64,000 nucleotides of DNA from an uncultured Chloroflexia bacterium (GTDB lineage: Bacteria > Chloroflexota > Limnocylindria > Limnocylindrales > CSP1-4), in the NCBI GenBank assembly GCA_963736545.1, contig CAVTPA010000001.1, forward strand, positions 1,793,660-1,857,659, written 5' to 3'. Both the position numbers and the translations under genes were made by a program. Positions 1-64,000 of the stretch are shown piece by piece. The notes under the pieces are model-generated. The model worked only from the letters and a program-made list of their open reading frames with translations. It searched no databases and was not told the origin of the DNA. How positions within the stretch are numbered: the stretch's first letter is position 1; each line of letters starts with the position of its first letter.

Positions 1-887
1 TCGCGACGCTCGGGCTCGCGGTGGTCGGATGCTCGGCCTTCGGGCCCCCGGAGCTGTCCGCGGGACAGAAGTCGTGGTGCCTCGGCCACAGCCTTCCCGA
101 CCTGGAGGGCGGCCCGTCGGTCGCCGGCTCGGCGCGCCGACTCGAGATCGCCTCGCCGGAGGTCGAGCGGGCGGTCGGTGTCCTGGAGGCCACGTACGGC
201 GAAGGGTCCCGGCTCGCAGCCGCCGTCGTCGCCGCCGAGGTCGGCGGCGATGCGGCCGCGATCGACGAGGCGCGCGGGGCCTACACCACGTGGCAGGCCG
301 AGGTCGCGCTCCCGGCGCAGGAGGAGGCGGCGGCGGCCGTCGGGGCCTGGTCGACGACACCCGCGTGGGCGGAGGCCTGCGCGGCGGCGTGGGAGGAGCG
401 GGACGTGACCGGACCGGAGCAGACGCCGGCCGGGCTCGCGACCGAGCCGCCGACGGCCGCGCCGACGTCGACGCCCGAGCCGACGGTCGCGCCCGAGCCG
501 ACGCCGCGGCTCGTGGCCAACGACACGCTGACCTACACGAGCCGCACGTCCGTGGGCCGCCTCATCGAGCTGACCCTGCGCGTGCGCAACCCGGGCAAGC
601 TGAAGGCGGGGCGTCTGAGCGCCCAGGTCGAAGGCGACGGCTATGTCGTCGGCCGGCGGACGCCGATCGTCGGGTGCGTCCCGGACTGCCGGACGGCCAC
701 GGGTTCCGAGGGCGTCATCTACGTGGAGTGGGCGGCCCCGGCGCCCGGGAAGGCCCGCGCCTACACGATCCAGCTGCGGGCAAAGCGGGCGGGCACGTAC
801 CGCATCGACGTCCGCGCGTACCGCGGCAAGGCCGGCGACCCGATCGACCAGATCGGGAGCTGGAGCGTGAAGGTCGTCGTCAGGTAG
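1..887 (+). CDS. hypothetical secreted lipoprotein, 5' end off-window
   Basis: The frame of ORF 21..887 stays open back to base 3. The residues TLGLAVVGC/SAF look like the end of a lipobox signal peptide. This is followed by an Ala/Pro/Thr-rich linker and a beta-rich C-terminal domain. No catalytic motifs recognised. Confidence 0.5.
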   Translation, partial: ATLGLAVVGCSAFGPPELSAGQKSWCLGHSLPDLEGGPSVAGSARRLEIASPEVERAVGVLEATYGEGSRLAAAVVAAEVGGDAAAIDEARGAYTTWQAEVALPAQEEAAAAVGAWSTTPAWAEACAAAWEERDVTGPEQTPAGLATEPPTAAPTSTPEPTVAPEPTPRLVANDTLTYTSRTSVGRLIELTLRVRNPGKLKAGRLSAQVEGDGYVVGRRTPIVGCVPDCRTATGSEGVIYVEWAAPAPGKARAYTIQLRAKRAGTYRIDVRAYRGKAGDPIDQIGSWSVKVVVR

Positions 888-2607
888 CCTCGCCGGGACC
901 GGGTCGACCCGGGGCGGCGCTCGCGGGGGCGGGCAGGGGCGCCGTGTCGCCTGGGCCCAGGTCGGCGGCACGGGGCCACCGGGCCTCGTCGAACAGGTCG
1001 GGGCGGTGGGTCAGCACGAGGACCGTCCGGTCCCGGACGCCGGCCTCGAGGTCGGCGACGAACGCCCGGGCGGTCGCCTCGTCGAGGTGCTCGGTCGGCT
1101 CGTCGAGGACGACGATCCGCGTGTCGGCGAGGAGCACCCGGGCCAGGGCGAGGCGCTGCCGCTGGCCGCCGGAGATGCGGGCCCCGTGCTCCCCGACCGC
1201 CGTCGCGAGGCCATCCGGGAGCGACTCGACCCAGCCGAGCAGCTGGGCGGCGGCGCAGGCCGCGCGGAGCTCGTCGTCCGACGCGCCCGGTCGAGCGAGG
1301 CGCAGGTTGTCGGCAACGGTCGCGTCGAAGACGTGGGGATCCTGCTCGCAGAGCCCGACCGCGCGGCGGACGTCGTCCCCGGCGAGGGTTGCGAGGTCGA
1401 CGCCGCCGCCCGGGCCGTCGAGCTCCAGCGTGCCGCCGGCCGGGGCGAGGAAGCGGAGGCAGGCGGCGGCAAGCGTCGTCTTCCCCGAGCCGCTCGGACC
1501 GGTCACGATCGCCCGCCCGCCCGGCGGCACGACGAGGTCGAGCGGACCGAGGGCGTCGCGGTTGGTCCCCGGATAGCGGAGGCGGAGCCCGCGCGCCCGC
1601 AGGCCGAGAGGGCCCGCGGGGACGGCCGCAGGAGCCCGCGGGTCGGGCACCGGGTCGGGGCGGTCCAGGACGTCGACGACGCGCCGCGCCGACGCGGCCA
1701 GCCCCGGCAGGGCGCGGGCGGCCGGCGCGAGCGGGGCGACGATCTCGTGCACGGCGAGCGGCGTGAGGGCGACGACGGCGAGGGCGACGCCGGCGAGCCA
1801 ACCCTCCCGGAGGGCGACGATCCCGAGCACGACGGCCGCCCACGTCGACGCGCCCGCCGCGAGCCCGGCGATGAGGCTGCCGACGCCGGACCCGGCGGCG
1901 ACCCGCCGCTCCTCCGTCGCGAGGCGGGCGTCGATCGCCACGATGCCGTCGACGGCGCGAGCAGCCGCGCCCGTGGCCAGCAGCTCCGGGGCCCCGCGGA
2001 GCAGGTCCACCGCCGCGTCCGCCAGCGCCCCGCGCGCCGGGGCAAGCCGAGCGTCGGCCCGGCGGGCGGCGGCGGAGGCCGCGAGGGGCGCTCCGACCGC
2101 CGTCACGAGGACCCCGGCCGCGAGGGCGATGCCGGCACCCGGGACGAGGCTTCCGACGAGCAGCACGGCCCCGAGCGCCACGATGCCCGTCCCGGCGTAG
2201 GGCAGGAGCACGCGCAACCAGACGTCCGCCAGGCCGTCGACGTCGCCGACGAGGCGCGCCAGGAGGTCGCCCGTGCGCAGCTCAGCGAGGCCGGCCGGCG
2301 CGAGCCGGGCGAGACGAGCGTACACGTCCGCGCGGAGCTCACCGAGGACGCGGAACGCGGCGTCGTGGGCGGCGACGCGCTCGGCGTAGCGGAGCACGCC
2401 CCGCGCGATCCCGAAGGCCCGGACGGCGGTGACGGCGGTGAACAGGTAGAGGACCGGCGGCTGCTCGGCGGCACGGGCGATGAGCCACGCCGATGTCGCG
2501 GCGAGGCCGACGGCCGCGGCCGCCGCCCCCGCCCCCGCCAGGACGGCGACCGCGAGCCGACCGGCAACGGGGCGGCCGAGGAGGGCGATCCTCGTCAGGG
2601 GCGTCAC
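880..2607 (-). CDS. cydC: thiol-reductant ABC exporter subunit CydC
   Basis: 575 aa. TM-rich N-terminal half, Walker A GPSGSGKTT, signature ISGGQRQR, Walker B VVLDEPT. It overlaps the preceding ABC gene by 4 bp and is last in a cydABDC arrangement. Confidence 0.85.
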   Translation of the reverse strand: MTPLTRIALLGRPVAGRLAVAVLAGAGAAAAAVGLAATSAWLIARAAEQPPVLYLFTAVTAVRAFGIARGVLRYAERVAAHDAAFRVLGELRADVYARLARLAPAGLAELRTGDLLARLVGDVDGLADVWLRVLLPYAGTGIVALGAVLLVGSLVPGAGIALAAGVLVTAVGAPLAASAAARRADARLAPARGALADAAVDLLRGAPELLATGAAARAVDGIVAIDARLATEERRVAAGSGVGSLIAGLAAGASTWAAVVLGIVALREGWLAGVALAVVALTPLAVHEIVAPLAPAARALPGLAASARRVVDVLDRPDPVPDPRAPAAVPAGPLGLRARGLRLRYPGTNRDALGPLDLVVPPGGRAIVTGPSGSGKTTLAAACLRFLAPAGGTLELDGPGGGVDLATLAGDDVRRAVGLCEQDPHVFDATVADNLRLARPGASDDELRAACAAAQLLGWVESLPDGLATAVGEHGARISGGQRQRLALARVLLADTRIVVLDEPTEHLDEATARAFVADLEAGVRDRTVLVLTHRPDLFDEARWPRAADLGPGDTAPLPAPASAAPGRPGPGEAT

Positions 2608-4334
2608 GAAGCGCCTCCCGCGTCGGGCGCCGTGGCCTCCGGCGCCGCAATGGGCGGCCTGCCGCGCGCGCCCGCCGGTTCCACGACCAGCGTCGCCCAG
2701 CCCACCTCCACGACGCGGTCGGCCATCGCCGCGGCCGCCGGCCGGTGGGCCACGAGCAGGACCGCCGCCCCGGCATCGGCCGCCGCCCGCACGGCCCGCA
2801 GGACCGCTGCCTCGGCGGCATCGTCGAGGCCGGCCGTCGGCTCGTCGAGGAGCAGGATCGGGGCGGCGCGCAGGAGCGCCCGGGCCACCCCGACCCGGCG
2901 GCGCTGACCGGAGGACAGCCCGGCCCCGCGCTCGCCGAGGACGGTCCCGGGGTCGAGGTCACCGAGGCCGACCGCCGCGAGGGCCTCGGCCACGGCGTCG
3001 TCGCCGGCCCCGGGCGCCGCGAGCCGGACGTTGTCGGCGACGGTGCCCTCGAAGAGAAACGGCGCCTGCGGGACCCAGCCCACCCGCCGCCGCCAGGCGT
3101 CGCCGTCGAGCGTCGCGACGTCGACGGCCGACCCGTCGGCCCCGGCGATCGACACGCGGCCCGCGTCCGGCGCCACGAACCCGAGGATCACCGCGAGCAG
3201 GGTGCTCTTCCCGGCACCGCTCGCCCCGACGACCGCAACGATCTCGCCCGCCCGAACCTCCAGCGAGGCGCTCGCCGGCGCAGCCGCGTCGCGCCCGGGC
3301 TGGACCACGCTCACGCTCTCGACGACGAGCCGGCCGCCGGCGAGGTCCGGAACGTCGGCCCCGTCCCCGGTCGGCGGCCCCGGCGCGTCGAGGACGGCGA
3401 AGGCCCGCCGGGCGGCCGTGATCCCCTCCTCGCTGGCGTGGAACTCGGCGCCGAGCCGGCGCAGCGGCAGGTACGCCTCGGGGGCGAGGACGATGGCGAA
3501 GAGACCCGTCGCGAGGTCGAGGCCCCCGTCGACGAGCCGCAGCCCCACGCCGACGGCGACGAGGGCGACGGAGATGGTCGCCAGCAGCTCGAGCACGAGG
3601 GCCGAGAGGAAGGCGACGCGCAGCGTCCCCATCGTCTCGACGCGGTAGGCGTCGGTGGCGCGGCGGAGGATCGCGACCTGCGCGTCCGCGCGGCCGAACG
3701 CGCGGAGGGTCGGCAGCCCGGCGACGACGTCGAGGAACCGGTGGGCGAGGCGAGACAGCGCGTCCCAGCGGCGGCGGCGGCGGGTCTCGGACATCCGCCC
3801 GACGAGCACCATGAAGACGGGAATGAGCGGCACGGTCAGGGCCACGGTGAGGGCCGCGACGAGGTCCGCCGTGGCCAGGCAGAGCACGACCGCCACCGGC
3901 ACGATCGCGGCGAGGGCCAGCTGCGGGAGGTAGCGCGCGAAGTAGCCGTCGAGCGCGTCGAGGCCGCGCGTCGCCAGGAGGACGAGCTCGCCGCTGCGAG
4001 CCTCGGACGCCCAGCGGGGCCCGAGCTCCACGGCCCGGCCGAGGACCTGCCGCCTGAGGTCCGACTTCACGACCCCGCTGATCCGCTGGGCGACGACTTC
4101 GGCGCCCCAGCCGAGCCCCGCGCGCGCCGCGAAGACGGCCGCGAGAAGCACGAGCGGCGCCGCGAGGTCGGCCGGCCCGAGGCCGTCCTCGATCGCCCCG
4201 GCGATCGCGCCGGCGAGCAGCCCCGCCTGGGCGACCGCGAGGAGCGCGCTGACGACGCCGAGGACGACGGCCGCCGCGAGGGCGGCCGTCGCGACCCGCC
4301 CCGACGCGAGGAGGCGCCGGTCAGCCGGGGTCAT
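2604..4334 (-). CDS. cydD: thiol-reductant ABC exporter subunit CydD
   Basis: 576 aa. TM domain, Walker A GASGAGKST, signature LSSGQRRR, Walker B LLLDEPT. It lies immediately downstream of cydB. Confidence 0.85.
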   Translation of the reverse strand: MTPADRRLLASGRVATAALAAAVVLGVVSALLAVAQAGLLAGAIAGAIEDGLGPADLAAPLVLLAAVFAARAGLGWGAEVVAQRISGVVKSDLRRQVLGRAVELGPRWASEARSGELVLLATRGLDALDGYFARYLPQLALAAIVPVAVVLCLATADLVAALTVALTVPLIPVFMVLVGRMSETRRRRRWDALSRLAHRFLDVVAGLPTLRAFGRADAQVAILRRATDAYRVETMGTLRVAFLSALVLELLATISVALVAVGVGLRLVDGGLDLATGLFAIVLAPEAYLPLRRLGAEFHASEEGITAARRAFAVLDAPGPPTGDGADVPDLAGGRLVVESVSVVQPGRDAAAPASASLEVRAGEIVAVVGASGAGKSTLLAVILGFVAPDAGRVSIAGADGSAVDVATLDGDAWRRRVGWVPQAPFLFEGTVADNVRLAAPGAGDDAVAEALAAVGLGDLDPGTVLGERGAGLSSGQRRRVGVARALLRAAPILLLDEPTAGLDDAAEAAVLRAVRAAADAGAAVLLVAHRPAAAAMADRVVEVGWATLVVEPAGARGRPPIAAPEATAPDAGGAS

Positions 4335-4361
4335 GCACGGCCGGGGGACTCGGCCATCGGC

Positions 4362-5369
<1,008 letters not shown>

Positions 5370-5375
5370 AGCCCC

Positions 5376-6776
5376 TCAGTACCCGAGCCCGAGCGAGGGC
5401 TCGCCCTCGCCGTGGACGCCCGCGTCGGCGTCGGCCTCCGGGAGCCCGAGCCTCACCTGGCGGAGCAGCAGGCCGACCTCGACGATCGCCAGGGCCCCGT
5501 AGATGAGGGTGAAGCCGACGAGCGTGATCGCCACCGCGTACCACGGGTTCGACGGCGACACGCCGAGCGGCGTCGTCATCAGCCCCCAGACGATCCAGGG
5601 CTGGCGGCCCATCTCCGTGAAGATCCAGCCGATGGAGTTGGCGGCGAGCGGCAGGAACGGCAGGAGGATCGCCGTCGCGACCATCAGCCGCGACGGCATC
5701 CGGTCCTTGCGCATCCGCCACAGGAGCCAGACCGCCACGAGGGCGGCGAGGGCCCCGGCCCCGATCATCAGGCGGAAGCCCCAGTAGGCGACCGGGATGT
5801 TCGGCGTCCAGTCGCCCGGGCCGAACTCCGCCTCGTACTGCGCCTGGAGGTTGTTGATCCCCTCCACGGTGCCGGTCGGATCGCCAGTGGCCATGAACGA
5901 CAGGAGGTACGGCACCCGGATCGAGAAGATCTCCTCGGAGCCGTCGAGCGTGCCGATCGTGAAGAGCGAGAGGCCGGCCGAGTCGGTCGTCTCCCAGAGC
6001 GCCTCGGCGGCGGCCATCTTCATCGGCTGGACGTCGGTCATGATCCGGGCCTGGACGTCGCCGGTGACGACGACGAGGAGGCCGGACACCACGAGCATCC
6101 AGGCGCCGACCTTCGCCGCCGTGCGGTAGGCAGCCCGGTCGATGTCGGGATGGCGGAGGAGCCGCCACATCGCCACCCCGGCCACGAATGCGCCGCCGGT
6201 CATGAACGCGGCGGGGATCGTATGGGCGAAGGTGATGAGCGCCACCGGCGAGGTGAGGACGGCCACGATGTCGACGAGCTCGGCCCGCCCGGCGGCCTCG
6301 TTGAACGTGTAGCCGACCGGGTACTGCATCCACGAGTTGGCGGCCAGGATGAAGTAGGCCGAGAGGACCGTGCCGACGGCGGCGATCCAGATCGTCGCAA
6401 GGTGGACCCGCTTCGAGAGGCGGTCCCAGCCGAAGATCCAGAGGCCGAGGAAGGTCGACTCGAGGAAGAAGGCGAGCAGGCCTTCGATCGCGAGCGGCGC
6501 CCCGAAGATGTCGCCGACGAAGCGGCTGTAGTCGCTCCAGTTCATCCCGAACTGGAACTCCTGGACGATGCCGGTGACCACGCCGAGCGCGAAGTTGATG
6601 AGGAAGAGCTTCCCGAAGAACCGGGTCAGGCGCAGGTACTTCTCGTTGCCGGTCCGGTACCAGGCCGTCTGCAGGCCGGCGACCGTGAAGGCGAGCGAGA
6701 TCGTGAGCGGGACGAAGAGGAAGTGGTAGACGGTCGTGATGCCGAACTGCCACCGGGCGAGCAGGAGCGGATCCAC
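5376..6776 (-). CDS. cydA: cytochrome bd ubiquinol oxidase subunit I
   Basis: 466 aa with the typical CydA N-terminus (LARWQFGITTVYHFLFVPLTISL) and a Q-loop region. Confidence 0.95.
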   Translation of the reverse strand: MDPLLLARWQFGITTVYHFLFVPLTISLAFTVAGLQTAWYRTGNEKYLRLTRFFGKLFLINFALGVVTGIVQEFQFGMNWSDYSRFVGDIFGAPLAIEGLLAFFLESTFLGLWIFGWDRLSKRVHLATIWIAAVGTVLSAYFILAANSWMQYPVGYTFNEAAGRAELVDIVAVLTSPVALITFAHTIPAAFMTGGAFVAGVAMWRLLRHPDIDRAAYRTAAKVGAWMLVVSGLLVVVTGDVQARIMTDVQPMKMAAAEALWETTDSAGLSLFTIGTLDGSEEIFSIRVPYLLSFMATGDPTGTVEGINNLQAQYEAEFGPGDWTPNIPVAYWGFRLMIGAGALAALVAVWLLWRMRKDRMPSRLMVATAILLPFLPLAANSIGWIFTEMGRQPWIVWGLMTTPLGVSPSNPWYAVAITLVGFTLIYGALAIVEVGLLLRQVRLGLPEADADAGVHGEGEPSLGLGY

Positions 6777-6978
6777 GGGGCGGCGACCTCCAGCGGAATC
6801 TCGGGATCACCCGCCAGCGTGGCGCCCGTGACCTTCCGCCGGATCGGCCGAACGGCCCAAATCCGTGTGCCGCCCGGACGCCAGAGCGAGACGCGATCTC
6901 AATAGCCGCGGCCCGCCTGCCGGCGCCGTCAGCCGGCCGCCGGTGCCGTCAACCCGCCCCAGACGCCCAGGGCCGCCG

Positions 6979-7251
6979 TCAGGTGGCGGCCGGCTCGCCC
7001 CCCGGGTCCTCGGCTTCGAACGAGACCAGTCGCAGCTCGATGAGGTCGTCGGTGGGAGTCACGACGAGCTCCGCCCCCTCCGCGACCGTGCCGGCCGCGT
7101 GCTCGGCCCAGTGGAACCGGAGCGCGTCCTCGGCGACGCCGGAGAGAGGGCCTGCCTCGAGGCTGATCCGCGTCACCCGCCCGGCGCCGGCCTCGGCCGC
7201 GCGCGCCAGCACCACCTCGAGGATGCGATCGACCATGCCGGCTTCGTGCAT
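6979..7251 (-). CDS. HypA/HybF-like protein lacking the zinc-finger module
   Basis: This is the last 90 aa of ORF 6979..8487, starting MHEAGMV. The MHE N-terminus and the register (RVTRISLEAGPLSGV..ALRFHW...GTVAEGAELVV...LIELRLVSFEAE) follow HypA. No CxxC...CxxC segment is present. Confidence 0.5.
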   Translation of the reverse strand: MHEAGMVDRILEVVLARAAEAGAGRVTRISLEAGPLSGVAEDALRFHWAEHAAGTVAEGAELVVTPTDDLIELRLVSFEAEDPGGEPAAT

Positions 7252-7307
7252 GTGGCTCTCCGTGTCGTGTGACCTGCCCGGGGCTGAGCAGCGGGACGAC
7301 CGCGGCG

Positions 7308-7721
7308 TCAGTCGGTGACGCCGACGTTCTCGATCTCCTCGTCGTGCAGGGCGGCGTGCGCCTTCGCCTCGTCGTCGACACAGAAGATCATGTCCACCTT
7401 GCCCGGCTTGTGCCCGACCATGAGCGTCCCGCACAGGTTCACGCCCGCGGTGGCCAGGCGGTCGGCGGCGTCGGCGATCCCACCCGGCCGGTCGTCGACC
7501 TCGATGAGGAGCGGCGCACCCTCGACGTACGAGTGGCCGAGACCGTGGAGGACCTCCCGCGTGGCGGCCGCGTCGGAGGTGGTGATGAACGCGGCGCCGA
7601 GATCGCCGGCCCCGACCGCGCCGATGTGCTTGATGTCGATGCCGCGCGACGCGAGCGCGCGCGCGAGGTGAGCGAGCTCGCCGGGCTTGTTCTCGAGCTG
7701 GACGACGAACTGGCGGGCCAT
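7308..7721 (-). CDS. ACT domain-containing protein
   Basis: This is the last 137 aa of ORF 7308..8249, starting MARQFVVQLENKPGELAHLARALASRGIDI, a typical ACT beta-alpha-beta start. A second ACT-like half reads LLIEVDDRPGGIADAADRLATAGVNL. Confidence 0.7.
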   Translation of the reverse strand: MARQFVVQLENKPGELAHLARALASRGIDIKHIGAVGAGDLGAAFITTSDAAATREVLHGLGHSYVEGAPLLIEVDDRPGGIADAADRLATAGVNLCGTLMVGHKPGKVDMIFCVDDEAKAHAALHDEEIENVGVTD

Positions 7722-7819
7722 CGCAGCGATCCTCCTCCGGCCCGGGACGCGGACCGACCTCCGGGCCGACGACGTCCGGCCCGCGGACGCATGGTGGTCC
7801 GCGACCCGGAGCGCGGCCA

Positions 7820-9550
7820 GTGCCGAGCGTCCCGGGCGCTCCCCTGCCGAATGGCGGGGTCGACCGAGCCGACGACGCTCCGGGGCGGCGGTCACCGGGC
7901 CGCGTGCCCGAACGTCTGCCCGATCGTCCCTTGGGCGAGCCATCGTCGGGCGGCATTCTCGACGGCACGTCCGAGCCCGCGCTCGAGCCCGGGCCCGAGC
8001 AAGAGTCCCGGGGCGGTCGCGATGCCGCGGCCGCCCCCGCGCGGAGACGCATGCCCGACCTGCAGCACGCCCCCGGAGCCCCCGACGCGGCGACCCGGAC
8101 GCCGGCCGCCCCGGCACCAGACCTCGAGGCGCCCACGCCCGTCGTCGCGCCCGACGAGCTCGTCCGGCGCTCGGTCGGCGCGGCAGGCGGCGGCGCAGGA
8201 CCGCCCGGGGCCCCGCCGGGCCTGCGCCCGACGCCGCACGGCCTGCCACCCGGCGCGATCGGCACGGCCGCGCTGCTCGGCATCCAGCGGAGTGCCGGCA
8301 ACCGGGCGGCGGCCGGGCTCGTCGCCGGGATGGGGCCCGGGCCGCGGCCGAGTCCCGGGCCGGCGACCGATCGCGGGCCGCAGGCCGCGCAGCGCGTTGC
8401 CGTCCAGCGCCAGGGCGCGCCCGCCGCCACGCCGACGTTCGTGATCCCGATCGAGCCCGAGACCACCAAGATGGACCTCGGGAGCAAGGCCGCCTACGTC
8501 CGCGGCTCGGTTGCGGTCAAGGGCGAGATCAAGGGCGAGCTCCTCCCGAAGGGTGGCGAGGCCGGGGCCGTCGGCCGCGGCACGACGTCGAACGTCGGCG
8601 TCCAGGAGGAGATCACCCTCGCCGAGCAGAAGGGCTACGCGATCTTCGACTCCCTGGGGATCGAGAAGGTCAAGGAGACGCTCGGCTGGGAGCTCTCGAA
8701 GAAGAAGATCGACATCTCGATCGGCGCCGAGGCGAGCTTCAAGAGCCGCTACCCCTGGCTCACCGGGATCGTCGGCATCAAGGGTGTCCTCGCCGGCATC
8801 GAGTGGGAGGGAATGGCGAAGGACCCCGGCTCGCAGTCCGTGTTGGGCCTCGAGGTGTACGGCGGGCTCAACGGCGAAGGAACCATCAACCTCAACAGCA
8901 CGACCGATCTCAAGCTCAGCGTGAAGGTGGTGGGGAGCGGCGAGGCCCACCCGAACTGGCCCCGGATCGTCGCGGAGGTCGGCAAGCGCGCCGCCGTGGA
9001 GGGTGGGAAGGCGGCCGTGCAGGCCACGACGACTGCCGCCGGGACCACCGTCCTCGCCATCGACATGGCAGCGGTCGCCTCGGCGGCTGCGGTGATCCTG
9101 ATCCCGCTGGCGGCTGCCATCGCGATGGGCTACGGCGCGTGGCAGGGCATGCAGAACGCCCGGGCGGCCCGCGAGGCGGCCGGCTACGGCGTGATCGGCC
9201 GGAAGAAGGCCGAGGAGTGCGCGAAGGGCTTCGCCCGGACGCTGACCGGGAGCTCGCCCGGCAGCGACGAGGGCTCAGCCGAGGCCGAGGCCCAGATCCA
9301 GGCCGCGATGACGGCGACGAACGCCACCCGGGAGATGGTCGTCGCGGCTGCCACCCAGGAGCAGGGCGGCTACGAGGCGATCTACGCCAAGAACCTCAAG
9401 CGGATCAAGGAGCGCATCTACGCCGACCTCGTGGCCAAGTGGTTCGCCGCGAACGAGGAGAACTTCGGCTACCTGGAGAGCCTCGGCGACGACTGGGGCC
9501 AGAAGGGCGTCTTCAAGAGCACGCTCCGCATCGTCCTGTTCGGCGACTGA
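7820..9550 (+). CDS. hypothetical membrane protein with an N-terminal LQRxxGN-type motif
   Basis: 576-aa ORF.
- A Pro/Ala-rich N-terminal region.
- The motif LLGIQRSAGNRAAAGLV (nt 8273-8323), followed by QRVAVQRQ.
- A beta-rich, Lys/Gly-rich module of about 200 aa.
- One strong TM helix (VLAIDMAAVASAAAVILIPLAAAIAMGYGAW).
- A helical C-terminal domain.
The start is uncertain. GTG 7820 gives the longest ORF, but ATG 8051 has a GGAGA-like SD and third-position GC is higher from there on. Confidence 0.6.
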   Translation: MPSVPGAPLPNGGVDRADDAPGRRSPGRVPERLPDRPLGEPSSGGILDGTSEPALEPGPEQESRGGRDAAAAPARRRMPDLQHAPGAPDAATRTPAAPAPDLEAPTPVVAPDELVRRSVGAAGGGAGPPGAPPGLRPTPHGLPPGAIGTAALLGIQRSAGNRAAAGLVAGMGPGPRPSPGPATDRGPQAAQRVAVQRQGAPAATPTFVIPIEPETTKMDLGSKAAYVRGSVAVKGEIKGELLPKGGEAGAVGRGTTSNVGVQEEITLAEQKGYAIFDSLGIEKVKETLGWELSKKKIDISIGAEASFKSRYPWLTGIVGIKGVLAGIEWEGMAKDPGSQSVLGLEVYGGLNGEGTINLNSTTDLKLSVKVVGSGEAHPNWPRIVAEVGKRAAVEGGKAAVQATTTAAGTTVLAIDMAAVASAAAVILIPLAAAIAMGYGAWQGMQNARAAREAAGYGVIGRKKAEECAKGFARTLTGSSPGSDEGSAEAEAQIQAAMTATNATREMVVAAATQEQGGYEAIYAKNLKRIKERIYADLVAKWFAANEENFGYLESLGDDWGQKGVFKSTLRIVLFGD

Positions 9551-9638
9551 CCGCGGCTGCGGCGCCGGATGTCGGCCGCGACGCCGTCGCGACTGAGGGC
9601 CCCGCGCCGAGCGTTCCCGGGGCCGCGGGGCCGGCGGT

Positions 9639-9707
9639 CCGCGGGTTCGCGTGTGCCGCCGGGGTCCGCCCGTGGCCGGGATCCGCCCGTGGCCGGCGAA
9701 CCCGCGG
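9639..9707. repeat. 12-bp perfect-stem hairpin enclosing a 2x tandem 15-mer
   Basis: CCGCGGGTTCGC (9639-9650) is the exact complement of GCGAACCCGCGG (9696-9707). The loop contains TCCGCCCGTGGCCGG twice (9665-9679 and 9682-9696). Confidence 0.8.
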
Positions 9708-9923
9708 GAGTGCACGTGAAGTGAACGTTCCGCTCCGTCGCCACGCGTCGGCGGGCCTTCACCCCGGGTCACTGAACCCTCCCGGGCCGCCGGCCGGCAC
9801 GATCCGCGCCGGCCCGTGCTCGCCCACGCTCCCCGTCCCACGCGGCTCGAGCGATTGGGGGGTCCGCACGGGCCCCGAACGCGCCGCCGGCCCGTCGCAT
9901 GTTGACTTCACGTGCGATCCCGC
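9704..9923. repeat. imperfect inverted repeat pair (about 23 bp, 20/23) bracketing about 165 bp
   Basis: Arm 1 (9704-9729) is GCGGGAGTGCACGTGAAGTGAACGTT. The reverse complement of arm 2 (9896-9923) is GCGGGATCGCACGTGAAGTCAACATGCG. Confidence 0.7.
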
Positions 9924-9929
9924 AGGTCG

Positions 9930-10024
9930 CCCATCGCCGCGGGCTGGCCACGGTCCGGCCGCCCCCATCGCCGCGGCCTGGGCACGGTCCGGCCGCCCCC
10001 ATCGCCGCGGGCTCTCCGGCCGCG
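9930..10024. repeat. tandem repeat, period 33-34 bp, about 2.8 copies
   Basis: The unit CCCCATCGCCGCGGSCTGGSCACGGTCCGGCCGC recurs at 9930-9962 and 9963-9996, with a partial copy at 9997-10024. It lies directly 3' of the thioesterase gene. Confidence 0.85.
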
Positions 10025-10030
10025 CGCAGG

Positions 10031-10501
10031 TCAGGCCGAGGCGACCTCCACGTTGTCGCCTTCGAACCCCGCGATCGCGCGGCGGTAGTCGTCCGGGATC
10101 GTCGCCGGCCGGCGGGTCGTCGCGTCGATGAGGACGAGCGTGGAGCGCGCCGTGCACATGAGCCGGTCGTCGTCCACGCGGTACGCCGCTCCGTCGGTCG
10201 TCACGCTCGTGCGGCCGATCCGGGTCGTCCGGACGAACACCTCGAGGAGGTCGTCGAAGCGGGCCGGGGCCTCGTACGTCACCTCGAGGGCGCGCATGAC
10301 GAACTCGAGGTCGCCCTGCCAGTACCCGACGAGCCCGAGGTGGCGGAGGTACTCGAGGCGGGCGTTGTCGAAGTACGGCATGTAGCGGCCGTAGTAGACG
10401 ACCCCCTGGGCGTCGGTGTCGGAGAACCAGACCCGCGACAGGGCGGAGTAGCGGTACGGCGGATGGCGGTCCGACAGGCGCCCGGTCTCGAGGTTCGTCA
10501 C
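10031..10501 (-). CDS. acyl-CoA thioesterase, 4HBT (YbgC/FadM-like) family
   Basis: The C-terminal 156 aa of ORF 10031..10708 contain the hotdog-fold motif VWFSDTDAQGVVYYGRYMPYFDNARLEYL. The start was set at GTG 10501 because upstream codons run through the tRNA fragment. The start is uncertain. Confidence 0.7.
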   Translation of the reverse strand: MTNLETGRLSDRHPPYRYSALSRVWFSDTDAQGVVYYGRYMPYFDNARLEYLRHLGLVGYWQGDLEFVMRALEVTYEAPARFDDLLEVFVRTTRIGRTSVTTDGAAYRVDDDRLMCTARSTLVLIDATTRRPATIPDDYRRAIAGFEGDNVEVASA

Positions 10502-10563
10502 GCGCGGATCGTACGCCCGGCACGGCCTCGGGGGGTGGCCTCCTGCCTGCGCTACGATGAGCG

Positions 10564-10605
10564 CCGCGCGCCCGTAGCTCAGCGGACAGAGCATCTGACT
10601 TCGGA
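10564..10605 (+). repeat. tRNA-Arg 5'-half fragment (putative attL core), direct repeat of 43118-43159
   Basis: 42/42 identity with the region covering 4 nt upstream plus tRNA positions 1-38 (acceptor 5' strand, D-arm, anticodon stem 5' strand and the whole loop CTTCGGA). No T-arm follows it, so it is not a functional tRNA. Confidence 0.9.
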
Positions 10606-10942
10606 CCATCGGGGGGACTGCGCAGCATCCCACGCTCCCGGACGGCTGCGGATCGGCCCTTGTTATCCGCTCGGTTCGTGCACTGGATCGGCCCGACCGG
10701 TCGGGCACCCCGGGGGAGTACCGCGGCTGTGTCGTTCTATGGCTTGTTGCGCTGGGCGGATGATCGATCAGTCATGGGCGCGAGCGTCCAGGCCGACCGC
10801 GGTTCCGCATCGCCACGGCCATCCCCTTCCCATTGGACCGCGCCCTGAAGTACCCAGCGGCAACCGTCCGGCCGCTTGACCTCGTTGAGTCCCATCGCAG
10901 GGCGGCTCGCCCCGATGGCTCGGCCACCAGCAGGCGGGGCGC

Positions 10943-11884
10943 TCAGCCTGGATGCGCGGGTGCCGGACCGGCGTCGTGCTCTTGTAGGAATTGCGTCACC
11001 GTCTCTGCGTCCGGGATTTCCTCCTGACCACCGGGAGTGGCTGCCGACAGCGCCGCGGCGGCGGACGCGCGAAGCACACGCTCGGGCAGGGCGAGGCCGT
11101 CGGCGAGCGCCGAGGCGTACGCGCCGTGGAACACGTCCCCGCAGCCGTTCGTGTCGACCACGCGAGCTGGCAGCGCCGCCTGGTGCTCCGGCGCACTCGA
11201 CGCTCCCTCGAGGTACCACGAGCCGGCCGCGCCACAGGTAACCACGACGGTCCGGCCCGAGGTCCGAAGCGCTCTGGCCGCCGCCACCGGGTCCGGCTCG
11301 CCGGTCAGCGACTCCGCGAAGGCGCTCGAGAGAATGAGGTGGTCCACGAGGCCCAGCAGGTCGTCTAGGCCGGGGGCGATAGCCCCCTCGAGGTCGGCCA
11401 CGACGGCGGCGCCGGCCTGCCGCGCGACCCGCGCGGCCCGGATCGTGAGTTCGAGCCGGAAATTGTCGACGAGGAGCACTCGCGTGCTGCGCAGGAGCTC
11501 GTCCGGGAGCCAGTCCTCGTCGGGTCCGACGACTGGAGACAAGTCGTAGAAGATCGTGCGGGTGTGTTCCGCATCATCAATCACGATGAACGAGAGCACC
11601 GGCCCCGCGCCGGGGTGGACGCGGACGTGGTCGACGTTCACGCCCTTCGAACGCAGCGCGTCCAGGACGAACCGCGACGACTCGTCCTCACCCACGATGC
11701 CGGCGTATGCGGCGCGCGACCCGAGGCATGCGGCGGCGACGAGCGCTGTGGCGTTGAGGCCGCCGCTGCGGCGGACTCGTCCGAGGATCGGCACCTTTGC
11801 GTCGGCGTGCGGGTAGCGGGCGACCCGCACGAGGTCGTCGATGGCCGCCAGGCCGAGCCCCACGACGTCGAAGGCCTCACGCAT
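10943..11884 (-). CDS. PfkB-family carbohydrate kinase (ribokinase-like)
   Basis: 313 aa. N-terminal VVGLGLAAIDDL, and a C-terminal VVDTNGCGDVFHGAYA (DTxGAGD-type anion-hole motif). Confidence 0.85.
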   Translation of the reverse strand: MREAFDVVGLGLAAIDDLVRVARYPHADAKVPILGRVRRSGGLNATALVAAACLGSRAAYAGIVGEDESSRFVLDALRSKGVNVDHVRVHPGAGPVLSFIVIDDAEHTRTIFYDLSPVVGPDEDWLPDELLRSTRVLLVDNFRLELTIRAARVARQAGAAVVADLEGAIAPGLDDLLGLVDHLILSSAFAESLTGEPDPVAAARALRTSGRTVVVTCGAAGSWYLEGASSAPEHQAALPARVVDTNGCGDVFHGAYASALADGLALPERVLRASAAAALSAATPGGQEEIPDAETVTQFLQEHDAGPAPAHPG

Positions 11885-11899
11885 CTGCGTGTCCGAGTG

Positions 11900-12760
11900 T
11901 CAGCCGGGGGTCGGAGCCGACGCGGGATCGAGCACGGCCATCGACGCCTCGACGTCCCGCGTGGTCATCGCGACCGAGAGCGCGCGGACCATTCGCGCGA
12001 CATCCGGCTGCTGCCAGATGTTCCGACCCATCGTAATTCCCGCCGCGCCGGCGTTCATCGAGTCGATGACGCTCGCAATGACCGCGCGCTGGGTGTCGCG
12101 CTTCGGGCCGCCGAGGACGACGACGGGGACGGGCGAGGTTCGGACGAGCTCGGCGAAGACCTCGTTGTCGCCGCTCCACTCGACCTTGACGATGTCGGCG
12201 CCCAGCTCGATCGCGATGCGCGCCCCATCGGCGGCGACCTCGGCGCGAAGGCGCGGATCCGACGGGATCCCGACTCCCCACAGGTAGGGCTCGATCATTA
12301 GTGGGAGCTCCCAGTGGCGGCACTGCTCTCCGGCCTTCGCCAGATAGGCCTGGTTCTGCAGCTGCTCCGCCCGACTGTCCAGACCCATGATCAGCATCGT
12401 CTTCGCGGCGTCGGCGCCGAGACGCATGGCCTCCTCGACACTGAACGCCGGGGCGTGCCCGACCGCAGGCCCGACATCATGCGGATCGCGATGGATCGTC
12501 TGGTCCAAGGCCAATATGAGGCCGGGGGCGCCCCGGTGGGCGAACAGCGGCGCCGAGCGGCGCGCGAGGCCGCCGGTCAGCAGGACCCCGTCGGGCTCGG
12601 CCGCCACGACCTTGGCGACGGTCGCGAGGGGGTCCTCGAACCCCTGATTCACGCCGCCGATTCCGTGGTCCATGGCGATGATGATCGAGTACCCGCGATC
12701 GCCGCCGAGCAGGCGGCCGAGACGTCGGGTCAAGCCCTGGGATCCAGCCGGTTTCAACAC
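11900..12760 (-). CDS. class I aldolase, DhnA/FbaB/LsrF (DeoC/LacD superfamily)
   Basis: Motifs IIIAMDHG and GADIVKVEW (Schiff-base Lys context), plus a C-terminal GITMGRNIWQ. The start was set at GTG 12760, preceded by AGGAGG. The longer ORF extends to 12916. Confidence 0.8.
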   Translation of the reverse strand: MLKPAGSQGLTRRLGRLLGGDRGYSIIIAMDHGIGGVNQGFEDPLATVAKVVAAEPDGVLLTGGLARRSAPLFAHRGAPGLILALDQTIHRDPHDVGPAVGHAPAFSVEEAMRLGADAAKTMLIMGLDSRAEQLQNQAYLAKAGEQCRHWELPLMIEPYLWGVGIPSDPRLRAEVAADGARIAIELGADIVKVEWSGDNEVFAELVRTSPVPVVVLGGPKRDTQRAVIASVIDSMNAGAAGITMGRNIWQQPDVARMVRALSVAMTTRDVEASMAVLDPASAPTPG

Positions 12761-12830
12761 GCCGTTCCTCCTGCGGTCGTCCCAACGCGCCTCCGGATGA
12801 ACCGGCGACCGCGTCGCCTTCGTGGAGTCC

Positions 12831-13493
12831 TCAAACGGCGCCCCGCCGGCCGGCTCCCGTCGTCCCTGCGAGGACACGCTTGGCGACGTCCACTGCCGAG
12901 CCGGCGTCCGGCGCATAGCCGTCGGCGCCGATCTGGCCGGCGTACTCCGCCGTCACCGGCGCGCCGCCGACGATGACCTTCACGTTGCCGAGATTCGCGC
13001 TTCGGATCGCCGTCACGACGTCGCGCATCCCGACCATCGTTGTCGTGAGCAGCGCGCTGACGCCCACGAGGTGCGCGTCGTGCTCCCGTGCCGCTTCGAC
13101 GAAGCGCTCGGCGGGTCACGTTGGTCCCGAGGTCGATGACCTCGATGTTGGCGCCCTTCCACATCATCGCGACGAGGTTCTTGCCGATGTCGTGGAGGTC
13201 GCCCTTGATGGTCCCGAGGACGGCGCGTCGCCTCCGGCCGGATCCCCGCGCTCGGCGAGGACCGGCTCGAGCACGGCCATCGCCTCCTTCATCGCCCGGG
13301 CGCTGATGAGCATCTCGGGCACGTAGATCTCGCCGCGCTGGAACCGGCCGCCGATCACGTCCATCGCCGCAGTCATCGCGTCGAGGATTGCCTGGGGGTC
13401 GACGCCCGCCTCGATTGCCTGCTTCGTGTGCAGGATGGCGTTCGTCCGGTCGCCGTCCTCAATCGCTTTCGTCAGTGCTGCAAGATCCGCCAT
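12831..13493 (-). pseudogene. corrinoid (B12-binding) protein, MtaC/MetH cap+Rossmann type, with at least 2 frameshifts
   Basis: Three consecutive frames each encode part of the protein:
- the helical cap (MADLAALTKAIEDGD...EIYVPEMLISARAMK)
- the DxHxxG loop (GTIKGDLHDIGKNLVAMMWKGANIEVIDLG)
- the rest of the Rossmann domain (GVSALLTTTMVGMRDV...VIVGGAPVT). Confidence 0.75.
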
Positions 13494-13545
13494 CGTCTTC
13501 TGCTCCGTATGGGCGCATCCAGGGCGCGACATGTCCACTGCGCCG

Positions 13546-14981
13546 TCAGCGGGCCTCGTCGGGGAGGAGACCGACGAGGCCCGCTGCGGCGTGGTGGTAG
13601 GTCTTCCAGCCCATGTACGTGCCGAAGGCCTCGTCGACCGCGTCGGCCACGAGGGATCGGTTCATCGGCGACGTGGTGCTCGAAGCCGCTCCGACAGATG
13701 TGGCGCAGGAGGCTTCTGGAGCCCGGGGATCTCGACGACGGCGCGCGTGCCGTACGTGTCGAGCGGATCGTCGGTCATCCGACCCTCACCGACGTAGGCC
13801 CGGATCTCGCCCCGACGATCGTCGGTGGTGATGCGGGCGAACGTCATCGGGCCCGACGAGGCCCGCCCGTGCAGCGTCCCCCAGCTGTTGAGGAGGTCCG
13901 GCGACGCGTGCTGCCCGAAGTCGAGGTCCGGGACGAACGACTTGGCGAAGTAGCCGCAGTGCCAGAAGACGCACTTGTCGCGCTCGCGGCCGTAGTTGTT
14001 GTTCCAGTCCGCCAGCGTGCTCGCCGTGCCGGACGCGAGCTTGAGGGCGTACATCGCGACGAGGCCCGGTGACGTCGGCCTCGCACGCCGCGGGCATGAG
14101 GTTGTCGCTCATCAGGCTCATGACGCCGCACGCGCTGAAGCCGAAGTTGCGCTGCATCGAGTCCCAGCACTGGATGGCCGCCCCGCAGGCCGTTGTCCTC
14201 CATCCAGTCGTCCAGCACGACCGCGACAGCCTGGCCATCCGCAGGAGCGGCTCCTCGGGCACGCCGTCGATCGTCACGTAGGCTCCGAAGGTCCTCCAGC
14301 TTCCGCTCGACCCTCGCGTCCGATAGGGAGAGCCGCTCGACCCGTCCGAGGACGTCCGAGAGGTCGATGACGCTCACGCTGATGCCGGACGCCTCGAGGA
14401 GCTTCTCGCTGAAGCGCACGGTCCTGAACGCATCTGGTCGGGTCCCGACCATCCCCAGCCTCGCGCCGCGGAGACCGCGCACGACACGGCAGGTCGAGAC
14501 GAAGCGCCGGAGATCGTCGCCGAACTCGTGCCCGCCGGATCGACCGTGTGGACCGAGGTCAGGCTGAACGGCACCCGTACTGGGTCAGGTTGTTGCAGAC
14601 GGACACCTTGCCGCAGAAGGAATCCCGCCGCGCTCGAAGGTGAGGTTCTCGAAATCGTCCGGGAACGCGTGGACGAGGATCGGCACGTTGAGGCCGGCCA
14701 GCCGGATGGCATCGGCGATTCCCTTCTCGTCGCCGAAGTTGGGCAGCGAGACGAGGATGCCGTCGATCCGCTCGGCTTCGTCACGGAACAGGCGGGCGCA
14801 CGCTGGGCCTCCTCCCAGGTCTCGACGGCGCCGAGCCGGGTCAGGGACTCATCGGGCGCCACGACATCGACGCCGAGCTCCTCCAGGCGACGAGGAGGAC
14901 CGCACGTCCCTCGGCCACCAGGCGGGCCGGGAACCCGGAGCGATTGCCGACGATCAAGCCGAGGACTGGTCGCTCGGCCAT
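13546..14981 (-). pseudogene. L-fucose/L-arabinose isomerase-family gene, heavily frameshifted
   Basis: Family-typical segments are scattered over all three minus frames. They include [101 protein letters not shown], and MYALKLASG...WNNNYGRERDKCVFWHCG. Roughly 8 or more frame changes are needed to join them. Confidence 0.7.
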
Positions 14982-14999
14982 GTGACTGACTCCTCTGCG

Positions 15000-16167
15000 G
15001 TCGGTTGGCCAGGCGTCTCGGCGGTAGGCGGCTTGTCGGGCGGAGAGTTTGCCCTGATGGCCCGGAGCGCATCGCGGCCCACCGCGGCGCCGTCCCGGTG
15101 GTGGGTCTGCGTCCGCCCCACGGTCGCGATCGTCGGGCGGGGCACGTGCACAGGATGGTTCCCGTCCGGCGCAGCCCGGCCAGCAGGTCGGTGAAGTAGC
15201 CCCCGATGTCGAGCGGCGGTGTAGTCGCTCAGCATGAGGGCGATCCGACCCTCGAAGAGCTGCTGGGCCCGGAACACCTGCGCGAAGTCACCCATGCACC
15301 AGTTGTTGATGCCGGTGAGCCCGTCGGTCGCGAGGAAGTTCTCGAGCTGGTGCGCTGCGCTGCCGCAGTAGTGAAGGGTCCCGCCGCCGAAGGCCCGAAA
15401 GACGCGCGAGTTGTACGGCACGACGAACTGCCGGTACAGGTGCGGCGACATGATGGTGCAGTCGTCGTCCGAGATCCAGACTCCGCCGAAGCCCTCCGGC
15501 AGCACCGTGAAATGGGGGAAGGCCCCGGACTCGAGCGGCTGCCCGGCGTGCTGCTTCTGGACCTTCACCCAGTCGATGAGGACGGTGGTGCAGAAGTCCA
15601 TCAGCTCGTGGACGGCCGTCGGGTAGTCGTACATCCACAGGCTGATGGCCTCGACCCCGACGAGGTTCAGCGCGATGTTGAAGGGGCCCTGGCAATCCGT
15701 CACGGAGACCGGCAGGTCGCTGTGCGCGCGCATGTAGTCGATGCAGCGCAGGACGCGCGGCATGAGCCCGTCGCGGTACGGGTCCGGCGGAACGAGCCCG
15801 CCGACTCTCCTCGGGCTGCCCGATGATCGGCCCCCCGGACCGCCGGCTCGTCCTTGGGCTGGAACAGGATGTCGCAGCCCAGCGCCGAGGGCACGACGCC
15901 GGTGCCGTACCAGGGGAAGAGGAACGGGACGTAGTCGTCGTCGTACCGCTCCAGGTGCGCGGCGATCTTCCGGACCTGGTAGTCGACCATCGTGCCGAAC
16001 GACGCCTCGGCGAAGTAGTCGTCGGGGATCGAGCCCGGCTCCTCGCCCGTGATCGAGTAGTTGACGTCCTGGATCACGATCGCCGGATCGTCGATGTCCA
16101 GGTGCCGGTACGCGGCGTCGACCCGCTCGGTGGCGCGAGCGAAGCGGGCACGGTTGGCGGCATCCAT
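15000..16167 (-). pseudogene. URO-D/MtaA-family protein, frameshifted (3' end approximate)
   Basis: The N-terminal part (MDAANRARFARATERV...FLFPWYGTGVVPSALGCDILF) is in one frame. The core (MPRVLRCIDYMRAH...GGTLHYCGSAAHQLENF...) is in another. A further shift occurs near the C-terminus. Confidence 0.6.
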
Positions 16168-16261
16168 CAGCGTCAGCACGTCGAGTCTCCGTCCCCTGGT
16201 GTCGCGCTCGCCGCAGGGCATCCTGCGTGTCGGCTCCGGCGGGCTGCCACACCGGTCTCTC

Positions 16262-17416
16262 TCACGGCGCCTTCCCGAGTGGGGACGCGCCGCGCGGAGG
16301 TGCGCAGGAGTCGCGGACGATCAGCCCCGGCCGCACGACCTGGGCCGCGAACGGGAGGTGCCGATTTTCCGGGGCGACCCGCAAGATCGCCTCTTCGACG
16401 GCGATCTCCGCGATCTCCAGGACCGGCATGTGCACGGTCGTCAGCGCCGGGTTCATGAACGCCGAGACGGGCAGGTCGTCGAAGCCGACGACCGAGACGT
16501 CCTCGGGCACTCCGAGGCCGCTGACCGCGGCGGCGTGTAGCGCACCGATAGCCATGATGTCGGTGGAGGCGATGACTGCAGTGGGCGGCTCGGGCAGGGA
16601 CATCAGCTCGAGCATCGCCGCGCCGGCCGACGCCGGGTCGTTGATCGACCACCGGCAATACGTGGCCGGGGTTGGGAGCTCGTGTGCGGCCATGGCCTCG
16701 AGCCACGCGATGCGCCGCTCCACGAAGTCCACGAACCGGCGGCCCGCGATCATCCCGACCCGGTGGTGCCCGAGGCCAATCAGGTACTCGACGGCCTCCG
16801 TCACCCCTGCCCGGTTGTCGACGCCAACGACCGGCATGCCGAGGCGCCGCGACCCGGCCCAGGCAGCGACGGTCGGAACCTGGGTCTTCGCGAGCTCGGC
16901 CATGAGTCGCGGCTGGTCGCGCATCTCCCCGAGCAGGATGATCGCGTCGCAGTGGCGCGTCTCAAGGACAGCGGTAAGGGCCACGGCCTCGTCGGCCTCG
17001 CCATGGACGGTGCCGAGGACTACGTTGTAGCCGTACGCCCGGGCGGCGTGAGTGAGCGCCTCCAGAATGCCGGAATAGAGTGGATCCTTGATGTCGCGCA
17101 CGATGACGCCGAGCAGCATCGTCGCGGCGCCGCGCAGCCCACGTGCGAGGGGATTCGGCCGGTAGCCGACCTTCTCGGCGGCGGCGACGACGCGGTCTCT
17201 CGTGCCCTTCGCGATCGGGATCGCCGAAGGACGCCCGCTGAGCACACGCGACACGGTGCTCTGGGACACGCCGGCCACCGCGGCGATGTCGCGCATCGTT
17301 GGCACGTCACCAGCTTCAAGCCGTTTGCGCGCCGCCCGGCGCTCCCCGGCAGCCGCGGGCAGGTTCACTTCCGTATCTCGCCAGACCGTGGCACCGCGCG
17401 AGGGCCGCCGGACCAT
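16262..17416 (-). CDS. LacI-family transcriptional regulator
   Basis: HTH TMRDIAAVAGVSQSTVSRVLSG, followed by a periplasmic-binding-protein-like sugar-binding core. The N-terminal extension before the HTH may not be translated. Confidence 0.9.
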   Translation of the reverse strand: MVRRPSRGATVWRDTEVNLPAAAGERRAARKRLEAGDVPTMRDIAAVAGVSQSTVSRVLSGRPSAIPIAKGTRDRVVAAAEKVGYRPNPLARGLRGAATMLLGVIVRDIKDPLYSGILEALTHAARAYGYNVVLGTVHGEADEAVALTAVLETRHCDAIILLGEMRDQPRLMAELAKTQVPTVAAWAGSRRLGMPVVGVDNRAGVTEAVEYLIGLGHHRVGMIAGRRFVDFVERRIAWLEAMAAHELPTPATYCRWSINDPASAGAAMLELMSLPEPPTAVIASTDIMAIGALHAAAVSGLGVPEDVSVVGFDDLPVSAFMNPALTTVHMPVLEIAEIAVEEAILRVAPENRHLPFAAQVVRPGLIVRDSCAPPRGASPLGKAP

Positions 17417-17474
17417 GGCTGGTTCCCGAGTGGCCAGACTGGACGCCTGATCCCCAACATGCCCACGACAAGCA

Positions 17475-17503
17475 TTGACAGCATAGCTATGACAGCATAC
17501 GAT
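17475..17503 (+). promoter_or_regulatory. candidate sigma70-type promoter with an embedded palindromic operator
   Basis: TTGACA (17475-17480), a 17-bp spacer, then TACGAT (17498-17503), reading toward the ABC transporter genes. The spacer contains the perfect 10-bp palindrome CATAGCTATG (17482-17491) and the direct repeat GACAGCATA x2. The region is locally AT-rich and lies between divergent lacI and the substrate-binding-protein gene. Confidence 0.4.
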
Positions 17504-17606
17504 TGCGCCGCTCTTTCGTCAAGGCTGGAAGCAGCATGAGGCGCGCATGAGCTGACTCAATTGACGGTCCATCCGGAGGGGGACAGTCCGATTGGTAGGA
17601 GGAGCT

Positions 17607-18629
17607 ATGCGCGTGTTCAAGCCGCTCACCGCCTTGGTCGTTCTAGCCCTGGCGGTCGGCGCGTGCAGCAGCGGCGCGACGAGCGCCCCGTCTGCGGATG
17701 CCCCGGCGACCGCCGCCCCGGCGACCGCCGCTCCCGAAACGCCCGCCCCCGAAACGCCGGCGGCCGCGAAGAAGATCACTTACGTCGCCGCCCTCATCGC
17801 CGACGCGAACTGGCAGGGCGTCAACAAGTGCGTCGAGTCGAAGAGCAAGGAGCTCGGCTACGAGCTCACGATGGTGGCGCCGATCAACGAGACCGCGAGC
17901 ACCGCCGACATGGTGTCGCTCACGGAGCAGGCGATCGCGGCCGGCACCGAAGGGCTCATCGTCGTGCCGCTCGTCGCGGAGTCGTGGAACGCCGTCCTGG
18001 CAACAGCGAAGGAGAAGGGAATCCCCGTCATCGCGATGGGCGTGGATACCAGCACTCCGGACCAGCGGAACGCGTTCGTGGGGACAGACTTCGATGCCTT
18101 CGGCGCCCAGGCCGCCGAGCTCGTCGCGGAGGCCAAGGACGGCAAGGCCAAGGTCGGCATCCTCTACTCCGGCCCCGAGACCACGAACCAGGTCCAGTCG
18201 ATCAAGGTCTTCCGAGAGCTCATCGCCGAGAAGTACCCCGACATCGAGATCATCGGCGACGACACGATCCTGTCTCCGGGCGGCAACCGCGACCTGGTGA
18301 AGACGACCGAGGTCGCGCGCGGGTTCATGACCGCCTATCCGGAGGTCGATACCATCTGGTCGCCCGACGGGCAGGGCGGCATCGCGGCGGCGAACGCCGC
18401 TCGCGAAATGGGCAAGCAGCCCGGTGAGATCACCATCATCGGAGCCGACCACCTTCCACAGGTCGCGGACGACCTCGCGAAGGGTTGGCAGTACGCGAGC
18501 ATCGCGTTCGTCGGCTGTGGTTGGGGCGAGGGCACCGTCAATGCGCTCGACGCCCACTTCAAGGGCACCCTCGAGGAGGGAGCCACGATCTACACAGAGA
18601 ACACCGTCTACACCCAAGAGAACCCGTAG
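17607..18629 (+). CDS. sugar ABC transporter substrate-binding lipoprotein
   Basis: ATG 17607 follows AGGAGG. The signal peptide and lipobox read LALAVGAC/SSG. The body is Peripla_BP-type. ORF track 17592 is a TTG start 5 codons upstream. Confidence 0.85.
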   Translation: MRVFKPLTALVVLALAVGACSSGATSAPSADAPATAAPATAAPETPAPETPAAAKKITYVAALIADANWQGVNKCVESKSKELGYELTMVAPINETASTADMVSLTEQAIAAGTEGLIVVPLVAESWNAVLATAKEKGIPVIAMGVDTSTPDQRNAFVGTDFDAFGAQAAELVAEAKDGKAKVGILYSGPETTNQVQSIKVFRELIAEKYPDIEIIGDDTILSPGGNRDLVKTTEVARGFMTAYPEVDTIWSPDGQGGIAAANAAREMGKQPGEITIIGADHLPQVADDLAKGWQYASIAFVGCGWGEGTVNALDAHFKGTLEEGATIYTENTVYTQENP

Positions 18630-18650
18630 GAGCGTCGGAGTCATCGACTG

Positions 18651-19443
18651 ATGGCACTCGCCGCTGACACCGGCGACCAAGCGAAGGGAGCGGAGTCCGA
18701 GAAGCTCCTCGGACTCCGCTCAGTTTCCAAGTCGTACGGATATATTCAGGCCTTGTCCGACGTCGATTTCGACCTCGGGCCTGGGGAGATCGTCGCCCTC
18801 GTTGGGGACAACGGCGCCGGCAAGTCGACGATCGTGAAGATCCTCTCGGGCGTCATCACCCCCGACACCGGCGACGATCCTGGTGCATGGCCGCGAGACG
18901 GTCTTCGCAAGCCCGCACGACGCGTACTCGCGCGGGACGTTCACCGTGTTCCAGGACCTTGCGCTCGTCGAGGCTCTCGACGTGGGGCGCAACGTCTTCC
19001 TCGGTCGCGAGCCCTCGCGTTTCGGGCTGGTCCGACGCCGGCAGCTGGACCGCGAGGCGCTCGCGGTCTTCACGACGTTTGGCATCAAGGTCCCGTCCAT
19101 GGGCCGGACCGTCGCCCTGCTGTCCGGCGGCCAGCGGCAGGGCGTGGCCATCGCACGGGCAATCCTCCGCGGTGCATCTGCTGTCATCATGGACGAGCCG
19201 ACCGCGGCACTGGGCGTGCGCGAGACCGCCCACGTCCTGGACATCATGCGTCAGCTTAGAGATCAGGGGCGCGGCGTCCTCGTCGTCAGCCACAACCTCG
19301 ATCTCGTGTTTGATGTCGCCGACCGGATCCAAGTGCTCAGGCTGGGACGCACGGCCGGGATTCGCCAGACCTCGAACACCACGCACGCCGAGATCGTCCA
19401 CCTCATCATGGGCGTCGAAGGCACGAACGGAGCGGGCGCATGA
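18651..19443 (+). pseudogene. ABC transporter ATP-binding protein (single NBD) with one frameshift near 18876
   Basis: Walker [10 protein letters not shown] is in frame 0. The Q-loop, signature LSGGQRQG, Walker [11 protein letters not shown] and H-loop SHNL are in frame +1. The junction reads ...ITPDTGD / [10 protein letters not shown]. The span is 793 nt (3n+1). This could be an assembly indel. Confidence 0.8.
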
Positions 19444-20498
19444 CACCGAGCGGCGGCGCTACCCCCGACGGCGGCGCGCTCCCTGTGGCTGATGCCGCGG
19501 GCCGAGACTCCGGCCGATCGGGCGTCCAGCGACGCCTCGGGTCGCTCGTGACGCGAGGCCTCCTCTCGCCCGAGATCTCGCTGGTCGTTGCGATCATCGT
19601 GCTCGGCGCCATCATCCAGTTCCAGAACCCGGTCTTCCTGACGTTCGACAACCTCATCCTGGTCCTGAAGGCCGCTGCGCCGACCTTCGTCATGGCTGTC
19701 GGGATGACGTTCGTCCTCATCGCGGGGGGCATCGATCTGTCGGTCGGCTCGATGTCCGCCCTCGGTGGCGTCATTGCGGCAATGGCGCTGACGGCCGGCT
19801 TCCCGATCCCTATCGCCATCCTTGGTGGGCTTCTCGTCGGCGTGTGCGTCGGGACGGTCGTGGGCTTTCTTGTCAGCTGGGCTCGCATCCCCGCACTCAT
19901 CGTCACGCTCGGCGCGCTCTACGTGGTTCGGGGTATCGACCTCGTCATCACGGGAGGCGTGCAGATCTTCCCGTTGCCTGACACGTACATCTACCTCGGC
20001 CAGGGCAGCTTCTTCAGCGTCCCGTTCCTCGTCATCTACGCGATCGTCATCGGCCTCGCCGCCCACGTGCTCCTCGAGAACTCGACGTACGGCTACCACC
20101 TCCGGGCGGTCGGCGGCAACATCGCGGCAGCGCGGGCAGCGGGGATCAATGTGCGCCGAGTGACCCTGTCCGTCTACGTGCTGTGCGCCACCATGGCCGC
20201 TCTTGCCGGGATCATGATCTCGGCGAAGACCCAGGTCGGCGACCCGGCATCGGGTCAGGGCACGGAGATCGCGGTCATCTCGGCCGTGATCGTCGGTGGT
20301 GCCAGCCTGTTCGGTGCCATCGGTTCGATCACAGGCACGGCCCTCGGCGTGCTCCTGATCGCGCTCATCCAGAACGGCCTCCTGCTGATGAGGGTCTCCT
20401 CGTACTGGCAGTTCGTCGTGCTCGGCACCGTCGTCATCGGGGCCGTGGCGATCGATTCGGTTCGCCGGCAGCGGGTGTGGCTCTCCAAGCAGACGTAG
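19440..20498 (+). CDS. sugar ABC transporter permease (RbsC/AraH type)
   Basis: 352 aa polytopic protein. Overlaps the ATPase stop by 4 bp. Typical GGIDLSVGS motif. Confidence 0.9.
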   Translation: MTPSGGATPDGGALPVADAAGRDSGRSGVQRRLGSLVTRGLLSPEISLVVAIIVLGAIIQFQNPVFLTFDNLILVLKAAAPTFVMAVGMTFVLIAGGIDLSVGSMSALGGVIAAMALTAGFPIPIAILGGLLVGVCVGTVVGFLVSWARIPALIVTLGALYVVRGIDLVITGGVQIFPLPDTYIYLGQGSFFSVPFLVIYAIVIGLAAHVLLENSTYGYHLRAVGGNIAAARAAGINVRRVTLSVYVLCATMAALAGIMISAKTQVGDPASGQGTEIAVISAVIVGGASLFGAIGSITGTALGVLLIALIQNGLLLMRVSSYWQFVVLGTVVIGAVAIDSVRRQRVWLSKQT

Positions 20499-20566
20499 GC
20501 AACGCGCGGATGGCTCCGCGCCGCTCGAACGTTTGAGGCGCGCCCGGCGCGCAGCGAGGACCCGCG

Positions 20567-21691
20567 ATGAACGCAACGCCGCTCGGGGTGGGGATGATTG
20601 GCTACGGCTTCATGGGCCGGGCGCACAGCAACGCCTACGAGCTCGTCAAGCGCACGTTCGGCGCCGAGACTCCTCAAACCGATTTGGTCAGCCTCGCCGG
20701 CCGTGACGCAGCCGCGGTTGCTGCGGCCGCGTCACGGTTTGGATTCCGTCGACACGAGACCGACTGGCACCGAACAGTCACGGATCCGGATGTCGCCCTG
20801 GTGAACGTGTGCGCGTGGCACGACGTGCACGCCGAGGCGTCGATCGAGGCCGCGAGTTGCGGACGACACGTGGTGTGCGAGAAGCCGATGTCGCTCGACG
20901 TCGACGAGGCGCGTCGAATGCGCGATGCGGCCGTCGCGGCGGGGATCGTCCACCGCGTCGCGTTCAACTACCGGTTTGCGCCGGCCGTGGTGATGGCTCG
21001 CCGGTTGATCGCCGACGGGGCGCTCGGGCGGATCCATCGCGTCCGCATCAGCTACCTGATCGGCGGCCTCGCCTCCTCCACGATCCCCTGGTACTGGGAC
21101 GACCGGGTATCCGGCGTCCTGCTCAACCTCGGCTCGCACGTCATCGATATGGCGCGCTACCTCGTCGGGGAGCCATCGGTCGTCTCCGGACGCATGAGCA
21201 GGGGGTTCCCCGAGCGGCCGCTCCGTGGCGATCCTGGGACGCTCGCGCCGATCGAGGCCGACGATGGAGTCGTCGCGGCGGTCGAGTTCGCCAGCGGCGC
21301 TCTCGGGTGCCTCGAGGCATCATGGCTCTGCTCCGGGCGGAACAACCAGTTCTCGTTCGAGATCAACGGCTCGGACGGAGCGGTCACCTGGGACCTCGAG
21401 CGGCTCAACTGGCTGGGCGTCTATCGGCGCGGCGGGCGCGGCTTCGAAGACGTCTTGGTGACCGGCACGGACGATCCACTGATGCGCGGCTGGTGGCCGC
21501 CCGGCCACCAGCTCGGGTGGGAGCACCTCCACGCCAACCTTATGCACGAATTCCTGCTCGCCGTCGCGGGGACACCGATGCGTGACGTCGTCGGTGCCTC
21601 GTTCGAGGATGGCTATCGTGTCGCGGTTGTCTCGGCGGCCATCCATGAGGCGAGCCGGACGGGCCGAACGGTCCAGGTGGCGGACGCATGA
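20567..21691 (+). CDS. Gfo/Idh/MocA-family oxidoreductase
   Basis: 374 aa. N-terminal Rossmann GVGMIGYGFMGRAH, and EKP motif VVCEKPMS. Confidence 0.9.
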   Translation: MNATPLGVGMIGYGFMGRAHSNAYELVKRTFGAETPQTDLVSLAGRDAAAVAAAASRFGFRRHETDWHRTVTDPDVALVNVCAWHDVHAEASIEAASCGRHVVCEKPMSLDVDEARRMRDAAVAAGIVHRVAFNYRFAPAVVMARRLIADGALGRIHRVRISYLIGGLASSTIPWYWDDRVSGVLLNLGSHVIDMARYLVGEPSVVSGRMSRGFPERPLRGDPGTLAPIEADDGVVAAVEFASGALGCLEASWLCSGRNNQFSFEINGSDGAVTWDLERLNWLGVYRRGGRGFEDVLVTGTDDPLMRGWWPPGHQLGWEHLHANLMHEFLLAVAGTPMRDVVGASFEDGYRVAVVSAAIHEASRTGRTVQVADA

Positions 21692-21704
21692 GAGACCGCG
21701 GACG

Positions 21705-22782
21705 GTGCGGACGCCTCGCGAGGCCGAGGATCGGCCGCGGCTGGGCCTAGACGTCTATAGCCTCCGGTCAACCGGCTGGGAGCCCGGTCACGCTGCTGGG
21801 TTTCTGCTCCGGCCTGGGGGCCGAGGTAGTCCAGTTCTCCGAGCCCCGGTTCCTCGGCTCACTCGACGAGGCCAACCTGCGGGCAGTCCGCGCCCATGCC
21901 GATGACCTTGGCCTGGACCTCGAGGTCGGCATGGGTTCAATCTGCCCAACCTCGACGATGTTCCGCGCCGAAGAAGGGCCGGCGGCGGAGCAGCTCACGC
22001 GGATGGTCCACGTCGCCGCCATCCTGCGCTCGCCCCTCGTCCGGTGTTACCTGGGCTCGTCCGCCGACCGCGCGACGGGACTGGCGACTCACATCGCGAA
22101 CACGATCGCGACCTGCAAGTCGGTCGAGGCGACTGCGAGAGACCTCGGCGTGAGGATCGCGATCGAGAACCACGCCGGCGACCTCCAGTCCGGCGAGCTG
22201 CGCGACCTCGTCGAGCGGGCCGGCCCGCACTTCGTGGGCGCTCTATTCGACGCCGGAAACGCCTCGTGGACCCTGGAGGAACCGCTCGCGGCGTTGGAGA
22301 CGATCGCGCCGCACGTCCTGACCTCGGGAATCCGTGACGCGAGGGTGTGGGAAACGCCCGATGGCGCGGCCGTCGAGTGGGTCGCGCTGGGTGACGGTGA
22401 CGCGCAGATCGACCGCCTCGCAGCACGGTATGCCGAGCTGTGTCCCGGGAAGACGTTCTCCCTGGAGGTGATCCCCTACCCGCCCCGGGCGTTCCCCTAC
22501 CGGCGGCGCAGCTTCTGGGACGCGTATCGCGACGTCCCGGCTTGGGTGTTCGCAGGCTTCCTCGACTGGGTCCGGCGGGGCACGGTGCGGCATGGGCCGG
22601 GCGACGAGCCAACCGACGCCCCGGACGTCGAGTCCATGGCCGAGCGGGAGGTCGCCGACGTGGCGGTCGCCATGGCCTACGCGCGGACCGCGCTCGGTCT
22701 AGGCCGACCCTCCCGCGGAGGCCCGGCCACGCCGGCCTCGCCCGCCAGCCGGGCCCTCGCCGCCACCGCCGAGAGGTCCTGA
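21705..22782 (+). pseudogene. sugar phosphate isomerase/epimerase (xylose isomerase-like TIM barrel), frameshift near 21786
   Basis: RLGLDVYSLRSTGWEP is in one frame. It continues as VTLLGFCSGLGAEVVQFSEP...IAIENHAGD in the 21931..22782 frame. One extra base is needed to join them, and this could be an assembly indel. Confidence 0.7.
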
Positions 22783-23771
22783 TGCAAGCTGTCGTCTATA
22801 CGCACGGCGGAGTGGTCGCCTTCGAGGAACGCCCGGAGCCGGTCGCAGGCCCGGGCGAAGCACTGCTGCGCCCGCTCGCGGTCGGCATCTGCGGGACCGA
22901 TCTCCACCCGGAGAGCTTTGCCTTCGACCCGGGAGTGATCATGGGCCACGAGCTCTCGGCCGCGGTTGTCGCGCTCGGACCAGGGACGAGCGGGCTCGGG
23001 ATCGGCGACCGGGTGGTCGTCAATCCAAACGGGATCACGTGCGGGACGTGCGAGGCCTGCCGGAGCGGGCGGCCGAATTGTTGCGAGCCGGCCCACCGGG
23101 CGAGCATCGGGATCCATCGCGACGGCGGGCTTGCAGCCCTCGTGGCGGTGCCGGTTCGCGCGCTCCACCGGATCCCCGACACGCTGGGCGATCAGCCAGC
23201 CGCCTGGGCCGAGCCCCTCGCTGCGGCGATCCATGCCGTTCGGGCGGCGGGCTCGGTGCTGGGGATGCGCACGCTCGTCCTTGGGGGCGGCCCGATCGGG
23301 CTCCTGACCCTCCAGCTGCTGAGGAGCGGTGGGGCCGCGTTCGTCGGGCTCGTCGAGCCGGTCGCGTTCCGGCGCGCGGTCGCCGAGCGCCTCGGCGTCG
23401 ACGCGACGTACGACTCGGCCACCTCCGCCGGGCACGAAGCTGCGCCCGCTCTCGTGGTCGAATGCTCCGGATCGCCCGCGGCCCTTTCTGCCGCCGTCCA
23501 CCTCGTCCTCGAAGGGGGATCGATCACGGCGATTGGGATCGGTCCGACCGGTCCGGGGATCGTCCCGCTCGAACTCGTCGGCAAAGAGGTGACGATCCGC
23601 GGGAGCGCGCTGTACATCGACGAGTTCTCGCCAGCCCTCGAGCTACTCGCAGGCGGCCGGATCGTCGTGGACACCCTGACGACCGGAGTCGAGCCACTGG
23701 ACCAGTTCGCCGCTGTGTACGAGGAGATGAGGAGCCCTGAGGGAGCCGTCAAGTACCTGCTTCGACCGTGA
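22782..23771 (+). CDS. zinc-dependent alcohol/polyol dehydrogenase (MDR family)
   Basis: Starts MQAVVYTHGG with an ATGA-type overlap with the previous stop. Contains GICGTDLH, a structural-zinc Cys cluster CGTCEACRSGRPNCC, and a GGGPIGLL Rossmann motif. Confidence 0.85.
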   Translation: MQAVVYTHGGVVAFEERPEPVAGPGEALLRPLAVGICGTDLHPESFAFDPGVIMGHELSAAVVALGPGTSGLGIGDRVVVNPNGITCGTCEACRSGRPNCCEPAHRASIGIHRDGGLAALVAVPVRALHRIPDTLGDQPAAWAEPLAAAIHAVRAAGSVLGMRTLVLGGGPIGLLTLQLLRSGGAAFVGLVEPVAFRRAVAERLGVDATYDSATSAGHEAAPALVVECSGSPAALSAAVHLVLEGGSITAIGIGPTGPGIVPLELVGKEVTIRGSALYIDEFSPALELLAGGRIVVDTLTTGVEPLDQFAAVYEEMRSPEGAVKYLLRP

Positions 23772-23790
23772 CCGGGCGGCCCACCCGACC

Positions 23791-24921
23791 ATGGTGATCA
23801 CCGGGATCGTTGCACTGGGGAGTCAGGCAATGGAGGTCGTTGGATCGCGCGGCAGGGAGTTTGCCGACAAGCTCGAGCGGCTTCGGTCGGTCCTGTGCGC
23901 GCATGGGGCGGCCGGGGCCGCCCTTCGGTCGCGTCGGAACTTCGCGTGGTTGACATCCGGCGGCGACAACCACGTCCTCGCGGCGTCGGAGGAAGGCTTC
24001 GCGACGATCCTCGTGACCGCTCACGACGCGGTGGTGCTCACCGCGAACAACGAGGCCCCCCGGATACACGACGAGGAGGTGGGCGGTCTGCCGATCGACG
24101 TTGTCGGACTCCCGTGGGAACGTCCCGAGGCGCTGGGCGAGGAGATCCGGGCGCGAGTTGATGGCGTGGTTGTCGACGACGTCGCCCTCGAGGCCGACCT
24201 GTGGCGGCACCGGGCGACGCTTGGCGCAGAGGAGCAGCGCCGGTTCGCCCTGCTCGGGGCGCGCACGGCGCGCGCGATGACGACCACGCTTGCGACGGCC
24301 CGCCCCGGCGAGCTCGAAACGTCGCTCGGCGCCCGGCTCGCGCTCGCGCTCGCCGCCGACGGCATCAGAGCCCCCGTGGTCCTCGTCGCCAGCGACGAAC
24401 GGATCCGCCGGTACCGCCACCCGATCCCAGTGCCCAAGCCGATCGACACCTCACTCATGCTCATCGTCGGTGCCGAGCTGGGTGGCCTCGTTGTTGCCAT
24501 GACCCGGTTCGCCTGGCTGCGCGGGCGGCCGGATCCGGAAACGGAGCGCCGGTTCGACGCCGTGAACCGCGTCCACGCCGCCTTCCTAACGGCAACGCGC
24601 GTCGGCAGGACGCTGGCGGAGGTGCTGGCCGACGGCGTGGCGGCCTACGGGGCCGAGGGGTTTCCCGACGAGTGGTCCCTCCATCACCAGGGCGGCCCGA
24701 TCGGCTACCAGGGCCGCGAGGCGGTCGCGACCCCTGGCAACGACTCGCGGATCAACGCGGAGATGGCGTTCGCGTGGAACCCGTCGATCACCGGGACAAA
24801 GGCCGAGGATACGTTCGTCCTCCATGCCGACGGGGCCCGGGACATCGTGACCCGCGACCCGTACTGGCCCTCGGCGCCCGACGGCGAGCCGGCCGTCTGG
24901 TTGAGCGACATCGAGGCCTGA
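23791..24921 (+). CDS. M24-family (creatinase/Xaa-Pro peptidase fold) protein, metal ligands apparently degenerate
   Basis: 376 aa with a pita-bread fold pattern. The usual GHGIG...HE and EPG motifs read GGPIGYQGRE and WNPS, so peptidase activity is doubtful. Confidence 0.65.
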   Translation: MVITGIVALGSQAMEVVGSRGREFADKLERLRSVLCAHGAAGAALRSRRNFAWLTSGGDNHVLAASEEGFATILVTAHDAVVLTANNEAPRIHDEEVGGLPIDVVGLPWERPEALGEEIRARVDGVVVDDVALEADLWRHRATLGAEEQRRFALLGARTARAMTTTLATARPGELETSLGARLALALAADGIRAPVVLVASDERIRRYRHPIPVPKPIDTSLMLIVGAELGGLVVAMTRFAWLRGRPDPETERRFDAVNRVHAAFLTATRVGRTLAEVLADGVAAYGAEGFPDEWSLHHQGGPIGYQGREAVATPGNDSRINAEMAFAWNPSITGTKAEDTFVLHADGARDIVTRDPYWPSAPDGEPAVWLSDIEA

Positions 24922-25057
24922 GCGTGGATGGCACGGCAATGAGGATGTCCGGGCGCGGAACGTCCTCACGATCTTCAACGGATCGCGCACCCGTGTGGGC
25001 TCAGGGCGGCGTGGCTCCGGCGGGCGCACCAGCGTGAAAGCAGACTGAGAGGACACC

Positions 25058-26182
25058 GTGGAGATGACTTCCCTCGAGCGCGTCATGGCTGCCTTCCGGC
25101 GCGAGGTGCCCGACCGCGTGCCGATGTTCGAGGCGATGATCGACCCGCACGTCGTCGACGGCATCCTGCCCGGCGGCTCGTACGCAGACTTGGTCGACCT
25201 GCTCGACATCGACTGCGCAGTCACCCCGACCCCGTCGCGGATGTACAACCTCGAGCTCGTCCGGGAGGACGACGGGGCCCGCATCTACCGCAGCGAGTGG
25301 GGCGAGCTGCGGGCGGCGACGGGCGAGATGGTCACGATCCCCATCGAGTATCCGATCAAGACCCGCGCCGACTGGGAAGCATACGAGATCCCTGACTACG
25401 CCCGGGCAGGTCGCCTCGACAACCTCGGCGGGCTCGTCGCCCGCTTCAAGGGACGGCGCGCCATCGGCTGCCACCTCCACGACTCGTTCACCTACCCGTC
25501 CTACCTCTTTGGGATGAGCGAGCTGTTCATGAACATCGTCGCCGAGCCCGAGTGGACGAAGGAGGTCATCGCAGCCTGCACCGCGCACTGCGTCGGCCTG
25601 ACCGAGCTCGCGGTGAAGGCCGGGGCCGACTTCATCATGTTCGGAGACGACGTCGGGGGCAGCACGGGGCCGATGATGTCACCAAGGCATTACGAGGAGT
25701 TCTTTCTGCCCGGGCTGGCGGCGGTCACCGCTAGGGCGCACGAGCTCGGGGCAAAGGTCCTTAAGCACACCGACGGCAACGTCACCAAGCTCCTCCCGAT
25801 GTTCGTCGAGATCGGGATTGACGCCTTCCACCCGTCCGATCCGAGCTCGGGGATGGACATCGTCGAGGTGAAGCGGGCGTTTGGGGACCGGCTGACAGTG
25901 TGCGGTGGAGTCGACACAGGGGCGCCGTTGTCCGACTGGAGCGTTCCTGAGCTCGTCGCGGAGGTCAGGAAACGGATCCGCGAGCTCGCTCCGGGCGGCG
26001 GCTGGATGATCGCCTCGAGCAACTCGATCCACTCCGGCGTTCGGCCGGAGAACTTCCAGGCGCAGGAGCTCACGACCCGCGTATTCGGGACATACGCGAA
26101 GCTTGACAAGGTTGCCGACCCGGAGCTCGAGGCGCTGATCGGGCGAATCCCGATGCGCGGTTCCGTTGGCGCCGAGGCGTGA
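25058..26182 (+). CDS. uroporphyrinogen decarboxylase (URO-D/MtaA) family protein
   Basis: 374 aa. N-terminal RVMAAFRREVPDRVPMFE, and a core FIMFGDDVGGSTGPMMSP. The zinc H-x-C-G position reads HTDG, with no Cys. Confidence 0.8.
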   Translation: MEMTSLERVMAAFRREVPDRVPMFEAMIDPHVVDGILPGGSYADLVDLLDIDCAVTPTPSRMYNLELVREDDGARIYRSEWGELRAATGEMVTIPIEYPIKTRADWEAYEIPDYARAGRLDNLGGLVARFKGRRAIGCHLHDSFTYPSYLFGMSELFMNIVAEPEWTKEVIAACTAHCVGLTELAVKAGADFIMFGDDVGGSTGPMMSPRHYEEFFLPGLAAVTARAHELGAKVLKHTDGNVTKLLPMFVEIGIDAFHPSDPSSGMDIVEVKRAFGDRLTVCGGVDTGAPLSDWSVPELVAEVRKRIRELAPGGGWMIASSNSIHSGVRPENFQAQELTTRVFGTYAKLDKVADPELEALIGRIPMRGSVGAEA

Positions 26183-26463
26183 TCATGGGCGGTGACCCGC
26201 TCGCCCACGCCGGCGGCTGCCTGGGAAGGACCGGTGCGCTGGGGGATGTCAACGGTCAACCAGGTCCAGCCGACCGTCGCACGAGTTGCCGATCGTGCGA
26301 ACCCCGGGAACGCGGATGGCATGGAGCGGATGGTCGCCCGGCGCCGTTCACGCCGTAGGGCGTCGGCGCTGAGCGGGCCATGCCCGCTCCGGGAGTTCCT
26401 GACGCGCTGCCGACGACGCGAGCGGCCCGTTCCCGCCCGACCCTAGCCTGACTGGAGATCGAG

Positions 26464-27474
26464 ATGGAGACCAAGCGCCAGGTGGTTCGCGCCGTGTTCG
26501 CGGGTGAACGGCCGCCGTACGTGCCCTGGCACGTCGCCTTCACCGCGGAGGCGAAGGCGCGGCTGCTGGAGCACCTGGGGCCGTGCGACTTGGAGCAGGC
26601 GCTGGACAACCACATGCTCATGCTCCGGCGCTCGACCGGCTCGATCACTGACCTCGGCGGCGGCCGCGTCCAGGACCTATTTGGCGTCGTGTGGAACCGG
26701 ACGATCGACAAGGACATCGGCTTTCCCGAGGGCCTCGTCCTGGCCGAGCCGACGCTCCATGATTGGCATCCTCCCGACCCTCTCAACCCTCGGTTCTACC
26801 TCAACTGGGACCGGCAGATCGCCGGAGGCAGCGATCGCTATCGCGTCTTCTCGGCCAGCTTCTCACTGTACGAGCGGGCGTGGTCCATGCGCGGCCTCGA
26901 GAACCTGATGCTCGACTTCTATGACCATCCGGCGTTCGTTCACGAGCTGTTGGATGCCCTGGCGGATTTCAACCTCGCCCAGGTGCGCGAGGCGCTCAAG
27001 TACGACATCGACGCCGTCTACTTCGGCGACGACTGGGGCCAGCAGCACGGCCTCCAGATGGGCCGGCGGCACTGGGATGCGTTCATCAGACCGCGGCTCG
27101 CGCGAATGTACCGGGAGGTACGCGAGGCCGGGAAGGCCGTGATGATCCACTCTTGTGGCGCCGTGGACGAGCTGTTCGATGAGCTGATCGCGCTCGGCCT
27201 CAACTGCTTCAACCCGTTCCAGCCTGAGGTCATGGACGTGGATGACGTCTTCCGCCGGTATCACGGCCGGCTGTCGTTCTTCGGCGGCCTGTCGACACAG
27301 CGGACGCTCCCGTTCGGGTCGGTCGAGGACGTCCAGCGGGAGACGGCCCACCTGCTTGATCTGGGGCGTGATGGCAGCTATGTGTTCGCCACAGGGCACG
27401 CGGTCGAGGGTGACGTCCCGCTCGAGAACATGCTGGCCTTCATCGACACCGTGCGGGCGCAGCGTGCGCAATGA
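26464..27474 (+). CDS. uroporphyrinogen decarboxylase (URO-D/MtaA) family protein
   Basis: 336 aa. RAVFAGERPPYVPWH, YFGDDWGQQHGLQMG, and an MtaA-like H-x-C-G motif IHSCG. SD GGAGA lies before the ATG. Confidence 0.8.
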   Translation: METKRQVVRAVFAGERPPYVPWHVAFTAEAKARLLEHLGPCDLEQALDNHMLMLRRSTGSITDLGGGRVQDLFGVVWNRTIDKDIGFPEGLVLAEPTLHDWHPPDPLNPRFYLNWDRQIAGGSDRYRVFSASFSLYERAWSMRGLENLMLDFYDHPAFVHELLDALADFNLAQVREALKYDIDAVYFGDDWGQQHGLQMGRRHWDAFIRPRLARMYREVREAGKAVMIHSCGAVDELFDELIALGLNCFNPFQPEVMDVDDVFRRYHGRLSFFGGLSTQRTLPFGSVEDVQRETAHLLDLGRDGSYVFATGHAVEGDVPLENMLAFIDTVRAQRAQ

Positions 27475-27513
27475 TCGAGCGCCCGGATGCCGCGCCGGCG
27501 AGGGAGGCTGACA
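27370..27513 (+). repeat. 144-bp direct repeat, left copy (3' end of the URO-D gene plus the first 14 codons of the next gene)
   Basis: 141/144 identical to 29433-29576. The three mismatches all lie in the first 35 bp. Confidence 0.95.
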
Positions 27514-27773
27514 GGGACCACGAGACGCTCAGGGGGGCGGCCTGCCAGCTCAACCGGGACGTGCATGGCGCCGGGCCTGTGATCCTTGCCTTCGGAGACG
27601 CGAGTGTCGTCGACCGGTCGGCCGGGATCCTGGTCATCAAGCCCAGCGCGCTCGCGTGCGATGCGGTGGAGCCGGCGGATGTCGATGAAACTGCGGGCGT
27701 GCCGGGTGGGGTTCCTCCCGCACACACGACCGATCGCCGCGGAGGAGCGCCGCACAGACGCCGAGATCTGTAG
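27471..27773 (+). pseudogene. class II aldolase/adducin (AraD-like) N-terminal fragment, truncated
   Basis: 100-aa ORF with VILAFGDASVVDRSAGILVIKPSA, resembling the GNxS...IKPSG region of the family. It ends where lower-GC DNA begins. The identification is weak. Confidence 0.35.
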
Positions 27774-27814
27774 CTGACAGTCAACGGACACTCGCATCCA
27801 GGAGGGCTCAGAAG

Positions 27815-28564
27815 ATGCTGACTGGAATGGTGGCATTGGTTACCGGCGGGTCACGTGGGCTGGGAGCGGAGACTTGTGTTGCCCTTGGAGACATGGGAGC
27901 GGCGGTGGTTGTCAACTACTCGGCACGTGCTGACGCCGCTGAACAGACCGTCGATAGCATCAGGGCGCGAGGGGGCACCTCGATCGCTCTTCGAGCAGAC
28001 GTTTCCGACGAAGCGGCCGTACGCAGAATGTTCGACTCCGTGGTCAATGAATTCGGGCGCCTCAACGTCCTCGTGAACAACGCCGCAGTCAACTCGGACT
28101 TTCTGGTCGAAGAAATGGACGTGGAGGAGTGGGACCGGGTGATCGCAGTGAATCTGCGAGGAGCGTTCCTATGCTCCAAGCACTCCATCGCCTTGTTGAG
28201 ATCAAGTGGATACGGTCGCATCGTCAACCTATCCAGCCAGGGCGTTCGGAAAGGCTCCATCACACACGCTCACTACTCGGCTTCCAAGATGGGAATCATC
28301 GGCTTTACTCGTTCCCTTGCCAGAGAACTCGGCAAGGATGGGATCACAGTAAATGCCGTGGCTCCGGGCCGAATAGTGACCGACATGCTGGCCTCCAACC
28401 TGGCATACAACGACAAGACAGAGGAATGGCTCAAGCAGACGCCGCTTGGGAGGTTCGGGAAGCCCCGTGATGTCGCGGACATGATCGCCTTCCTGGCATC
28501 ACCGAAGGCTTCGTACATCACGGGACAGGTTTTCGCCGTGGACGGCGGTCTGCTCATGCAATGA
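27815..28564 (+). CDS. SDR-family oxidoreductase (FabG-like)
   Basis: [13 protein letters not shown], and YSASK catalytic motifs. A strong AGGAGG SD. Visibly lower GC than the surroundings. Confidence 0.9.
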
Positions 28565-28577
28565 TGGGAGAAAGCGA

Positions 28578-29303
28578 ATGCAATCGGGCGGACTGGCTGC
28601 TGTTGTTACCGGGGGAGGATCCGGAATCGGCAAAGCATGCGCCCAGGCTCTCGCGGGATATCAGGTTTGCGTTTGCGACCTCAACTTGGATGCGGCCCGG
28701 AGTGTCGCAGCGAATCTGTGTGGCGCAAGCGCATGGGGTCTCGACGTAGCGGACCCCGACCAAGTCCGAGATGTCTTTGCAGAGATAGAACACTCCGTGG
28801 GCAGAATCGGCGTGCTCGTCACCTGCGCGGGGATCCCGGGGCACGGCCAGCTGTCGGAACTGCCTGACGATGTTTGGCGGCGGGTGATGGATGTCGATCT
28901 CGACGGTGTCTTCTACTGCATGCGCGAGGCACTAAAGCAGATGCTGCCGGTGAAGGACGGGATCATTGTCAATGTCTCCTCGATGTGCGGAATAATGGGC
29001 TGCGCGAGTTCTCCGGCATATTCTGCCGCGAAGGCCGGGGTCATAGGTCTTTCGAGGTCCGTCGCCCGCAGGCACACCGAGGATGGCATTCGTCTGAATG
29101 TGGTGGCGCCGGGGTTGATCGACACGCCAATGGCGGACGTGGACAGACAGCTGGGCAAGCTCCAAAAGGGAATCGCAAAGATTCCGATGGGCAGAATGGG
29201 TACGGCCTGGGAGATCGGCCAACTCATTGCCTTCTTGTGCGGCGATTTAGGAGCATTCCTTGCCGGGCAGGTGATAAGTCCCAACGGCGGACAACTTATC
29301 TGA
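28578..29303 (+). CDS. SDR-family oxidoreductase
   Basis: TGGGSGIG and YSAAK motifs. Lower GC. Sits 13 bp after the previous SDR gene. Confidence 0.9.
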   Translation: MQSGGLAAVVTGGGSGIGKACAQALAGYQVCVCDLNLDAARSVAANLCGASAWGLDVADPDQVRDVFAEIEHSVGRIGVLVTCAGIPGHGQLSELPDDVWRRVMDVDLDGVFYCMREALKQMLPVKDGIIVNVSSMCGIMGCASSPAYSAAKAGVIGLSRSVARRHTEDGIRLNVVAPGLIDTPMADVDRQLGKLQKGIAKIPMGRMGTAWEIGQLIAFLCGDLGAFLAGQVISPNGGQLI

Positions 29304-29432
29304 GGCTGATTGGATGCCATCGGGCTTGGCGTCCCTAGCCCGGATCCACTGAAACCCCCCGCGTGATTCTTCATCCGGGACACACGAACAGATGCCCACC
29401 TGAAGGGGAGTGATGGCGTTGCGAAACACCCA

Positions 29433-29576
29433 GATGGCAGTTACGTGTTCGCCACAGGGCACGCCGTCGAGGGTGACGTCCCGCTCGAGAACATGCTGGC
29501 CTTCATCGACACCGTGCGGGCGCAGCGTGCGCAATGATCGAGCGCCCGGATGCCGCGCCGGCGAGGGAGGCTGACA
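29433..29576 (+). repeat. 144-bp direct repeat, right copy
   Basis: Encodes an orphan ...DGSYVFATGHAVEGDVPLENMLAFIDTVRAQRAQ* gene tail followed by MIERPDAAPAREAD. Similarity then stops. Confidence 0.95.
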
Positions 29577-29647
29577 CCTAGGCGCGTGCAACCAGCGCGT
29601 CTGGGGAACGTTGCAGCGCTAACCTGGCAACGATGTGGGTGGAAAGA

Positions 29648-30562
29648 TCAGGGGATTCGCGTCCTAGGCGATCTCACCGGGCGCAGCGTCGGCGCACCAT
29701 GACGCACAACGACGTCTCCTGACGTCCCCGCGAGCAGAGCCGAGACAGCGCTTCGCCCACATGCCAACCCCAGACGCCGATCTCTGGCGGTGGGATGGGC
29801 GGCCCTCTGGCTGTGGCCGAGGACTTCGGGCCGCACGCGTGCGCCCATCAGCTCGCCAAGCTCTCGGGCAACCGTCCCTGCCTCACCGCAGCCTTCCGTC
29901 ATCACGGCGATCGCGTACCTAGCGGTGAGTGCCTCCCGCATTTGCCGAGCGACGTCCTCCAGTGCCAACGGACGTTCGGGGACGATCAGCACATCGACCG
30001 GCGTCGCCGCCGCGATCGCATCTGCGATCCGTCCACAGTTGGCGCCCAGGACCTCGACCAGGAATGCACGGTGGAGCAGTGACTCGGCTGTCACCCTCAG
30101 GGAGTCGACGGCAGCCACCCCGTAGTTCACGGCGCTGTCGAAGCCGATGGTCTCCTCGGAGCCTTCGATGTCGTTGTCGATCGTCGCGGGCACGAACGCA
30201 ATCGGGATGTCGGACGTAACCCGGAGCCGCTCGACGCCCCGGAGGCTGCCCGCTCCACCGATGACGACCAGCCCGTCGATTCCGAGCCGCGACAGCGACG
30301 CGACGCATTCCGCGACGACAGGCTGGAGTCGGAGGTCCGCCCGCCGGCTCGTGAGGAGGATCGTCCCAGCTCGAGCGAGCATGGCGGGCGACACCGCCGG
30401 CTCCGCCAACTCGATCCGGGCTCCCGCTGCCAGGCCGTCGAAACCCTCGAGGATCCCCACGACCTCCGCGTGGTTCGCGGTCGCCTCCTCCCGGACGCCG
30501 TAGATCACCGCGTTCATGCCCGGCGCGTCGCCGCCGCTCGTGAGAACCGCGAACCGCGCCAT
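29648..30562 (-). CDS. PfkA-family ATP-dependent phosphofructokinase-like kinase, non-canonical motifs
   Basis: 304 aa from MARFAVLTSGGDAPGMNA, with PATIDNDI and LGHSQR. GGDGS reads GGAGS, and the MGR motif reads LGA, compared with E. coli PfkA as I recall it. The start overlaps the stop of the upstream gene. Confidence 0.75.
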   Translation of the reverse strand: MARFAVLTSGGDAPGMNAVIYGVREEATANHAEVVGILEGFDGLAAGARIELAEPAVSPAMLARAGTILLTSRRADLRLQPVVAECVASLSRLGIDGLVVIGGAGSLRGVERLRVTSDIPIAFVPATIDNDIEGSEETIGFDSAVNYGVAAVDSLRVTAESLLHRAFLVEVLGANCGRIADAIAAATPVDVLIVPERPLALEDVARQMREALTARYAIAVMTEGCGEAGTVARELGELMGARVRPEVLGHSQRAAHPTARDRRLGLACGRSAVSALLAGTSGDVVVRHGAPTLRPVRSPRTRIP

Positions 30563-31554
30563 CAGACCCTCCCCGGACGACCCTCGAAGAACGTCCGGTA
30601 CGCGGCGAGGTAGTTGCCGGAGATCAGGTCGGCCGCTCGCTCTGCGCTGATCTGGCGGTCGATCATCTCCCGCAGGGGATCCCACCATAGGCTGCGGCCG
30701 ATCGCGAACCCGGAGTAGGCCTCGACCGCGCGGGCGGTCCGAAGCCAATGCAGGACCTGCGAGGTACTCGCACCACGCCCCAGGACGACGCAGCGCACAT
30801 GGACGCGCCCGTCTCGCTGCGCGATCCCGGCCACGGCCTCGCAATCGGCGGTGCGATCGAGCCCCTCGACCTTCCACACGTCGGGCTCGACCCCGATGTC
30901 TTGTAGGTGGGCCATCACCTCGACCATCAGGCTCGGGCGGACGTCGCGGTCGAACCGTTCGTGCCAGCCCGGCTCCTCCACGTCGGGAGGCTCCGGCGGC
31001 ACCACGAGCTCGAGGAGGACCGGGTAGGCGTGGGAGCGGGCCCAGCCGGTCAGGCGGGCGAGGCGCTCGTCCTCGGTCGCCTGGGCCGGGGACGGAACGC
31101 GCGGATTGCGCCGGAGCAGCACCTTGACAAGGTCGGGGCCGAAGCGGTCGATGTGCTCGGCGAACGCGTCGCCGTACGCAAACTCCAGCACGTCCGTGCC
31201 CGTCGCCTCGACCGGCATGACCAGGAGGAGGTTCCTCTCTCGCACGTCGACGGCGAGCTCCCCGGCCAGCTCCTCGTCAATGAGCGCCGCCGCTCCCTCC
31301 ACTGCGGGCTCGGCCTGCACGGCTCTGACGAGGCCATCCAGGATGACCCCCTTTAACCGCCGCGCCGTCTCGCGGTCCGCGCTCGAGAGGGGCCACGTGG
31401 TCCGGAGCAGCCGTGCGAAGCTCGAGCGATGATCGAATGCCATGACCGCCAGCGGGTTCGCGTACCCCGCGGGGGCGACCCCGCCATCCGGGGCCTGCCG
31501 CGGCTCCGCAGAGCGCCCGCGTTCCTGGCCGATAACCGGGGGCAGCTCGGCCAT
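30562..31554 (-). CDS. DUF2090 / LacD-like class I aldolase-fold protein
   Basis: LAVMAFDHRSSF and DVWKVEG motifs typical of the DUF2090 and tagatose-bisphosphate aldolase-like TIM barrel. Start taken at MAELPP (31554), 2 bp after the RLP stop. Confidence 0.6.
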   Translation of the reverse strand: MAELPPVIGQERGRSAEPRQAPDGGVAPAGYANPLAVMAFDHRSSFARLLRTTWPLSSADRETARRLKGVILDGLVRAVQAEPAVEGAAALIDEELAGELAVDVRERNLLLVMPVEATGTDVLEFAYGDAFAEHIDRFGPDLVKVLLRRNPRVPSPAQATEDERLARLTGWARSHAYPVLLELVVPPEPPDVEEPGWHERFDRDVRPSLMVEVMAHLQDIGVEPDVWKVEGLDRTADCEAVAGIAQRDGRVHVRCVVLGRGASTSQVLHWLRTARAVEAYSGFAIGRSLWWDPLREMIDRQISAERAADLISGNYLAAYRTFFEGRPGRV

Positions 31555-31555
31555 G

Positions 31556-32983
31556 TCAGTGCAGGGAGGGATAGCGCTGCTCGAGGGCCTGCACGAGGGC
31601 ATCGAGGCGCCGGTCCCGTGCCACGGCCATCAGCGCCCGCGCGTGGTCGGTCGCCGGAACCTCGGCGAGCGCCCCGGTCCGGTGAACGTCGAGCGCCTCC
31701 ACCATGGCCTCCGCCCCGAGGCGCGGATCGGGCCGTCCCGAGGAGCCCTTGATGGAGTTGATCGCGGACCCGGCCAGGAACAGCACCTGGTCGAGGATGC
31801 CGCGGTCCTCCGCGTCGCGCAGGTTCAGCCCGATGTTCCCCTGGTCGAGGCCGCCTGCCCGGACGATCGTCGTCGGGCGGATTCCTGCCAGCGGCGCGGT
31901 CAGGATGGCCTCCGAGGCCCGCCACTCCGCGCCGGACGGTCGCAGGAAGGGTTGGCCGGGCAGGACCGGTGCGGTCTGGCGGAAGTCGATCCCGTCGAGC
32001 CGCGCGAGGAGATCGACGACCTCCCGCCAGATGGCGCGCGTGCGGACGCCGACGCCGGCGTTGTGCCCGTAGATGGCAACGGGCTCCCCGGACGCGGCCA
32101 GGTGGTCGCGCACCATCCGCACGCCGCCGAGCACCCAGCTCTCGCTGAACATCACCCCGCGCGCTCCCGCCCCCCGTGCCGTGTCGACATTGGCGATCAG
32201 CTCGCCGGGCGCGGCCGTGACGTGAGGGGCGAACAGGAGCGTCTCGGACCGGCCGGGACGTTGACGTTCAATGGCCTCGATGGCCAAGCGAGTCCGTTCG
32301 GCCAGGGGGCAGTACGGAAGATTGGGATAGAGGTTCTCGTCCTCCTTCACGAAGGAGAAGAGGTCGACGGCGGCAATGTCGGCGACCAGGTCCCGCTCCT
32401 GGGTCGGCACCAGGCCGGCGGTCGGCTTGAGGATCGTCCCAAAGGCGGGCCGGCCCGCCTCCAGGCGCACGTGCGAGCGGAAGCCGGCAGCTCCGAGGGC
32501 CGGGCCCGGGAACGTCCGCAGGACACGTGGTGGGATGTCCAGCGCCACGAGACGCACATCCTGGGCCTCGGACACGTCGAAGATGATCGCCCCGGCCACC
32601 GTGTGGAGGATATCGGTGCTCGTGACATGCCCGTCGGTTTGGCACAGCATCTTCAATGGATAGGCCATGTGAAGGAGGCCGATCCGCCCGGTCGAATCGA
32701 AGGGCACGACGCCGGATGCCGAGCCCGTGCACTCCGCCAAGAGCGACCCGGCCGGTGGGTGGCGGGTGCCGCTCGTCGCGTGATACGCGATCTCCTCGGC
32801 GAACCCCGCCAGTGACTGCGAACGGAGTGCCAGGAAGTACGTGGCGGTAACGGCGTCATCTGCCGCGGGCGGAGGGTTCTCGGCCAGCACGTCGCTGATC
32901 ACGCGGCGCAGCAACGCCTCTCGCTCGTCCAGGTCGGCCCAGAGGAGCTCCACGGTGTCGGCACCGATGCGGGGAAGTGTCAT
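31556..32983 (-). CDS. RuBisCO-like protein (form IV RLP)
   Basis: 475 aa. IAYHATSGT, GTILKPTAGL (KPK to KPT), and FVKEDEN (carbamyl-Lys plus the acidic Mg ligands are retained). HxHRxxH is replaced by YGHNAGV, and the GGG loop is replaced by AGSAINS. Confidence 0.8.
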   Translation of the reverse strand: MTLPRIGADTVELLWADLDEREALLRRVISDVLAENPPPAADDAVTATYFLALRSQSLAGFAEEIAYHATSGTRHPPAGSLLAECTGSASGVVPFDSTGRIGLLHMAYPLKMLCQTDGHVTSTDILHTVAGAIIFDVSEAQDVRLVALDIPPRVLRTFPGPALGAAGFRSHVRLEAGRPAFGTILKPTAGLVPTQERDLVADIAAVDLFSFVKEDENLYPNLPYCPLAERTRLAIEAIERQRPGRSETLLFAPHVTAAPGELIANVDTARGAGARGVMFSESWVLGGVRMVRDHLAASGEPVAIYGHNAGVGVRTRAIWREVVDLLARLDGIDFRQTAPVLPGQPFLRPSGAEWRASEAILTAPLAGIRPTTIVRAGGLDQGNIGLNLRDAEDRGILDQVLFLAGSAINSIKGSSGRPDPRLGAEAMVEALDVHRTGALAEVPATDHARALMAVARDRRLDALVQALEQRYPSLH

Positions 32984-33118
32984 CTCAGGCCCTCCAGTGG
33001 GCGGTTCATCCTGACCTCATCTCAGCGCCTCGGGGACCGCCAGCCGGTTCGTCCGGGCACTCGTCCCTCTCGTGAGGGCGAAGGCGTTCATCGATCAGCG
33101 AGCCTCGCGGGCTTCGCG

Positions 33119-33385
33119 TCATTCAGGCGGTGGCGGGATCTCCTCCCCTGCGTCACCGATGTACGCGATGGGCTCACCGACAGCCACCGCTTCACCGGGC
33201 TGGGCCACAAGCCGGAGCACCGTGCCGCCCACGGGACTCTCGAACTCGACCGTTGCCTTGTCGGTCTCGAGCTCGCACAGCACAGTTCCGGGACCAACGC
33301 TCTCGCCCTCCCGGACCAGCCAGGCGAGGATCGTGCCGTGCTCCATCGAGGCCCCCATCGAGGGCATCACGACCGTGGTGCGCAC
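33119..33385 (-). CDS. stand-alone lipoyl-domain protein (E2 lipoyl domain only)
   Basis: 88 aa. MPSMGASMEHGTILAWLV...LCELETDKATVEFESP...GEPIAYIG, then a Pro-rich tail and a stop. There is no peripheral-subunit-binding domain and no acyltransferase domain. Confidence 0.8.
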   Translation of the reverse strand: MRTTVVMPSMGASMEHGTILAWLVREGESVGPGTVLCELETDKATVEFESPVGGTVLRLVAQPGEAVAVGEPIAYIGDAGEEIPPPPE

Positions 33386-33400
33386 TGATCGACTCCCTCC

Positions 33401-34387
33401 TTAGGACGCTATCGCGAAGAGCCCCTTGACGGCGCGAGCGATCTTCTCGGCGTCGGGGATCGTCGCCTTCTCCAGCACTGGCGAGAACGGGATCGGGTTG
33501 TCCAAGGATGCGACACGCACGACGGGAGCACGCAGCACGTCGAAGGCCCGCTCGGTGATCTCAGCGCTGAGCTCCGCGCCGACGCCGAAGCTGCGATGCC
33601 CTTCCTCCACGACCACGACGCGGCCGGTCTTGCGGACGGACAGCAGGATCGTTTCGATATCGAGCGGGCTGACCGACTTGAGGTCGATGACCTCGCACTC
33701 GATTCCCGACCCAGCACAGGCATCGGCGGCCCGCAACGCTTCGAGCAGCTGCCGGGAGTAGCTCACGACGGTTGCACTATGTCCAGGGCGAACGACCTCG
33801 GCCTTGCCGATCGGGACCAGGAAGTCGGGGCCCGACGGGACATCGCCGATATCCCCGTAGAGCAGCTTGTTCTCGACCACCATCACGGGGTCGTCGCTGC
33901 GGATGGCGCTCTTGAGCAGGCCCTTCGCGTCGGCCGGTGTCGCCGGCATGACGACGTGCAGCCCAGGGATTGCGGCGAACCAAACCTCGAGGTTCTGCGA
34001 GTGTTGGGCTGCGTAGCTCTTGCCAGCGCCCCCCTGCGTCCTGATTACCAGCGGAGCCGCGACCTGTCCGCCGCTCATGTAGCGGGCCTTCGCGACCTGG
34101 TTGGCGATCTGATCCATGGCGATGGCCGTGAAGTCAATGAACATGATCTCGGCGACTGGGCGAAGGCCGGTGATCGACGCTCCGAGGGCGGTCCCGATGA
34201 TCGCCGCCTCGCTGATCGGCGTGTCGATCACCCGCGTTGGGCCGAAGCGATCGTAGAGACCCTTGGTCGCCGCCATGGCGCCACCAAATCGCCCGACGTC
34301 CTCCCCCAGCAAGATCACGTTCGTGTCCCGCTCCATCTCCTCGGAGAGGGCCTGGGCGATAGCGGCGCGGTACGTCATCTGGACCAC
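33401..34387 (-). CDS. 2-oxoacid/acetoin dehydrogenase E1 component beta subunit
   Basis: 328 aa, typical transketolase-like Pyr plus C-terminal domains (LLGEDVGRFGG...VIDTPISEAAIIG). Confidence 0.9.
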   Translation of the reverse strand: MVQMTYRAAIAQALSEEMERDTNVILLGEDVGRFGGAMAATKGLYDRFGPTRVIDTPISEAAIIGTALGASITGLRPVAEIMFIDFTAIAMDQIANQVAKARYMSGGQVAAPLVIRTQGGAGKSYAAQHSQNLEVWFAAIPGLHVVMPATPADAKGLLKSAIRSDDPVMVVENKLLYGDIGDVPSGPDFLVPIGKAEVVRPGHSATVVSYSRQLLEALRAADACAGSGIECEVIDLKSVSPLDIETILLSVRKTGRVVVVEEGHRSFGVGAELSAEITERAFDVLRAPVVRVASLDNPIPFSPVLEKATIPDAEKIARAVKGLFAIAS

Positions 34388-34390
34388 AGC

Positions 34391-35380
34391 TCAGGCCCTC
34401 GCGGGCGCGGCGGGCGCGTCGCTGAAGACATACGCGGACACGGCATCAGGTGATGGGTCCGGCGAGCCGGTGGCGAACTCGATGGCTCGGGCGACTTCTT
34501 CGGCGGTCTGCGATTCGATGGCCGCATAGTCGTCCGGGCTCACGACGCCCTCGTGGGCGAGACGATCGGCGTAGCGCACGATGGGGCAGCGTGCCTTCCA
34601 CTCGTTCTCTTCGTCGCGAGTGCGGTACGAGCGGTTGTCGGACGCGCCGTGCCCGTACCATCGGTAGGTGAGGGCCTCGATGAGGGTGGGGCCTCCGCCA
34701 GTCCGCGCGCGGGCCACCGCCTCGACGGCGGCGGCATGGACTTCCAGCACGTCGTTGCCATCGACGGGGACGCCGGGGATCCCGTAGGCGCTCGCTCGCC
34801 CCGCGACGGACCCCCCGGCGATCATCTCCTTGCTAGAGGAGCTCAGGCCGTACTGGTTATTCTCGCAGACCCATACCACGGGCAGCCGCCAGATGGCCGC
34901 CATGTTCAGCGCCTCGTGAAAGGCGCCCGTGTTCGCGGCAGCGTCGCCGAAGAAGCACACGGCGACGGCGCCGGCGTCGCGGTACTTGCTCGACAGCGCG
35001 GCCCCGACCGCGATCGGCAACCCAGCTCCGACGATGCCGTTCGCGCCGATGATGTTCAGCGACACATCGGCGATGTGCATCGACCCCCCGCGCCCGTGGC
35101 AATAGCCCGTCTCCTTGCCCAGGATCTCGGCGAGCATGCCGTCCATGCCTGCACCCTTCGCCAGCAGGTGGCCGTGCCCGCGATGGGTCGTCAGAACATA
35201 GTCCATGTCCTCGAGGGCGGTGCAGACGCCGACGGCAACTGCTTCCTGGCCGACGGACAGGTGAGGGCTGATCCCGGGGATCTGCCGGGCCAGGTACATC
35301 CGGTAGAGGTTGTCCTCGAACTGCCGGATGCGAACCATCTGCCGCAGCATGTGCCGGTGCTGCTCCTCGGTGAGCCTCAT
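34391..35380 (-). CDS. 2-oxoacid/acetoin dehydrogenase E1 component alpha subunit (ThDP-binding)
   Basis: 329 aa from MRLTEEQHRHML. ThDP motif GDAAANTGAFHEALNMAA...VCENNQYG. Confidence 0.9.
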   Translation of the reverse strand: MRLTEEQHRHMLRQMVRIRQFEDNLYRMYLARQIPGISPHLSVGQEAVAVGVCTALEDMDYVLTTHRGHGHLLAKGAGMDGMLAEILGKETGYCHGRGGSMHIADVSLNIIGANGIVGAGLPIAVGAALSSKYRDAGAVAVCFFGDAAANTGAFHEALNMAAIWRLPVVWVCENNQYGLSSSSKEMIAGGSVAGRASAYGIPGVPVDGNDVLEVHAAAVEAVARARTGGGPTLIEALTYRWYGHGASDNRSYRTRDEENEWKARCPIVRYADRLAHEGVVSPDDYAAIESQTAEEVARAIEFATGSPDPSPDAVSAYVFSDAPAAPARA

Positions 35381-35381
35381 G

Positions 35382-36012
35382 TCAACCCGAGATGTCCGAG
35401 CGGGACTGGATGGCCTTCTTGAGCTCATCGGCGATGGCATGGCAGATCGCCATGTGGACGTCCTCGACGTGCACCATCTTCCAGGATGGGACGACGACGC
35501 AGATGTCGGCGACGTCCTTGGCCTTGCCCCCGCCCTTCCCGGAGAGGCAGATCGTCGTGGCGCCCAGCGAACGCGCGACATCGAACGCGTTCAGGACGTT
35601 CTGGCTGTTCCCGGAACCGCTGATCCCGATGAGGACGTCACCGGCCTCGCACCAGTTCTTCACCTGCTCACTGAAGACGTACTCGTACCCCATGTCGTTG
35701 GCGGCGGCGGTGATGAATGACACGGAGTCATTGAGGCACAGCGTCTTGAAGCGCTGGTCGCTCACTACCGCGGTCTTGGCGTCATTGGAGATCGTGTGCT
35801 TGGCCAGATCGTTGATGATGTGCGCATGCGGTGCTCCCGTGGCCTCCGTTCCCCATCGTCAGGACCTTCTTCCCCTGGCGTTGAGCCTCGAGGAGCACCT
35901 CCACGATCCGGGCGAGTTGCTCGTTGTCGAGCTCCTGGAGCGTCGCGGCGAGGAGCTTCATGTAGTCGGCGAAGCCTTGGGCGATGGCTGGCGTGGTTCC
36001 GATCGTCGGCAT
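35382..36012 (-). pseudogene. SIS-domain sugar-phosphate isomerase (GmhA-like), frameshift near 35826
   Basis: MPTIGTT...KKVLTMGNGGHGSTA is in one frame. AHIINDLAKHTISNDAKTAVVSDQRFKTLCL...GISGSGNSQNV follows in the next frame. The span is 631 nt (3n+1), consistent with a single-base insertion, which could be an assembly indel. Confidence 0.7.
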
Positions 36013-36073
36013 GGTCAGGTCCTCTGAGGTGCGCTTCAATTCGATCGACAGGGCTGGTCGAAGGTGCGGTGGG

Positions 36074-37000
36074 TCACGTGTGCGCCCAGCGGTACAGGTG
36101 CTCCCGGAGCGGGTCGCCGGCGAGGCCATGCGCCGCCAGGAGCTGTGCCGGGCGCCCGGATTCCCCGAACACATCGTTAATGGCGATCCGTTCGATCCGG
36201 TGGACGACATCGCGCTCGTCGAGGACCATCGAGAGCCCGTCGGCGAGACCGCCGTGGGTGTTGTGCTCCTCGACGACCGCCACCCGGCGGCCGACGAGGG
36301 CGTCGACGATGGCGCGATCGAGCGGCTTCAGCCGGCTCACGCCCAGCACGGTCAGGCGGATGCCCTCCTGCGCCAGGGCATCGACTGCCGCAACGACGTC
36401 GGATGAAGAGGTGCCGGTCGTGACGACGACGCCTGCGTCCCCATCGCGCAGGCGGTGGTACGCGGGGAGCGGCCCGGGCAATTCATCGACGACGGGAAGC
36501 GTCGCCGGTCGGGAGAGCCGGACATACGTCGGGCCATGGACAGCGAACACCTCGGCGAGGACGGCCCGCAGGTCCCACGCGTCGAGCGGGGCGTAGACGC
36601 GGATGTTCGGGATGGCCTGCATGATCCCGAGGTCCTCGACGGCCTGCTGTGTCGCACCGTCCTCGCCGAGCCCGATGCCGGCGTGGAAGCCGAACAGCTT
36701 GACGTTCAGGTTCGGATACGCCACGGAGACGGCGATCTGGTCCGCCGCCCGCCGGGTCAGAAACGAAGCGAAGCTGTTGACGGCCGGCATCCCGCCCCCG
36801 AGCGCAATTCCCGCGGCCATGGCGACCATGTTCTGTTCGGCGATCCCCACGTTCAGATAGCGTTCTGGGAAGCGCTCGCGGAACCCAGCCGAACGGGTCG
36901 ACGTTGCCAGGTCCGCGTCGAGGACGACCAGATTGGGGTACTGCGCGCCGAGCTCGGGCATCGCGGCACCGTAGGCGTCGCGGAGGGCGACGGCCTTCAT
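36074..37000 (-). CDS. transketolase, C-terminal (Pyr + C-terminal domain) subunit
   Basis: 308 aa from MKAVALRDAYG, with NVGIAEQNMVAMAAG. ATGA overlap with the N-terminal subunit gene. Confidence 0.9.
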   Translation of the reverse strand: MKAVALRDAYGAAMPELGAQYPNLVVLDADLATSTRSAGFRERFPERYLNVGIAEQNMVAMAAGIALGGGMPAVNSFASFLTRRAADQIAVSVAYPNLNVKLFGFHAGIGLGEDGATQQAVEDLGIMQAIPNIRVYAPLDAWDLRAVLAEVFAVHGPTYVRLSRPATLPVVDELPGPLPAYHRLRDGDAGVVVTTGTSSSDVVAAVDALAQEGIRLTVLGVSRLKPLDRAIVDALVGRRVAVVEEHNTHGGLADGLSMVLDERDVVHRIERIAINDVFGESGRPAQLLAAHGLAGDPLREHLYRWAHT

Positions 37001-37858
37001 CGCGCCGCCTCCCCGTGTCCGAGGGCCTTCAGCTCGGTGACGGCCGCCTCGTACTGCGTGTCGTCCAGGGCATGGCTGTGCCACTCGCGACGACCCTCCA
37101 TGAAGGAGACCCCTTTCCCTTTGGTGGTGTGCGCGATGACGACATGCGGCCCTCGGTCCGGCTCGCTGCGGACCCAGTCGATGGCCCCGACGAGGTCCTC
37201 GATGTCGTTGCCGTCGATCTCGCGCGTCTGCCAGCCGAACGCCGCGAATTTGGCGGCATACGGCCGAAGATCGAGGATGTCCTCGACCCGCCCATCGTTC
37301 TGCATCTCGTTGGCATCGACGATCGCGACCAGCCCGTGGAGCGGGTGCGCGCCGGCGAACGCGATGGCTTCCCACGTGTTGCCCGAGATCAAGCTCGCCG
37401 TCGCCCAAGACGACGTACACGATCGTCGGCTTCGCGCGCGTGGCCAGCCACCAGGCGAGCCCGCAGCCGACGGACAGGCCCTGGCCGAGCGACCCGGTGG
37501 ACATCTCGACCTCGGGCAGACGGGTTCGGTCCGGATGCCCCTGGAGGCGGGAACCGAACTGGCGCAAGGTCGTGAGCTCGGCGGCCGGGATGACACCGAC
37601 GCCGGCCAGCGCGGCATAGAGCGCGGGAGCCGCGTGACCCTTCGACAGGATCACATGGTCGCGGACCTCCGTAGGTGTGCCGAGCTTGGCGGGATCGGTG
37701 GCGTATCCGAAGAGCACCGCAAGGATGTCGGCGCACGAGAGGCTGCCCCCAGGGTGACCCGAGCCGGCCGCCTTGATCTGGAGCAGCACATCGAGCCGGA
37801 TCTGCCTGGCGAGCTCCGTCAGGCGCTCGACCGGCGCTGCCTGCGTGTGAACAGTCAT
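36997..37858 (-). pseudogene. transketolase, N-terminal (ThDP-binding) subunit, frameshift near 37380
   Basis: MTVHTQAAP...GSGHPGGSLS...SKGHAAPALYA...VVLGDGEL is in one frame. TWEAIAFAGAHPLHGLVAIVDANEMQNDG...HTTKGKGVSFME is in the next. The span is 862 nt (3n+1). Confidence 0.8.
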
Positions 37859-38836
37859 GGCTTCCTCTGCCCTGTGCGGGGTCTGCCCGCGCGCCCCTGG
37901 CTCCCCGGGAGCACCTTGACGGTGTTGAGGATCTCGTCGATCGACTGCGCCCGACCGAGGCGCTTGGGATCGGCAAGCGCCAGACAGTGGAACAGGACGT
38001 CCGAGAGCATCATCTGCAGGAGGCGGGTGAGGGCCGCGTCGTTGCCGAACAGCCCCACGCCCGGTGGCGTCGAAAGGGAGACCTCGACGGCGCGTGCCAG
38101 CGGCGACAGCGGGTCCCCGGTGAGGGCGATGGTGTGGGCTCCCCGCTCGGACGCGATGCGGGCCGCCCTCAGGTCCAGGTCGGTGCGCCCCGAGTACGAC
38201 ACCAGGACAACTGCGTCTTCGGGTCCCACCAGCGACGCGTAGGCGAGCTGGGTGTGCGCGTCCTCGGAGTACTGAACGCTCAGCCCGAGTCGAAGGAGCC
38301 GATGGTGCATGTCCATCGCGACCATCGACGACAGGCCGGCGCCAACCGGGACGATGCGGCGCGCGCGGTCGAGGATGGCGACCACTCGCCGCAGGCGGTC
38401 GTCCACCAGAAGCATCTGGCCGAAGGCGACGGTCCGGGACGAGACCGACCCGAAGAATCTTCGTCGCGACGACCTCGGGCTCGTCGGTGAGAAGGATGGC
38501 AGGGTCGAGGGCGTTGCCCTCGCTACCAGCGGCCAGGTTGAGTCCGCGCTCGCGCGCGAGCGACCGCTTCAGTTGTCCGAAGCCAGCAAAACCCAAGCGG
38601 CGAGCAAGACGGTCAATCGTCGATCGACTTGTATCGGATTGGATGGCCACCTGCGGAGCGGTGACCAAGCCCCGTTCCGCCTCGGGAATGGACAGCAGGT
38701 ACGCAATGATGCGCTGGTCCGCTCGCGACATCGGCATCGAGGCGAGGCGGCCGAGAAGCGTTCCGCCCTTATCTTGGTTGGGCCGGTCGTCACTTGAGAC
38801 GTCTTGCGTCACACGGGATGACACAACTAGCTCCAT
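37855..38836 (-). pseudogene. RpiR/MurR-family regulator (HTH_6 + SIS), frameshift near 38460
   Basis: The HTH part (RIIAYLLS...RSTIDRLARRLGFAGFGQLKRSL) is in the frame of the 1015-aa ORF. The SIS part (RIVPVGAGLSSMVAMDMHHRL...VSYSGRT) is in ORF 37855..38415. The span is 982 nt (3n+1). The TGA overlaps the transketolase ATG. Confidence 0.75.
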
Positions 38837-39618
38837 AGGCTCACAAACCGCACTCGTGTTGGTACGTAACGTATCAACTTTCGACGCCCGGGTCAATCCC
38901 CAGATCCCGTGCGCCCGAGGCGAAGGCCGGAGCCGAGCACACGATCGGATGGGCCGAGACGAGCTCTCTGCCGCTCTGCGAGGCCGACTCCCTCGACGAT
39001 CTCGAGGCCAGTGCGACGCCTGGGCCCGAAGACGTGGCCTGGGCGCCGGCACGCCGGCTCGCGACCGGCACGCCGCGGAACGACCGTATCGCGTCGCGCT
39101 CGCCGAGCCGCGCCCCGACACGGACCTTCATCTCAAGGCGCGAGCCGGCAGTACGCCTTCGTCCGGGTGCTCTCGGTCGACTACCCGGTCCCTCCGGCCT
39201 TCGCCGGGCGGCGCATCGGGGCCCGGGTGAGCCCGGCGACGGTGCGCCTCTTGTGCGAGGGAGCGAGGTCGCCCGGCACCGCCGCAGCTTCGCCCTCGCG
39301 GATGTCGTCCTCAACCCGACGCACGGCCGGGCGATCCGCCTCGCCCGGGAGGCCGCCTCCGGGACGGGGGCCTAAGCTGCCGGCGCTCGGCCTCGCCCGG
39401 CACGACGCCTGGGAGGTGCCGGCATGTCCGGCTCACGCTGACACGCAACGTCGACTTCGAGCATCACGCGGGGCCGATGCATCCGCAACTGGCGCGGTCG
39501 CGCAGGGCTCCGAGCGGTACCGGCGCGGTCAGCACGAGGAAGACACCGTCGGCGGCAGCCTGCACTGCCTTGTCCGCCGTCAGGAGGCCCACGTCGGGGG
39601 CGCTGGAGTCCCGTGAGC

Positions 39619-41019
39619 TCACCGGGGCGCCACAAGCCCCGTGCCCGGCGTCATTCCATTGAGCGTCTGTGGCGTGACGAACAAGATCTCACGCGCGATT
39701 CCCAAGGCCTCGCCGACGGTGTACTGGCCCTGCCCGATCTTCTCGGCAAGCACGTCGGCGAGCTGCCGGCGAACGATGAACGCCTTTGCATACGACCACT
39801 CGACACAATACGCGTCGCTGAAGAAACCCACGTGCCTGTTGAGCGGCAACATGTCCAGGCGATCCCGGAGCACCTTGCGGATCACGCCGGGAAACAGATT
39901 GTGCCACCAGTAGCCAGCCAAGGAGATGTTCGGCAGTTCGCGGGCGAGCGTGCAGAACCCCTGGTTTGCGTGCTCGCTGGCGAGGAACACCTGGAACCCA
40001 ATCGAGGGGTGCCGCGCGGCCAGACTTGCGATCTCGAAGATCGTGTCCTGGCGCAACTTGCTGCCGGTCTCGAACGGGAGCAGCTCGGCACCGACCGAGA
40101 ACTGGAACAGCAGCCGGCGGCCGCTTCGCTCGAGGGCGCGGAGGAACGCCTCGAGGATGTAGCTGGCATAGACATCGCGGTCGTCGGGGGTCGCCCGGTC
40201 ACAATTCGCGATGGCCGCCGCCATCTCCAGGTCGTCGACCTCGCGTAGCGTGAGGTCGGTGGAGATGTGCTGGGCCGTCGCGAGGACCCGGCCGAAAGGG
40301 ATCGCGCCTAGGTAGTGATCGATGGCGGCTCCGACGTCGTCCACGGACCGGATTCTGCGCTCGACCGCCGGTCGCTGCTCGCCGACCGTCACGGGCAGGG
40401 GCGCGGAGGGGGCGTCCTGTGCCCACGCCCGCTCGAGCTCGTAGAGGGCCACGTCGTTCATGCCCCACTGGGCGCGCGCGAAGAAGGCCCACTCGAGCGC
40501 GTACTCGAGCACGTCGTCGGCCGAACCGTCACGCCGCCGCCAGAGCTCGGTGCTCGCGCGGCGGATTCCAGCGCGCTTCAGGACCTCCCGGGCCCACGCC
40601 GCGTCGGCCGACCGCTCACGGATCGCCGCGTCGACACGCCACCATCCGGCCTCGTCCTGTGGTGGCTCGAGCCCGAATAGATCGCGAAGGATTACGCGAA
40701 TTCCCCAGTAGCCGCTAGTGCCGCGAATTGCCGCGACGTAGGGGAGTGCCTCCGCAACGCGCCCGGTGGCAACATCGTCGCCACGATCCTCGGGGAGCCG
40801 CGCCTGCGAAGGACAGCCCGCGGCTCCGAGCTCCGAAATAATCATGTGGTACAGCAGCACGTCGTCCAGCCCGCGGGCGCCGAGGTGGGCGGAATCGAGA
40901 TGGGTGTGGCAGTCGATCAGCGGGATCTCCGCGAGACCGTCGAGCACTGTCTGAACGACATGAGAGGGCTCCACGCTTCGAACCTCCGTTGTCGACCGCC
41001 GGACCCTGGCGGGCACCAC
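39619..41019 (-). CDS. glucuronate isomerase (UxaC)-like amidohydrolase-superfamily protein
   Basis: 466 aa. IPLIDCHTHL near the N-terminus, GYWWHNLFP, and a C-terminal FFSDAYCVEWSYAKAFIVRRQL pattern, as in uronate isomerases. Confidence 0.65.
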   Translation of the reverse strand: MVPARVRRSTTEVRSVEPSHVVQTVLDGLAEIPLIDCHTHLDSAHLGARGLDDVLLYHMIISELGAAGCPSQARLPEDRGDDVATGRVAEALPYVAAIRGTSGYWGIRVILRDLFGLEPPQDEAGWWRVDAAIRERSADAAWAREVLKRAGIRRASTELWRRRDGSADDVLEYALEWAFFARAQWGMNDVALYELERAWAQDAPSAPLPVTVGEQRPAVERRIRSVDDVGAAIDHYLGAIPFGRVLATAQHISTDLTLREVDDLEMAAAIANCDRATPDDRDVYASYILEAFLRALERSGRRLLFQFSVGAELLPFETGSKLRQDTIFEIASLAARHPSIGFQVFLASEHANQGFCTLARELPNISLAGYWWHNLFPGVIRKVLRDRLDMLPLNRHVGFFSDAYCVEWSYAKAFIVRRQLADVLAEKIGQGQYTVGEALGIAREILFVTPQTLNGMTPGTGLVAPR

Positions 41020-42062
41020 CGTCGCGCAACCCGGGCGGTCGCGGCAGGCGCGCGGCTTGTTACCGGGCGACTGACGAGGTCAGGCGCGCGCTGGCTACCG
41101 CGTCGAGTCCGGACTACGCAATCGTATGCGTCCCTCGGGCACGATGTCGGAGGCCGATGCACCGGGCGCGATCCGTCCGATCTCTCGAAAGCGCGGCGCC
41201 TTGGCGTTCACCGAGATCCTGCGGACCGCTTCCGTCGTCGAAGCCATCGGTGCCCGTGTGCTCGGTCGCGACGTCACGCACATGCGGAAGCTAACGTAGG
41301 TCTGCTGTGTGAGCCGAGGCGGGGATCGCCAGCAGGCGTACCTCCGCCGCCAGCGGCTCGTCGTCCATGGCCTCAACGCGCCGCTGACCGATGCCCGCTC
41401 GGGTCGCTGGTTCCTACGTTCGGGTGCACGAACCTAGTGCGAGCGTCCGCATCCCGGCGGCGTGGGGCGTCGGTCCTCCCTGGAGGGCGTCGGCCCCCGC
41501 AGGGGCCGCTCTCGGCGACCAGCTTCGCAAGCTCGGCGCCATCCTGCCGCCGCTCGTCGCCCCATGTCGGGGCCCTCGGCTGCGCCGCCGACAGTGCGGG
41601 GTGCATGGGGCGGGGGTGACACTCGGCGGTGTCCTGCGCGACGCGTGCGCGCGGAGGTCCCGGGTGGGCCACGACGGCCGCAGGGAGGGCTCCCGGCGGA
41701 GGACGTGGCGCCGGGCGTGTTGGCGCAGAATGAGTGGATAATGCGGTGCCTTCTACCGCGCCGAGCGCGCGCGCTCATGATCGTGGAGCCTGCGACCAGT
41801 GAGCTCGGAGCGAGGCGATGCTTACCTGTCATCCGCCCAGTCCACGGTCAACGACGAGCTGTCGGCTCGGCGGCCGGCCGGGCTTGGCCTGGCCGATCAC
41901 CTCCATGCGCTCGGGGTCGGCCGGGGGGCCGGCGGGTCGCTCGCCTGGGCGCCAGACAAGAGGGCCGGCCTCCCGCGTTTTCAGGGGCGTCGCCCGCAGA
42001 CAACTTGATGTGGCCGAGCGGTTTCCTGCATGGCGGAGCCGCGCAGTAGAGCATGGCGGGGC

Positions 42063-43013
42063 TCACAGCCTGTCGGCCGGGTTGAGCCGCCGGCTCGCTG
42101 CGATCGCGCGATCCGATGCCGTGGCGCGTGCGTATCTCGACAGCATCTCGCGGGACTTCCAGCCAGCCAGCGCCATCGTGTCGCCCTCGCTCACGCCGGC
42201 CGAGAGCACCCCGTGCGCCCAGCTGTGCCGGAGAAGGTGGGGATGGAGCCCGGGCAGCCCGGCCTGGTCGCCACGTCGGCGGACCATCTGCGCGATGCCG
42301 GATACGGTCATCGGTCCCCGCTCCCCGAGCCACAGGGCCGGCGAGTCGGCGTGCGCGTGCCGGCCCCGCAGGCGGAGGTAGCGGTCAACGGCCTTCGCGG
42401 CCTTCGCGCCCATGTGGACGACCCGCGGGCGGCGACCCTTGCCGAGCACGTGGAACGTCTGCGCGTCGAGGTCAACGTCGTTCGTCTCGGGATCGCCCGG
42501 AGTCCAGCGGAGTCCGGTGACTTCCGCGAGCCGGGCGCCGGTGCCGATGAAGGTCCGCAGGATGGCCGCGTCGCGGCGGTCCTCGTAGCCGGTGCCGGCG
42601 CACGTCGCGAGGAGGCGGCGCAGCTCGTCCTCGCTGAGCACCTTGGGCGGCTCGTCGGGGACCTTCGGCGGGCGCATCTTCGCCATCGGGCTCGTGGTGA
42701 TCTCGCCCTCCTCCACGGCCCACTTGAAGAACTGCTGCAAGCTCCGGTAGCGGTTCGTCGCGGTCGCCGGCCGAGAGTCGGTGAGCAGCCGCTCGATCCA
42801 CGCCTCGACGTGCTCGCGCTTGATGTTCGCGACGTCGGTCGGCATCCCGCAGGCCGCGAGGAACCGGGAGAAGCCGGCGATGGCCTCGGCGTAGGTCTGG
42901 ATGGTCCGGGGCGCGAGGTTCGACGCGCGAAGGTGGCGCGCCCAGCTCGCGGCGTTGCCGCCCAGGTCGCCCGGGGTTGCTACGATGGGCGGTGTGGAAA
43001 CGGCTTGCGGCAT
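42063..43013 (-). CDS. tyrosine recombinase / integrase (XerC/D-like)
   Basis: 316 aa. N-terminal SAM-like core-binding domain (RTIQTYAEAIAGFSRFL). The catalytic region has GARLAEV (Arg I), HLLRHSWAH (H-x-x-R ... H), and SRYAR (Tyr). Confidence 0.9.
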   Translation of the reverse strand: MPQAVSTPPIVATPGDLGGNAASWARHLRASNLAPRTIQTYAEAIAGFSRFLAACGMPTDVANIKREHVEAWIERLLTDSRPATATNRYRSLQQFFKWAVEEGEITTSPMAKMRPPKVPDEPPKVLSEDELRRLLATCAGTGYEDRRDAAILRTFIGTGARLAEVTGLRWTPGDPETNDVDLDAQTFHVLGKGRRPRVVHMGAKAAKAVDRYLRLRGRHAHADSPALWLGERGPMTVSGIAQMVRRRGDQAGLPGLHPHLLRHSWAHGVLSAGVSEGDTMALAGWKSREMLSRYARATASDRAIAASRRLNPADRL

Positions 43014-43117
43014 CGTTCACGGGCTCCAGATGGGGGATCTAGTCGCCCTCCATTATACGCTGAGTGAGCGCAGCATCAAGCCCGTTTCCACAGTCATCCG
43101 CTCAATCTGAGCGTAGA

Positions 43118-43159
43118 CCGCGCGCCCGTAGCTCAGCGGACAGAGCATCTGACTTCGGA
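43118..43159 (+). repeat. right copy of the 42-bp direct repeat (putative attR core), inside the intact tRNA-Arg
   Basis: Identical to 10564-10605. Confidence 0.9.
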
Positions 43160-43197
43160 TCAGACGGTCGGGGGTTCGAATCCCTCCGGGCGCGCCA
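43122..43197 (+). tRNA. tRNA-Arg (anticodon TCG), CCA encoded
   Basis: Hand-folded:
- acceptor GCGCCCG / CGGGCGC
- D-arm GCTC-AGCGGACA-GAGC
- anticodon arm TCTGA-CTTCGGA-TCAGA
- variable loop CGGTC
- T-arm GGGGG-TTCGAAT-CCCTC
- discriminator G, then CCA. Confidence 0.9.
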
Positions 43198-43292
43198 GCG
43201 ACTTGACGTGCGCCCGAACCCGGCAGTGATCCGCTGGCCGGCGACACGGGAACGGATCCCACCCTGCCGTGCGCGCACGCGGTCTCGGGTCC

Positions 43293-44402
43293 TCAGACGT
43301 TCAGCCCGACCCCGATCGCGGTTCCCAGCATGATCACCGCGTCCGCCGCCCCGGCTATCGCCGCAGCCGCGGCATCGCCGTCGTTGACGGTGTGCACGGT
43401 GACCGGGTAGCCGAGGCGATCTCCGAGACGGTCGGCAAGCCGTCGTGCGAGTGGGACCGTCCCAAGGGACCCGTAGAGTCCCGGCTGGGCGGCGAGCGGC
43501 TGGCCGGTCGTATCCGTGTCTGCGGCGACCGCGAAGCCGGCCGATGAAACGCTCGAGCACCGGACGACGGCCGCGGCCGCGTCGGCGAGGAAGTCGGCGA
43601 GCGCGCCGGCTCGTGGGCCGATGGGTGGGGCCACGGCCGCCATGGCGGTGAGGGTGACGCAGCGCCCGCCGTGAACATCGGCGAGTCCACGCTTGATCCA
43701 CGTGAGACCGGCATCGACGAGCACCGCCCGCCCGTCGGGCAGCCTCGTCGCGGCGCCCCGCAGGGCCAGCGATCCGGGATCTTCGGCCAGCTGGAGATGA
43801 ACCTCGCCCGCACCCAGGCGGGGCAGCCAGGCGATCGCGGACGCGACTAGCCGCCTGCCGAGCACACCCGAGACGATCCCGCCCCCCAGCCCGATCCGCC
43901 GCACGGCCGCCCAACGATCCCAGTGCTCGGCCGGCCAGTCGGGACGTGCCGCGCGCGCATCCGGGGGTCCAAGGACGAGTACCGCGACGAGCCCCGCGAG
44001 CGCCACCCCGAGGTCGTCGGCAAGCGCCGTGGCCGTGGCGTCAGCCGCCGTGACCATGGCATCGAGTGCCCGCGGGTACGGCGCCGCGGCGATGATGACG
44101 TCCGACCCAAGCCCGTCCGGCACGGGGGCCAGGTCGATGCCCGGGAACCGCTCGCGGACCCGGCGGGCGATGCCGACGCTCGACAGCCAGTCGAAGGCGC
44201 GCGCGCCACGGAGCCCCGCCGGCAGGTCCGGGATGCCCGCGATGATCGAGCGGTTCACGCTCGGTGTGAAGACGGGCATCTCCGCCATCGCTGGAGTATG
44301 CGCCGCGGACATGTCCGGCTCCTGCGCCCGACGCCCTCGGGGCACGCCATTGTCATGAGTCGCGACATCGGCGACACACGTGATCAGCCGGTCGCTTGAC
44401 AT
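43293..44402 (-). CDS. hypothetical protein with ROK/ASKHA sugar-kinase-like halves in swapped order
   Basis: The C-terminal ~145 aa look like a ROK N-terminal half (VLVDAGLTWIKRGL...PVTVHTVNDGDAAAAAIAG..VIMLGTAIGVG), ending abruptly. Residues ~130-220 look like a ROK C-terminal half (RIGLGGGIVSGVLGRRL...LALRGAA). An alternative start is ATG 44312. Confidence 0.45.
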   Translation of the reverse strand: MSSDRLITCVADVATHDNGVPRGRRAQEPDMSAAHTPAMAEMPVFTPSVNRSIIAGIPDLPAGLRGARAFDWLSSVGIARRVRERFPGIDLAPVPDGLGSDVIIAAAPYPRALDAMVTAADATATALADDLGVALAGLVAVLVLGPPDARAARPDWPAEHWDRWAAVRRIGLGGGIVSGVLGRRLVASAIAWLPRLGAGEVHLQLAEDPGSLALRGAATRLPDGRAVLVDAGLTWIKRGLADVHGGRCVTLTAMAAVAPPIGPRAGALADFLADAAAAVVRCSSVSSAGFAVAADTDTTGQPLAAQPGLYGSLGTVPLARRLADRLGDRLGYPVTVHTVNDGDAAAAAIAGAADAVIMLGTAIGVGLNV

Positions 44403-44456
44403 CTCGGGCGCGCCCGGGCGGCATTCGTCTGCCGAAGCGGCCGCCTCAGCGCGGCG

Positions 44457-46772
44457 TCACTGCTCGCTCGCGGATGCGATCCAGGCGGCGATCCGTGCTC
44501 GTGAGTCGAACCCGAGCTTGTTCAGGATGCCGCGGACGTGGGAGTCCACGGTGTGCTCGGAGATGAACAGGCGCGCACCGATCTCCTTGTTGGTCAGGCC
44601 GTCGGCAACGAGCCGGGCGACCTCGTGCTCGCGCTGCGAGAGCGGTCCTCGGCCGGCACGCCCGGACGGCACCGCCACGACGTCCGCTGGTGCACCGAGG
44701 GCGAGCCGCACGGCCGCGTCGCGGTCCAGGCGAGCACCCGCGTCGTGGGCGGCCTTGTACCGGGAGGCGCCCAGCGCCGTCCGCGCCGACACTGCCGCCC
44801 GCTCCACCAATGGCGCGAGGAACGGCATGACCTGCGCGCCGGCCCCGGTGCGCATCGCTCCCCCAGCGCCCAGCAGCTGCGCCGCGACCTGCGCATTCCC
44901 CGACGCCGCCTGGAGGCAGCCCGCGGCGTCGAGCAGGTACGCCAGCTGCACCCGGTCGTCCAGCCGGTGGGCGAGCCCGATCGCCTCGGCCAGCAGCGGC
45001 GCCGCTGCACCCAGGTCGCCGGCGGCGAGCGCCGCCGTCCCGAGGTTCAGCAGCCAGACCTTGAGCGTGTAGAGGTCCCCTGCCTCCCTGCTGAGCCGGA
45101 TGCCATCGAGCGACGCTGACGTCGCCGCCTCCACGTCGCCCGCGAAGAACCCGTCGAGCGCCCGGGCCTGGAGCAGGGCCTGGGCGGCGCCGACGTCGTC
45201 GAGGTCGTCCGCAGCGCCCTGCGCCTCGTCGATGAAGCGCCTGGCGGCGGACCGGTCGCCGGCCATGTTCGCCGCGATCGAGGCCATCGACAGCGAGGTC
45301 ACCAGCGGGCCGCCCCGGCCGGCCGCGCGGTCCGCCACCATCGCGCGCTCGAGCGACGGGATCGCCGCGACCGGGTCCACCAGCAGCACGAGGAGGAAGC
45401 CGCGCAGGTACTCGCCGCGGGCCCACGCTTCCTGGTGCGCAGCTCCCAGCTCGAGGAGTTGGTCCAGCCAGCGCACGCCCTCCGTGGTGGCGCGCGTGGC
45501 CCAGAACCCGCGAAGGGACGAGGCGAGGCCGAGGCCGAGCTCGCCGTCGCCACGGTCGACGCAGCGCCGGAGGATGGTCCGGATGGTGTCGATCTCGAGG
45601 TCAAGCCAGTCGAGCCACGTGCCGAGGTCGTAGCGCGGGTCCTCCCAGCCGCTGCGACACCTCGAGACGAAGTACGACACGCACCGCTCTTCGACGGCGT
45701 CCTCCTCGTCAGCCTCCCGCAGCCGAAGCCGGGCGAACTCGCGCATCGTCTCGTGGAGGCGGTAGCAGGCAACACCCCGCGCCGCGTCGGCTGTCACCAG
45801 CGACTTGTCCACGAGCGATGCGACGAGGTCGAGCACATCCTGCTGCGGCAGGTCGTCCGCGGCGCACACGGCCTCGACGTCGTCGAGCGTGAACCGGCCG
45901 GCAAACACGGACAGGCGTCGCAGGAGCGTGCGCTCGTCGGGCGTGAGCAGGTCGTGGCTCCACTCGATCGCCAGGCGCAGCGTCTGGTGGCGCGGCAGGG
46001 TCGCGCGGCCCGTGCCCGCGAGGAGGCCGAAGCGGTCGGCCAGGCGGTCGCGGATCTGCTCGACCGCGAGCACCCGCGTCCGCACCGCGGCGAGCTCGAT
46101 GGCGAGCGGCAGGCCGTCGAGACGGCGGCACACCTCGACGACCGCCGCCCGGTTGGCGTCGGTCAATGAAAACCCGCCCGATGCCGCCGACGCCCGCTCG
46201 ACGAACAGCTCGACCGACTCGTTGAGACGCAGCAGCTCGAGCGGCTCCCCCGGCGCGGCGGGCGGCAGCTCCAGCGGCGGGACTGGCAGGAGGTGCTCGC
46301 CGGGCACCGCGAGCGGCTCGCGGCTGGTGGCGATCACTCGTACGCCCGGCGCCACCCTGACGATGTCGGTCACCAGCGGCGCGGCCGCATCGAGCAGGTG
46401 CTCGCAGTTGTCGACAAGGAGCAGCAGCTCCTTGTCCTTCAGGTAGGAGAGCAGGACGGCGCGCGGCCCGGTCGCCGCCTGATCGCGCAGATCCAGCGCG
46501 GCCAGGACTGCGTTCTGGACGAGACTCGGGTCCCGGACGTCGGCCAGCTCAACGAGCCACGCGCCACCCGGGAACGCGCGCGCAAGCTCGGTGGCGCCCC
46601 GGATCGCCAGTCGCGTCTTCCCGACGCCACCCGGGCCGACGAGCGTGACCAGGCGGGCCGCGGCGAGCTTCGACCGAAGCTCCGCGAGCTCGCGCCGACG
46701 GCCGATGAAGCTGGTCGCCTCGGCCGGGAGATTGCCGGGACGACGGATGGGCCTGGCCATGGTGGACAGCAC
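44457..46772 (-). CDS. large ATP-binding LuxR-family regulator (NB-ARC/AAA + TPR + LuxR HTH)
   Basis: 771 aa. P-loop LVGPGGVGKTRLA, TPR-like middle, and a C-terminal LSQREHEVARLVADGLTNKEIGARLFISEHTVDSHV. Confidence 0.85.
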   Translation of the reverse strand: MLSTMARPIRRPGNLPAEATSFIGRRRELAELRSKLAAARLVTLVGPGGVGKTRLAIRGATELARAFPGGAWLVELADVRDPSLVQNAVLAALDLRDQAATGPRAVLLSYLKDKELLLLVDNCEHLLDAAAPLVTDIVRVAPGVRVIATSREPLAVPGEHLLPVPPLELPPAAPGEPLELLRLNESVELFVERASAASGGFSLTDANRAAVVEVCRRLDGLPLAIELAAVRTRVLAVEQIRDRLADRFGLLAGTGRATLPRHQTLRLAIEWSHDLLTPDERTLLRRLSVFAGRFTLDDVEAVCAADDLPQQDVLDLVASLVDKSLVTADAARGVACYRLHETMREFARLRLREADEEDAVEERCVSYFVSRCRSGWEDPRYDLGTWLDWLDLEIDTIRTILRRCVDRGDGELGLGLASSLRGFWATRATTEGVRWLDQLLELGAAHQEAWARGEYLRGFLLVLLVDPVAAIPSLERAMVADRAAGRGGPLVTSLSMASIAANMAGDRSAARRFIDEAQGAADDLDDVGAAQALLQARALDGFFAGDVEAATSASLDGIRLSREAGDLYTLKVWLLNLGTAALAAGDLGAAAPLLAEAIGLAHRLDDRVQLAYLLDAAGCLQAASGNAQVAAQLLGAGGAMRTGAGAQVMPFLAPLVERAAVSARTALGASRYKAAHDAGARLDRDAAVRLALGAPADVVAVPSGRAGRGPLSQREHEVARLVADGLTNKEIGARLFISEHTVDSHVRGILNKLGFDSRARIAAWIASASEQ

Positions 46773-46916
46773 GGTACACGGGCCGCGACGGGCGGTGCCG
46801 GGCCGTCCACCACCCCTTGCTCACGACCGGATCACGAATTCCATCGATGGCGAGGCGCGCCCATCTCCGTAGGGTCGGGAGCGGACGGGCAGGATTGCCC
46901 TCGAGCAGGAGATGAG

Positions 46917-47651
46917 ATGGAGACGAACCGGAAGGCCGCGGTCGCCGCGGGCGTGCTGTTCATCGTTGCGACGGTCGCCGACGTGATCTCGCGGGTGGCG
47001 TTCCTGACCCCCGTGCTGGGACTCCCCGACCCGCTCGCGGCGGTCGCGGCGAACGAGACCAGCGTCGTGCTGGGCGCGCTGCTGCTCGTCGTCGGCGCCG
47101 CTGCGGCGGCCGGGATCGCCATCGCGATGTACCCGGTCATGCGCCGGCACGGCGAGGCCCTGGCGCTCGGGTCGGTGGGGTTCAGGCTCATCGAGGGCAC
47201 CTTCTACCTCGGGATCGTCGTGTGCCTGCTGATCCTGATGGCCATGGGCGAGGAAGCCGTGAGCGGCGGCGGTCCCGCGGCGTTCGCGGTCCCGGTGACG
47301 CTCGTGCTCGCGGCCCGCGAGGCCCTGGGCCAGGTGGGGGTCCTCGCGTTCGCCCTCGGAGCCACCATGTATTACTGGTTGTTCTTCCGGTCGCGACTGG
47401 TCCCGCGCTGGCTGTCGGCCTGGGGGCTCGTGGCGATCGCGTCGCTCGCGGTCTCCGTGGTGCTGGTCATCTCCGGCGTCGTCGAGCCGATGTCGCAGGC
47501 GCAGGTCCTCCTCGCGGCCCCGATCCTCGTGCAGGAGATGGTCTTCGCCGGCTGGCTGATCGCCAAGGGATTCCGATCGGCCGATGCGGTCGCGTCCGGG
47601 GCCCCGGTCGAGGCCGACCTCGCCTCCCGCGCGCAGGCGACGGCGGCATGA
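46917..47651 (+). CDS. DUF4386-family membrane protein
   Basis: 244 aa from METNRKAAVAAGVLFIV. Contains the family-like LVPRWLSAWGLV and a C-terminal EMVFAGWLIAKGF. Confidence 0.6.
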   Translation: METNRKAAVAAGVLFIVATVADVISRVAFLTPVLGLPDPLAAVAANETSVVLGALLLVVGAAAAAGIAIAMYPVMRRHGEALALGSVGFRLIEGTFYLGIVVCLLILMAMGEEAVSGGGPAAFAVPVTLVLAAREALGQVGVLAFALGATMYYWLFFRSRLVPRWLSAWGLVAIASLAVSVVLVISGVVEPMSQAQVLLAAPILVQEMVFAGWLIAKGFRSADAVASGAPVEADLASRAQATAA

Positions 47652-48583
47652 CCACCATGAAGGCGGCCGTGTGCGAGCGCTACGGTCCTCCGGACGTCCT
47701 CCGGGTCGCGCACGTGCCCCGTCCCGTCCCGGCCGCCGACGAGATCCTCGTGCGGGTCCGGGCCTCCACCGTCAACTCCAGCGACTGGTACGTGCGGAGC
47801 GGTGTCCGGCGATCGCCGCTGGCCGTCCAGGTCCCCTTCCGACTCCTCGTCGGCATCCGTCGCCCGAGACAGCCGATCCTCGGCCTTGTCCTGGCCGGCG
47901 AAGTGGTGGCGACGGGCAGCGCCGTCACGACGTTCCACGCGGGTGACCGTGTGTGGGCGTTCACCAAGCTCCGCTTCGGCGCCTACGCCGAGTACACGTG
48001 CGTGAAGGAGGACAGCACCGTCGCCCTCGCCCCGGTCAACGCCTCGGACGAGGATGCGGCGGCAGTGCTCTACGGCGGCTTGATGGCCCTGCACTACCTC
48101 CGGCGAGGCGGGCTCGAGTCCGGGCAGCGCGTGCTGGTCTACGGCGCTTCCGGGGCGGTCGGGACGGCTGCGGTGCAGCTGGCGACGCACGCCGGGGCCG
48201 ACGTGACCGCGGTCTGCGGTCCGGCGAACGCCGACCTGGTGACGTCCCTCGGGGCAACCCTGGTGCTCGACTACACGGGCACCGACTCGCTGCCGCCCGG
48301 CATGGCCTTCGATCTCGTGCTGGACGCGGTCGGAAAGCGCAGAGGCTCGGTTCTGAAGGCGGCATGCCGGCGGGCCGTGGCCCCGGGTGGGAGGTATGTG
48401 TCGGTCGACGATGGCACTCCCGACTTCCTGGCCGCCGACCTCGTCCGTCTCGCGCGGTTGGCCGACGACGGGGCGATCGACCCGGTCGTGGATCGCGTCT
48501 ACCCGCTGGAGTGGATCGCGGAGGCCCACCGCTACGTGGAGGCGGACCACAAGCGCGGCAACGTCGTGGTCACCATGGCCTGA
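47648..48583 (+). CDS. NAD(P)H-dependent MDR oxidoreductase (quinone oxidoreductase-like)
   Basis: Starts MTTMKAAVCERYGPPDVL with an ATGA overlap with the previous gene. Rossmann motif VYGASGAVGTAAVQLA. Confidence 0.85.
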   Translation: MTTMKAAVCERYGPPDVLRVAHVPRPVPAADEILVRVRASTVNSSDWYVRSGVRRSPLAVQVPFRLLVGIRRPRQPILGLVLAGEVVATGSAVTTFHAGDRVWAFTKLRFGAYAEYTCVKEDSTVALAPVNASDEDAAAVLYGGLMALHYLRRGGLESGQRVLVYGASGAVGTAAVQLATHAGADVTAVCGPANADLVTSLGATLVLDYTGTDSLPPGMAFDLVLDAVGKRRGSVLKAACRRAVAPGGRYVSVDDGTPDFLAADLVRLARLADDGAIDPVVDRVYPLEWIAEAHRYVEADHKRGNVVVTMA

Positions 48584-48861
48584 GCACAGCGCGTTCGTGG
48601 CCCCAATCAGCCCGAGGGAGCTGGCCAGTCGGGGAGCGGTCGCCGCAGGGCGCGCCAGGACCGCCGCCGCGTGGACGCAGGGCTCAGGGCAGCCGTCGGA
48701 TGACCGTGGCCCGGAACGGCCCCGCCAAGAGCCCGAGCACGGGACCGTGGGCACCGGCGGCCATGGTCTTCGCGAGATGCGTCGTCCGTGCTTCAGGCGA
48801 CTCCCAGTCGGCGATGTGGATGAGCGCTCGCAGCTCGTCTCGCCGGCGGTGCCCACCCGGA

Positions 48862-49116
48862 TCAGTAGACCTCATCGTGGGTACCGAGCGCGACGAGGAA
48901 GCAGGTGTCGCCGTCCCAGCGGAGCAGCACCCGCAGGTCGTCGTCGACGCGGAATGCCCAGTAGTCGCCGAGATCGCCCTTGAGCTTGTGGGTCCGGAGC
49001 AGCGGATCCTGGGGGTTGCTCGCGAAGCGCCGCAGGGCCGCTCGGAGCAATTCGTCCCGAGGGGACTTCAGCTTCCTTGCCCGCCGCAGGAACCGGGAGG
49101 ACGCGATGACCCGCAC
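48862..49116 (-). CDS. RelE/ParE-family type II toxin
   Basis: 84 aa. HKLKGDLGDYWAFRVDDDLRVLLRWDGDTCFLVALGTHDEVY matches the RelE/StbE-type C-terminal pattern. Sits 10 bp downstream of the antitoxin gene. Confidence 0.75.
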   Translation of the reverse strand: MRVIASSRFLRRARKLKSPRDELLRAALRRFASNPQDPLLRTHKLKGDLGDYWAFRVDDDLRVLLRWDGDTCFLVALGTHDEVY

Positions 49117-49126
49117 ATTCGTACCG

Positions 49127-49402
49127 TCAGCCGCGTAGGTCGGCGAGCAGGGTATCCATGTCCTCGTACGCAGTCGAGCCGCCGGCGGCGTACTCCGCCT
49201 CCGCCTCGCGGACCTCCCGCAGGAACAGCGCGCGACGCGCTGCCCGCAGCTCGTCCCGTTCAGCCTCGTACTGCCTGGCCTCCACGAGGTAGGCCGTCGT
49301 CTGCGAACGCTGCAGGATGGCGACCGGCTCCTCTGCGTCGTGCAGCGACTCGAGGATCTCGGCCGTCCGCTGGCGAAGCTCCGTCACACCGATACTCTTC
49401 AT
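49127..49402 (-). CDS. Phd/YefM-family antitoxin
   Basis: 91 aa. N-terminal SIGVTELRQRTAEILESL...EPVAILQRSQTTAYLV, typical of Phd/YefM. Confidence 0.8.
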   Translation of the reverse strand: MKSIGVTELRQRTAEILESLHDAEEPVAILQRSQTTAYLVEARQYEAERDELRAARRALFLREVREAEAEYAAGGSTAYEDMDTLLADLRG

Positions 49403-49411
49403 TGTATGCTG

Positions 49412-49423
49412 TAGCGTACGCTA
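49412..49423. promoter_or_regulatory. candidate toxin-antitoxin operator (perfect 12-bp palindrome)
   Basis: TAGCGTACGCTA lies 10 nt upstream of the antitoxin start codon. Confidence 0.35.
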
Positions 49424-49572
49424 GACAGTCCCGCATGGCAAGCGCCGGCACCAGGCCCCGGCCATCGCCTGGGTCTCTTCGTGTGTTGACCCGCGTCGCC
49501 TGGGGATACGACAAGATTGACCCGACCCGATCGGCTGCTGCTCGCGTTCGTGGCGCGCCCCAGGCCCCCCGG

Positions 49573-50022
49573 TCAGGTGCCGGAAGCGGTCGCGAGGGAC
49601 ACGACCAGCGCCGCCACGAACCCGCCGACAAAGCAGGCGATCATGACCCCCAGCGTTCTCGAGTACCCCCTGGGGGTGAGCTGGTCGGCCCGGTCGAGTC
49701 GGACGATGGCCGGGTACAGGCGCCAGAAGAAGGTGAGGATCGAGAGGATCAGCGCGACGACCGCCAACGCCTTGGTGGTCGGGCTGCCCGTGACGAGGAT
49801 CACCACCAGGAGGGCCACGAAGATGAGCTTGGTGCCCGCCACCCAGTCGACCAGGTAGCGGACGAGCTCGTGCGTCTCCGGGTCTGCCTCGGACTTCCGG
49901 TAGGCGTTGAACACGCCGATCCCGTTCCCGAGCCGTGAGCCCGGACGGAAGTAGAGGATGCCGATGTTGAGCGTCTCGATGACGACAAAGACGATGATCG
50001 CGACCGCGAGGATGTCCATCAC
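49573..50022 (-). CDS. hypothetical 4-TM membrane protein
   Basis: 149 aa with four clear hydrophobic helices. No family recognised. Confidence 0.5.
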   Translation of the reverse strand: MMDILAVAIIVFVVIETLNIGILYFRPGSRLGNGIGVFNAYRKSEADPETHELVRYLVDWVAGTKLIFVALLVVILVTGSPTTKALAVVALILSILTFFWRLYPAIVRLDRADQLTPRGYSRTLGVMIACFVGGFVAALVVSLATASGT

Positions 50023-50049
50023 CTACCCCGGAGAGCGAGAGCCTGCGCC

Positions 50050-50589
50050 TCAGCCGGCGACCAACGCCGGGAGGGCCTCCATGCCGAAGGGCCGCGCGGC
50101 CCGGAGGGTGATGCGCTCCAGCTCCCGCCGCGCCGCGTCGGGAAGCGGTGCCGGCTGGTAGCTCCCGACCAGCCTCTCGACACGCTCGGACGCCCGCTCG
50201 AAGGCCGACTTCGCCCCCGCCTGTTCCCACTCCTCGAGCGTCGAGCGATCGATCACCTCGGAGGGGAAGAAGAGCTCGCGGCGGAACCACCGGTGGGTAT
50301 GCGGGTCGGCCAGGTACTCGGCGTTGTGGCCCATCTCGCGCATGAGGGTCAGCGCGATCGGCTCCTCGCGCGCCTCGATGCCGGCAACCAGGCGGCGCCC
50401 CATCCCGATGATGTCGGCATCGATGACGACCTTCTCGAGGCTCTGGGCGCTGTCGGCTCCCGCCTCGGCCAGGAGCCGGAGCGCCTCCTCGTTGTGGACG
50501 CGAATCCCCGGGTCCGCGAGGAGCGCCATGCCCTCGGCGATGATGCGCTCGACCAGGTCCGAGCTGAGCAGTTCGACCGCGGGCCTCAT
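50050..50589 (-). pseudogene. MttB-family (trimethylamine methyltransferase superfamily) remnant with a large in-frame internal deletion
   Basis: 179 aa. The first ~45 aa (LSSDLVERIIAEGMALLADPGIRVHNEEALRLLAEAGA) match the family N-terminus. The rest (SLEKVVIDADIIGMGRRL...HTHRWFRRELFFPSEVIDRSTLEEWEQAG) matches the C-terminal ~130 aa. The TIM-barrel core is missing. A good GGAGGA SD is present. Confidence 0.6.
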
Positions 50590-50896
50590 CGTCTCCTCCG
50601 CCCTTGTGCGTGCCGGTCGATGGTATGCCACGGCGTCGGGCCGCAGCGATCCGGTCCCGACCCAAGCGGCGGTGAGCCGAGAGCCGCGCTGACGACGAGG
50701 TGGAGGCCATGCCGATGCTGGCACACGTTGCGGGGTCGCGACACGTCGCGACAGGCATCGACACGGTCGCGACGGTGTCTTGACGGCGGTTCGGTCTGAC
50801 GACATGCTCCGCGGGTCCAGCACGGCCCAGGCCCGAGTCGCAGTGGCTCCCCGGGAAGGCCGCGATGCGACATCCGAGCGCACCCGGAGGCGTCCC

Positions 50897-53118
50897 ATGA
50901 TCCGTGGCGGTAGATCGGTTCCACGTCGTCTTCTCGCGGTCGGGATCGCACTCATGCTGGCGACGCCGGCGGTCGTCCTGCTGCCGGGTCGTGTGGCGGC
51001 GGCTCACGCGGTGCCGTGGCGCTTCACCGCGGTCGTCGAGCAGGGCTCCCGGGTCGACGCGTTCTCGGTCAGGAGCTTCGTCCTGCAGTGTCCCGCCGGG
51101 TACACCGCGGTGTCGGGGGGCATGTACTCCGTGTCCCATCCGTCGGGCGCGAGCTTCGCCGCGCAATACGTCCACCGGGTGCTGGAGTATCCGGGTCCTG
51201 CCGACGGGACGTACCACATCCAGGTGCGCAACGACGACTACCTTGACGTGTCCGTCTCGGTGAAGGCCAACTGCGTCTGGCTCGACGACGTCGGCACGAT
51301 CACGACCGTCACCACGGAGTTCGCGCGCAACGGCAGTGGACGTGCGGGCGGCATCCTGCGCTGTCCGGCGGGCACGTCCGTCCTCAGCGGTGGCGTCGAC
51401 TGGTCGAACTTCAATGCCGGCCGCAACATCGACTACAGCACTCCGATCACGGATGGCACCAGCCTGTTCACGGGCTGGTATGTCGCCGGATACAGCCCGG
51501 TCGCGGGCGTGCTCGGGATCGAGCTTCGCTGCGTGTCGACCTCGCTGCTCGCGGGTGCCTACGCCACGGCCGACGACAGCACGGCCGCCTCACCCGGTGT
51601 CGGCAACGTCACGGCCACGTGCGGGAGCGGGACCCGGATCCTCACCGGGGGCGCCGGCCCGGCCGGGACCAAGAGCCCGGGGAGCGACCAGGGACAGGCG
51701 TTCGTGTCCGGCCCGTCGGCCGACGGAACGTCTACGTACTGGAAGGAATGGAGGGCCACGGCGTATCAGGCATCAGGCGTCACGCTGCGTGCCCTCGCCC
51801 TGTGCGTCCCGGCCAGCGCGGTGTCCGCGTCGTTCTCGCAGACGCCGTCGGACCCCTCGTCGGGCAGCGGCACGTTCACGTTCACCGCGAGCGACTCGGC
51901 CGGCGAGACGCTGGCCTACAAGTGCCGCCTCGACGGCAACGCGCTGCCGCCATGCTCGCCCGGCAATCCCGTCAGCTGGGGCCCGGTCGCGGACGCCAAG
52001 CACGAGTTCACCGTGACCGTCACGAACCAGTCGGGCGACTCGGAGACGATCGGCTACAACTGGACCACCGACGCGGCGGTGCCGGTCGTCTCCGATCACA
52101 TGCCGACGACCGATGCCTCGCTCACCGGCGCGTTCACGATCACCTTCTCCGAGTGGGTCGACGGGGTCACCGCGTCGTCGTTGGTCGTCCACGCCCAGAG
52201 CGCGAACGCCAACGTCAGCGGGACGATCGGTCGTCCGAGCGCGACGGTCGTGACGTGGACGCCAACGGCCAGGCTTGTCCCGGGTGAGACCTACAACGTC
52301 TCACTCACGTCGGCAATCCATGACTACGTCGGCAACCCGCTGGCCGCGACGTCCTTCAACGTACGCACCACGACGATCGTGGAGAACACGTCCGCCGCGC
52401 TGCAGCGGCGCTGGGACGTCGATCGATCGTCGATCGCCAGCGGCGGCGCCTACATCGTGTCCCGCCTCGCCGGCAGCCGCGCAGAGCGGACGTTCACGGC
52501 CTCGGCCGGCCAACGGATCTCGGTCTACGGCATCCGGCTTCCGAGCGGAGGCAACGCCGCCATCTATCTCGACGGGAAGAAGGTGGCGACGCCGTCCTTC
52601 TACGCCGCGTCGTCCACGCGCAGTCGCGTCTACCGGAGCCCGTCGCTGCGGGCCGGCAAGCACACGATCTCCATCAGGCCGCTGGGCACGAAGCCCGCGG
52701 CGTCCAGCAACTCGTGGGTCGCAATCGACAACGTCGTGATCGGCGGCAGCGTGAAGCAGGAGACCTCGCTCGAGCAGCGGTTCGCCCGCGTGAACACGGC
52801 CAGCGCCTACGGTGGCTCCTACGACACCTTCACCTCGGCCAACGCGACCGACACGACGCCCGCCCAGGTCGAGCTCACGTTCGTCGGCACCGGGGTCAGG
52901 GTCTACGCCACGAAGACGCTGCCTCGGGCCGCGCCCGCGTCTACATCGACGGCGTGCTCAAGACGACCCTGGACCTCAACAAGGCGCGAACCACCCACAA
53001 GGTGCTCGTGTACTCGACGACGGTGGGGCCCGGGGTGCACACGCTCCGCATCGAGGCGGTGGGCACGAGAACCGGGGCGAAGTCGTCCGTCAACCTGGAT
53101 CGCATCACCATCGACTGA
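50897..53118 (+). pseudogene. large secreted protein (Cys-Gly repeat modules + SbsA-type Ig-like domain + two C-terminal beta-sandwich modules), frameshift at the G-run 52926-52928
   Basis: - Signal peptide MIRGGRSVPRRLLAVGIALMLATPAVVLLPGRVAAAHA.
- Three CPAG/CGSG...SGG/TGG modules.
- An Ig-like segment, VPVVSDHMPTTDASLTGAFTITFSEWVDGV.
- The last ~65 aa (GRARVYIDGVLKTT...NLDRITID*) are in the frame of ORF 52714..53118.
The frameshift could be a homopolymer assembly error. Confidence 0.7.
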
Positions 53119-53348
53119 GCGGGACCGCGCCGCGATGCCGTGGTCGCGGAGTGTCCCTCGCGCCCGCCTACGCCGACGGATGGGCCTACCTTCAGGTTCG
53201 AGCAGACGCGGGGCGAGATCCAGGCGGCCATCGGTGATGGGCTCGACATCACGACCGCCGGACTCCGGGGCATCACGGTTCGCCGGATCTCCTGGGCTGC
53301 CACTGCCGGGGAGCAGCGGACGCCGAGGCTCCCCCTCGACCCGCGACC

Positions 53349-54083
53349 TCAGCCCGACAGCGGTGGCTCGCGCAGCAGGGCTGCCCCGATCCCCTCGATC
53401 ACGACGGCGAGGCCCACCTCATACTGCTCGACGAGCGTCCGGGCGCCAATGACCGGGGCGACCTCGGCGATCGCCGGCCAGTCCCCGGCGTCGAGCGAGC
53501 GCAGGTAGCCGGCGCCCTCCGCCTGCACCGCGCGGAACTCAGGCGACCGGCGAGCCGTGGCCGTGAACCCCAGCTGGAACAGGTAGAGGGACTGGTAGGC
53601 GTCGAAGGCGGCCTCGGGCGACAGGCCGGCGCCACGCAGGATCGCCAGGATCCGCTCGAAGAGGGCGATCCCCGCCGGACCGAAGCGGGCGCGTCCGACC
53701 ATCAGCTCCACCGCGTTCGGATGCTCGAGCAGCGGTCCCAGCATCGCCACGTGGACGCGGCGCAGCTGGCGCCGCCAGTCGCCCTCGGCCGGCGGGACCT
53801 CGACCGACTCGAGCACCCGCTCCCCGATCCGGTCGAGCAGGTCCGCCTTGTCGCGCACGTGCCAGTAGACGGCCATCGGCGTGACGTCGAGCTCGGTTGC
53901 CAGCCGCCGCAGCGAGAGTCCGTCGATGCCCTCGGCGTCCACGAGCCGGAGGCCGGCCTCGACGATCCGCTCCCGGTCGAGTCCGGGGTGGGACGCGCGC
54001 CGCCGCCGGCGGATGGGTTCCTCGCGCCAGGGAGCCGGCGGCAGCGGCGGCCGGTCGCCCCCGTGGTTCGTCTTCTCTGCCAT
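53349..54083 (-). CDS. TetR/AcrR-family transcriptional regulator
   Basis: HTH IVEAGLRLVDAEGIDGLSLRRLATELDVTPMAVYWHVRDKADLL, with a TetR_C-type C-terminal domain. Confidence 0.9.
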   Translation of the reverse strand: MAEKTNHGGDRPPLPPAPWREEPIRRRRRASHPGLDRERIVEAGLRLVDAEGIDGLSLRRLATELDVTPMAVYWHVRDKADLLDRIGERVLESVEVPPAEGDWRRQLRRVHVAMLGPLLEHPNAVELMVGRARFGPAGIALFERILAILRGAGLSPEAAFDAYQSLYLFQLGFTATARRSPEFRAVQAEGAGYLRSLDAGDWPAIAEVAPVIGARTLVEQYEVGLAVVIEGIGAALLREPPLSG

Positions 54084-54115
54084 TCGGGGCTCCCGTGTAT
54101 GGGCCGTTTGTCACT

Positions 54116-54128
54116 TGTACAGTGTACA
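54116..54128. promoter_or_regulatory. candidate TetR operator in an AT-rich divergent promoter region
   Basis: TGTACA-G-TGTACA, palindromic about its centre. It lies in the locally AT-rich stretch 54100-54165, between the TetR gene and a divergent membrane-protein gene. Confidence 0.35.
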
Positions 54129-54281
54129 GCGCATATACACTATACATCGTATAAGCAATACCCACCAACGTTCATCGGGAGGGCAACCGTGAAGACCGTG
54201 ACAGAGCGGGACGTCAGCAGCGCAGCCGTCGGCGCGCGAGCAGCAGTCGGCCCCGGGAGGCCGGAAGGGAGCAGGGGTCGG

Positions 54282-54627
54282 ATGGACCAGGTCATCAGCG
54301 CCGTCGTGGACGGCGTCATCGTGCCCGTGACGGGCGTCATCCCGGTCCTGCTGACGAGCGGGATCCTCTTCCTCGTGTTCGCCGCGCTGTGGCTCGCCTT
54401 CGGCGCCGGCATGATCCTGAACCAGGGCGGGCTGGACAACGCCTGGGAGTGGATCGGCAGCCTGCCGCTGATCGTGCAGGGCGATCGCCTGGCTCCTCTT
54501 CCTGCCGGTCGTCGGTGCGCTCTGGGCGTGGGAGACGAGCTGGCCGCTCGTGCTGCGGCTCGTGATCGTCGCCGGCCTCTGCGGCTGGAGCCTGATGATC
54601 TTCCTCCCTCGTTCAGCGCAGGCATAG
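54282..54627 (+). pseudogene. small membrane protein, frameshift near 54482
   Basis: MDQVISAVVDGVIVPVTGVIPVLLTSGILFLVFAALWLAF...LPLIVQ continues in the +1 frame as AIAWLLFLPVVGALWAWETSWPLVLRLVIVAGLCGWSLMIFLPRSAQA*. The span is 346 nt (3n+1). There is an extra G in a G-run, so this could be an assembly error. Confidence 0.5.
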
Positions 54628-54683
54628 GTCGCCCGCTCGAATGCGACACCTGGCAGCGCGCAATCGCTGCCGTTCGGCCGCGC

Positions 54684-54728
54684 GCACGCCGGCGTTGGGC
54701 GTGCCCGGGGGCCTGTTCGGGACTGAGA
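54684..54728 (+). repeat. 45-bp imperfect direct repeat (42/45), copy A
   Basis: GCACGCCGGCGTTGGGCGTGCCCGGGGGCCTGTTCGGGACTGAGA. In frame it reads HAGVGRARGPVRD*, mimicking the C-terminus of the downstream hydrolase. Confidence 0.85.
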
Positions 54729-54958
54729 ACCGCAGGCGAGCCGGGCTCAGTGGCCGACGTCAAGACCATCGAGCTGTGCTGGGTCCGGGACGCAACATCA
54801 AGGCTCTCGACCTCGTGCGGCTTGCATGGCGCCTGATCTCGAGGGCACAACGTTGCCGCCAGATATCGCATCCCGCGGTGTTGTCCCCGCGCACCCACAG
54901 CCCGGGTGCGCCATTGCCTCCGAACGCGCCAGGTCCCCCCGACCGGTACGATCCCGGG

Positions 54959-55864
54959 GTGGTGGCCAGACCTGAGCCCGGCGTCAATCCCGATGCCGTT
55001 CCGGGAGCGGGGTCGCCGCGCCTGCATGTCCTCCGCGCCAACGGCACCACGCTGCACGTCGAGGTCCGGGGGTCGGGGCCGGCACTGCTGATCATCCATG
55101 GCGGCGGCGAGGATGCCGAGGTGTGGCGCGCGGTCGCCGAGCGCCTCAACGACCTCACGGTCGTGACCTACGACCGGCGCGGCACCCTGCGAAGCGGCCG
55201 CGACGACTGGCCGGGGGCCGGCTCGGGCCAGCACGCCGACGATGCGGCCGCCGTGCTCCGCGCACTCCGGCTCGGTGACGCCACGGTCTTCGGGGCCAGC
55301 TCCGCCGGGATCGTGGCGCTGCAGCTGGCGCTCCGCCACCCCGAGCTGATCCGCCGGGCCCTCGTGTTCGAGCCGGGGCTCTTCCGCCAGTTGAGCGGCG
55401 GGGCGCCATCGACCGCGCCGGTGCAGCACGCCGTCGACCGCCACCTCGCGGCCCGCCCGGGCGACTGGGTGGGTGCCCTGGCGGTCTTCAGGCGCGAGGT
55501 GGCGTCCGCGATGGGGCCTGCCGCCGACGCTCTCGCCGCGCCGCCGCAAGGAAAAGAATGGTACGCGGCCCGCGAGGAGGCGAACGCCGAGGCCTTCGTG
55601 CGCGACGACCTTGCCGTCCTGACGCGGGAGCGGGTCGACGAGGCCGAGCTGGCGTCGGCCGCCGTCGACATCCGGTTCTCGTTCGGAACGGCGTCGATGC
55701 CGATCTTCCGGGCGATCGCGACGCAGCTCGCCACCGTTCGCAATGCGAGCCCGATCGCCATCGAGGGCGTGGGTCACCTCGTCTACTACGACCCGGACCT
55801 GGCAGCCGCGCATCTCCGCGTGCACGCCGGCGTCGGGCGCGACCGGGGGCCTGTTCGGGACTGA
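54959..55864 (+). CDS. alpha/beta-fold hydrolase
   Basis: LLIIHGGGED and the nucleophile elbow GASSAG, with a C-terminal GVGHLVYYD (His). The start is uncertain: GTG 54959 was chosen within ORF 54641..55864. Confidence 0.8.
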   Translation: MVARPEPGVNPDAVPGAGSPRLHVLRANGTTLHVEVRGSGPALLIIHGGGEDAEVWRAVAERLNDLTVVTYDRRGTLRSGRDDWPGAGSGQHADDAAAVLRALRLGDATVFGASSAGIVALQLALRHPELIRRALVFEPGLFRQLSGGAPSTAPVQHAVDRHLAARPGDWVGALAVFRREVASAMGPAADALAAPPQGKEWYAAREEANAEAFVRDDLAVLTRERVDEAELASAAVDIRFSFGTASMPIFRAIATQLATVRNASPIAIEGVGHLVYYDPDLAAAHLRVHAGVGRDRGPVRD

Positions 55865-55866
55865 GA
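55822..55866 (+). repeat. 45-bp imperfect direct repeat, copy B (3' end of the hydrolase gene)
   Basis: GCACGCCGGCGTCGGGCGCGACCGGGGGCCTGTTCGGGACTGAGA. Confidence 0.85.
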
Positions 55867-55991
55867 TCCGGCGCTACAGTGCCCGCAGCGGGATCGTTCG
55901 GTGGTCCCGACGGAGCCTGCGTCCCGCCTGAGCTCTGCTCGCCTCGAGAGCCCTGCTCGCCCACGGCGGTCGACGCGCGTGGAGGGCGGCG

Positions 55992-57110
55992 ATGGACATA
56001 CCGGAACCCACCGCGACGGGCACGGCATCACCCGGCGACGACGCTGTCCGGGACGCGTTGGTGGGGCGGCTGTTCGACGCGGCGCTCGGCACCTTCGACC
56101 TTGCCGCCCTCCACGTCGGCGAGCGACTCGGCCTGTACGCCGCCCTCGCGAGCGAGGACTTGACCGCAGGCGAGCTCGCTGCCGTCACCGGGACCGCGCC
56201 ACGGTACGTCCGGGAGTGGCTCGAGCAGCAGGCGGTGACCGGCATCCTCACGGTCGACGACCAGGAGGCGGGCGAGGACGAGCGGCGATACTCGCTGCCG
56301 GCCGGCCACCGGGAGGTCCTGCTGCACCCGGAGAGCCTCGCGTTCATGGCTCCCGTCGCCCGCCTGATGATGGGCATCGCCGCCCAGACGCCGCGCCTGC
56401 TCGACGTCTTCCGAACGGGCGCCGGCCTGTCGTGGGAGGCGTACGGCACCGACGTCCGCGAGGGGCAGGCGTCGATGAACCGGCCGATGTTCGCGAACCT
56501 GCTCGGCCCGGAGTGGCTGGCCTCGATCCCCGACGTCGACGCCCGCCTGCGGTCCGATCCGCCCGCCCGGGTCGCGGACATCGCCGTCGGCGGTGGCTGG
56601 TCCGCGATCGCGATGGCCCGCGCCTATCCCAAGATCCGCGTCGACGGCCTCGACCTCGACCCGGGATCGATCGAGCTGGCGCGCGCCAACCTGGCCACGA
56701 CCGAGGTCGCCGACCGGGTGACGTTCATGATCCGCGATGCCGCCGATCCGGGTCTTGCCGGCCGGTACGACCTCGCGACCATCTTCGAGGCGGTCCACGA
56801 CTTCTCTCAGCCCGTGTCGGTCCTGAGAGCGGTGCGGAACCTGCTGGCGCCCGGCGCAAGCCTGCTCGTCGCAGACGAACGCGTCGCCGAGCGCTTCACC
56901 GCGCCGGGCGATCCCGTCGAGCGCTTCATGTACGGCTTCAGCTTCCTGCTGTGCCTGCCGAACGTGCTGGCGGACGACGAGACCGTCGGCACCGGCACGG
57001 TGATGCGGCCCGATGTGCTCCGTCGGTTCGCGGCCGACGCCGGCTATAGCCGCGTCGACATCCTCCCGATCGAAGCCGAATTCTGGCGGTTCTATCGCCT
57101 CGTCCCGTGA
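55992..57110 (+). CDS. class I SAM-dependent methyltransferase with an N-terminal winged-helix domain
   Basis: 372 aa. wHTH (TAGELAAVTGTAPRYVREWLEQQAVTG) and SAM motif I, VADIAVGGGWSAI. Confidence 0.85.
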   Translation: MDIPEPTATGTASPGDDAVRDALVGRLFDAALGTFDLAALHVGERLGLYAALASEDLTAGELAAVTGTAPRYVREWLEQQAVTGILTVDDQEAGEDERRYSLPAGHREVLLHPESLAFMAPVARLMMGIAAQTPRLLDVFRTGAGLSWEAYGTDVREGQASMNRPMFANLLGPEWLASIPDVDARLRSDPPARVADIAVGGGWSAIAMARAYPKIRVDGLDLDPGSIELARANLATTEVADRVTFMIRDAADPGLAGRYDLATIFEAVHDFSQPVSVLRAVRNLLAPGASLLVADERVAERFTAPGDPVERFMYGFSFLLCLPNVLADDETVGTGTVMRPDVLRRFAADAGYSRVDILPIEAEFWRFYRLVP

Positions 57111-57158
57111 ACGGACCCTCCGCGACCTGCCCGCAGCCTTCGTTCGGGCGTGCTTGGC

Positions 57159-59517
57159 TCACTCGCGCATGAGCATCGCCTGCGCCTCGCGCTCCAGGTC
57201 CAGATAGGGCTCGCCGCTCACGTTGACGCGCACCTGCTTGATCACGCCGCCCGTGAAGCGATACGGCGACTCGCCGGGGTAGTCGTCCGTGACGGGGGCG
57301 CCGCTGTCCCGCCCGACACAGAGCCCTTCACCGGCGATCGCGAACTCCCCGGGCTGGGTCCTGATGCGACCCTCGCCCACCTTCTTGTCGTCATGGAACA
57401 GCGACAGGATGCCGGTGGCGACGCCGGGCGGGTTCTCGCCGTCCTTCTCGAATGTGGCTGCAAGGATCAGGTTCTCGCCGGTCGGGATGTCCTCGGTGGC
57501 GTCGATCTTCTGCTCCATCAGCCCCACGAAGCTGTAGACGTAGTGGAGCCTGTTGTCCTTGACGTAGAGGGCGTGCCCGCCGAAGCGCGCCCCGTGCGCG
57601 AACAGCACGCCCTCCGCGCCCGGCGCCGGGATGTCGACGAGCGCGCCGAGCGAGTAGGAGCGATTGCGGATGTTGACGGACTGCTTCTCCGGGACCTCGG
57701 CGACGTCCGGGTAGTAGACGTACTTCTCGCGCGGCGCCGCCAGCTGCGGCCGCTCCGTGAGCGCGATCTCGAGCAGGACGCGGTCGTCGAGCGGGAACGC
57801 CCCGTTCCGGCCGGCCTCCGCGTACCAGAGGTTCACGAGCTCGCGAACCTTCTCGGGCATCTCGGCCGCGAGATCGTGGAGCTCCGCCCGGTCGACGTCG
57901 GTGTGGTAGAGCTCCCACTGGTCGAGGTTGAACTCGCTCCAGCCGCTGAGCGGCGGATGGGTGGTGACGGCCTTCCACCCCTCGTGCCAGATGCCGCGCT
58001 GGCCGAGCATCGAGTAGAACTGCGTCTTCCGCGCCCCTTCCGCGGCGGCGTCGTCGAAGCTGTAGCGCATGCTGACGCCGTCGAAGTGGCTCTGGACGTG
58101 GCCCTTGATCGTCGCCGGGGGCTCGACGCCGAGGCAGTCGAGGATCGTCGGCACGATGTCGATCGCGTGGTGGTACTGCTCTCTGACCTGGCCTCTCGCC
58201 TTCATGCCCGCGGGCCACGAGACGACACACGGGTCTGCCGTGCCGCCGTTGAAGTTGTAGCGCTTCCACAGCTTGAACGGCGTGTTGAAGGCCATCGCCC
58301 AGCCGTTGGGGTAGTGGCCGTAGGTCTTCGTGCCGCCCAGCTCGTTCAGCATCGCCAGGTTGTTCTCGAGGTCGTCGGGGATGCCGTTGAAGAGCAGGCA
58401 CTCGTTCACCGACCCGACCGGGCCACCCTCGCCGCTGGCGCCGTTGTCGGACACGACGATGACGATGGTGTTCTCGCGCTGCCCGGTGTCGTCCAGGTAG
58501 TCGAGCAGCCTCCCGATGTGATGGTCCGCGTGCGCGAGGAAGCCGGCGTAGACCTCGGCCATCCGCGAGAAGAGCTGCTTCTCACCCTCCGACAGGGTGT
58601 CCCACGGCTTGGTCTCGTCGTACTGCGCGAACGGCTGGCCCTTCGGCCCCCGGTGCGTCGCCGGCGTGCCGATCGGGTTGACCGGCGGCAGCTCGGTGTC
58701 GGCCGGGACCAGGCCCATCTGCCGTCTGCCGGGCCAGCGTCTCCGCCCGCATCGCCTCGTAGCCGGCGTCGAAGCGGCCCTTGTAGCGCTCGATCCACTC
58801 CTTCGGGGCGTGGTGCGGCGCATGGCAGGCGCCCGGGGCGTAGTAGAGGAAGAACGGCTTGTCGGGGGCGATGACCTTGGCGTCCTTGATGAACTCGAGC
58901 GCCTTGTCGGTGATGTCGTCGGTGAAGTGGTAGCCCTCCTCCGGCGACTTCGGCTGGTCCACGGGGTGGTTGTCGTAGACAAGCTCCGGGTACCACTGGT
59001 TGGTCTCGGCGCCCAGGAACCCGTACCAGCGCTCGAAGCCGCGGCCACTCGGCCAGTTGCGTCGCGGCGCGGCGAGGTTCATCTCGTGGGTCGGGCAGAG
59101 ATGCCACTTGCCGACCATGTAGGTGTTCCAGCCCAGCTCGCCCAGGATCTCGGAGAGCATCCCGTTCTCCGGGGGGATCGTCCCGCTGGCGTTCGGGAAG
59201 CCGATGGCACCCTCGGTGATGCAGGCCATGCTGTTGCGGCTGTGGTTGCGCCCGGTCAGCAGGCAGGAGCGCGTCGGTGAGCAGAGGGCCGTCGTGTGCC
59301 ACTGCGAGTAGCGCACGCCCTCGGCGGCGATCCGGTCGATGTTCGGCGTCTCGATCGGCCCGCCGTAGCAGCTCATCGCCGAGAAGCCGACGTCGTCGAG
59401 GACGATGTACAGGACGTTTGGGGCGCCCTCGGGCGCCCTCCGCGTCTCGAACGGCGACCAGTCCGGAACCGAGTCCCGGACATCGACGTTGATGACGCCC
59501 TTGAACGGTTCGCCCAT
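57159..59517 (-). pseudogene. arylsulfatase (Cys-type, formylglycine-dependent) disrupted by a 7-bp tandem duplication
   Basis: The N-terminal part contains LYIVLDDVGFS and the FGly motif CSPTRSCLLTGRN. The C-terminal ~520 aa are in ORF 57159..59048. The frames meet at 58718-58731, where TCTGCCG is duplicated in tandem. Removing one copy restores ...ETLARQMGLVPADTELPP... Confidence 0.85.
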
Positions 59518-59847
59518 GCCCTTTCGCTCCTCCATGCTGTCTTCGTGCGCGTCGCAGGCCAGCGAGGCACCTGCAGGATCTCTACCTCTCGCCGTGGATC
59601 GCGCGCTGCCAGTAGCACTCCTCGAAGGATCCGAGCTCCTCGTGGTGCTCCACGACCTTGCCGTCGCGGAAACGGTCAAGGGCCGAAGCGTGCGTAGTCC
59701 TCGGGGCTGGCTGCCAGACGGGCTGGCTCGACGTGGGTGCGAACCGCGTGCATGTCCCTCTCCTTGGGCGGTTGCGACTACGGCCGTCCGCTTGGTGGCG
59801 GGTGCGGATTGACCCTGCCGACTGCTCCTCGTCACGAGCGCTTCGCG

Positions 59848-60768
59848 TCAGAACACGCTCGCGAAGTCCTCCTTCATGCTCACGACCGTCCAGCCGCGGC
59901 CGTCGGCCGCGGCCAATGCCTTCTCGGCGCCGTCGTCGTAGGCGAACTCGCGCTCGGCGTCGTCGTGATGGATCAGGAGCGCGAAACGGGCGCTCTCGAG
60001 CATCGCGACGTCACCGTCGGCATTGCCGCCCGCCAGCAGCGGCTTCCGTCCCGTGCGGGCCCAGATGTGGACGGGCTTGCCCGGTCCGTCGTCGATGGGC
60101 TGCTCGACGCCGGCCGTCCGATACAGGTCGCCGTCGCGGTACTCGAGCGTGGTGGCGGACCCGATCACGCGGTCCCGCGCAAGACCGTAGACCTGCTCGC
60201 AGACGGCGCGCACGAAGTCCCGGCCGCCGCCCGAGCAGATGTAGACCCGGAAGTCGTTGGCCCCGAGGAACTCGATCAGCTCGCGCATCGGCCGATAGGC
60301 CACCTGGGTGTAGGGCCGGCTCAGCGTCGGGTGGACGGCGGAGGCGAAGAAGTCGCGGGCCGCCGCGTCGAAGGCCTCGGTCGTGATGCCCCCGAAGGCC
60401 TCGGTGACCCCCTTGATCAGCTCCGGGACGTGCGCGTAGACGTCCATCAGCCACGCGCGGTCGCCCTCGACCACCGCCTTGTACGGCTGCTCGCCGGCGC
60501 GGCGGGGGTCCTCCCGCACCATCTCCACGAAACGGCGGAAGACGAAGTCAGCCTGGATGTAGAGGGGCTTCTCGCACCATAGCGTGCCGTCGTTGTCGAA
60601 GGTGACGATGCGGTCAGCCGGAGGGACGAACGTCTCTCCCGGTGCCGTCACCGAGCGCACGAAGTCCAGGATCGCGGCCTTGGCCGACCCGTCGTTCCAG
60701 CTCGGCAGCACCGCGGTGTCCCTGAAGGACCGCGCCACCTCCGCAGGTTCATCCTCGCGAGCACTCAT
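59848..60768 (-). CDS. HAD-superfamily hydrolase (HAD-IB / acid-phosphatase-like)
   Basis: 306 aa. Motif I VTFDNDGTLW, YICSGGGRDF, and motif IV GGNADGDVAML. Confidence 0.8.
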   Translation of the reverse strand: MSAREDEPAEVARSFRDTAVLPSWNDGSAKAAILDFVRSVTAPGETFVPPADRIVTFDNDGTLWCEKPLYIQADFVFRRFVEMVREDPRRAGEQPYKAVVEGDRAWLMDVYAHVPELIKGVTEAFGGITTEAFDAAARDFFASAVHPTLSRPYTQVAYRPMRELIEFLGANDFRVYICSGGGRDFVRAVCEQVYGLARDRVIGSATTLEYRDGDLYRTAGVEQPIDDGPGKPVHIWARTGRKPLLAGGNADGDVAMLESARFALLIHHDDAEREFAYDDGAEKALAAADGRGWTVVSMKEDFASVF

Positions 60769-60905
60769 GCCGCACCCCAGGTAGTGGAGTCGATGGCATC
60801 GAGTGGTCGGGCTCAGCGGGGACGCGTGTCGCAGCGCCGCGGCCAGCCAATGTACACGTCTGACTACAATACTCCTGCGGCGGCCACGCGCAAGAGGGAT
60901 TTCCC

Positions 60906-61541
60906 TTGGGAGGTTGGATGGACCAGGAACAGGAGCGGGGCCCGGCAGCGGAGCGAGGGAGACGCGACCGACGGTCCCGGGAGGACGTGAGCGAGGCCCT
61001 CATCGAAGCGGCGGCTGCGCTCGCCAGCGAACGTGGATCGGGCAACGTCACGGTGCGCGACATCGCGACGCGAGCCGACGTGAACGCCACCTTCGTGCAC
61101 CGCTACTTCGGCTCGAAGCACAACCTGATGCGGGCGGCGATGCAGCATGCCCAGGAACGCCTGGCCTCGCGGATCGAGGAGGTCCCGGACATCGTGGAGG
61201 GGGCCGCCGCCATCGTCCACGCCACGCTCCGGGAGCGCGAGCTCATCGCCACGCTGACCAGGGCCGCGCTGGACGGCGTGTTCGATGACATCCCCGCCGG
61301 CAACCCTGCCATGGCCATCCTCGTGGAGCGCTTCAGGGAGGAGGTGGCCGCCCGCGGCGGTCGTGGCCGTCACGACCCGAGCATCGTGGTTGCCTGCCTC
61401 TCCGCCGCCGCCGTCGGGTATGCGCTGCTCGGCGACTACATCCGCCATGGCGCGGGCCTGCAAGGCCACTCCGGCGACGAGGTCGAGGCCATGTTGGTCG
61501 ACGTCCTCCGCGACGTCGCGCGCCTGGCCTTCGACGAGTGA
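60906..61541 (+). CDS. TetR-family transcriptional regulator
   Basis: HTH NVTVRDIATRADVNATFVHRYFGSKHNL. An alternative start is ATG 60918. Confidence 0.85.
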   Translation: MGGWMDQEQERGPAAERGRRDRRSREDVSEALIEAAAALASERGSGNVTVRDIATRADVNATFVHRYFGSKHNLMRAAMQHAQERLASRIEEVPDIVEGAAAIVHATLRERELIATLTRAALDGVFDDIPAGNPAMAILVERFREEVAARGGRGRHDPSIVVACLSAAAVGYALLGDYIRHGAGLQGHSGDEVEAMLVDVLRDVARLAFDE

Positions 61542-61711
61542 CGTCGGCCCGCCGCCGCGCGTGGCGCGACCGGTGTTGGCGCTGCGCGCTCGACGTCCTC
61601 CGGGCGCGCCATCTCGTGCTTCGGTGAGCCTGGCCGCGGGCTCCCGGCGGGGCCTACCGGGCCGATGCGTGGATCGAGCCTTGTCGACCCGAGTAGAGTC
61701 AGGGACCTGCG

Positions 61712-63118
61712 ATGCGTTCCCTGCAGACTGACTACCTCGTGGTTGGCGCCGGCGCGATGGGCATGGCCTTCGCGGACGCCCTGATCGATCATGCGGACGT
61801 CCACGTCACGCTCGTTGACCGTCGGCATGCAGCCGGCGGACATTGGCAGGACGCGTATCCCTTCGTCCAGCTGCACCAGGCTTCGCTGTTCTACGGCGTC
61901 GCCTCGACCGTGCTCGGACGCGGCGCCGTGCAGCAGACCGGGCCGGAGGCGGGCCTCCAGGAGCGAGCCCGCCAGTCGGAGATCCTGGCCTACTACGACG
62001 ACATCCTCAATCGCCGGTTCGTCGGCACCGGGCGCGTGAACTTCCTCGGGGCGAGTGAGTATCACACTGACGGTTCGACCCATTGGGCGACGTCCCGGGT
62101 ATCCGGCGAGACCGTGCAGATCAAGGTCCGACGCCGGGTGGTCGACGCCACCTACCTGTCGCCGACCATCCCCGCCACGACGCGGCCGCCGTTCGGTGTG
62201 GCTGACGACGCCCATGTCGTTGCCATCAACGAGCTCGCAAGGTTGCAGTCCGCGCCGAAGAACTTCGTGATCGTCGGGTCGGGCAAGACCGCCACCGACG
62301 GGATCGTCTGGTTGCTGGCGAACGGCGTTCCGCCGGATCGCATCGTCTGGGTGCGGCCGCGTGAGCCCTGGATGCTCAATCGGGCCGTCGTCCAGCCCGA
62401 TCCGGTCGTCGGGCTGGGGCTTGCAGCTGACACGATGGCGGCCGCGGGCCACGCCACGTCGCTCGACGATCTCTTCCTGCGCCTCGAAGCCGCCGGCGTG
62501 ATGCTACGAATCGACACCGACGTCGTTCCCACGATGGCCAAGACACCGACGCTCGGCGCATGGGAGCTCGATCTGCTTCGCACCGTCGAGCAGGTGGTCC
62601 GCCTGGGCCGCATCCGGCATGTGTCCGGCCGCGAGATCCGGCTCGAGAACGGCTCGGTGCCGCTGGCACCGGGCTCCCTGATCGTGCACTGTGCCGCGTC
62701 GGGACTGCAGTACCCGCCGCTGGTTCCCGTCTGGGGGCCGGACAAGGTCCGCCTCCAGACGATCCGGACCGGGTTCCCGTGCTTCTGCGCGGCCCTGGCC
62801 GGCTACGTGGAGGCAACCCGCGACGACGACCGCGAGCGCAACCGGCTGTGTCCGCCCAATGCCCTCGCCGACAGCCCCGCGGACTGGGCACGAATGCAGG
62901 TTCGCGGAACGATCGCCGCCCGCACGTACGGCGCCGAGCCGGACGTCGCCGCATGGGCCAACGCCTGCGCCCTGAACCCGGCACGAATCGATCCATCACG
63001 GAGGGACGATCCCTCGGTGCAGGCCGCGGCTGCTCGGCTGGCGGGCGTCGCCGAGCACGGCCTCGCCCGGATGGCCGAGCTCGCCGGGGAGCCCCTGCCG
63101 CGCGGCCAGGCGTCGTGA
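61712..63118 (+). CDS. FAD/NAD(P)-binding oxidoreductase
   Basis: 468 aa. N-terminal dinucleotide fold DYLVVGAGAMGMAFAD, and a second GxGxxA/T, VIVGSGKTATDG. Confidence 0.75.
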   Translation: MRSLQTDYLVVGAGAMGMAFADALIDHADVHVTLVDRRHAAGGHWQDAYPFVQLHQASLFYGVASTVLGRGAVQQTGPEAGLQERARQSEILAYYDDILNRRFVGTGRVNFLGASEYHTDGSTHWATSRVSGETVQIKVRRRVVDATYLSPTIPATTRPPFGVADDAHVVAINELARLQSAPKNFVIVGSGKTATDGIVWLLANGVPPDRIVWVRPREPWMLNRAVVQPDPVVGLGLAADTMAAAGHATSLDDLFLRLEAAGVMLRIDTDVVPTMAKTPTLGAWELDLLRTVEQVVRLGRIRHVSGREIRLENGSVPLAPGSLIVHCAASGLQYPPLVPVWGPDKVRLQTIRTGFPCFCAALAGYVEATRDDDRERNRLCPPNALADSPADWARMQVRGTIAARTYGAEPDVAAWANACALNPARIDPSRRDDPSVQAAAARLAGVAEHGLARMAELAGEPLPRGQAS

Positions 63119-63386
63119 GGGCCTGTGTCGCCCACGTGACCCACCCGCCGGTCACGGAGCCGTGGGCCGCTGGACACGTCGTGACGTCGACCGCGAGGGC
63201 GGCGACGGAGGGGCACGCCACACGGCCACGCCGTATACCGCGGCCGTCAGCGTGACGCGACCACGCCCAACACGGCGGTGAGCACGGCGCCGACCTTCGC
63301 GACGTCCGCGAACGTGTAGCCGCCAGGCTGGGGTCAGCCAGGCGTCGATCGTCGTCTGCGGCGCCTCTCAGCAGGCCGTGGGTCGG

Positions 63387-64000
63387 TCAGGGTGTCACGA
63401 TGGCGAAGCCCGGGTCGGGCTGGTCGAGCACGGCCATGAGCCGCGCGAGCACCGCCGGATCCCCCTCCATGGCCACGCCGTCCATGCTGCCGGCGAGCGA
63501 TGCCCGCCAGGGCCGCGCGGGGCAGCCGGAGCACGACGTCCGTGCCATCGACAGCAGCGCGTCGGTGGACGAGGACGCCGTTGCGCAGGTCCAGGCGGTA
63601 GGCCTCATCGGCATCGGTGAGCTCGATGCCGATCGAGAGCGCCTCGTCCCAGGCCCGGGGGCCGTCGCACGCGGATCGCGATGGCGTCGAAGATCTGCTC
63701 CGGCGCGAGGGCCAGCAGCAGGTCCGGGGAGGACGATGGCCGGCGTCCCGAACGACCCGTGCCGGAGCTCCGTGGCGCCCGCGAGGAAGGCGTTGCGCCA
63801 CGGCCCGTTCTCGGCCCCGAAGGCGAGCTGCTCGAGGGTCCGCGCCTGGAGCTCCCGGGCCTCGGCGTGTCCGGGGTCGGCGAAGATCGCCCGGTCGAGC
63901 AGCTCGGCCGCCCAGCGCAGGTCGCGGTCCTCGAACGCGGCTCGAGCGTGGGCGACGACGGCGTCGATGCCGCCCATCGCGGCGACGTACCGCTTCGCCT
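63387..64000 (-). pseudogene. alkyl/aryl-sulfatase (SdsA1/BDS1-type) C-terminal part, 5' end off-window, frameshifted
   Basis: The dimerisation-domain pattern (DLRWAAELLDRAIFADPGHAEARELQARTLEQLAFGAENGPWRNAFLAGATELRHG) and the SCP2-like tail (GDPAVLARLMAVLDQPDPGFAIVTP*) share a frame. The intervening SCP2 segment (ALSIGIELTDADEAYRLDLRNGVLVH) lies in a different frame (ORF 63334..63801). Confidence 0.65.

Follow-up and report, generated by a model that had tools for sequence, protein, structure and literature searches.

The window, a 64-kb stretch of DNA analysed in full, contains a single tRNA gene according to ARAGORN, a tRNA-Arg(TCG) with an Rfam score of 70.8 bits. A tyrosine integrase gene starts 104 bp from a 42-bp sequence covering the 5' part of this tRNA and is transcribed away from it (Table 1). 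The 42-bp sequence recurs as a perfect direct repeat at the far side of a 32.6-kb segment (42/42 identity; E = 6e-19 by blastn-short within the window), and no third or degenerate internal copy was found by blastn-short in the 64-kb window. Each copy consists of CCGC followed by tRNA-Arg(TCG) positions 1-38. Identity stops past the anticodon loop CTTCGGA (43153-43159), after which the tRNA continues with TCAGA and the left copy with CCATC; ARAGORN makes no tRNA call in the left copy. A preliminary description of this DNA had proposed a 42-bp repeat of 4 nt of flank plus tRNA positions 1-38 ending at the anticodon loop, an intact tRNA on the right, a dead copy on the left and an integrase about 100 bp inside the right repeat, all of which was confirmed. 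A tDNA fragment (positions 1-38) upstream of an intact tDNA on the same strand, with a tyrosine integrase inside the island, is the Islander signature, and the attL/attR identity block ends at position 38, as for the anticodon-loop (A) sublocation.

Table 1. Features of the island and its junctions, in window coordinates.
Feature	Position	Strand	Remarks
Putative native tRNA-Arg promoter, -10 TACGAT	10553-10558	+	9 nt upstream of displaced 5' half
attL core	10564-10605	+	Displaced host copy: CCGC + tRNA-Arg positions 1-38; dead fragment without 3' half
P' arm	10606-10680	+	Motif A GCGCAGCATC 10620-10629; motif B TTATCCGCT 10663-10671
Cargo	10943-41019	.	Mosaic carbohydrate/methyl-transfer catabolic cluster (Pfam, NCBIfam)
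Cargo genes, part 1	within 10943-41019		PfkB, DeoC, corrinoid protein, three URO-D/MtaA-like methyltransferases, LacI, sugar ABC transporter
Cargo genes, part 2	within 10943-41019		Oxidoreductases, two SDRs, PFK, DUF2090 aldolase, RuBisCO-like protein
Cargo genes, part 3	within 10943-41019		E1 alpha/beta + lipoyl protein, split transketolase, SIS proteins, glucuronate-isomerase-like 451-aa protein
Transposase remnant	38909-39616	+	Mu-transposase C-terminal domain fragment; 27.8 bits, E = 2e-6
Backbone remnant	41411-41987	-	Non-coding-looking; third motif-B copy 41733-41741 (-)
Stump of int-following gene	41950-42054	-	First 35 codons; gene common to all close relatives
Tyrosine integrase	42063-43013	-	316 aa; Xer-like, arm-less; Phage_integrase + SAM-like N-terminal domains
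P arm / int-tRNA spacer	43014-43117	.	Motif B TTATACGCT 43053-43061; motif A 43068-43077
Predicted int promoter, sigma70-like	TTGATG 43079-43074, 16 nt, TATAAT 43057-43052	-	Promoter scan
Candidate tRNA-directed -10 TACGCT	43056-43061		In P arm; TANNNT form
Palindrome CGCTC-AATCT-GAGCG	43099-43113		In P arm; tRNA -23 to -9; conserved across Arg-TCG clade
attR core	43118-43159	+	CCGC + tRNA positions 1-38, from element; presumed crossover in anticodon loop, 43153-43159
Reconstituted tRNA-Arg(TCG)	43122-43197	+	5' half element-derived, 3' half (43160-43197) host-derived

The preliminary description had suggested looking for an empty site among relatives, and a precise one is present in ten related metagenome contigs, where a thioesterase (83-88% identical to that of the window at the amino-acid level), the native TACGAT promoter and an intact tRNA-Arg are adjacent. 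Synteny of the left flank reaches through cydAB in these contigs, and none of the cargo genes lies near their tRNA-Arg. [quoted passage not shown] Comparison with relatives also revealed that the 3' half of the tRNA differs among hosts, the 5' half being identical in related elements. The compositional comparison, also suggested earlier, places the island below both flanks in GC content (68.5% versus 74.8% and 71.0%) and in GC3 (0.863 versus 0.956 and 0.907; p = 2e-5). Neither an excised form nor a second copy of the 32.6-kb island was found in the searched index, which excludes the genome of the window, and a scan of viral contigs for an attP junction of the window's clade was negative.

The catalytic set R-K-H-R-W-Y of the integrase is intact, with the residues invariant in a 24-sequence alignment, and a dN/dS of 0.11 relative to the 92% identical integrase of a related element (L108) indicates purifying selection. 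The protein matches the phrog_1 integrase (E = 2e-48), its best matches among solved structures are XerD, XerA and Brujita gp33 (PDB 5vfz), and the nearest phage integrases are those of actinophages (36-39% identity). A lambda-type integrase with an arm-binding domain was rejected: only the SAM-like core-binding and catalytic domains are present, preceded by ~22 residues. JGI annotates family members as XerC/XerD; an identity as the chromosome-dimer resolvase was nevertheless rejected, because the scores of 151.8 bits for XerC and 141.4 bits for XerD are far under the NCBIfam equivalog cut-offs (335.15 and 329.6 bits) and the family is always found next to a tRNA.

This adjacency holds for each of the 82 loci of homologous integrases for which sufficient upstream sequence is available, the tRNA lying 65-200 bp upstream of the integrase. 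The tRNA is divergent (reversed polarity) in 68 loci and co-directional (conventional polarity) in 14. Sixteen reversed loci duplicate tRNA positions from about 1 to 37-42 and four conventional loci positions 28-32 to 76, so that the segment common to both kinds of duplication is the anticodon loop. Many different tRNAs are targeted across the family, and both target and polarity follow the integrase tree. Phylogenetic placement of the integrase, another step proposed at the outset, therefore puts it in an anticodon-loop-specific family with a reversed majority. One member (L112) is a circular 9.7-kb contig with a 127-bp terminal overlap; its attP consists of a P arm, a 37-nt tRNA-Met 5' half and a P' arm, with no 3' half.

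The initial proposal of an anticodon-loop-targeting integrative element is supported by the empty sites, the alternative occupant, the composition, the integrase family and the free attP of its circular member. The best explanation overall, to which we give a probability of roughly 0.88, is that 10606-43117 together with one copy of the 42-bp core constitutes an island integrated by a Xer-like Int at tRNA-Arg in reversed polarity. On this explanation the integrase recombined an element attP, ordered as P arm, tRNA positions -4 to 38 and P' arm, with the chromosomal tRNA-Arg(UCG) gene, and strand exchange presumably took place in the 7-nt anticodon loop. Because such an attP carries the tRNA 5' half, integration displaced the host 5' half, along with the TACGAT promoter, to a position 32.5 kb upstream (attL). 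At the other end, the 5' half and upstream sequence of the element became joined to the host 3' half (attR), which restored an intact gene. Both the displacement and the rebuilding are shown by the sequences of the two junctions and by comparison with relatives. The 5' tRNA portion on attP is deduced for the window from attL and attR; L112, which is circular and unintegrated, shows it directly, as do L113 and L114.

Both att arms of the window are homologous to arms of the 9.4-kb elements at the same tRNA-Arg site, and both carry conserved blocks when compared with relatives. The P' arm matches the far end of three of these elements (L003, L005 and L006) at ~70% identity, with perfect blocks of 21 and 11 nt, and in 14 of 17 elements the P' arm has motifs A and B at constant distances, independent of the target tRNA. 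Two short motifs recurring in both flanks had earlier been read as possible arm-type sites. Their coordinates are correct, but as isolated 8-10-mers they are not significant: taken alone, both are within chance, GCGCAGCATC with at most one mismatch giving 21 matches in the window versus 13.6 expected. The second, ATCCGCTC, does lie at 43096-43103, but there it belongs to the left half of the palindrome CGCTC-N5-GAGCG, which shows compensatory changes (TGCTC..GAGCA in L019 and L041 of the Arg-TCG clade). The sequence TTATMCRCT occurs three times in the window (10663-10671, 43053-43061 and 41733-41741) versus 0.12 expected, each time in association with the element.

The cargo had been called purely metabolic and regulatory, which Pfam and NCBIfam bear out except for the transposase remnant, a stretch that has no coding signature in a GC-position analysis. 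Several cargo genes are frameshifted, which could be a result of sequencing errors, and orthologues that are contiguous in a chromosomal cluster elsewhere (L140) are scattered in the island. Next to the integrase, 41411-41987 is 72% identical to positions 6081-6824 of L108 with indels that are not multiples of three, and tblastn and blastn indicate that the remainder of the backbone, ~4.9 kb in L108 including an AAA_25 protein, has been deleted. By this comparison the island is without the family backbone, only int and both att arms being left. The island has no recognisable recombination directionality factor or transfer gene, and an integrative conjugative element or AICE was rejected since neither transfer genes nor a replication module are found among its ORFs; relatives carry an AAA_25/MTBMA_p00010-like protein but no Tra. 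The window copy would descend, in stripped form, from a family of plasmid-, satellite- or defence-type elements 3-10 kb in size, with the int-adjacent gene and replication-type module lost and ~30 kb of rearranged, IS-scarred catabolic genes in their space. We infer its present mobility: owing to this loss the island is probably non-autonomous, and at most it could be excised by Int alone or with functions supplied in trans.

The same loss would also suit a history in which only a small int-att element had ever integrated and the 30-kb catabolic block was lineage DNA, never mobile, placed later between the arms by IS-mediated insertion or recombination, leaving a fixed, dead composite. The transposase remnant, the scrambling of genes that are chromosomal in other bacteria and a GC content only moderately under that of the flanks agree with such a history. 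Moreover, no cargo is common to other family elements among those examined, and the integrase may therefore never have moved it. We nevertheless consider this history unlikely. The arms and cores remain intact, the two 42-bp repeats have not diverged, purifying selection acts on int, cargo GC3 differs significantly from both flanks and in the empty-site relatives these genes are missing from the vicinity. It would, in any event, alter the history of the cargo and leave the nature of the boundaries unchanged.

CTGCGCTACGATG is shared by the empty-site relatives, in which it precedes the intact tRNA, and the position and TANNNT form of TACGAT suggest that it acts as the native promoter; as far as the sequence can tell, it is now orphaned and aimed into the island. 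[quoted passage not shown] Displacement of the native promoter with the dead fragment was borne out, but a replacement promoter in the element was not, as a sigma70 scan of the int-tRNA spacer gave no convincing tRNA-facing match. If the rebuilt tRNA is transcribed from element DNA, as we infer, the sole candidate is the TACGCT at 43056-43061, which would stand back to back with the int promoter in the 104-bp spacer, the conserved palindrome lying just upstream of the tRNA +1. Of 15 Arg-TCG spacers, 14 have TACGCT, which is conserved in that clade only.

Alternatively, the element might bring no promoter at all, the hybrid tRNA-Arg(UCG) being poorly expressed or silent and the polarity tolerated because other Arg isoacceptors cover its codons. 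The outcome of the promoter scan and the fact that a palindrome or arm motif, rather than a -10, adjoins the tRNA +1 would suit this account, as would general knowledge of decoding: in high-GC bacteria ICG and CCG tRNAs can read CGA and CGG. However, throughout the family the element 5' half retains perfect tRNA character and forms perfect base pairs with the host 3' half, which argues for selection for a working tRNA gene, and the variety of tRNAs targeted and the retention of TACGCT point in the same direction. A pTN3-like recombinant tRNA is, in addition, reportedly expressed from the integrase promoter region (PMC8371274). A silent, dispensable tRNA therefore seems improbable. That the 5'-half copy arose by chance or duplication in 32 kb of ancestral synteny with a housekeeping XerC/D, for which the JGI labels and the metabolic cargo might be quoted, is contradicted by the empty sites and alternative occupant, the integrase scores, the adjacency of a tRNA in 82 of 82 loci, the circular attP form and the repeat E-value, and has a negligible chance of being correct.

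The window holds a real genomic island of a rare, already documented reversed-polarity type. For this genome, the finding identifies 30 kb of catabolic genes as having been acquired horizontally and the tRNA-Arg locus as a hot spot of recombination. Of greater interest is a by-product, the large clade of Xer-like integrases, most of them reversed. That elements almost always use the 3' side of a tRNA gene is commonly ascribed to the need to retain the host promoter. With dozens of members, both reversed and conventional, that share one integrase scaffold and all apparently cross over in the anticodon loop, the clade offers a ready comparative and experimental system for asking what an element has to provide in place of the tRNA promoter, how readily a symmetric core site lets polarity flip and whether current island finders under-count such elements. 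More than 4500 homologues of the integrase are present in databases. It is possible, though we put it forward only tentatively and with some doubt, that the island is one member of a very large arm-less Xer-like clade in which replacement of the 5' half and promoter is the default and polarity has flipped at least twice. Elements of the clade would then routinely bring host tRNA genes under element-borne control, exerted from a bidirectional int/tRNA promoter region with the conserved palindrome at tRNA -23 to -9, and would leave an orphaned host tRNA promoter reading into their far end. Islander-type pipelines, which filter out Xer-like proteins, may miss members of this clade.

The island shares with the classical anticodon-loop ('A' sublocation) tRNA islands, reportedly described by Williams in 2002, a crossover in the 7-nt anticodon loop, a stem that forms the inverted core sites and an int beside the reconstituted tRNA. 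In the classical form, used by 14 of the 82 members of the integrase's own family, it is the 3' part (positions about 28-76) that is borne by attP, and the gene retains its host promoter, whereas in the window island attP bears positions 1-38. Like Brujita gp33 and XerC, XerD and XerA, the integrase has two domains and no lambda-type arm-binding domain. The Brujita system is minimal and is not known to have conserved motifs in its att arms; in the window, in contrast, such motifs are present in both att arms, roughly 70 bp to each side of the core.

The polarity, initially described as unusual, is indeed rare but not unprecedented, because it is known from 5'-fragment islands in Islander, from archaeal pTN3 and from a Mesorhizobium loti element with a displaced 5' tDNA fragment that Zhao & Williams are said, in reviews citing them, to have reported in 2002. 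Islander lists 159 islands with a 5' tDNA fragment among 3919 (~4%), with the anticodon-loop 'A' sublocation in 2083 of the 3919 and Xer-like integrases deliberately filtered out (PMC4383910), and 5' tDNA use has been called 'considerably less frequent' than 3' use in a review. Like the island in the window, the 5'-fragment islands of M. loti and Islander encode a tyrosine integrase and are bounded by an intact tRNA and, upstream at the opposite end, by a displaced 5' fragment, an arrangement implying that the element replaces the 5' part of the gene and its upstream region. The window family differs in being annotated XerC/XerD, the class that Islander filters out, and in having hosts among Chloroflexota and Actinomycetota MAGs. 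For pTN3-like integrases of Thermococcales plasmids and viruses, attB is the tRNA 5' half and an intact gene is restored (Cossu et al., 2017, as relayed in PMC8371274); the tRNA 5' half is likewise replaced and the gene rebuilt in the window. Those integrases are, according to the same secondary account, archaeal SSV-type 'suicidal' enzymes whose own gene is split on integration (PMC8371274), whereas the window int is bacterial, Xer-like and unsplit, 104 bp from the core. Mycobacteriophage tRNA-dependent lysogeny, in Actinobacteria, also departs from the rule of restoring the 3' end at a tRNA attB: the attB tRNA is not rebuilt and the phage brings a complete replacement tRNA gene (PMC10865867), whereas in the window the tRNA is rebuilt from an element-borne half.

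ARAGORN identifies a single tRNA gene in the 64 kb window, a tRNA-Arg(TCG) that scores 70.8 bits in Rfam, and its positions 1-38 belong to the right copy of a perfect 42 bp direct repeat (E = 6e-19 using blastn-short within the window). The repeat consists of CCGC followed by tRNA positions 1-38, and identity ends on the final base of the anticodon loop, beyond which the intact gene reads TCAGA and the left copy CCATC. No third copy, exact or degenerate, was found in the 64 kb using blastn-short, and the window holds no internal attachment-site remnants or tandem elements. The integrase gene starts 104 bp from the right repeat and points away from the tRNA. It is intact, all catalytic residues being present, and dN/dS is 0.11 relative to the integrase of contig L108; a domain search gave no arm-binding domain. 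On re-examination of the window, the positions in the preliminary description for the repeat, tRNA, integrase and motifs all proved to be correct.

Features of the island and its attachment site (window coordinates)
Feature	Position	Strand	Remark
Native -10, TACGAT	10553-10558		9 nt before mature tRNA 5' end; remains with the dead fragment
42 bp repeat, left copy	10564-10605		displaced dead fragment (attL)
Terminator-like hairpin, GGCTGCGGATCGGCC then CTTGTTATCC	10644-10672		just inside P' arm, downstream of the orphaned tRNA promoter
TTATMCRCT copy	10663-10671		P' arm
144 bp repeat, first copy	27370-27513		3' end of URO-D gene 26464-27474
144 bp repeat, second copy	29433-29576		still encodes the final 33 residues of that gene
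Transposase remnant	38909-39616		in cargo
TTATMCRCT copy	41733-41741		backbone remnant
Tyrosine integrase, 316 aa	42063-43013	-	Phage_integrase catalytic domain and SAM-like core-binding domain
TTATMCRCT copy	43053-43061		P arm
Candidate -10, TACGCT	43056-43061		TANNNT form; back to back with integrase -10
Sigma70-like integrase promoter, TTGATG, 16 nt, TATAAT	43079-43052	-	overlaps P-arm motifs
Palindrome CGCTC-N5-GAGCG	43099-43113		just upstream of tRNA +1
42 bp repeat, right copy	43118-43159		part of intact rebuilt tRNA (attR)
tRNA-Arg(TCG)	43122-43197	+	sole tRNA of the window
Anticodon loop, CTTCGGA	43153-43159		

Metagenome contigs were scanned for empty sites with a pattern comprising the native upstream TACGATG, a gap of 6-11 nt and the tRNA through the 3' anticodon stem. 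This pattern was matched in 17 contigs and, in ten of these, a thioesterase 83-88% identical to that at 10031-10501 directly adjoins an intact tRNA-Arg with no integrase in between, which is the arrangement that had been anticipated for relatives lacking the island. The reconstructed attB (window 10470-10605 joined to 43160-43300) is collinear with the empty-site contigs across the thioesterase start, the conserved CTGCGCTACGATG and the entire tRNA. Synteny with these relatives extends leftwards through the cytochrome bd genes (79-89% amino-acid identity); to the right of the tRNA, the DNA is different in every relative compared. Composition, another of the comparisons suggested at the outset, also sets the island apart, with a GC content of 68.5% against 74.8% and 71.0% in the flanks and a GC3 of 0.863 against 0.956 and 0.907 (Mann-Whitney p = 2e-5).

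The window integrase has thousands of homologs. In contigs L003-L010, the integrases of which are 81% identical to it, tRNA-Arg(TCG) is in all cases divergent from the integrase gene and 109 bp upstream of it. A second copy of tRNA positions -1 to 38 is located exactly 9473 bp away in L003 and L006, and in L005 the same thioesterase lies beyond the second copy of the tRNA half. The integrase is the only gene that these 9.4 kb elements have in common with the window island. The island side of the left repeat (the P' arm, ~75 bp at 10606-10680) aligns with the far ends of L003, L005 and L006, with perfect blocks of 21 and 11 nt, and the spacer between the integrase and the tRNA (the P arm, 43014-43117) can be aligned over its whole length. 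Since both ends are homologous to the 9.4 kb elements, the two boundaries of the 32.6 kb segment are the two arms of the attachment site of one family.

The last two genes at the far end of L003, L005 and L006 (8710-9185 in L005) encode a DUF2283 protein and an 83-residue partner and are co-oriented with the orphaned host tRNA promoter, so that integration could turn them on. One substitution is already present in the displaced tRNA fragment of L005.

Searching one genome per species with the integrase alignment yielded 80 loci with 51-63% identity, nearly all from Chloroflexota and Actinomycetota MAGs. Adding the contigs fetched earlier, and restricting the set to those with enough upstream sequence, gave 82 loci, all of which have a tRNA gene 65-200 bp upstream of the integrase gene. 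The tRNA is divergent, with its 5' end towards the integrase (reversed polarity, in which the element brings the 5' half), in 68 of the 82 and co-directional (conventional polarity, bringing the 3' half) in 14. Second tRNA copies, sought within 10 kb of available flank, were found as exact copies of positions ~1 to 37-42 at 16 divergent loci (element sizes 2.6-10.4 kb) and as copies of positions 28-32 to 76 at four co-directional loci. Because the anticodon loop is the sole segment common to both kinds of repeat, we infer that strand exchange would occur there, as for classical anticodon-loop integrases. Arg, Thr, Ala, Pro, Val, Gly, Lys, Gln, Phe, Asn and His tRNAs are among the targets. Both target and polarity track the integrase clades in a neighbour-joining tree, where the window integrase lies within a coherent clade of reversed Arg-TCG members and the conventional ones fall into two nested groups. 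One conventional relative, L090, uses the same tRNA as the window island.

At several family loci a duplicated 3' part is found on the other side of the tRNA (L043 1453-1509, L055 7607-7634, L003 19-47, L004 3693-3721 and L060 4862-4907), implying a single tRNA gene with a reversed island at its 5' end and a conventional island at its 3' end. Genes for DndB, a methyltransferase and a serine recombinase are located beyond the tRNA 3' end in L001. In the window, the right flank, which is the variable side of tRNA-Arg in relatives, holds an exact 15 nt copy of the tRNA-Arg 3' end (CCTCCGGGCGCGCCA, matching 43183-43197) at 61597-61611, located intergenically on the same strand and ending precisely at CCA. 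We estimate its chance probability as ~0.004; an old island of conventional polarity over 43198-61611 (18.4 kb, without an integrase) could have left it as a displaced 3' fragment.

A free form of such an element is represented by L112 (IMGVR_UViG_3300042818_000027), a 9828 bp IMG/VR contig with a family integrase, the terminal overlap of which (127 bp) shows it to be circular (9.7 kb). Its attP, upstream of the integrase gene and on the opposite strand, comprises a P arm, a 37 nt tRNA-Met(CAT) 5' half ending at the anticodon loop and a P' arm, with the family motifs present in both arms; ARAGORN calls no tRNA at this site. L113 and L114 have the same layout with a tRNA-Gly half. The circular attP junction predicted in the preliminary description is matched by L112. 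For the window island the predicted junction would read ...GAGCGTAGACCGC + tRNA 1-38 + CCATCGGGGGG..., and no free attP of the Arg-TCG clade was found in IMG/VR. With genes for an HK97-type capsid protein, an HNH nuclease and a tape-measure-like protein, L112 looks like a capsid-encoding phage satellite, suggesting that the family also serves satellite- or phage-like elements.

Irrespective of the tRNA targeted, the P' arms of 14 of 17 elements contain motif A, GCG(C/G)TGTGC-like, ~15 nt from the core and motif B, (A)GTTATNNGCT, ~60 nt from it. Both motifs are also present in the P arms, ordered B, A, core, and motif A co-varies within an element (CAGCATC in both window arms and CCATGG in both L056 arms). 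TTATMCRCT occurs three times in the window against 0.12 expected. The motifs were considered as simple arm sites, a reading that was set aside: the P-arm copies fall on the -35 and -10 of the integrase promoter, so that a role in binding cannot be told apart from one in the promoter. All through the Arg-TCG clade the palindrome next to the tRNA is kept, and the changes seen in L019 and L041 (TGCTC...GAGCA) are compensatory. The terminator-like hairpin of the P' arm overlaps motif B, with one such site found against 0.1 expected.

The DNA upstream of the rebuilt tRNA is element DNA, and the proposal that the element supplies the tRNA promoter stands as far as displacement of the native promoter is concerned; its replacement is a candidate only, a consensus scan of the spacer having given no promoter facing the tRNA. 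The candidate TACGCT is present in 14 of 15 Arg-TCG spacers and is not conserved in other clades, ruling it out as a family-wide tRNA-directed -10. In every family member the 5' half carried by the element is flawless as a tRNA half and pairs with the host 3' half, which argues that the rebuilt gene is meant to work.

In L108, which has the closest integrase (92% identity), the integrase gene is followed by genes for 135- and 84-residue proteins, a 516-residue AAA_25 protein and small ORFs, and an equivalent module follows it in other relatives. The match between the window and L108 runs through the integrase and 35 codons into the next gene (to 42007), then skips ~4.9 kb of L108 and resumes in the non-coding-looking segment 41411-41987 with 72% identity and indels that are not in threes. 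This jump indicates that the backbone has been deleted from the window island. The segment 41411-41987, which adjoins the integrase, was retained despite the deletion and shares perfectly conserved blocks and a GGCCCCTGCGGGGGCC hairpin with L108; it may serve as a regulatory region or an origin, or specify an RNA. An Rfam search covering this remnant matched only the tRNA.

The catabolic cargo comprises everything between 41019 and 10943. Next to the backbone remnant is a 466-residue ORF for a glucuronate-isomerase-like protein of 451 residues, orthologs of which elsewhere lie in chromosomal sugar clusters with URO-D, corrinoid-protein and URO-D genes immediately behind them; the window orthologs of that cluster are scattered (at 39.6, 15-16, 13 and 26.5 kb). 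Identification of this 466-residue ORF as the replication protein of the relatives was dismissed, as it has no similarity to that protein and resembles the isomerase of the chromosomal clusters. A cointegrate with a circular catabolic replicon, in which the integrase-attP module inserted between an ancestral PfkB-isomerase pair, was rejected because the window PfkB is just 43% identical to the PfkB beside the isomerase in L140, where cargo orthologs lie together in a chromosomal cluster. The island is a cargo-swollen, backbone-less derivative that is probably not autonomous.

Interrupted cargo genes, either pseudogenes or assembly indels, occur at 12867-13493, 15047-16173, 18651-19443, 36997-38000 and 13662-15072; they are a corrinoid protein (double frameshift), a URO-D methyltransferase, an ABC ATPase, a transketolase N subunit and a fucose-isomerase-like gene. 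The 144 bp direct repeat (98% identity) brackets a 2.06 kb low-GC (~61%) module of two SDR genes that looks like an insertion with target duplication. A RuBisCO-like protein gave weak matches to 3-oxo-isoapionate-4-phosphate decarboxylase, with scores far below the family cut-offs; its gene is accompanied by a split transketolase, SIS isomerases and a GFO/IDH/MocA oxidoreductase (31556-32983, 36074-37617 and 20567-21691), also scoring far below cut-offs. This grouping hints at a branched-chain sugar (apiose-like) pathway, alongside genes for corrinoid-dependent demethylation.

The window integrase is neither XerC (152 bits; cut-off 335) nor XerD (141 bits; cut-off 330). Among solved structures it is closest to XerD, XerA and the arm-less Brujita integrase, and among phage proteins to actinophage integrases (36-39% identity). 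Islander lists 159 islands with 5' fragments and 3760 with 3' ones (PMC4383910), recombination at the 5' side of tRNA genes has been reviewed as 'considerably less frequent' (PMC6563490) and archaeal pTN3-like integrases are cited as an example of 5'-half use in which the integrase promoter drives expression (PMC8371274); a literature search on the phrase '5' half of tRNA' gave no match. Islander leaves out Xer-like integrases by design (PMC4383910), so that the present family may be under-represented there. The added value lies in a provisional clade-level view of a family that is large and mostly reversed, in which polarity has flipped internally, the architecture of the arms is conserved and a circular attP form exists. 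The observation is real, and reading it as a reversed-polarity island that an integrase placed in the anticodon loop of tRNA-Arg(UCG) holds; such polarity is itself already documented, though rare, and the window island adds a member.

Follow-up and report, generated by a model that had tools for sequence, protein, structure and literature searches.

An E2-derived lipoyl domain as a stand-alone gene beside a SIS-linked E1 in a Chloroflexota sugar-catabolic cluster

The pyruvate (PDH), acetoin and branched-chain 2-oxoacid dehydrogenases, which use an alpha2beta2 E1, share one arrangement with the operon described here: E1 alpha, E1 beta and then a lipoyl domain with a DKA lysine. However, in the 64,000-nucleotide stretch of DNA from an uncultured Chloroflexota bacterium that we analyzed (hereafter the window), no PSBD, acyltransferase core or E3 accompanies this set in the cluster or elsewhere in the window, and the E1 is instead coupled to an SIS isomerase and a RuBisCO-like protein (RLP) in a sugar island. 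Is the 88-residue lipoyl ORF at the end of this operon a working carrier, or is it the stump of a lost E2?

Operon layout and reading frames

The minus-strand gene order is as originally predicted: RpiR, TK-N, TK-C, SIS, E1 alpha, E1 beta and the 88-residue ORF. The junctions from RpiR to the lipoyl ORF are 4-bp overlaps or gaps of 1–15 bp. The features of the cluster are as follows.

39619-41019, minus strand: uronate-isomerase-like protein of the amidohydrolase superfamily ("X466")
37855-38824, minus strand: RpiR-family regulator (HTH_6 + SIS, frames joined), 1-base insertion at ~38454
36997-37858, minus strand: TK-N, N-terminal half of a transketolase (Transketolase_N, frames joined), 1-base insertion at ~37388
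36074-37000, minus strand: TK-C, C-terminal half of the transketolase, 308 aa (Transket_pyr + Transketolase_C), 95% identical to the L001 gene
35382-36012, minus strand: GmhA-like SIS isomerase (SIS_2 and gmhA-like matches, frames joined), 1-base insertion at ~35825
34391-35380, minus strand: E1 alpha, 329 aa, N-terminus MRLTEEQ (E1_dh, E = 2e-88)
33401-34387, minus strand: E1 beta, 328 aa (Transket_pyr + Transketolase_C)
33119-33385, minus strand: lipoyl-only ORF, 88 aa (Biotin_lipoyl, E = 8e-20)
32984-33118, minus strand: 135-bp intergenic stretch separating the lipoyl ORF from the RLP gene, without an E2 remnant
31556-32983, minus strand: RLP, 475 aa (RuBisCO_large, 44.8 bits)
30562-31539, minus strand: DUF2090/LacD-like class I aldolase-type protein, start uncertain owing to a 113-bp deletion relative to L001 and L002
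29648-30562, minus strand: kinase of the ATP-dependent 6-phosphofructokinase family, 304 aa
25058-26182 and 26464-27474, plus strand: two URO-D/MtaA-family genes, divergent from the cluster

The Pfam assignments of the operon genes are well above chance (for example, 3e-45 for Transket_pyr), and the transketolase is split over two adjacent genes, with PF00456 in TK-N and PF02779 plus PF02780 in TK-C. Order and domain content were thus borne out, but RpiR, TK-N and SIS are not the intact ORFs that had been described: each carries one extra base, and their domains appear only once two reading frames are joined. If these frameshifts were true mutations, the operon would be a decaying pseudogene cluster in this genome and the pathway would be dead in this strain. 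The concentration of three single-base insertions within 2.6 kb, while the other 13 genes shared with L001 are intact, is what such decay might look like. We nevertheless regard it as improbable, because all three insertions are missing not only from L001 and L002, where TK-N needs no repair, but also from the near-identical L004 (~97–99% identity), which comes from a different sample. Frameshifts also affect unrelated genes of the window (a corrinoid protein, a fucose-isomerase-like gene, an ABC ATPase and an MTTB fragment) in a pattern that matches the indel errors of a long-read assembly, and sister contigs of the same ENA series (L004, L088 and L089) are full of such errors. Since three related contigs lack the insertions and unrelated window genes are broken as well, the insertions are probably assembly errors.

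The E1 is PDH-like. E1 alpha matches PF00676 over positions 1–299 of 300 (296.6 bits), and the closest solved structure is human PDH E1 alpha, but its 353 bits against TIGR03182 (PDH_E1_alph_y) lie under the 394-bit equivalog cut-off. E1 beta matches PF02779 (154 bits) and PF02780 (125 bits), and its 394 bits against NF006667, the NCBIfam PDH E1-beta subfamily, are above the 321-bit cut-off. It belongs to a distinct clade found beside an SIS gene and is 50–57% identical to generic E1 beta. The SIS proteins of this SIS-E1 family have motifs of their own (TMGNGGH..TA.H..ND), and E1 alpha-beta and SIS stay highly conserved across the family.

Origin and retention of the lipoyl protein

The 88-residue ORF starts with GTG at 33385 and ends in the first residues of an E2 linker (EEIPPPPE). 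PF00364 (Biotin_lipoyl) is covered over its full model at 70.9 bits, which confirms the predicted free-standing lipoyl domain. Among NCBIfam models, the acetoin-dehydrogenase E2 (AcoC) lipoyl domain scores best, and in an alignment with solved E2 chains the lysine in ETDKAT falls on their lipoyl lysine (TDK). L005 and L006 encode an E2 after E1 beta whose N-terminal lipoyl domain can be aligned with the entire ORF; the ORF stops in the linker at the exact point where those E2s run on into the PSBD and the catalytic domain. By homology and position, the lipoyl ORF is the remnant of an E2.

The missing parts are not hidden nearby. As originally noted, the 64 kb hold no E2 catalytic domain (2-oxoacid_dh, DHRxxDG) or E3: tblastn with 25 E2 and 5 E3 sequences gave a single match, at 33146-33373, and Pfam scans of ~45 window ORFs yielded no E2 core, E3, ACP or lipoate ligase. 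An E3 gene is often located elsewhere in the genome. No PSBD is present in the 88-residue ORF, which ends in the linker, whereas the E2s of L005, L006 and L090 and the 155-aa protein of L086 have one. The 135-bp gap, proposed as a place to look for E2 remnants, has stops in all three frames, matches no E2 sequence and shows lower conservation than the genes on either side; GGAGG precedes the RLP start.

A wider view of the SIS-E1 family shows the E2 in several states. Among non-redundant loci, 18 have a full E2 of 379–398 aa in the same position (L005, L006, L090, L092 and 14 others), three have a lipoyl domain plus PSBD, four have a lipoyl domain only and 11 have no E2 or lipoyl gene within 3–6 kb. 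The lipoyl-plus-PSBD form (155–160 aa) occurs in a single lineage comprising L086, L087 and L095, in L129, which retains a downstream relic of the E2 C-terminus, and in L088, an error-prone contig where the reading frame spans 188 aa. The lipoyl-only form characterizes the clade of the window and arose independently in L093 (79 aa, with a DeoR gene next to it downstream). On the E1 beta tree the four states lie scattered, and E2 truncation has recurred independently within the family; the number of losses is approximate given that the tree is a simple neighbour-joining one. The suggestion that the ORF is the stump of a deleted E2 therefore holds in the historical sense, related clusters having either a full E2 or a lipoyl-plus-PSBD protein there. 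A full-length E2 is not uniform among related clusters, however, as other loci have a partial one or none.

That the ORF is simply a deletion, on the other hand, does not fit its conservation. An 88–89-aa lipoyl gene is kept in at least five other contigs. It occurs in the closest relatives of the window (L001, L002/L085 and L003), where it is followed by the RLP gene, and also in the cluster members P0145 and P0146. L001, L002, L003 and L085 are short-read assemblies in which all cluster genes are intact, and throughout the short-read assemblies of the clade the lipoyl gene retains its lysine motif, its length and its reading frame. Its dN/dS is 0.19–0.29 at a dS of ~0.5–0.6 (Fisher p = 8e-8), compared to 0.11–0.25 for the neighbouring genes; the gene is under purifying selection. 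Translation would be served by a strong Shine-Dalgarno sequence, GGAGGGAG, 7 nt upstream of the start. Could the ORF still be a functionless vestige, retained merely as a short ORF within an operon? Its origin as a truncated E2, the relic in L129, which indicates that E2 decay is still under way in the family, and the many relatives that manage without any lipoyl gene would all be compatible with this. The low dN/dS, the intact motif and frame and the ribosome-binding site of its own speak against it, as does the independent arrival of L093 at the same lipoyl-only form, and we consider a vestige very unlikely.

The surrounding sugar cluster

The window neighbours of the operon (regulators, kinases, aldolases, an ABC sugar transporter and isomerases) constitute a catabolic setting. 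The RLP passes only the general RuBisCO_large Pfam model and is far below the NCBIfam cut-offs of characterized relatives, with 79 versus 497 bits for rubisco_III (type III RuBisCO), 60 versus 700 for OiaX and 45 versus 409 for MtnW (NF007095). By these scores it lies outside all characterized RLP equivalogs, whose known roles have been listed (PMC6389311). With the RLP of the Sedimentisphaerales cluster L086 it shares 47% identity, and of the 41 SIS-E1 loci with a long flank, 26 have an RLP gene. X466 has no Pfam match, but matches PDB entry 4i6v (9e-20) and the uronate isomerase 2q08 (1e-6). It is 45–48% identical to 449–453-aa genes of L093 and L086; clusters of this kind in other phyla conserve it and are accompanied by URO-D/MtaA paralogues too.

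The module is part of a conserved, uncharacterized sugar-catabolic cluster comprising SIS-E1 alpha-beta, RLP, uronate-isomerase-like, URO-D-like, kinase and aldolase genes and sometimes a split transketolase, found mostly in Planctomycetota, Verrucomicrobiota and related MAGs. Related known systems are the RLP sugar catabolic clusters of the D-apiose pathways and the methionine-salvage RLPs; the parallel lies in a form IV RuBisCO homologue placed in a sugar-phosphate catabolic cluster that also encodes a kinase, an aldolase and a split transketolase. We know of no described RLP pathway with an E1 alpha-beta/lipoyl module.

Models for the E1 and the lipoyl protein

Known systems offer partial parallels to a lipoyl domain apart from its E2. 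In PRK11892, a PDH E1 beta that has a lipoyl domain at its N-terminus, and in protein X/E3BP, the domain appears as a movable module, and the 88-residue ORF matches both positions 1–84 of the PRK11892 model and the protein X lipoyl domain; in both of these, however, the domain is joined to a different subunit, and the complex retains a full E2. The actinobacterial OdhA is without a lipoyl domain, and its use of the lipoyl domains of E2p and of a shared E3 has been put forward as speculation in a commentary (PMC8740704). That system resembles ours in placing the lipoyl domain, the acyltransferase and the E1 on different polypeptides with a proposed action in trans, but its lipoyl domains reside within a full E2p, while here the domain is a free 88-residue protein with no acyltransferase at the locus.

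The original prediction pointed to QncN/QncL/QncM, where E1-like ThDP, pyrimidine-binding and transketolase-C domains together with a lipoyl domain, distributed over QncN and QncL, act on a ketose phosphate, and QncL, which includes an acyltransferase domain, has the ACP QncM as its partner within a biosynthetic cluster (PMC6335953). Following the same logic, the ThDP enzymes of the window would take glycolaldehyde (C2) from a ketose phosphate, oxidize it on lipoate and pass it to a carrier for biosynthesis. The shared domain types, and the translational coupling of the E1 to a ketose-phosphate-type SIS isomerase, often beside a split transketolase, lend this idea some appeal. However, separate genes encode E1 beta and the lipoyl domain here, there is no acyltransferase domain, no ACP, PPTase or NRPS occurs among the ~45 scanned window ORFs, and the neighbours are catabolic rather than biosynthetic. 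Set against the published description of QncL delivering to QncM for an NRPS, membership of this group is not supported, and we attach very little probability to such a biosynthetic route; the chemical step alone, in which a ThDP enzyme moves a C2 unit from a ketose phosphate to lipoate, may still apply here.

We lean, by a modest degree, towards the 88-residue protein being a working lipoyl carrier that is loaded by the dedicated E1 and completed in trans by a housekeeping E2 core and E3. The repeated loss of the rest of the E2 in related clusters suggests that this dehydrogenase system functions with no scaffold of the usual kind, as part of an uncharacterized sugar pathway. The PDH/acetoin-type E1 alpha-beta would use ThDP to cleave or decarboxylate a sugar-derived substrate, for which the candidates are a 2-oxo acid or an alpha-hydroxyketone/ketose phosphate originating from the co-translated SIS isomerase and the RLP, and would then reductively acylate the lipoyl lysine of the free domain. 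Transfer of the acyl group to CoA and re-oxidation of the dihydrolipoyl group would fall to enzymes encoded elsewhere, the likeliest suppliers being the cell's housekeeping E2 core and E3. Lipoylation of the protein, its acylation by the E1, the action of E2 and E3 in trans and the nature of the substrate are steps that we infer. The 11 family loci without a lipoyl gene near the E1 weaken the case that a cognate domain is needed; in these, the E1 may either use a foreign lipoyl domain or work without one.

A more specific and more speculative version, which we think unlikely in its entirety but worth stating, is an RLP-linked pathway in which the substrate cleaved by E1 alpha-beta is not a simple 2-oxo acid but a sugar-derived ketose or 1-deoxy-ketose phosphate made by SIS and RLP, and the E1 places the C2 unit onto the free lipoyl protein, the E2 scaffold being dispensable and having been shed wholly or partly at least five times. 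If true, this would be a naturally "unassembled" 2-oxoacid-dehydrogenase system within a widespread uncharacterized sugar pathway.

The same losses might be taken one step further, with E1 alpha-beta and the free lipoyl protein forming a self-sufficient, CoA-independent module that truly has no need of an E2 core, either because hydrolysis, phosphorolysis or some other non-E2 enzyme removes the acyl group from the dihydrolipoyl intermediate, or because lipoate serves only as an oxidant. The many losses of the E2 core against the high conservation of E1 alpha-beta and SIS, and the 11 loci without any E2 or lipoyl gene in the vicinity, speak for this scheme, as does a 4HBT thioesterase gene elsewhere in the sugar island (10031-10708). 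We judge it somewhat less probable still, as the thioesterase is 23 kb distant, in a region that the related contigs end before reaching, and no conserved candidate for the discharge step adjoins the E1 in E2-less loci, where the next gene is GatZ-like, a transketolase, an RLP or uronate-isomerase-like. Moreover, a full E2 is kept by half of the family, which argues that CoA transfer was the ancestral output.

The lipoyl-only gene and its operon

Three-frame translation of the minus strand, combined with Pfam and NCBIfam models, recovered the order given in the original prediction, in which RpiR, both transketolase halves (TK-N and TK-C), a SIS isomerase, E1 alpha, E1 beta and an 88-aa lipoyl ORF follow one another on one strand. 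Cluster junctions overlap by 4 bp or are spaced by 1-15 bp. G+C content over the window is about 70%, and the window CydA shares a 90%-identity cluster with a protein labelled "Candidatus Nanopelagicales bacterium", which places the source among Actinomycetota MAGs.

Gene order in the window (genes assigned by translation, Pfam and NCBIfam)
39619-41019, minus, uronate-isomerase-like protein
37855-38824, minus, RpiR regulator
36997-37858, minus, transketolase N-half (TK-N)
36074-37000, minus, transketolase C-half (TK-C)
35382-36012, minus, GmhA-like SIS isomerase
34391-35380, minus, E1 alpha
33401-34387, minus, E1 beta
33119-33385, minus, 88-aa lipoyl domain ORF
32984-33118, minus, 135-bp intergenic gap between the lipoyl ORF and RLP
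31556-32983, minus, RuBisCO-like protein (RLP)
30562-31539, minus, DUF2090 aldolase-like protein
29648-30562, minus, PFK-family kinase

The 88-aa product covers the Biotin_lipoyl model end to end (70.9 bits) and terminates in EEIPPPPE, which bears out its description as a lipoyl domain and nothing more. The lysine of its ETDKAT motif occupies the aligned position of the lipoyl lysine in solved E2 chains, and GGAGGGAG lies 7 nt upstream of its GTG start codon. A biotin carrier was rejected, since the motif is ETDKA and not MKM.

The predicted operon holds in its order and close spacing, but not in the integrity of RpiR, TK-N and SIS, each of which is spread over two reading frames. Alignment with two related contigs, L001 (95% nucleotide identity to the window) and L002 (86%), places single extra bases at ~38454, ~37388 and ~35825; the 13 remaining genes common to the window and L001 are intact. 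A contig from another sample, L004 (~97-99% identical), has none of the three insertions. Frame-split genes also occur at 12900-15750, 18600-19443 and 50050-50955: one for a corrinoid (B12-binding) protein, shifted twice, one resembling fucose isomerase, one for a sugar ABC ATPase, and an MTTB-family fragment. Within the same ENA series, sister contigs contain many comparable breaks. The window assembly appears to carry many indel errors. Because L004 lacks the insertions and because unrelated genes and sister contigs are broken alike, the three frameshifts are probably long-read errors, and it is improbable that the split frames reflect genuine decay in this strain. At ~31514 the window is 113 bp shorter than L001 and L002; the RLP-DUF2090 intergenic region is gone, so that the DUF2090 ORF overlaps the RLP end and its start is only putative.

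Descent of the lipoyl gene and E2 reduction in its family

No E2 core or E3 accompanies the E1 genes in the 64 kb, as the original prediction had noted. A six-frame tblastn search of the window with 25 E2 and 5 E3 proteins from related loci gave a sole match at 33146-33373, and among ~45 window ORFs scanned with Pfam there was no E2 core, E3, acyl carrier protein (ACP) or lipoate ligase, the last being an enzyme whose presence had been put forward for checking. The gap at 32984-33118, proposed as a place where E2 remnants might survive, contains nothing E2-like and has stop codons in every frame.

The origin of the ORF emerges from its relatives. The gene following E1 beta is a full E2 in both L005 (Verrucomicrobiota; 398 aa; E1 beta 71% identical) and L006 (395-412 aa). 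It is with the lipoyl domain of these proteins that the window ORF aligns, and its stop falls in the linker, before the PSBD (peripheral-subunit-binding domain) and the catalytic domain. Historically, to judge from these alignments, the lipoyl ORF is the stump of an E2. This agrees with the alternative raised at the outset, yet the deletion is neither private nor recent: an 88-89-aa lipoyl gene followed by RLP is also found in L001, L002, L003 and L085, and the 90% cluster of the ORF has two further members with the same 88-89-aa gene. A recent deletion private to this genome was rejected, given at least five other contigs that carry the gene. The lipoyl gene has, between the window and L002, a dS of 0.62 and a dN/dS of 0.19 (0.11-0.25 for neighbouring genes), with non-synonymous change depleted (p = 8e-8). 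That the ORF is a functionless vestige, as its truncation might suggest, is contradicted by these selection data and is quite unlikely.

Direct searches with the ORF were of limited use. A word-indexed search returned only 4 matches, and the best 150 HMMER matches of the 88-aa query to 1.84 billion representatives were multi-lipoyl E2 proteins (two or three such domains each), which outscore single-domain proteins by summing, so that the frequency of free lipoyl proteins is not readable from this list. An exact look-up of the window E1 beta returned no recorded contig. Genomic context was instead gained through E1 beta and an alignment of the SIS protein. The E1 beta belongs to a distinct clade (58-77% identity), found mostly in Planctomycetota, Verrucomicrobiota, Kiritimatiellae, Hydrogenedentes and similar MAGs, in which it is always preceded by a highly conserved SIS gene that has motifs of its own. 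Scanning metagenomes with the SIS alignment gave 395 relatives, with 80 loci among the matches listed.

E2 state, read as the gene after E1 beta at loci with enough flank (redundancy cut at 97%)
Full E2: 18 non-redundant loci (L005, L006, L090, L092)
Lipoyl + PSBD: 3 non-redundant loci (L086/L087/L095; L129, 160 aa; L088)
Lipoyl only: 4 non-redundant loci (window clade; L093, 79 aa, then a DeoR gene)
Neither E2 nor lipoyl gene within 3-6 kb: 11 non-redundant loci (L007, L139, L154)

Orthologous clusters do not uniformly carry a full E2; uniform presence was the outcome that the original prediction named as speaking for simple deletion. The 155-aa lipoyl + PSBD gene of the Sedimentisphaerales loci L086/L087/L095 is present in NCBI, Logan and JGI assemblies; the 188-aa frame of L088 lies on an error-prone contig. 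Reduced states are interspersed with full ones on a neighbour-joining tree of E1 beta, where L097 (full E2) is sister to L086, and L129 is nested with L114 and L125, both of which have a full E2. This scatter implies that E2 was, at the least, truncated in part four or five times and lost completely two or three times, counts that are approximate because the tree is a simple one. Past the stop of the 160-aa gene, L129 retains a short relic of the E2 C-terminus (6894-7073; 58% identity over 31 aa), apparently the scar left when an internal stretch was deleted, with E2 decay in progress. A 472-aa "E1 beta-lipoyl fusion" called at L089 9001-10419 is most likely an indel artefact that runs E1 beta into the beginning of a full E2, whose catalytic domain lies in pieces downstream. 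By inspection, E1 beta C-termini displayed no clear pattern with E2 state that might trace a lost PSBD interaction. It is this recurrent and selected reduction, within a conserved RLP-linked cluster, that merits follow-up.

Possible fates of the lipoyl intermediate

2-Oxoacid dehydrogenase complexes are the textbook example of a multienzyme machine assembled around an E2 core. Compared with E1, E2 cores and E3 show far less selectivity for the lipoyl domain on which they act. We lean, by a modest degree, towards a model in which the free lipoyl carrier is acylated by its own E1 alpha-beta, and the cycle is closed in trans by the housekeeping E2 core and E3; retention of the lipoyl domain would then reflect the need of E1 for a cognate partner. 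A precedent for borrowing lipoyl domains in trans may be actinobacterial OdhA, which has none and which a commentary speculates uses E2p lipoyl domains and a shared E3 (PMC8740704).

Discharge of the lipoyl intermediate by a CoA-independent route is a rather unlikely alternative to this trans model. In the E2-less loci, no substitute acyltransferase was found downstream of E1 beta. A 4HBT-family thioesterase, which shares the far end of the island (10031-12916) with a PfkB kinase and a DeoC/LacD-family aldolase, could in principle discharge a thioester intermediate. The original prediction also noted a resemblance to QncN/L/M. QncL unites a pyrimidine-binding, a transketolase-C, a lipoyl and an acyltransferase domain, and its product goes to the ACP QncM (PMC6335953), whereas the window locus has no acyltransferase, ACP or biosynthetic context. 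Membership of that system is therefore not supported, and a Qnc-type biosynthetic supply of a C2 unit is very improbable; a chemical analogy may still hold.

A ketose or 1-deoxy-ketose phosphate is a serious alternative to a 2-oxo acid as the E1 substrate, because E1 is tightly coupled to a ketose-phosphate-type isomerase and to RLP. For example, RLP might convert a deoxy-ketose-1-phosphate by 1,3-isomerisation into an acetoin-like methyl ketone, which E1 would cleave to acetyl-lipoate and an aldose phosphate.

If the core has indeed been lost repeatedly, with selection keeping E1 and, in some lineages, the lipoyl domain alone, the scaffold would be optional in nature, and the family would offer a minimal E1/lipoyl-carrier pair for studying how E1 recognizes a lipoyl domain and how that domain is used in trans. 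It would also define a candidate pathway linking an orphan RLP clade, a distinctive SIS isomerase and uronate-isomerase-like and URO-D-like proteins, which with ~400 relatives in JGI metagenomes is a concrete target for enzyme-function discovery.

The sugar-catabolic neighbourhood

The cluster is a conserved sugar-catabolic one. Among 41 loci with long flanks, RLP occurs in 26, URO-D-like proteins in 13, a split transketolase in 11 and a uronate-isomerase-like protein in 9, while the kinase (PFK or PfkB) and the aldolase (DUF2090, class II FBA or GatZ-like) vary from locus to locus. The window RLP and uronate-isomerase-like protein share 47% identity with their Sedimentisphaerales counterparts, and RLP scores far under the NCBIfam cut-offs of every characterised RLP and type III model. 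Our literature searches found no paper on this cluster, no RLP cluster containing an E1, and no E1 operon that encodes an E2-type lipoyl protein as a separate entity; the Pelobacter "lipoyl carrier protein" was set aside as a precedent, being GcvH-like.

The island is accompanied by a corrinoid protein (13164-13538), two to four URO-D/MtaA-family paralogues (25058-27474; L085 5063-9114) and an MTTB-family fragment (50050-50955), which suggests that corrinoid-dependent methyl transfer is linked to the pathway, perhaps as demethylation of O-methylated sugars. Since the closest gene sets are those of Planctomycetota and Verrucomicrobiota MAGs, the island may have been laterally acquired. A tyrosine recombinase gene (42063-43013) lies just past the upstream end of the cluster, adjoining a 771-aa STAND-NTPase/LuxR regulator (44457-46772). 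Relative to L001 and L002, the window carries a 2063-bp insertion (27370-29576), also present in L004, with SDR genes at 27815-28564 and 28578-29303 and a G+C content of ~61% against ~70% elsewhere. On either side of it lies one copy of a 144-nt direct repeat (27370-27513 and 29433-29576; 98% identity), a duplicate of the 3' end of the URO-D gene. Elsewhere the window contains a cydABDC-like cytochrome bd oxidase locus (880-6776), a Phd/YefM antitoxin (49127-49402), a sulfatase-family ORF (57159-59048) and an alkyl-sulfatase fragment (63387-63977).
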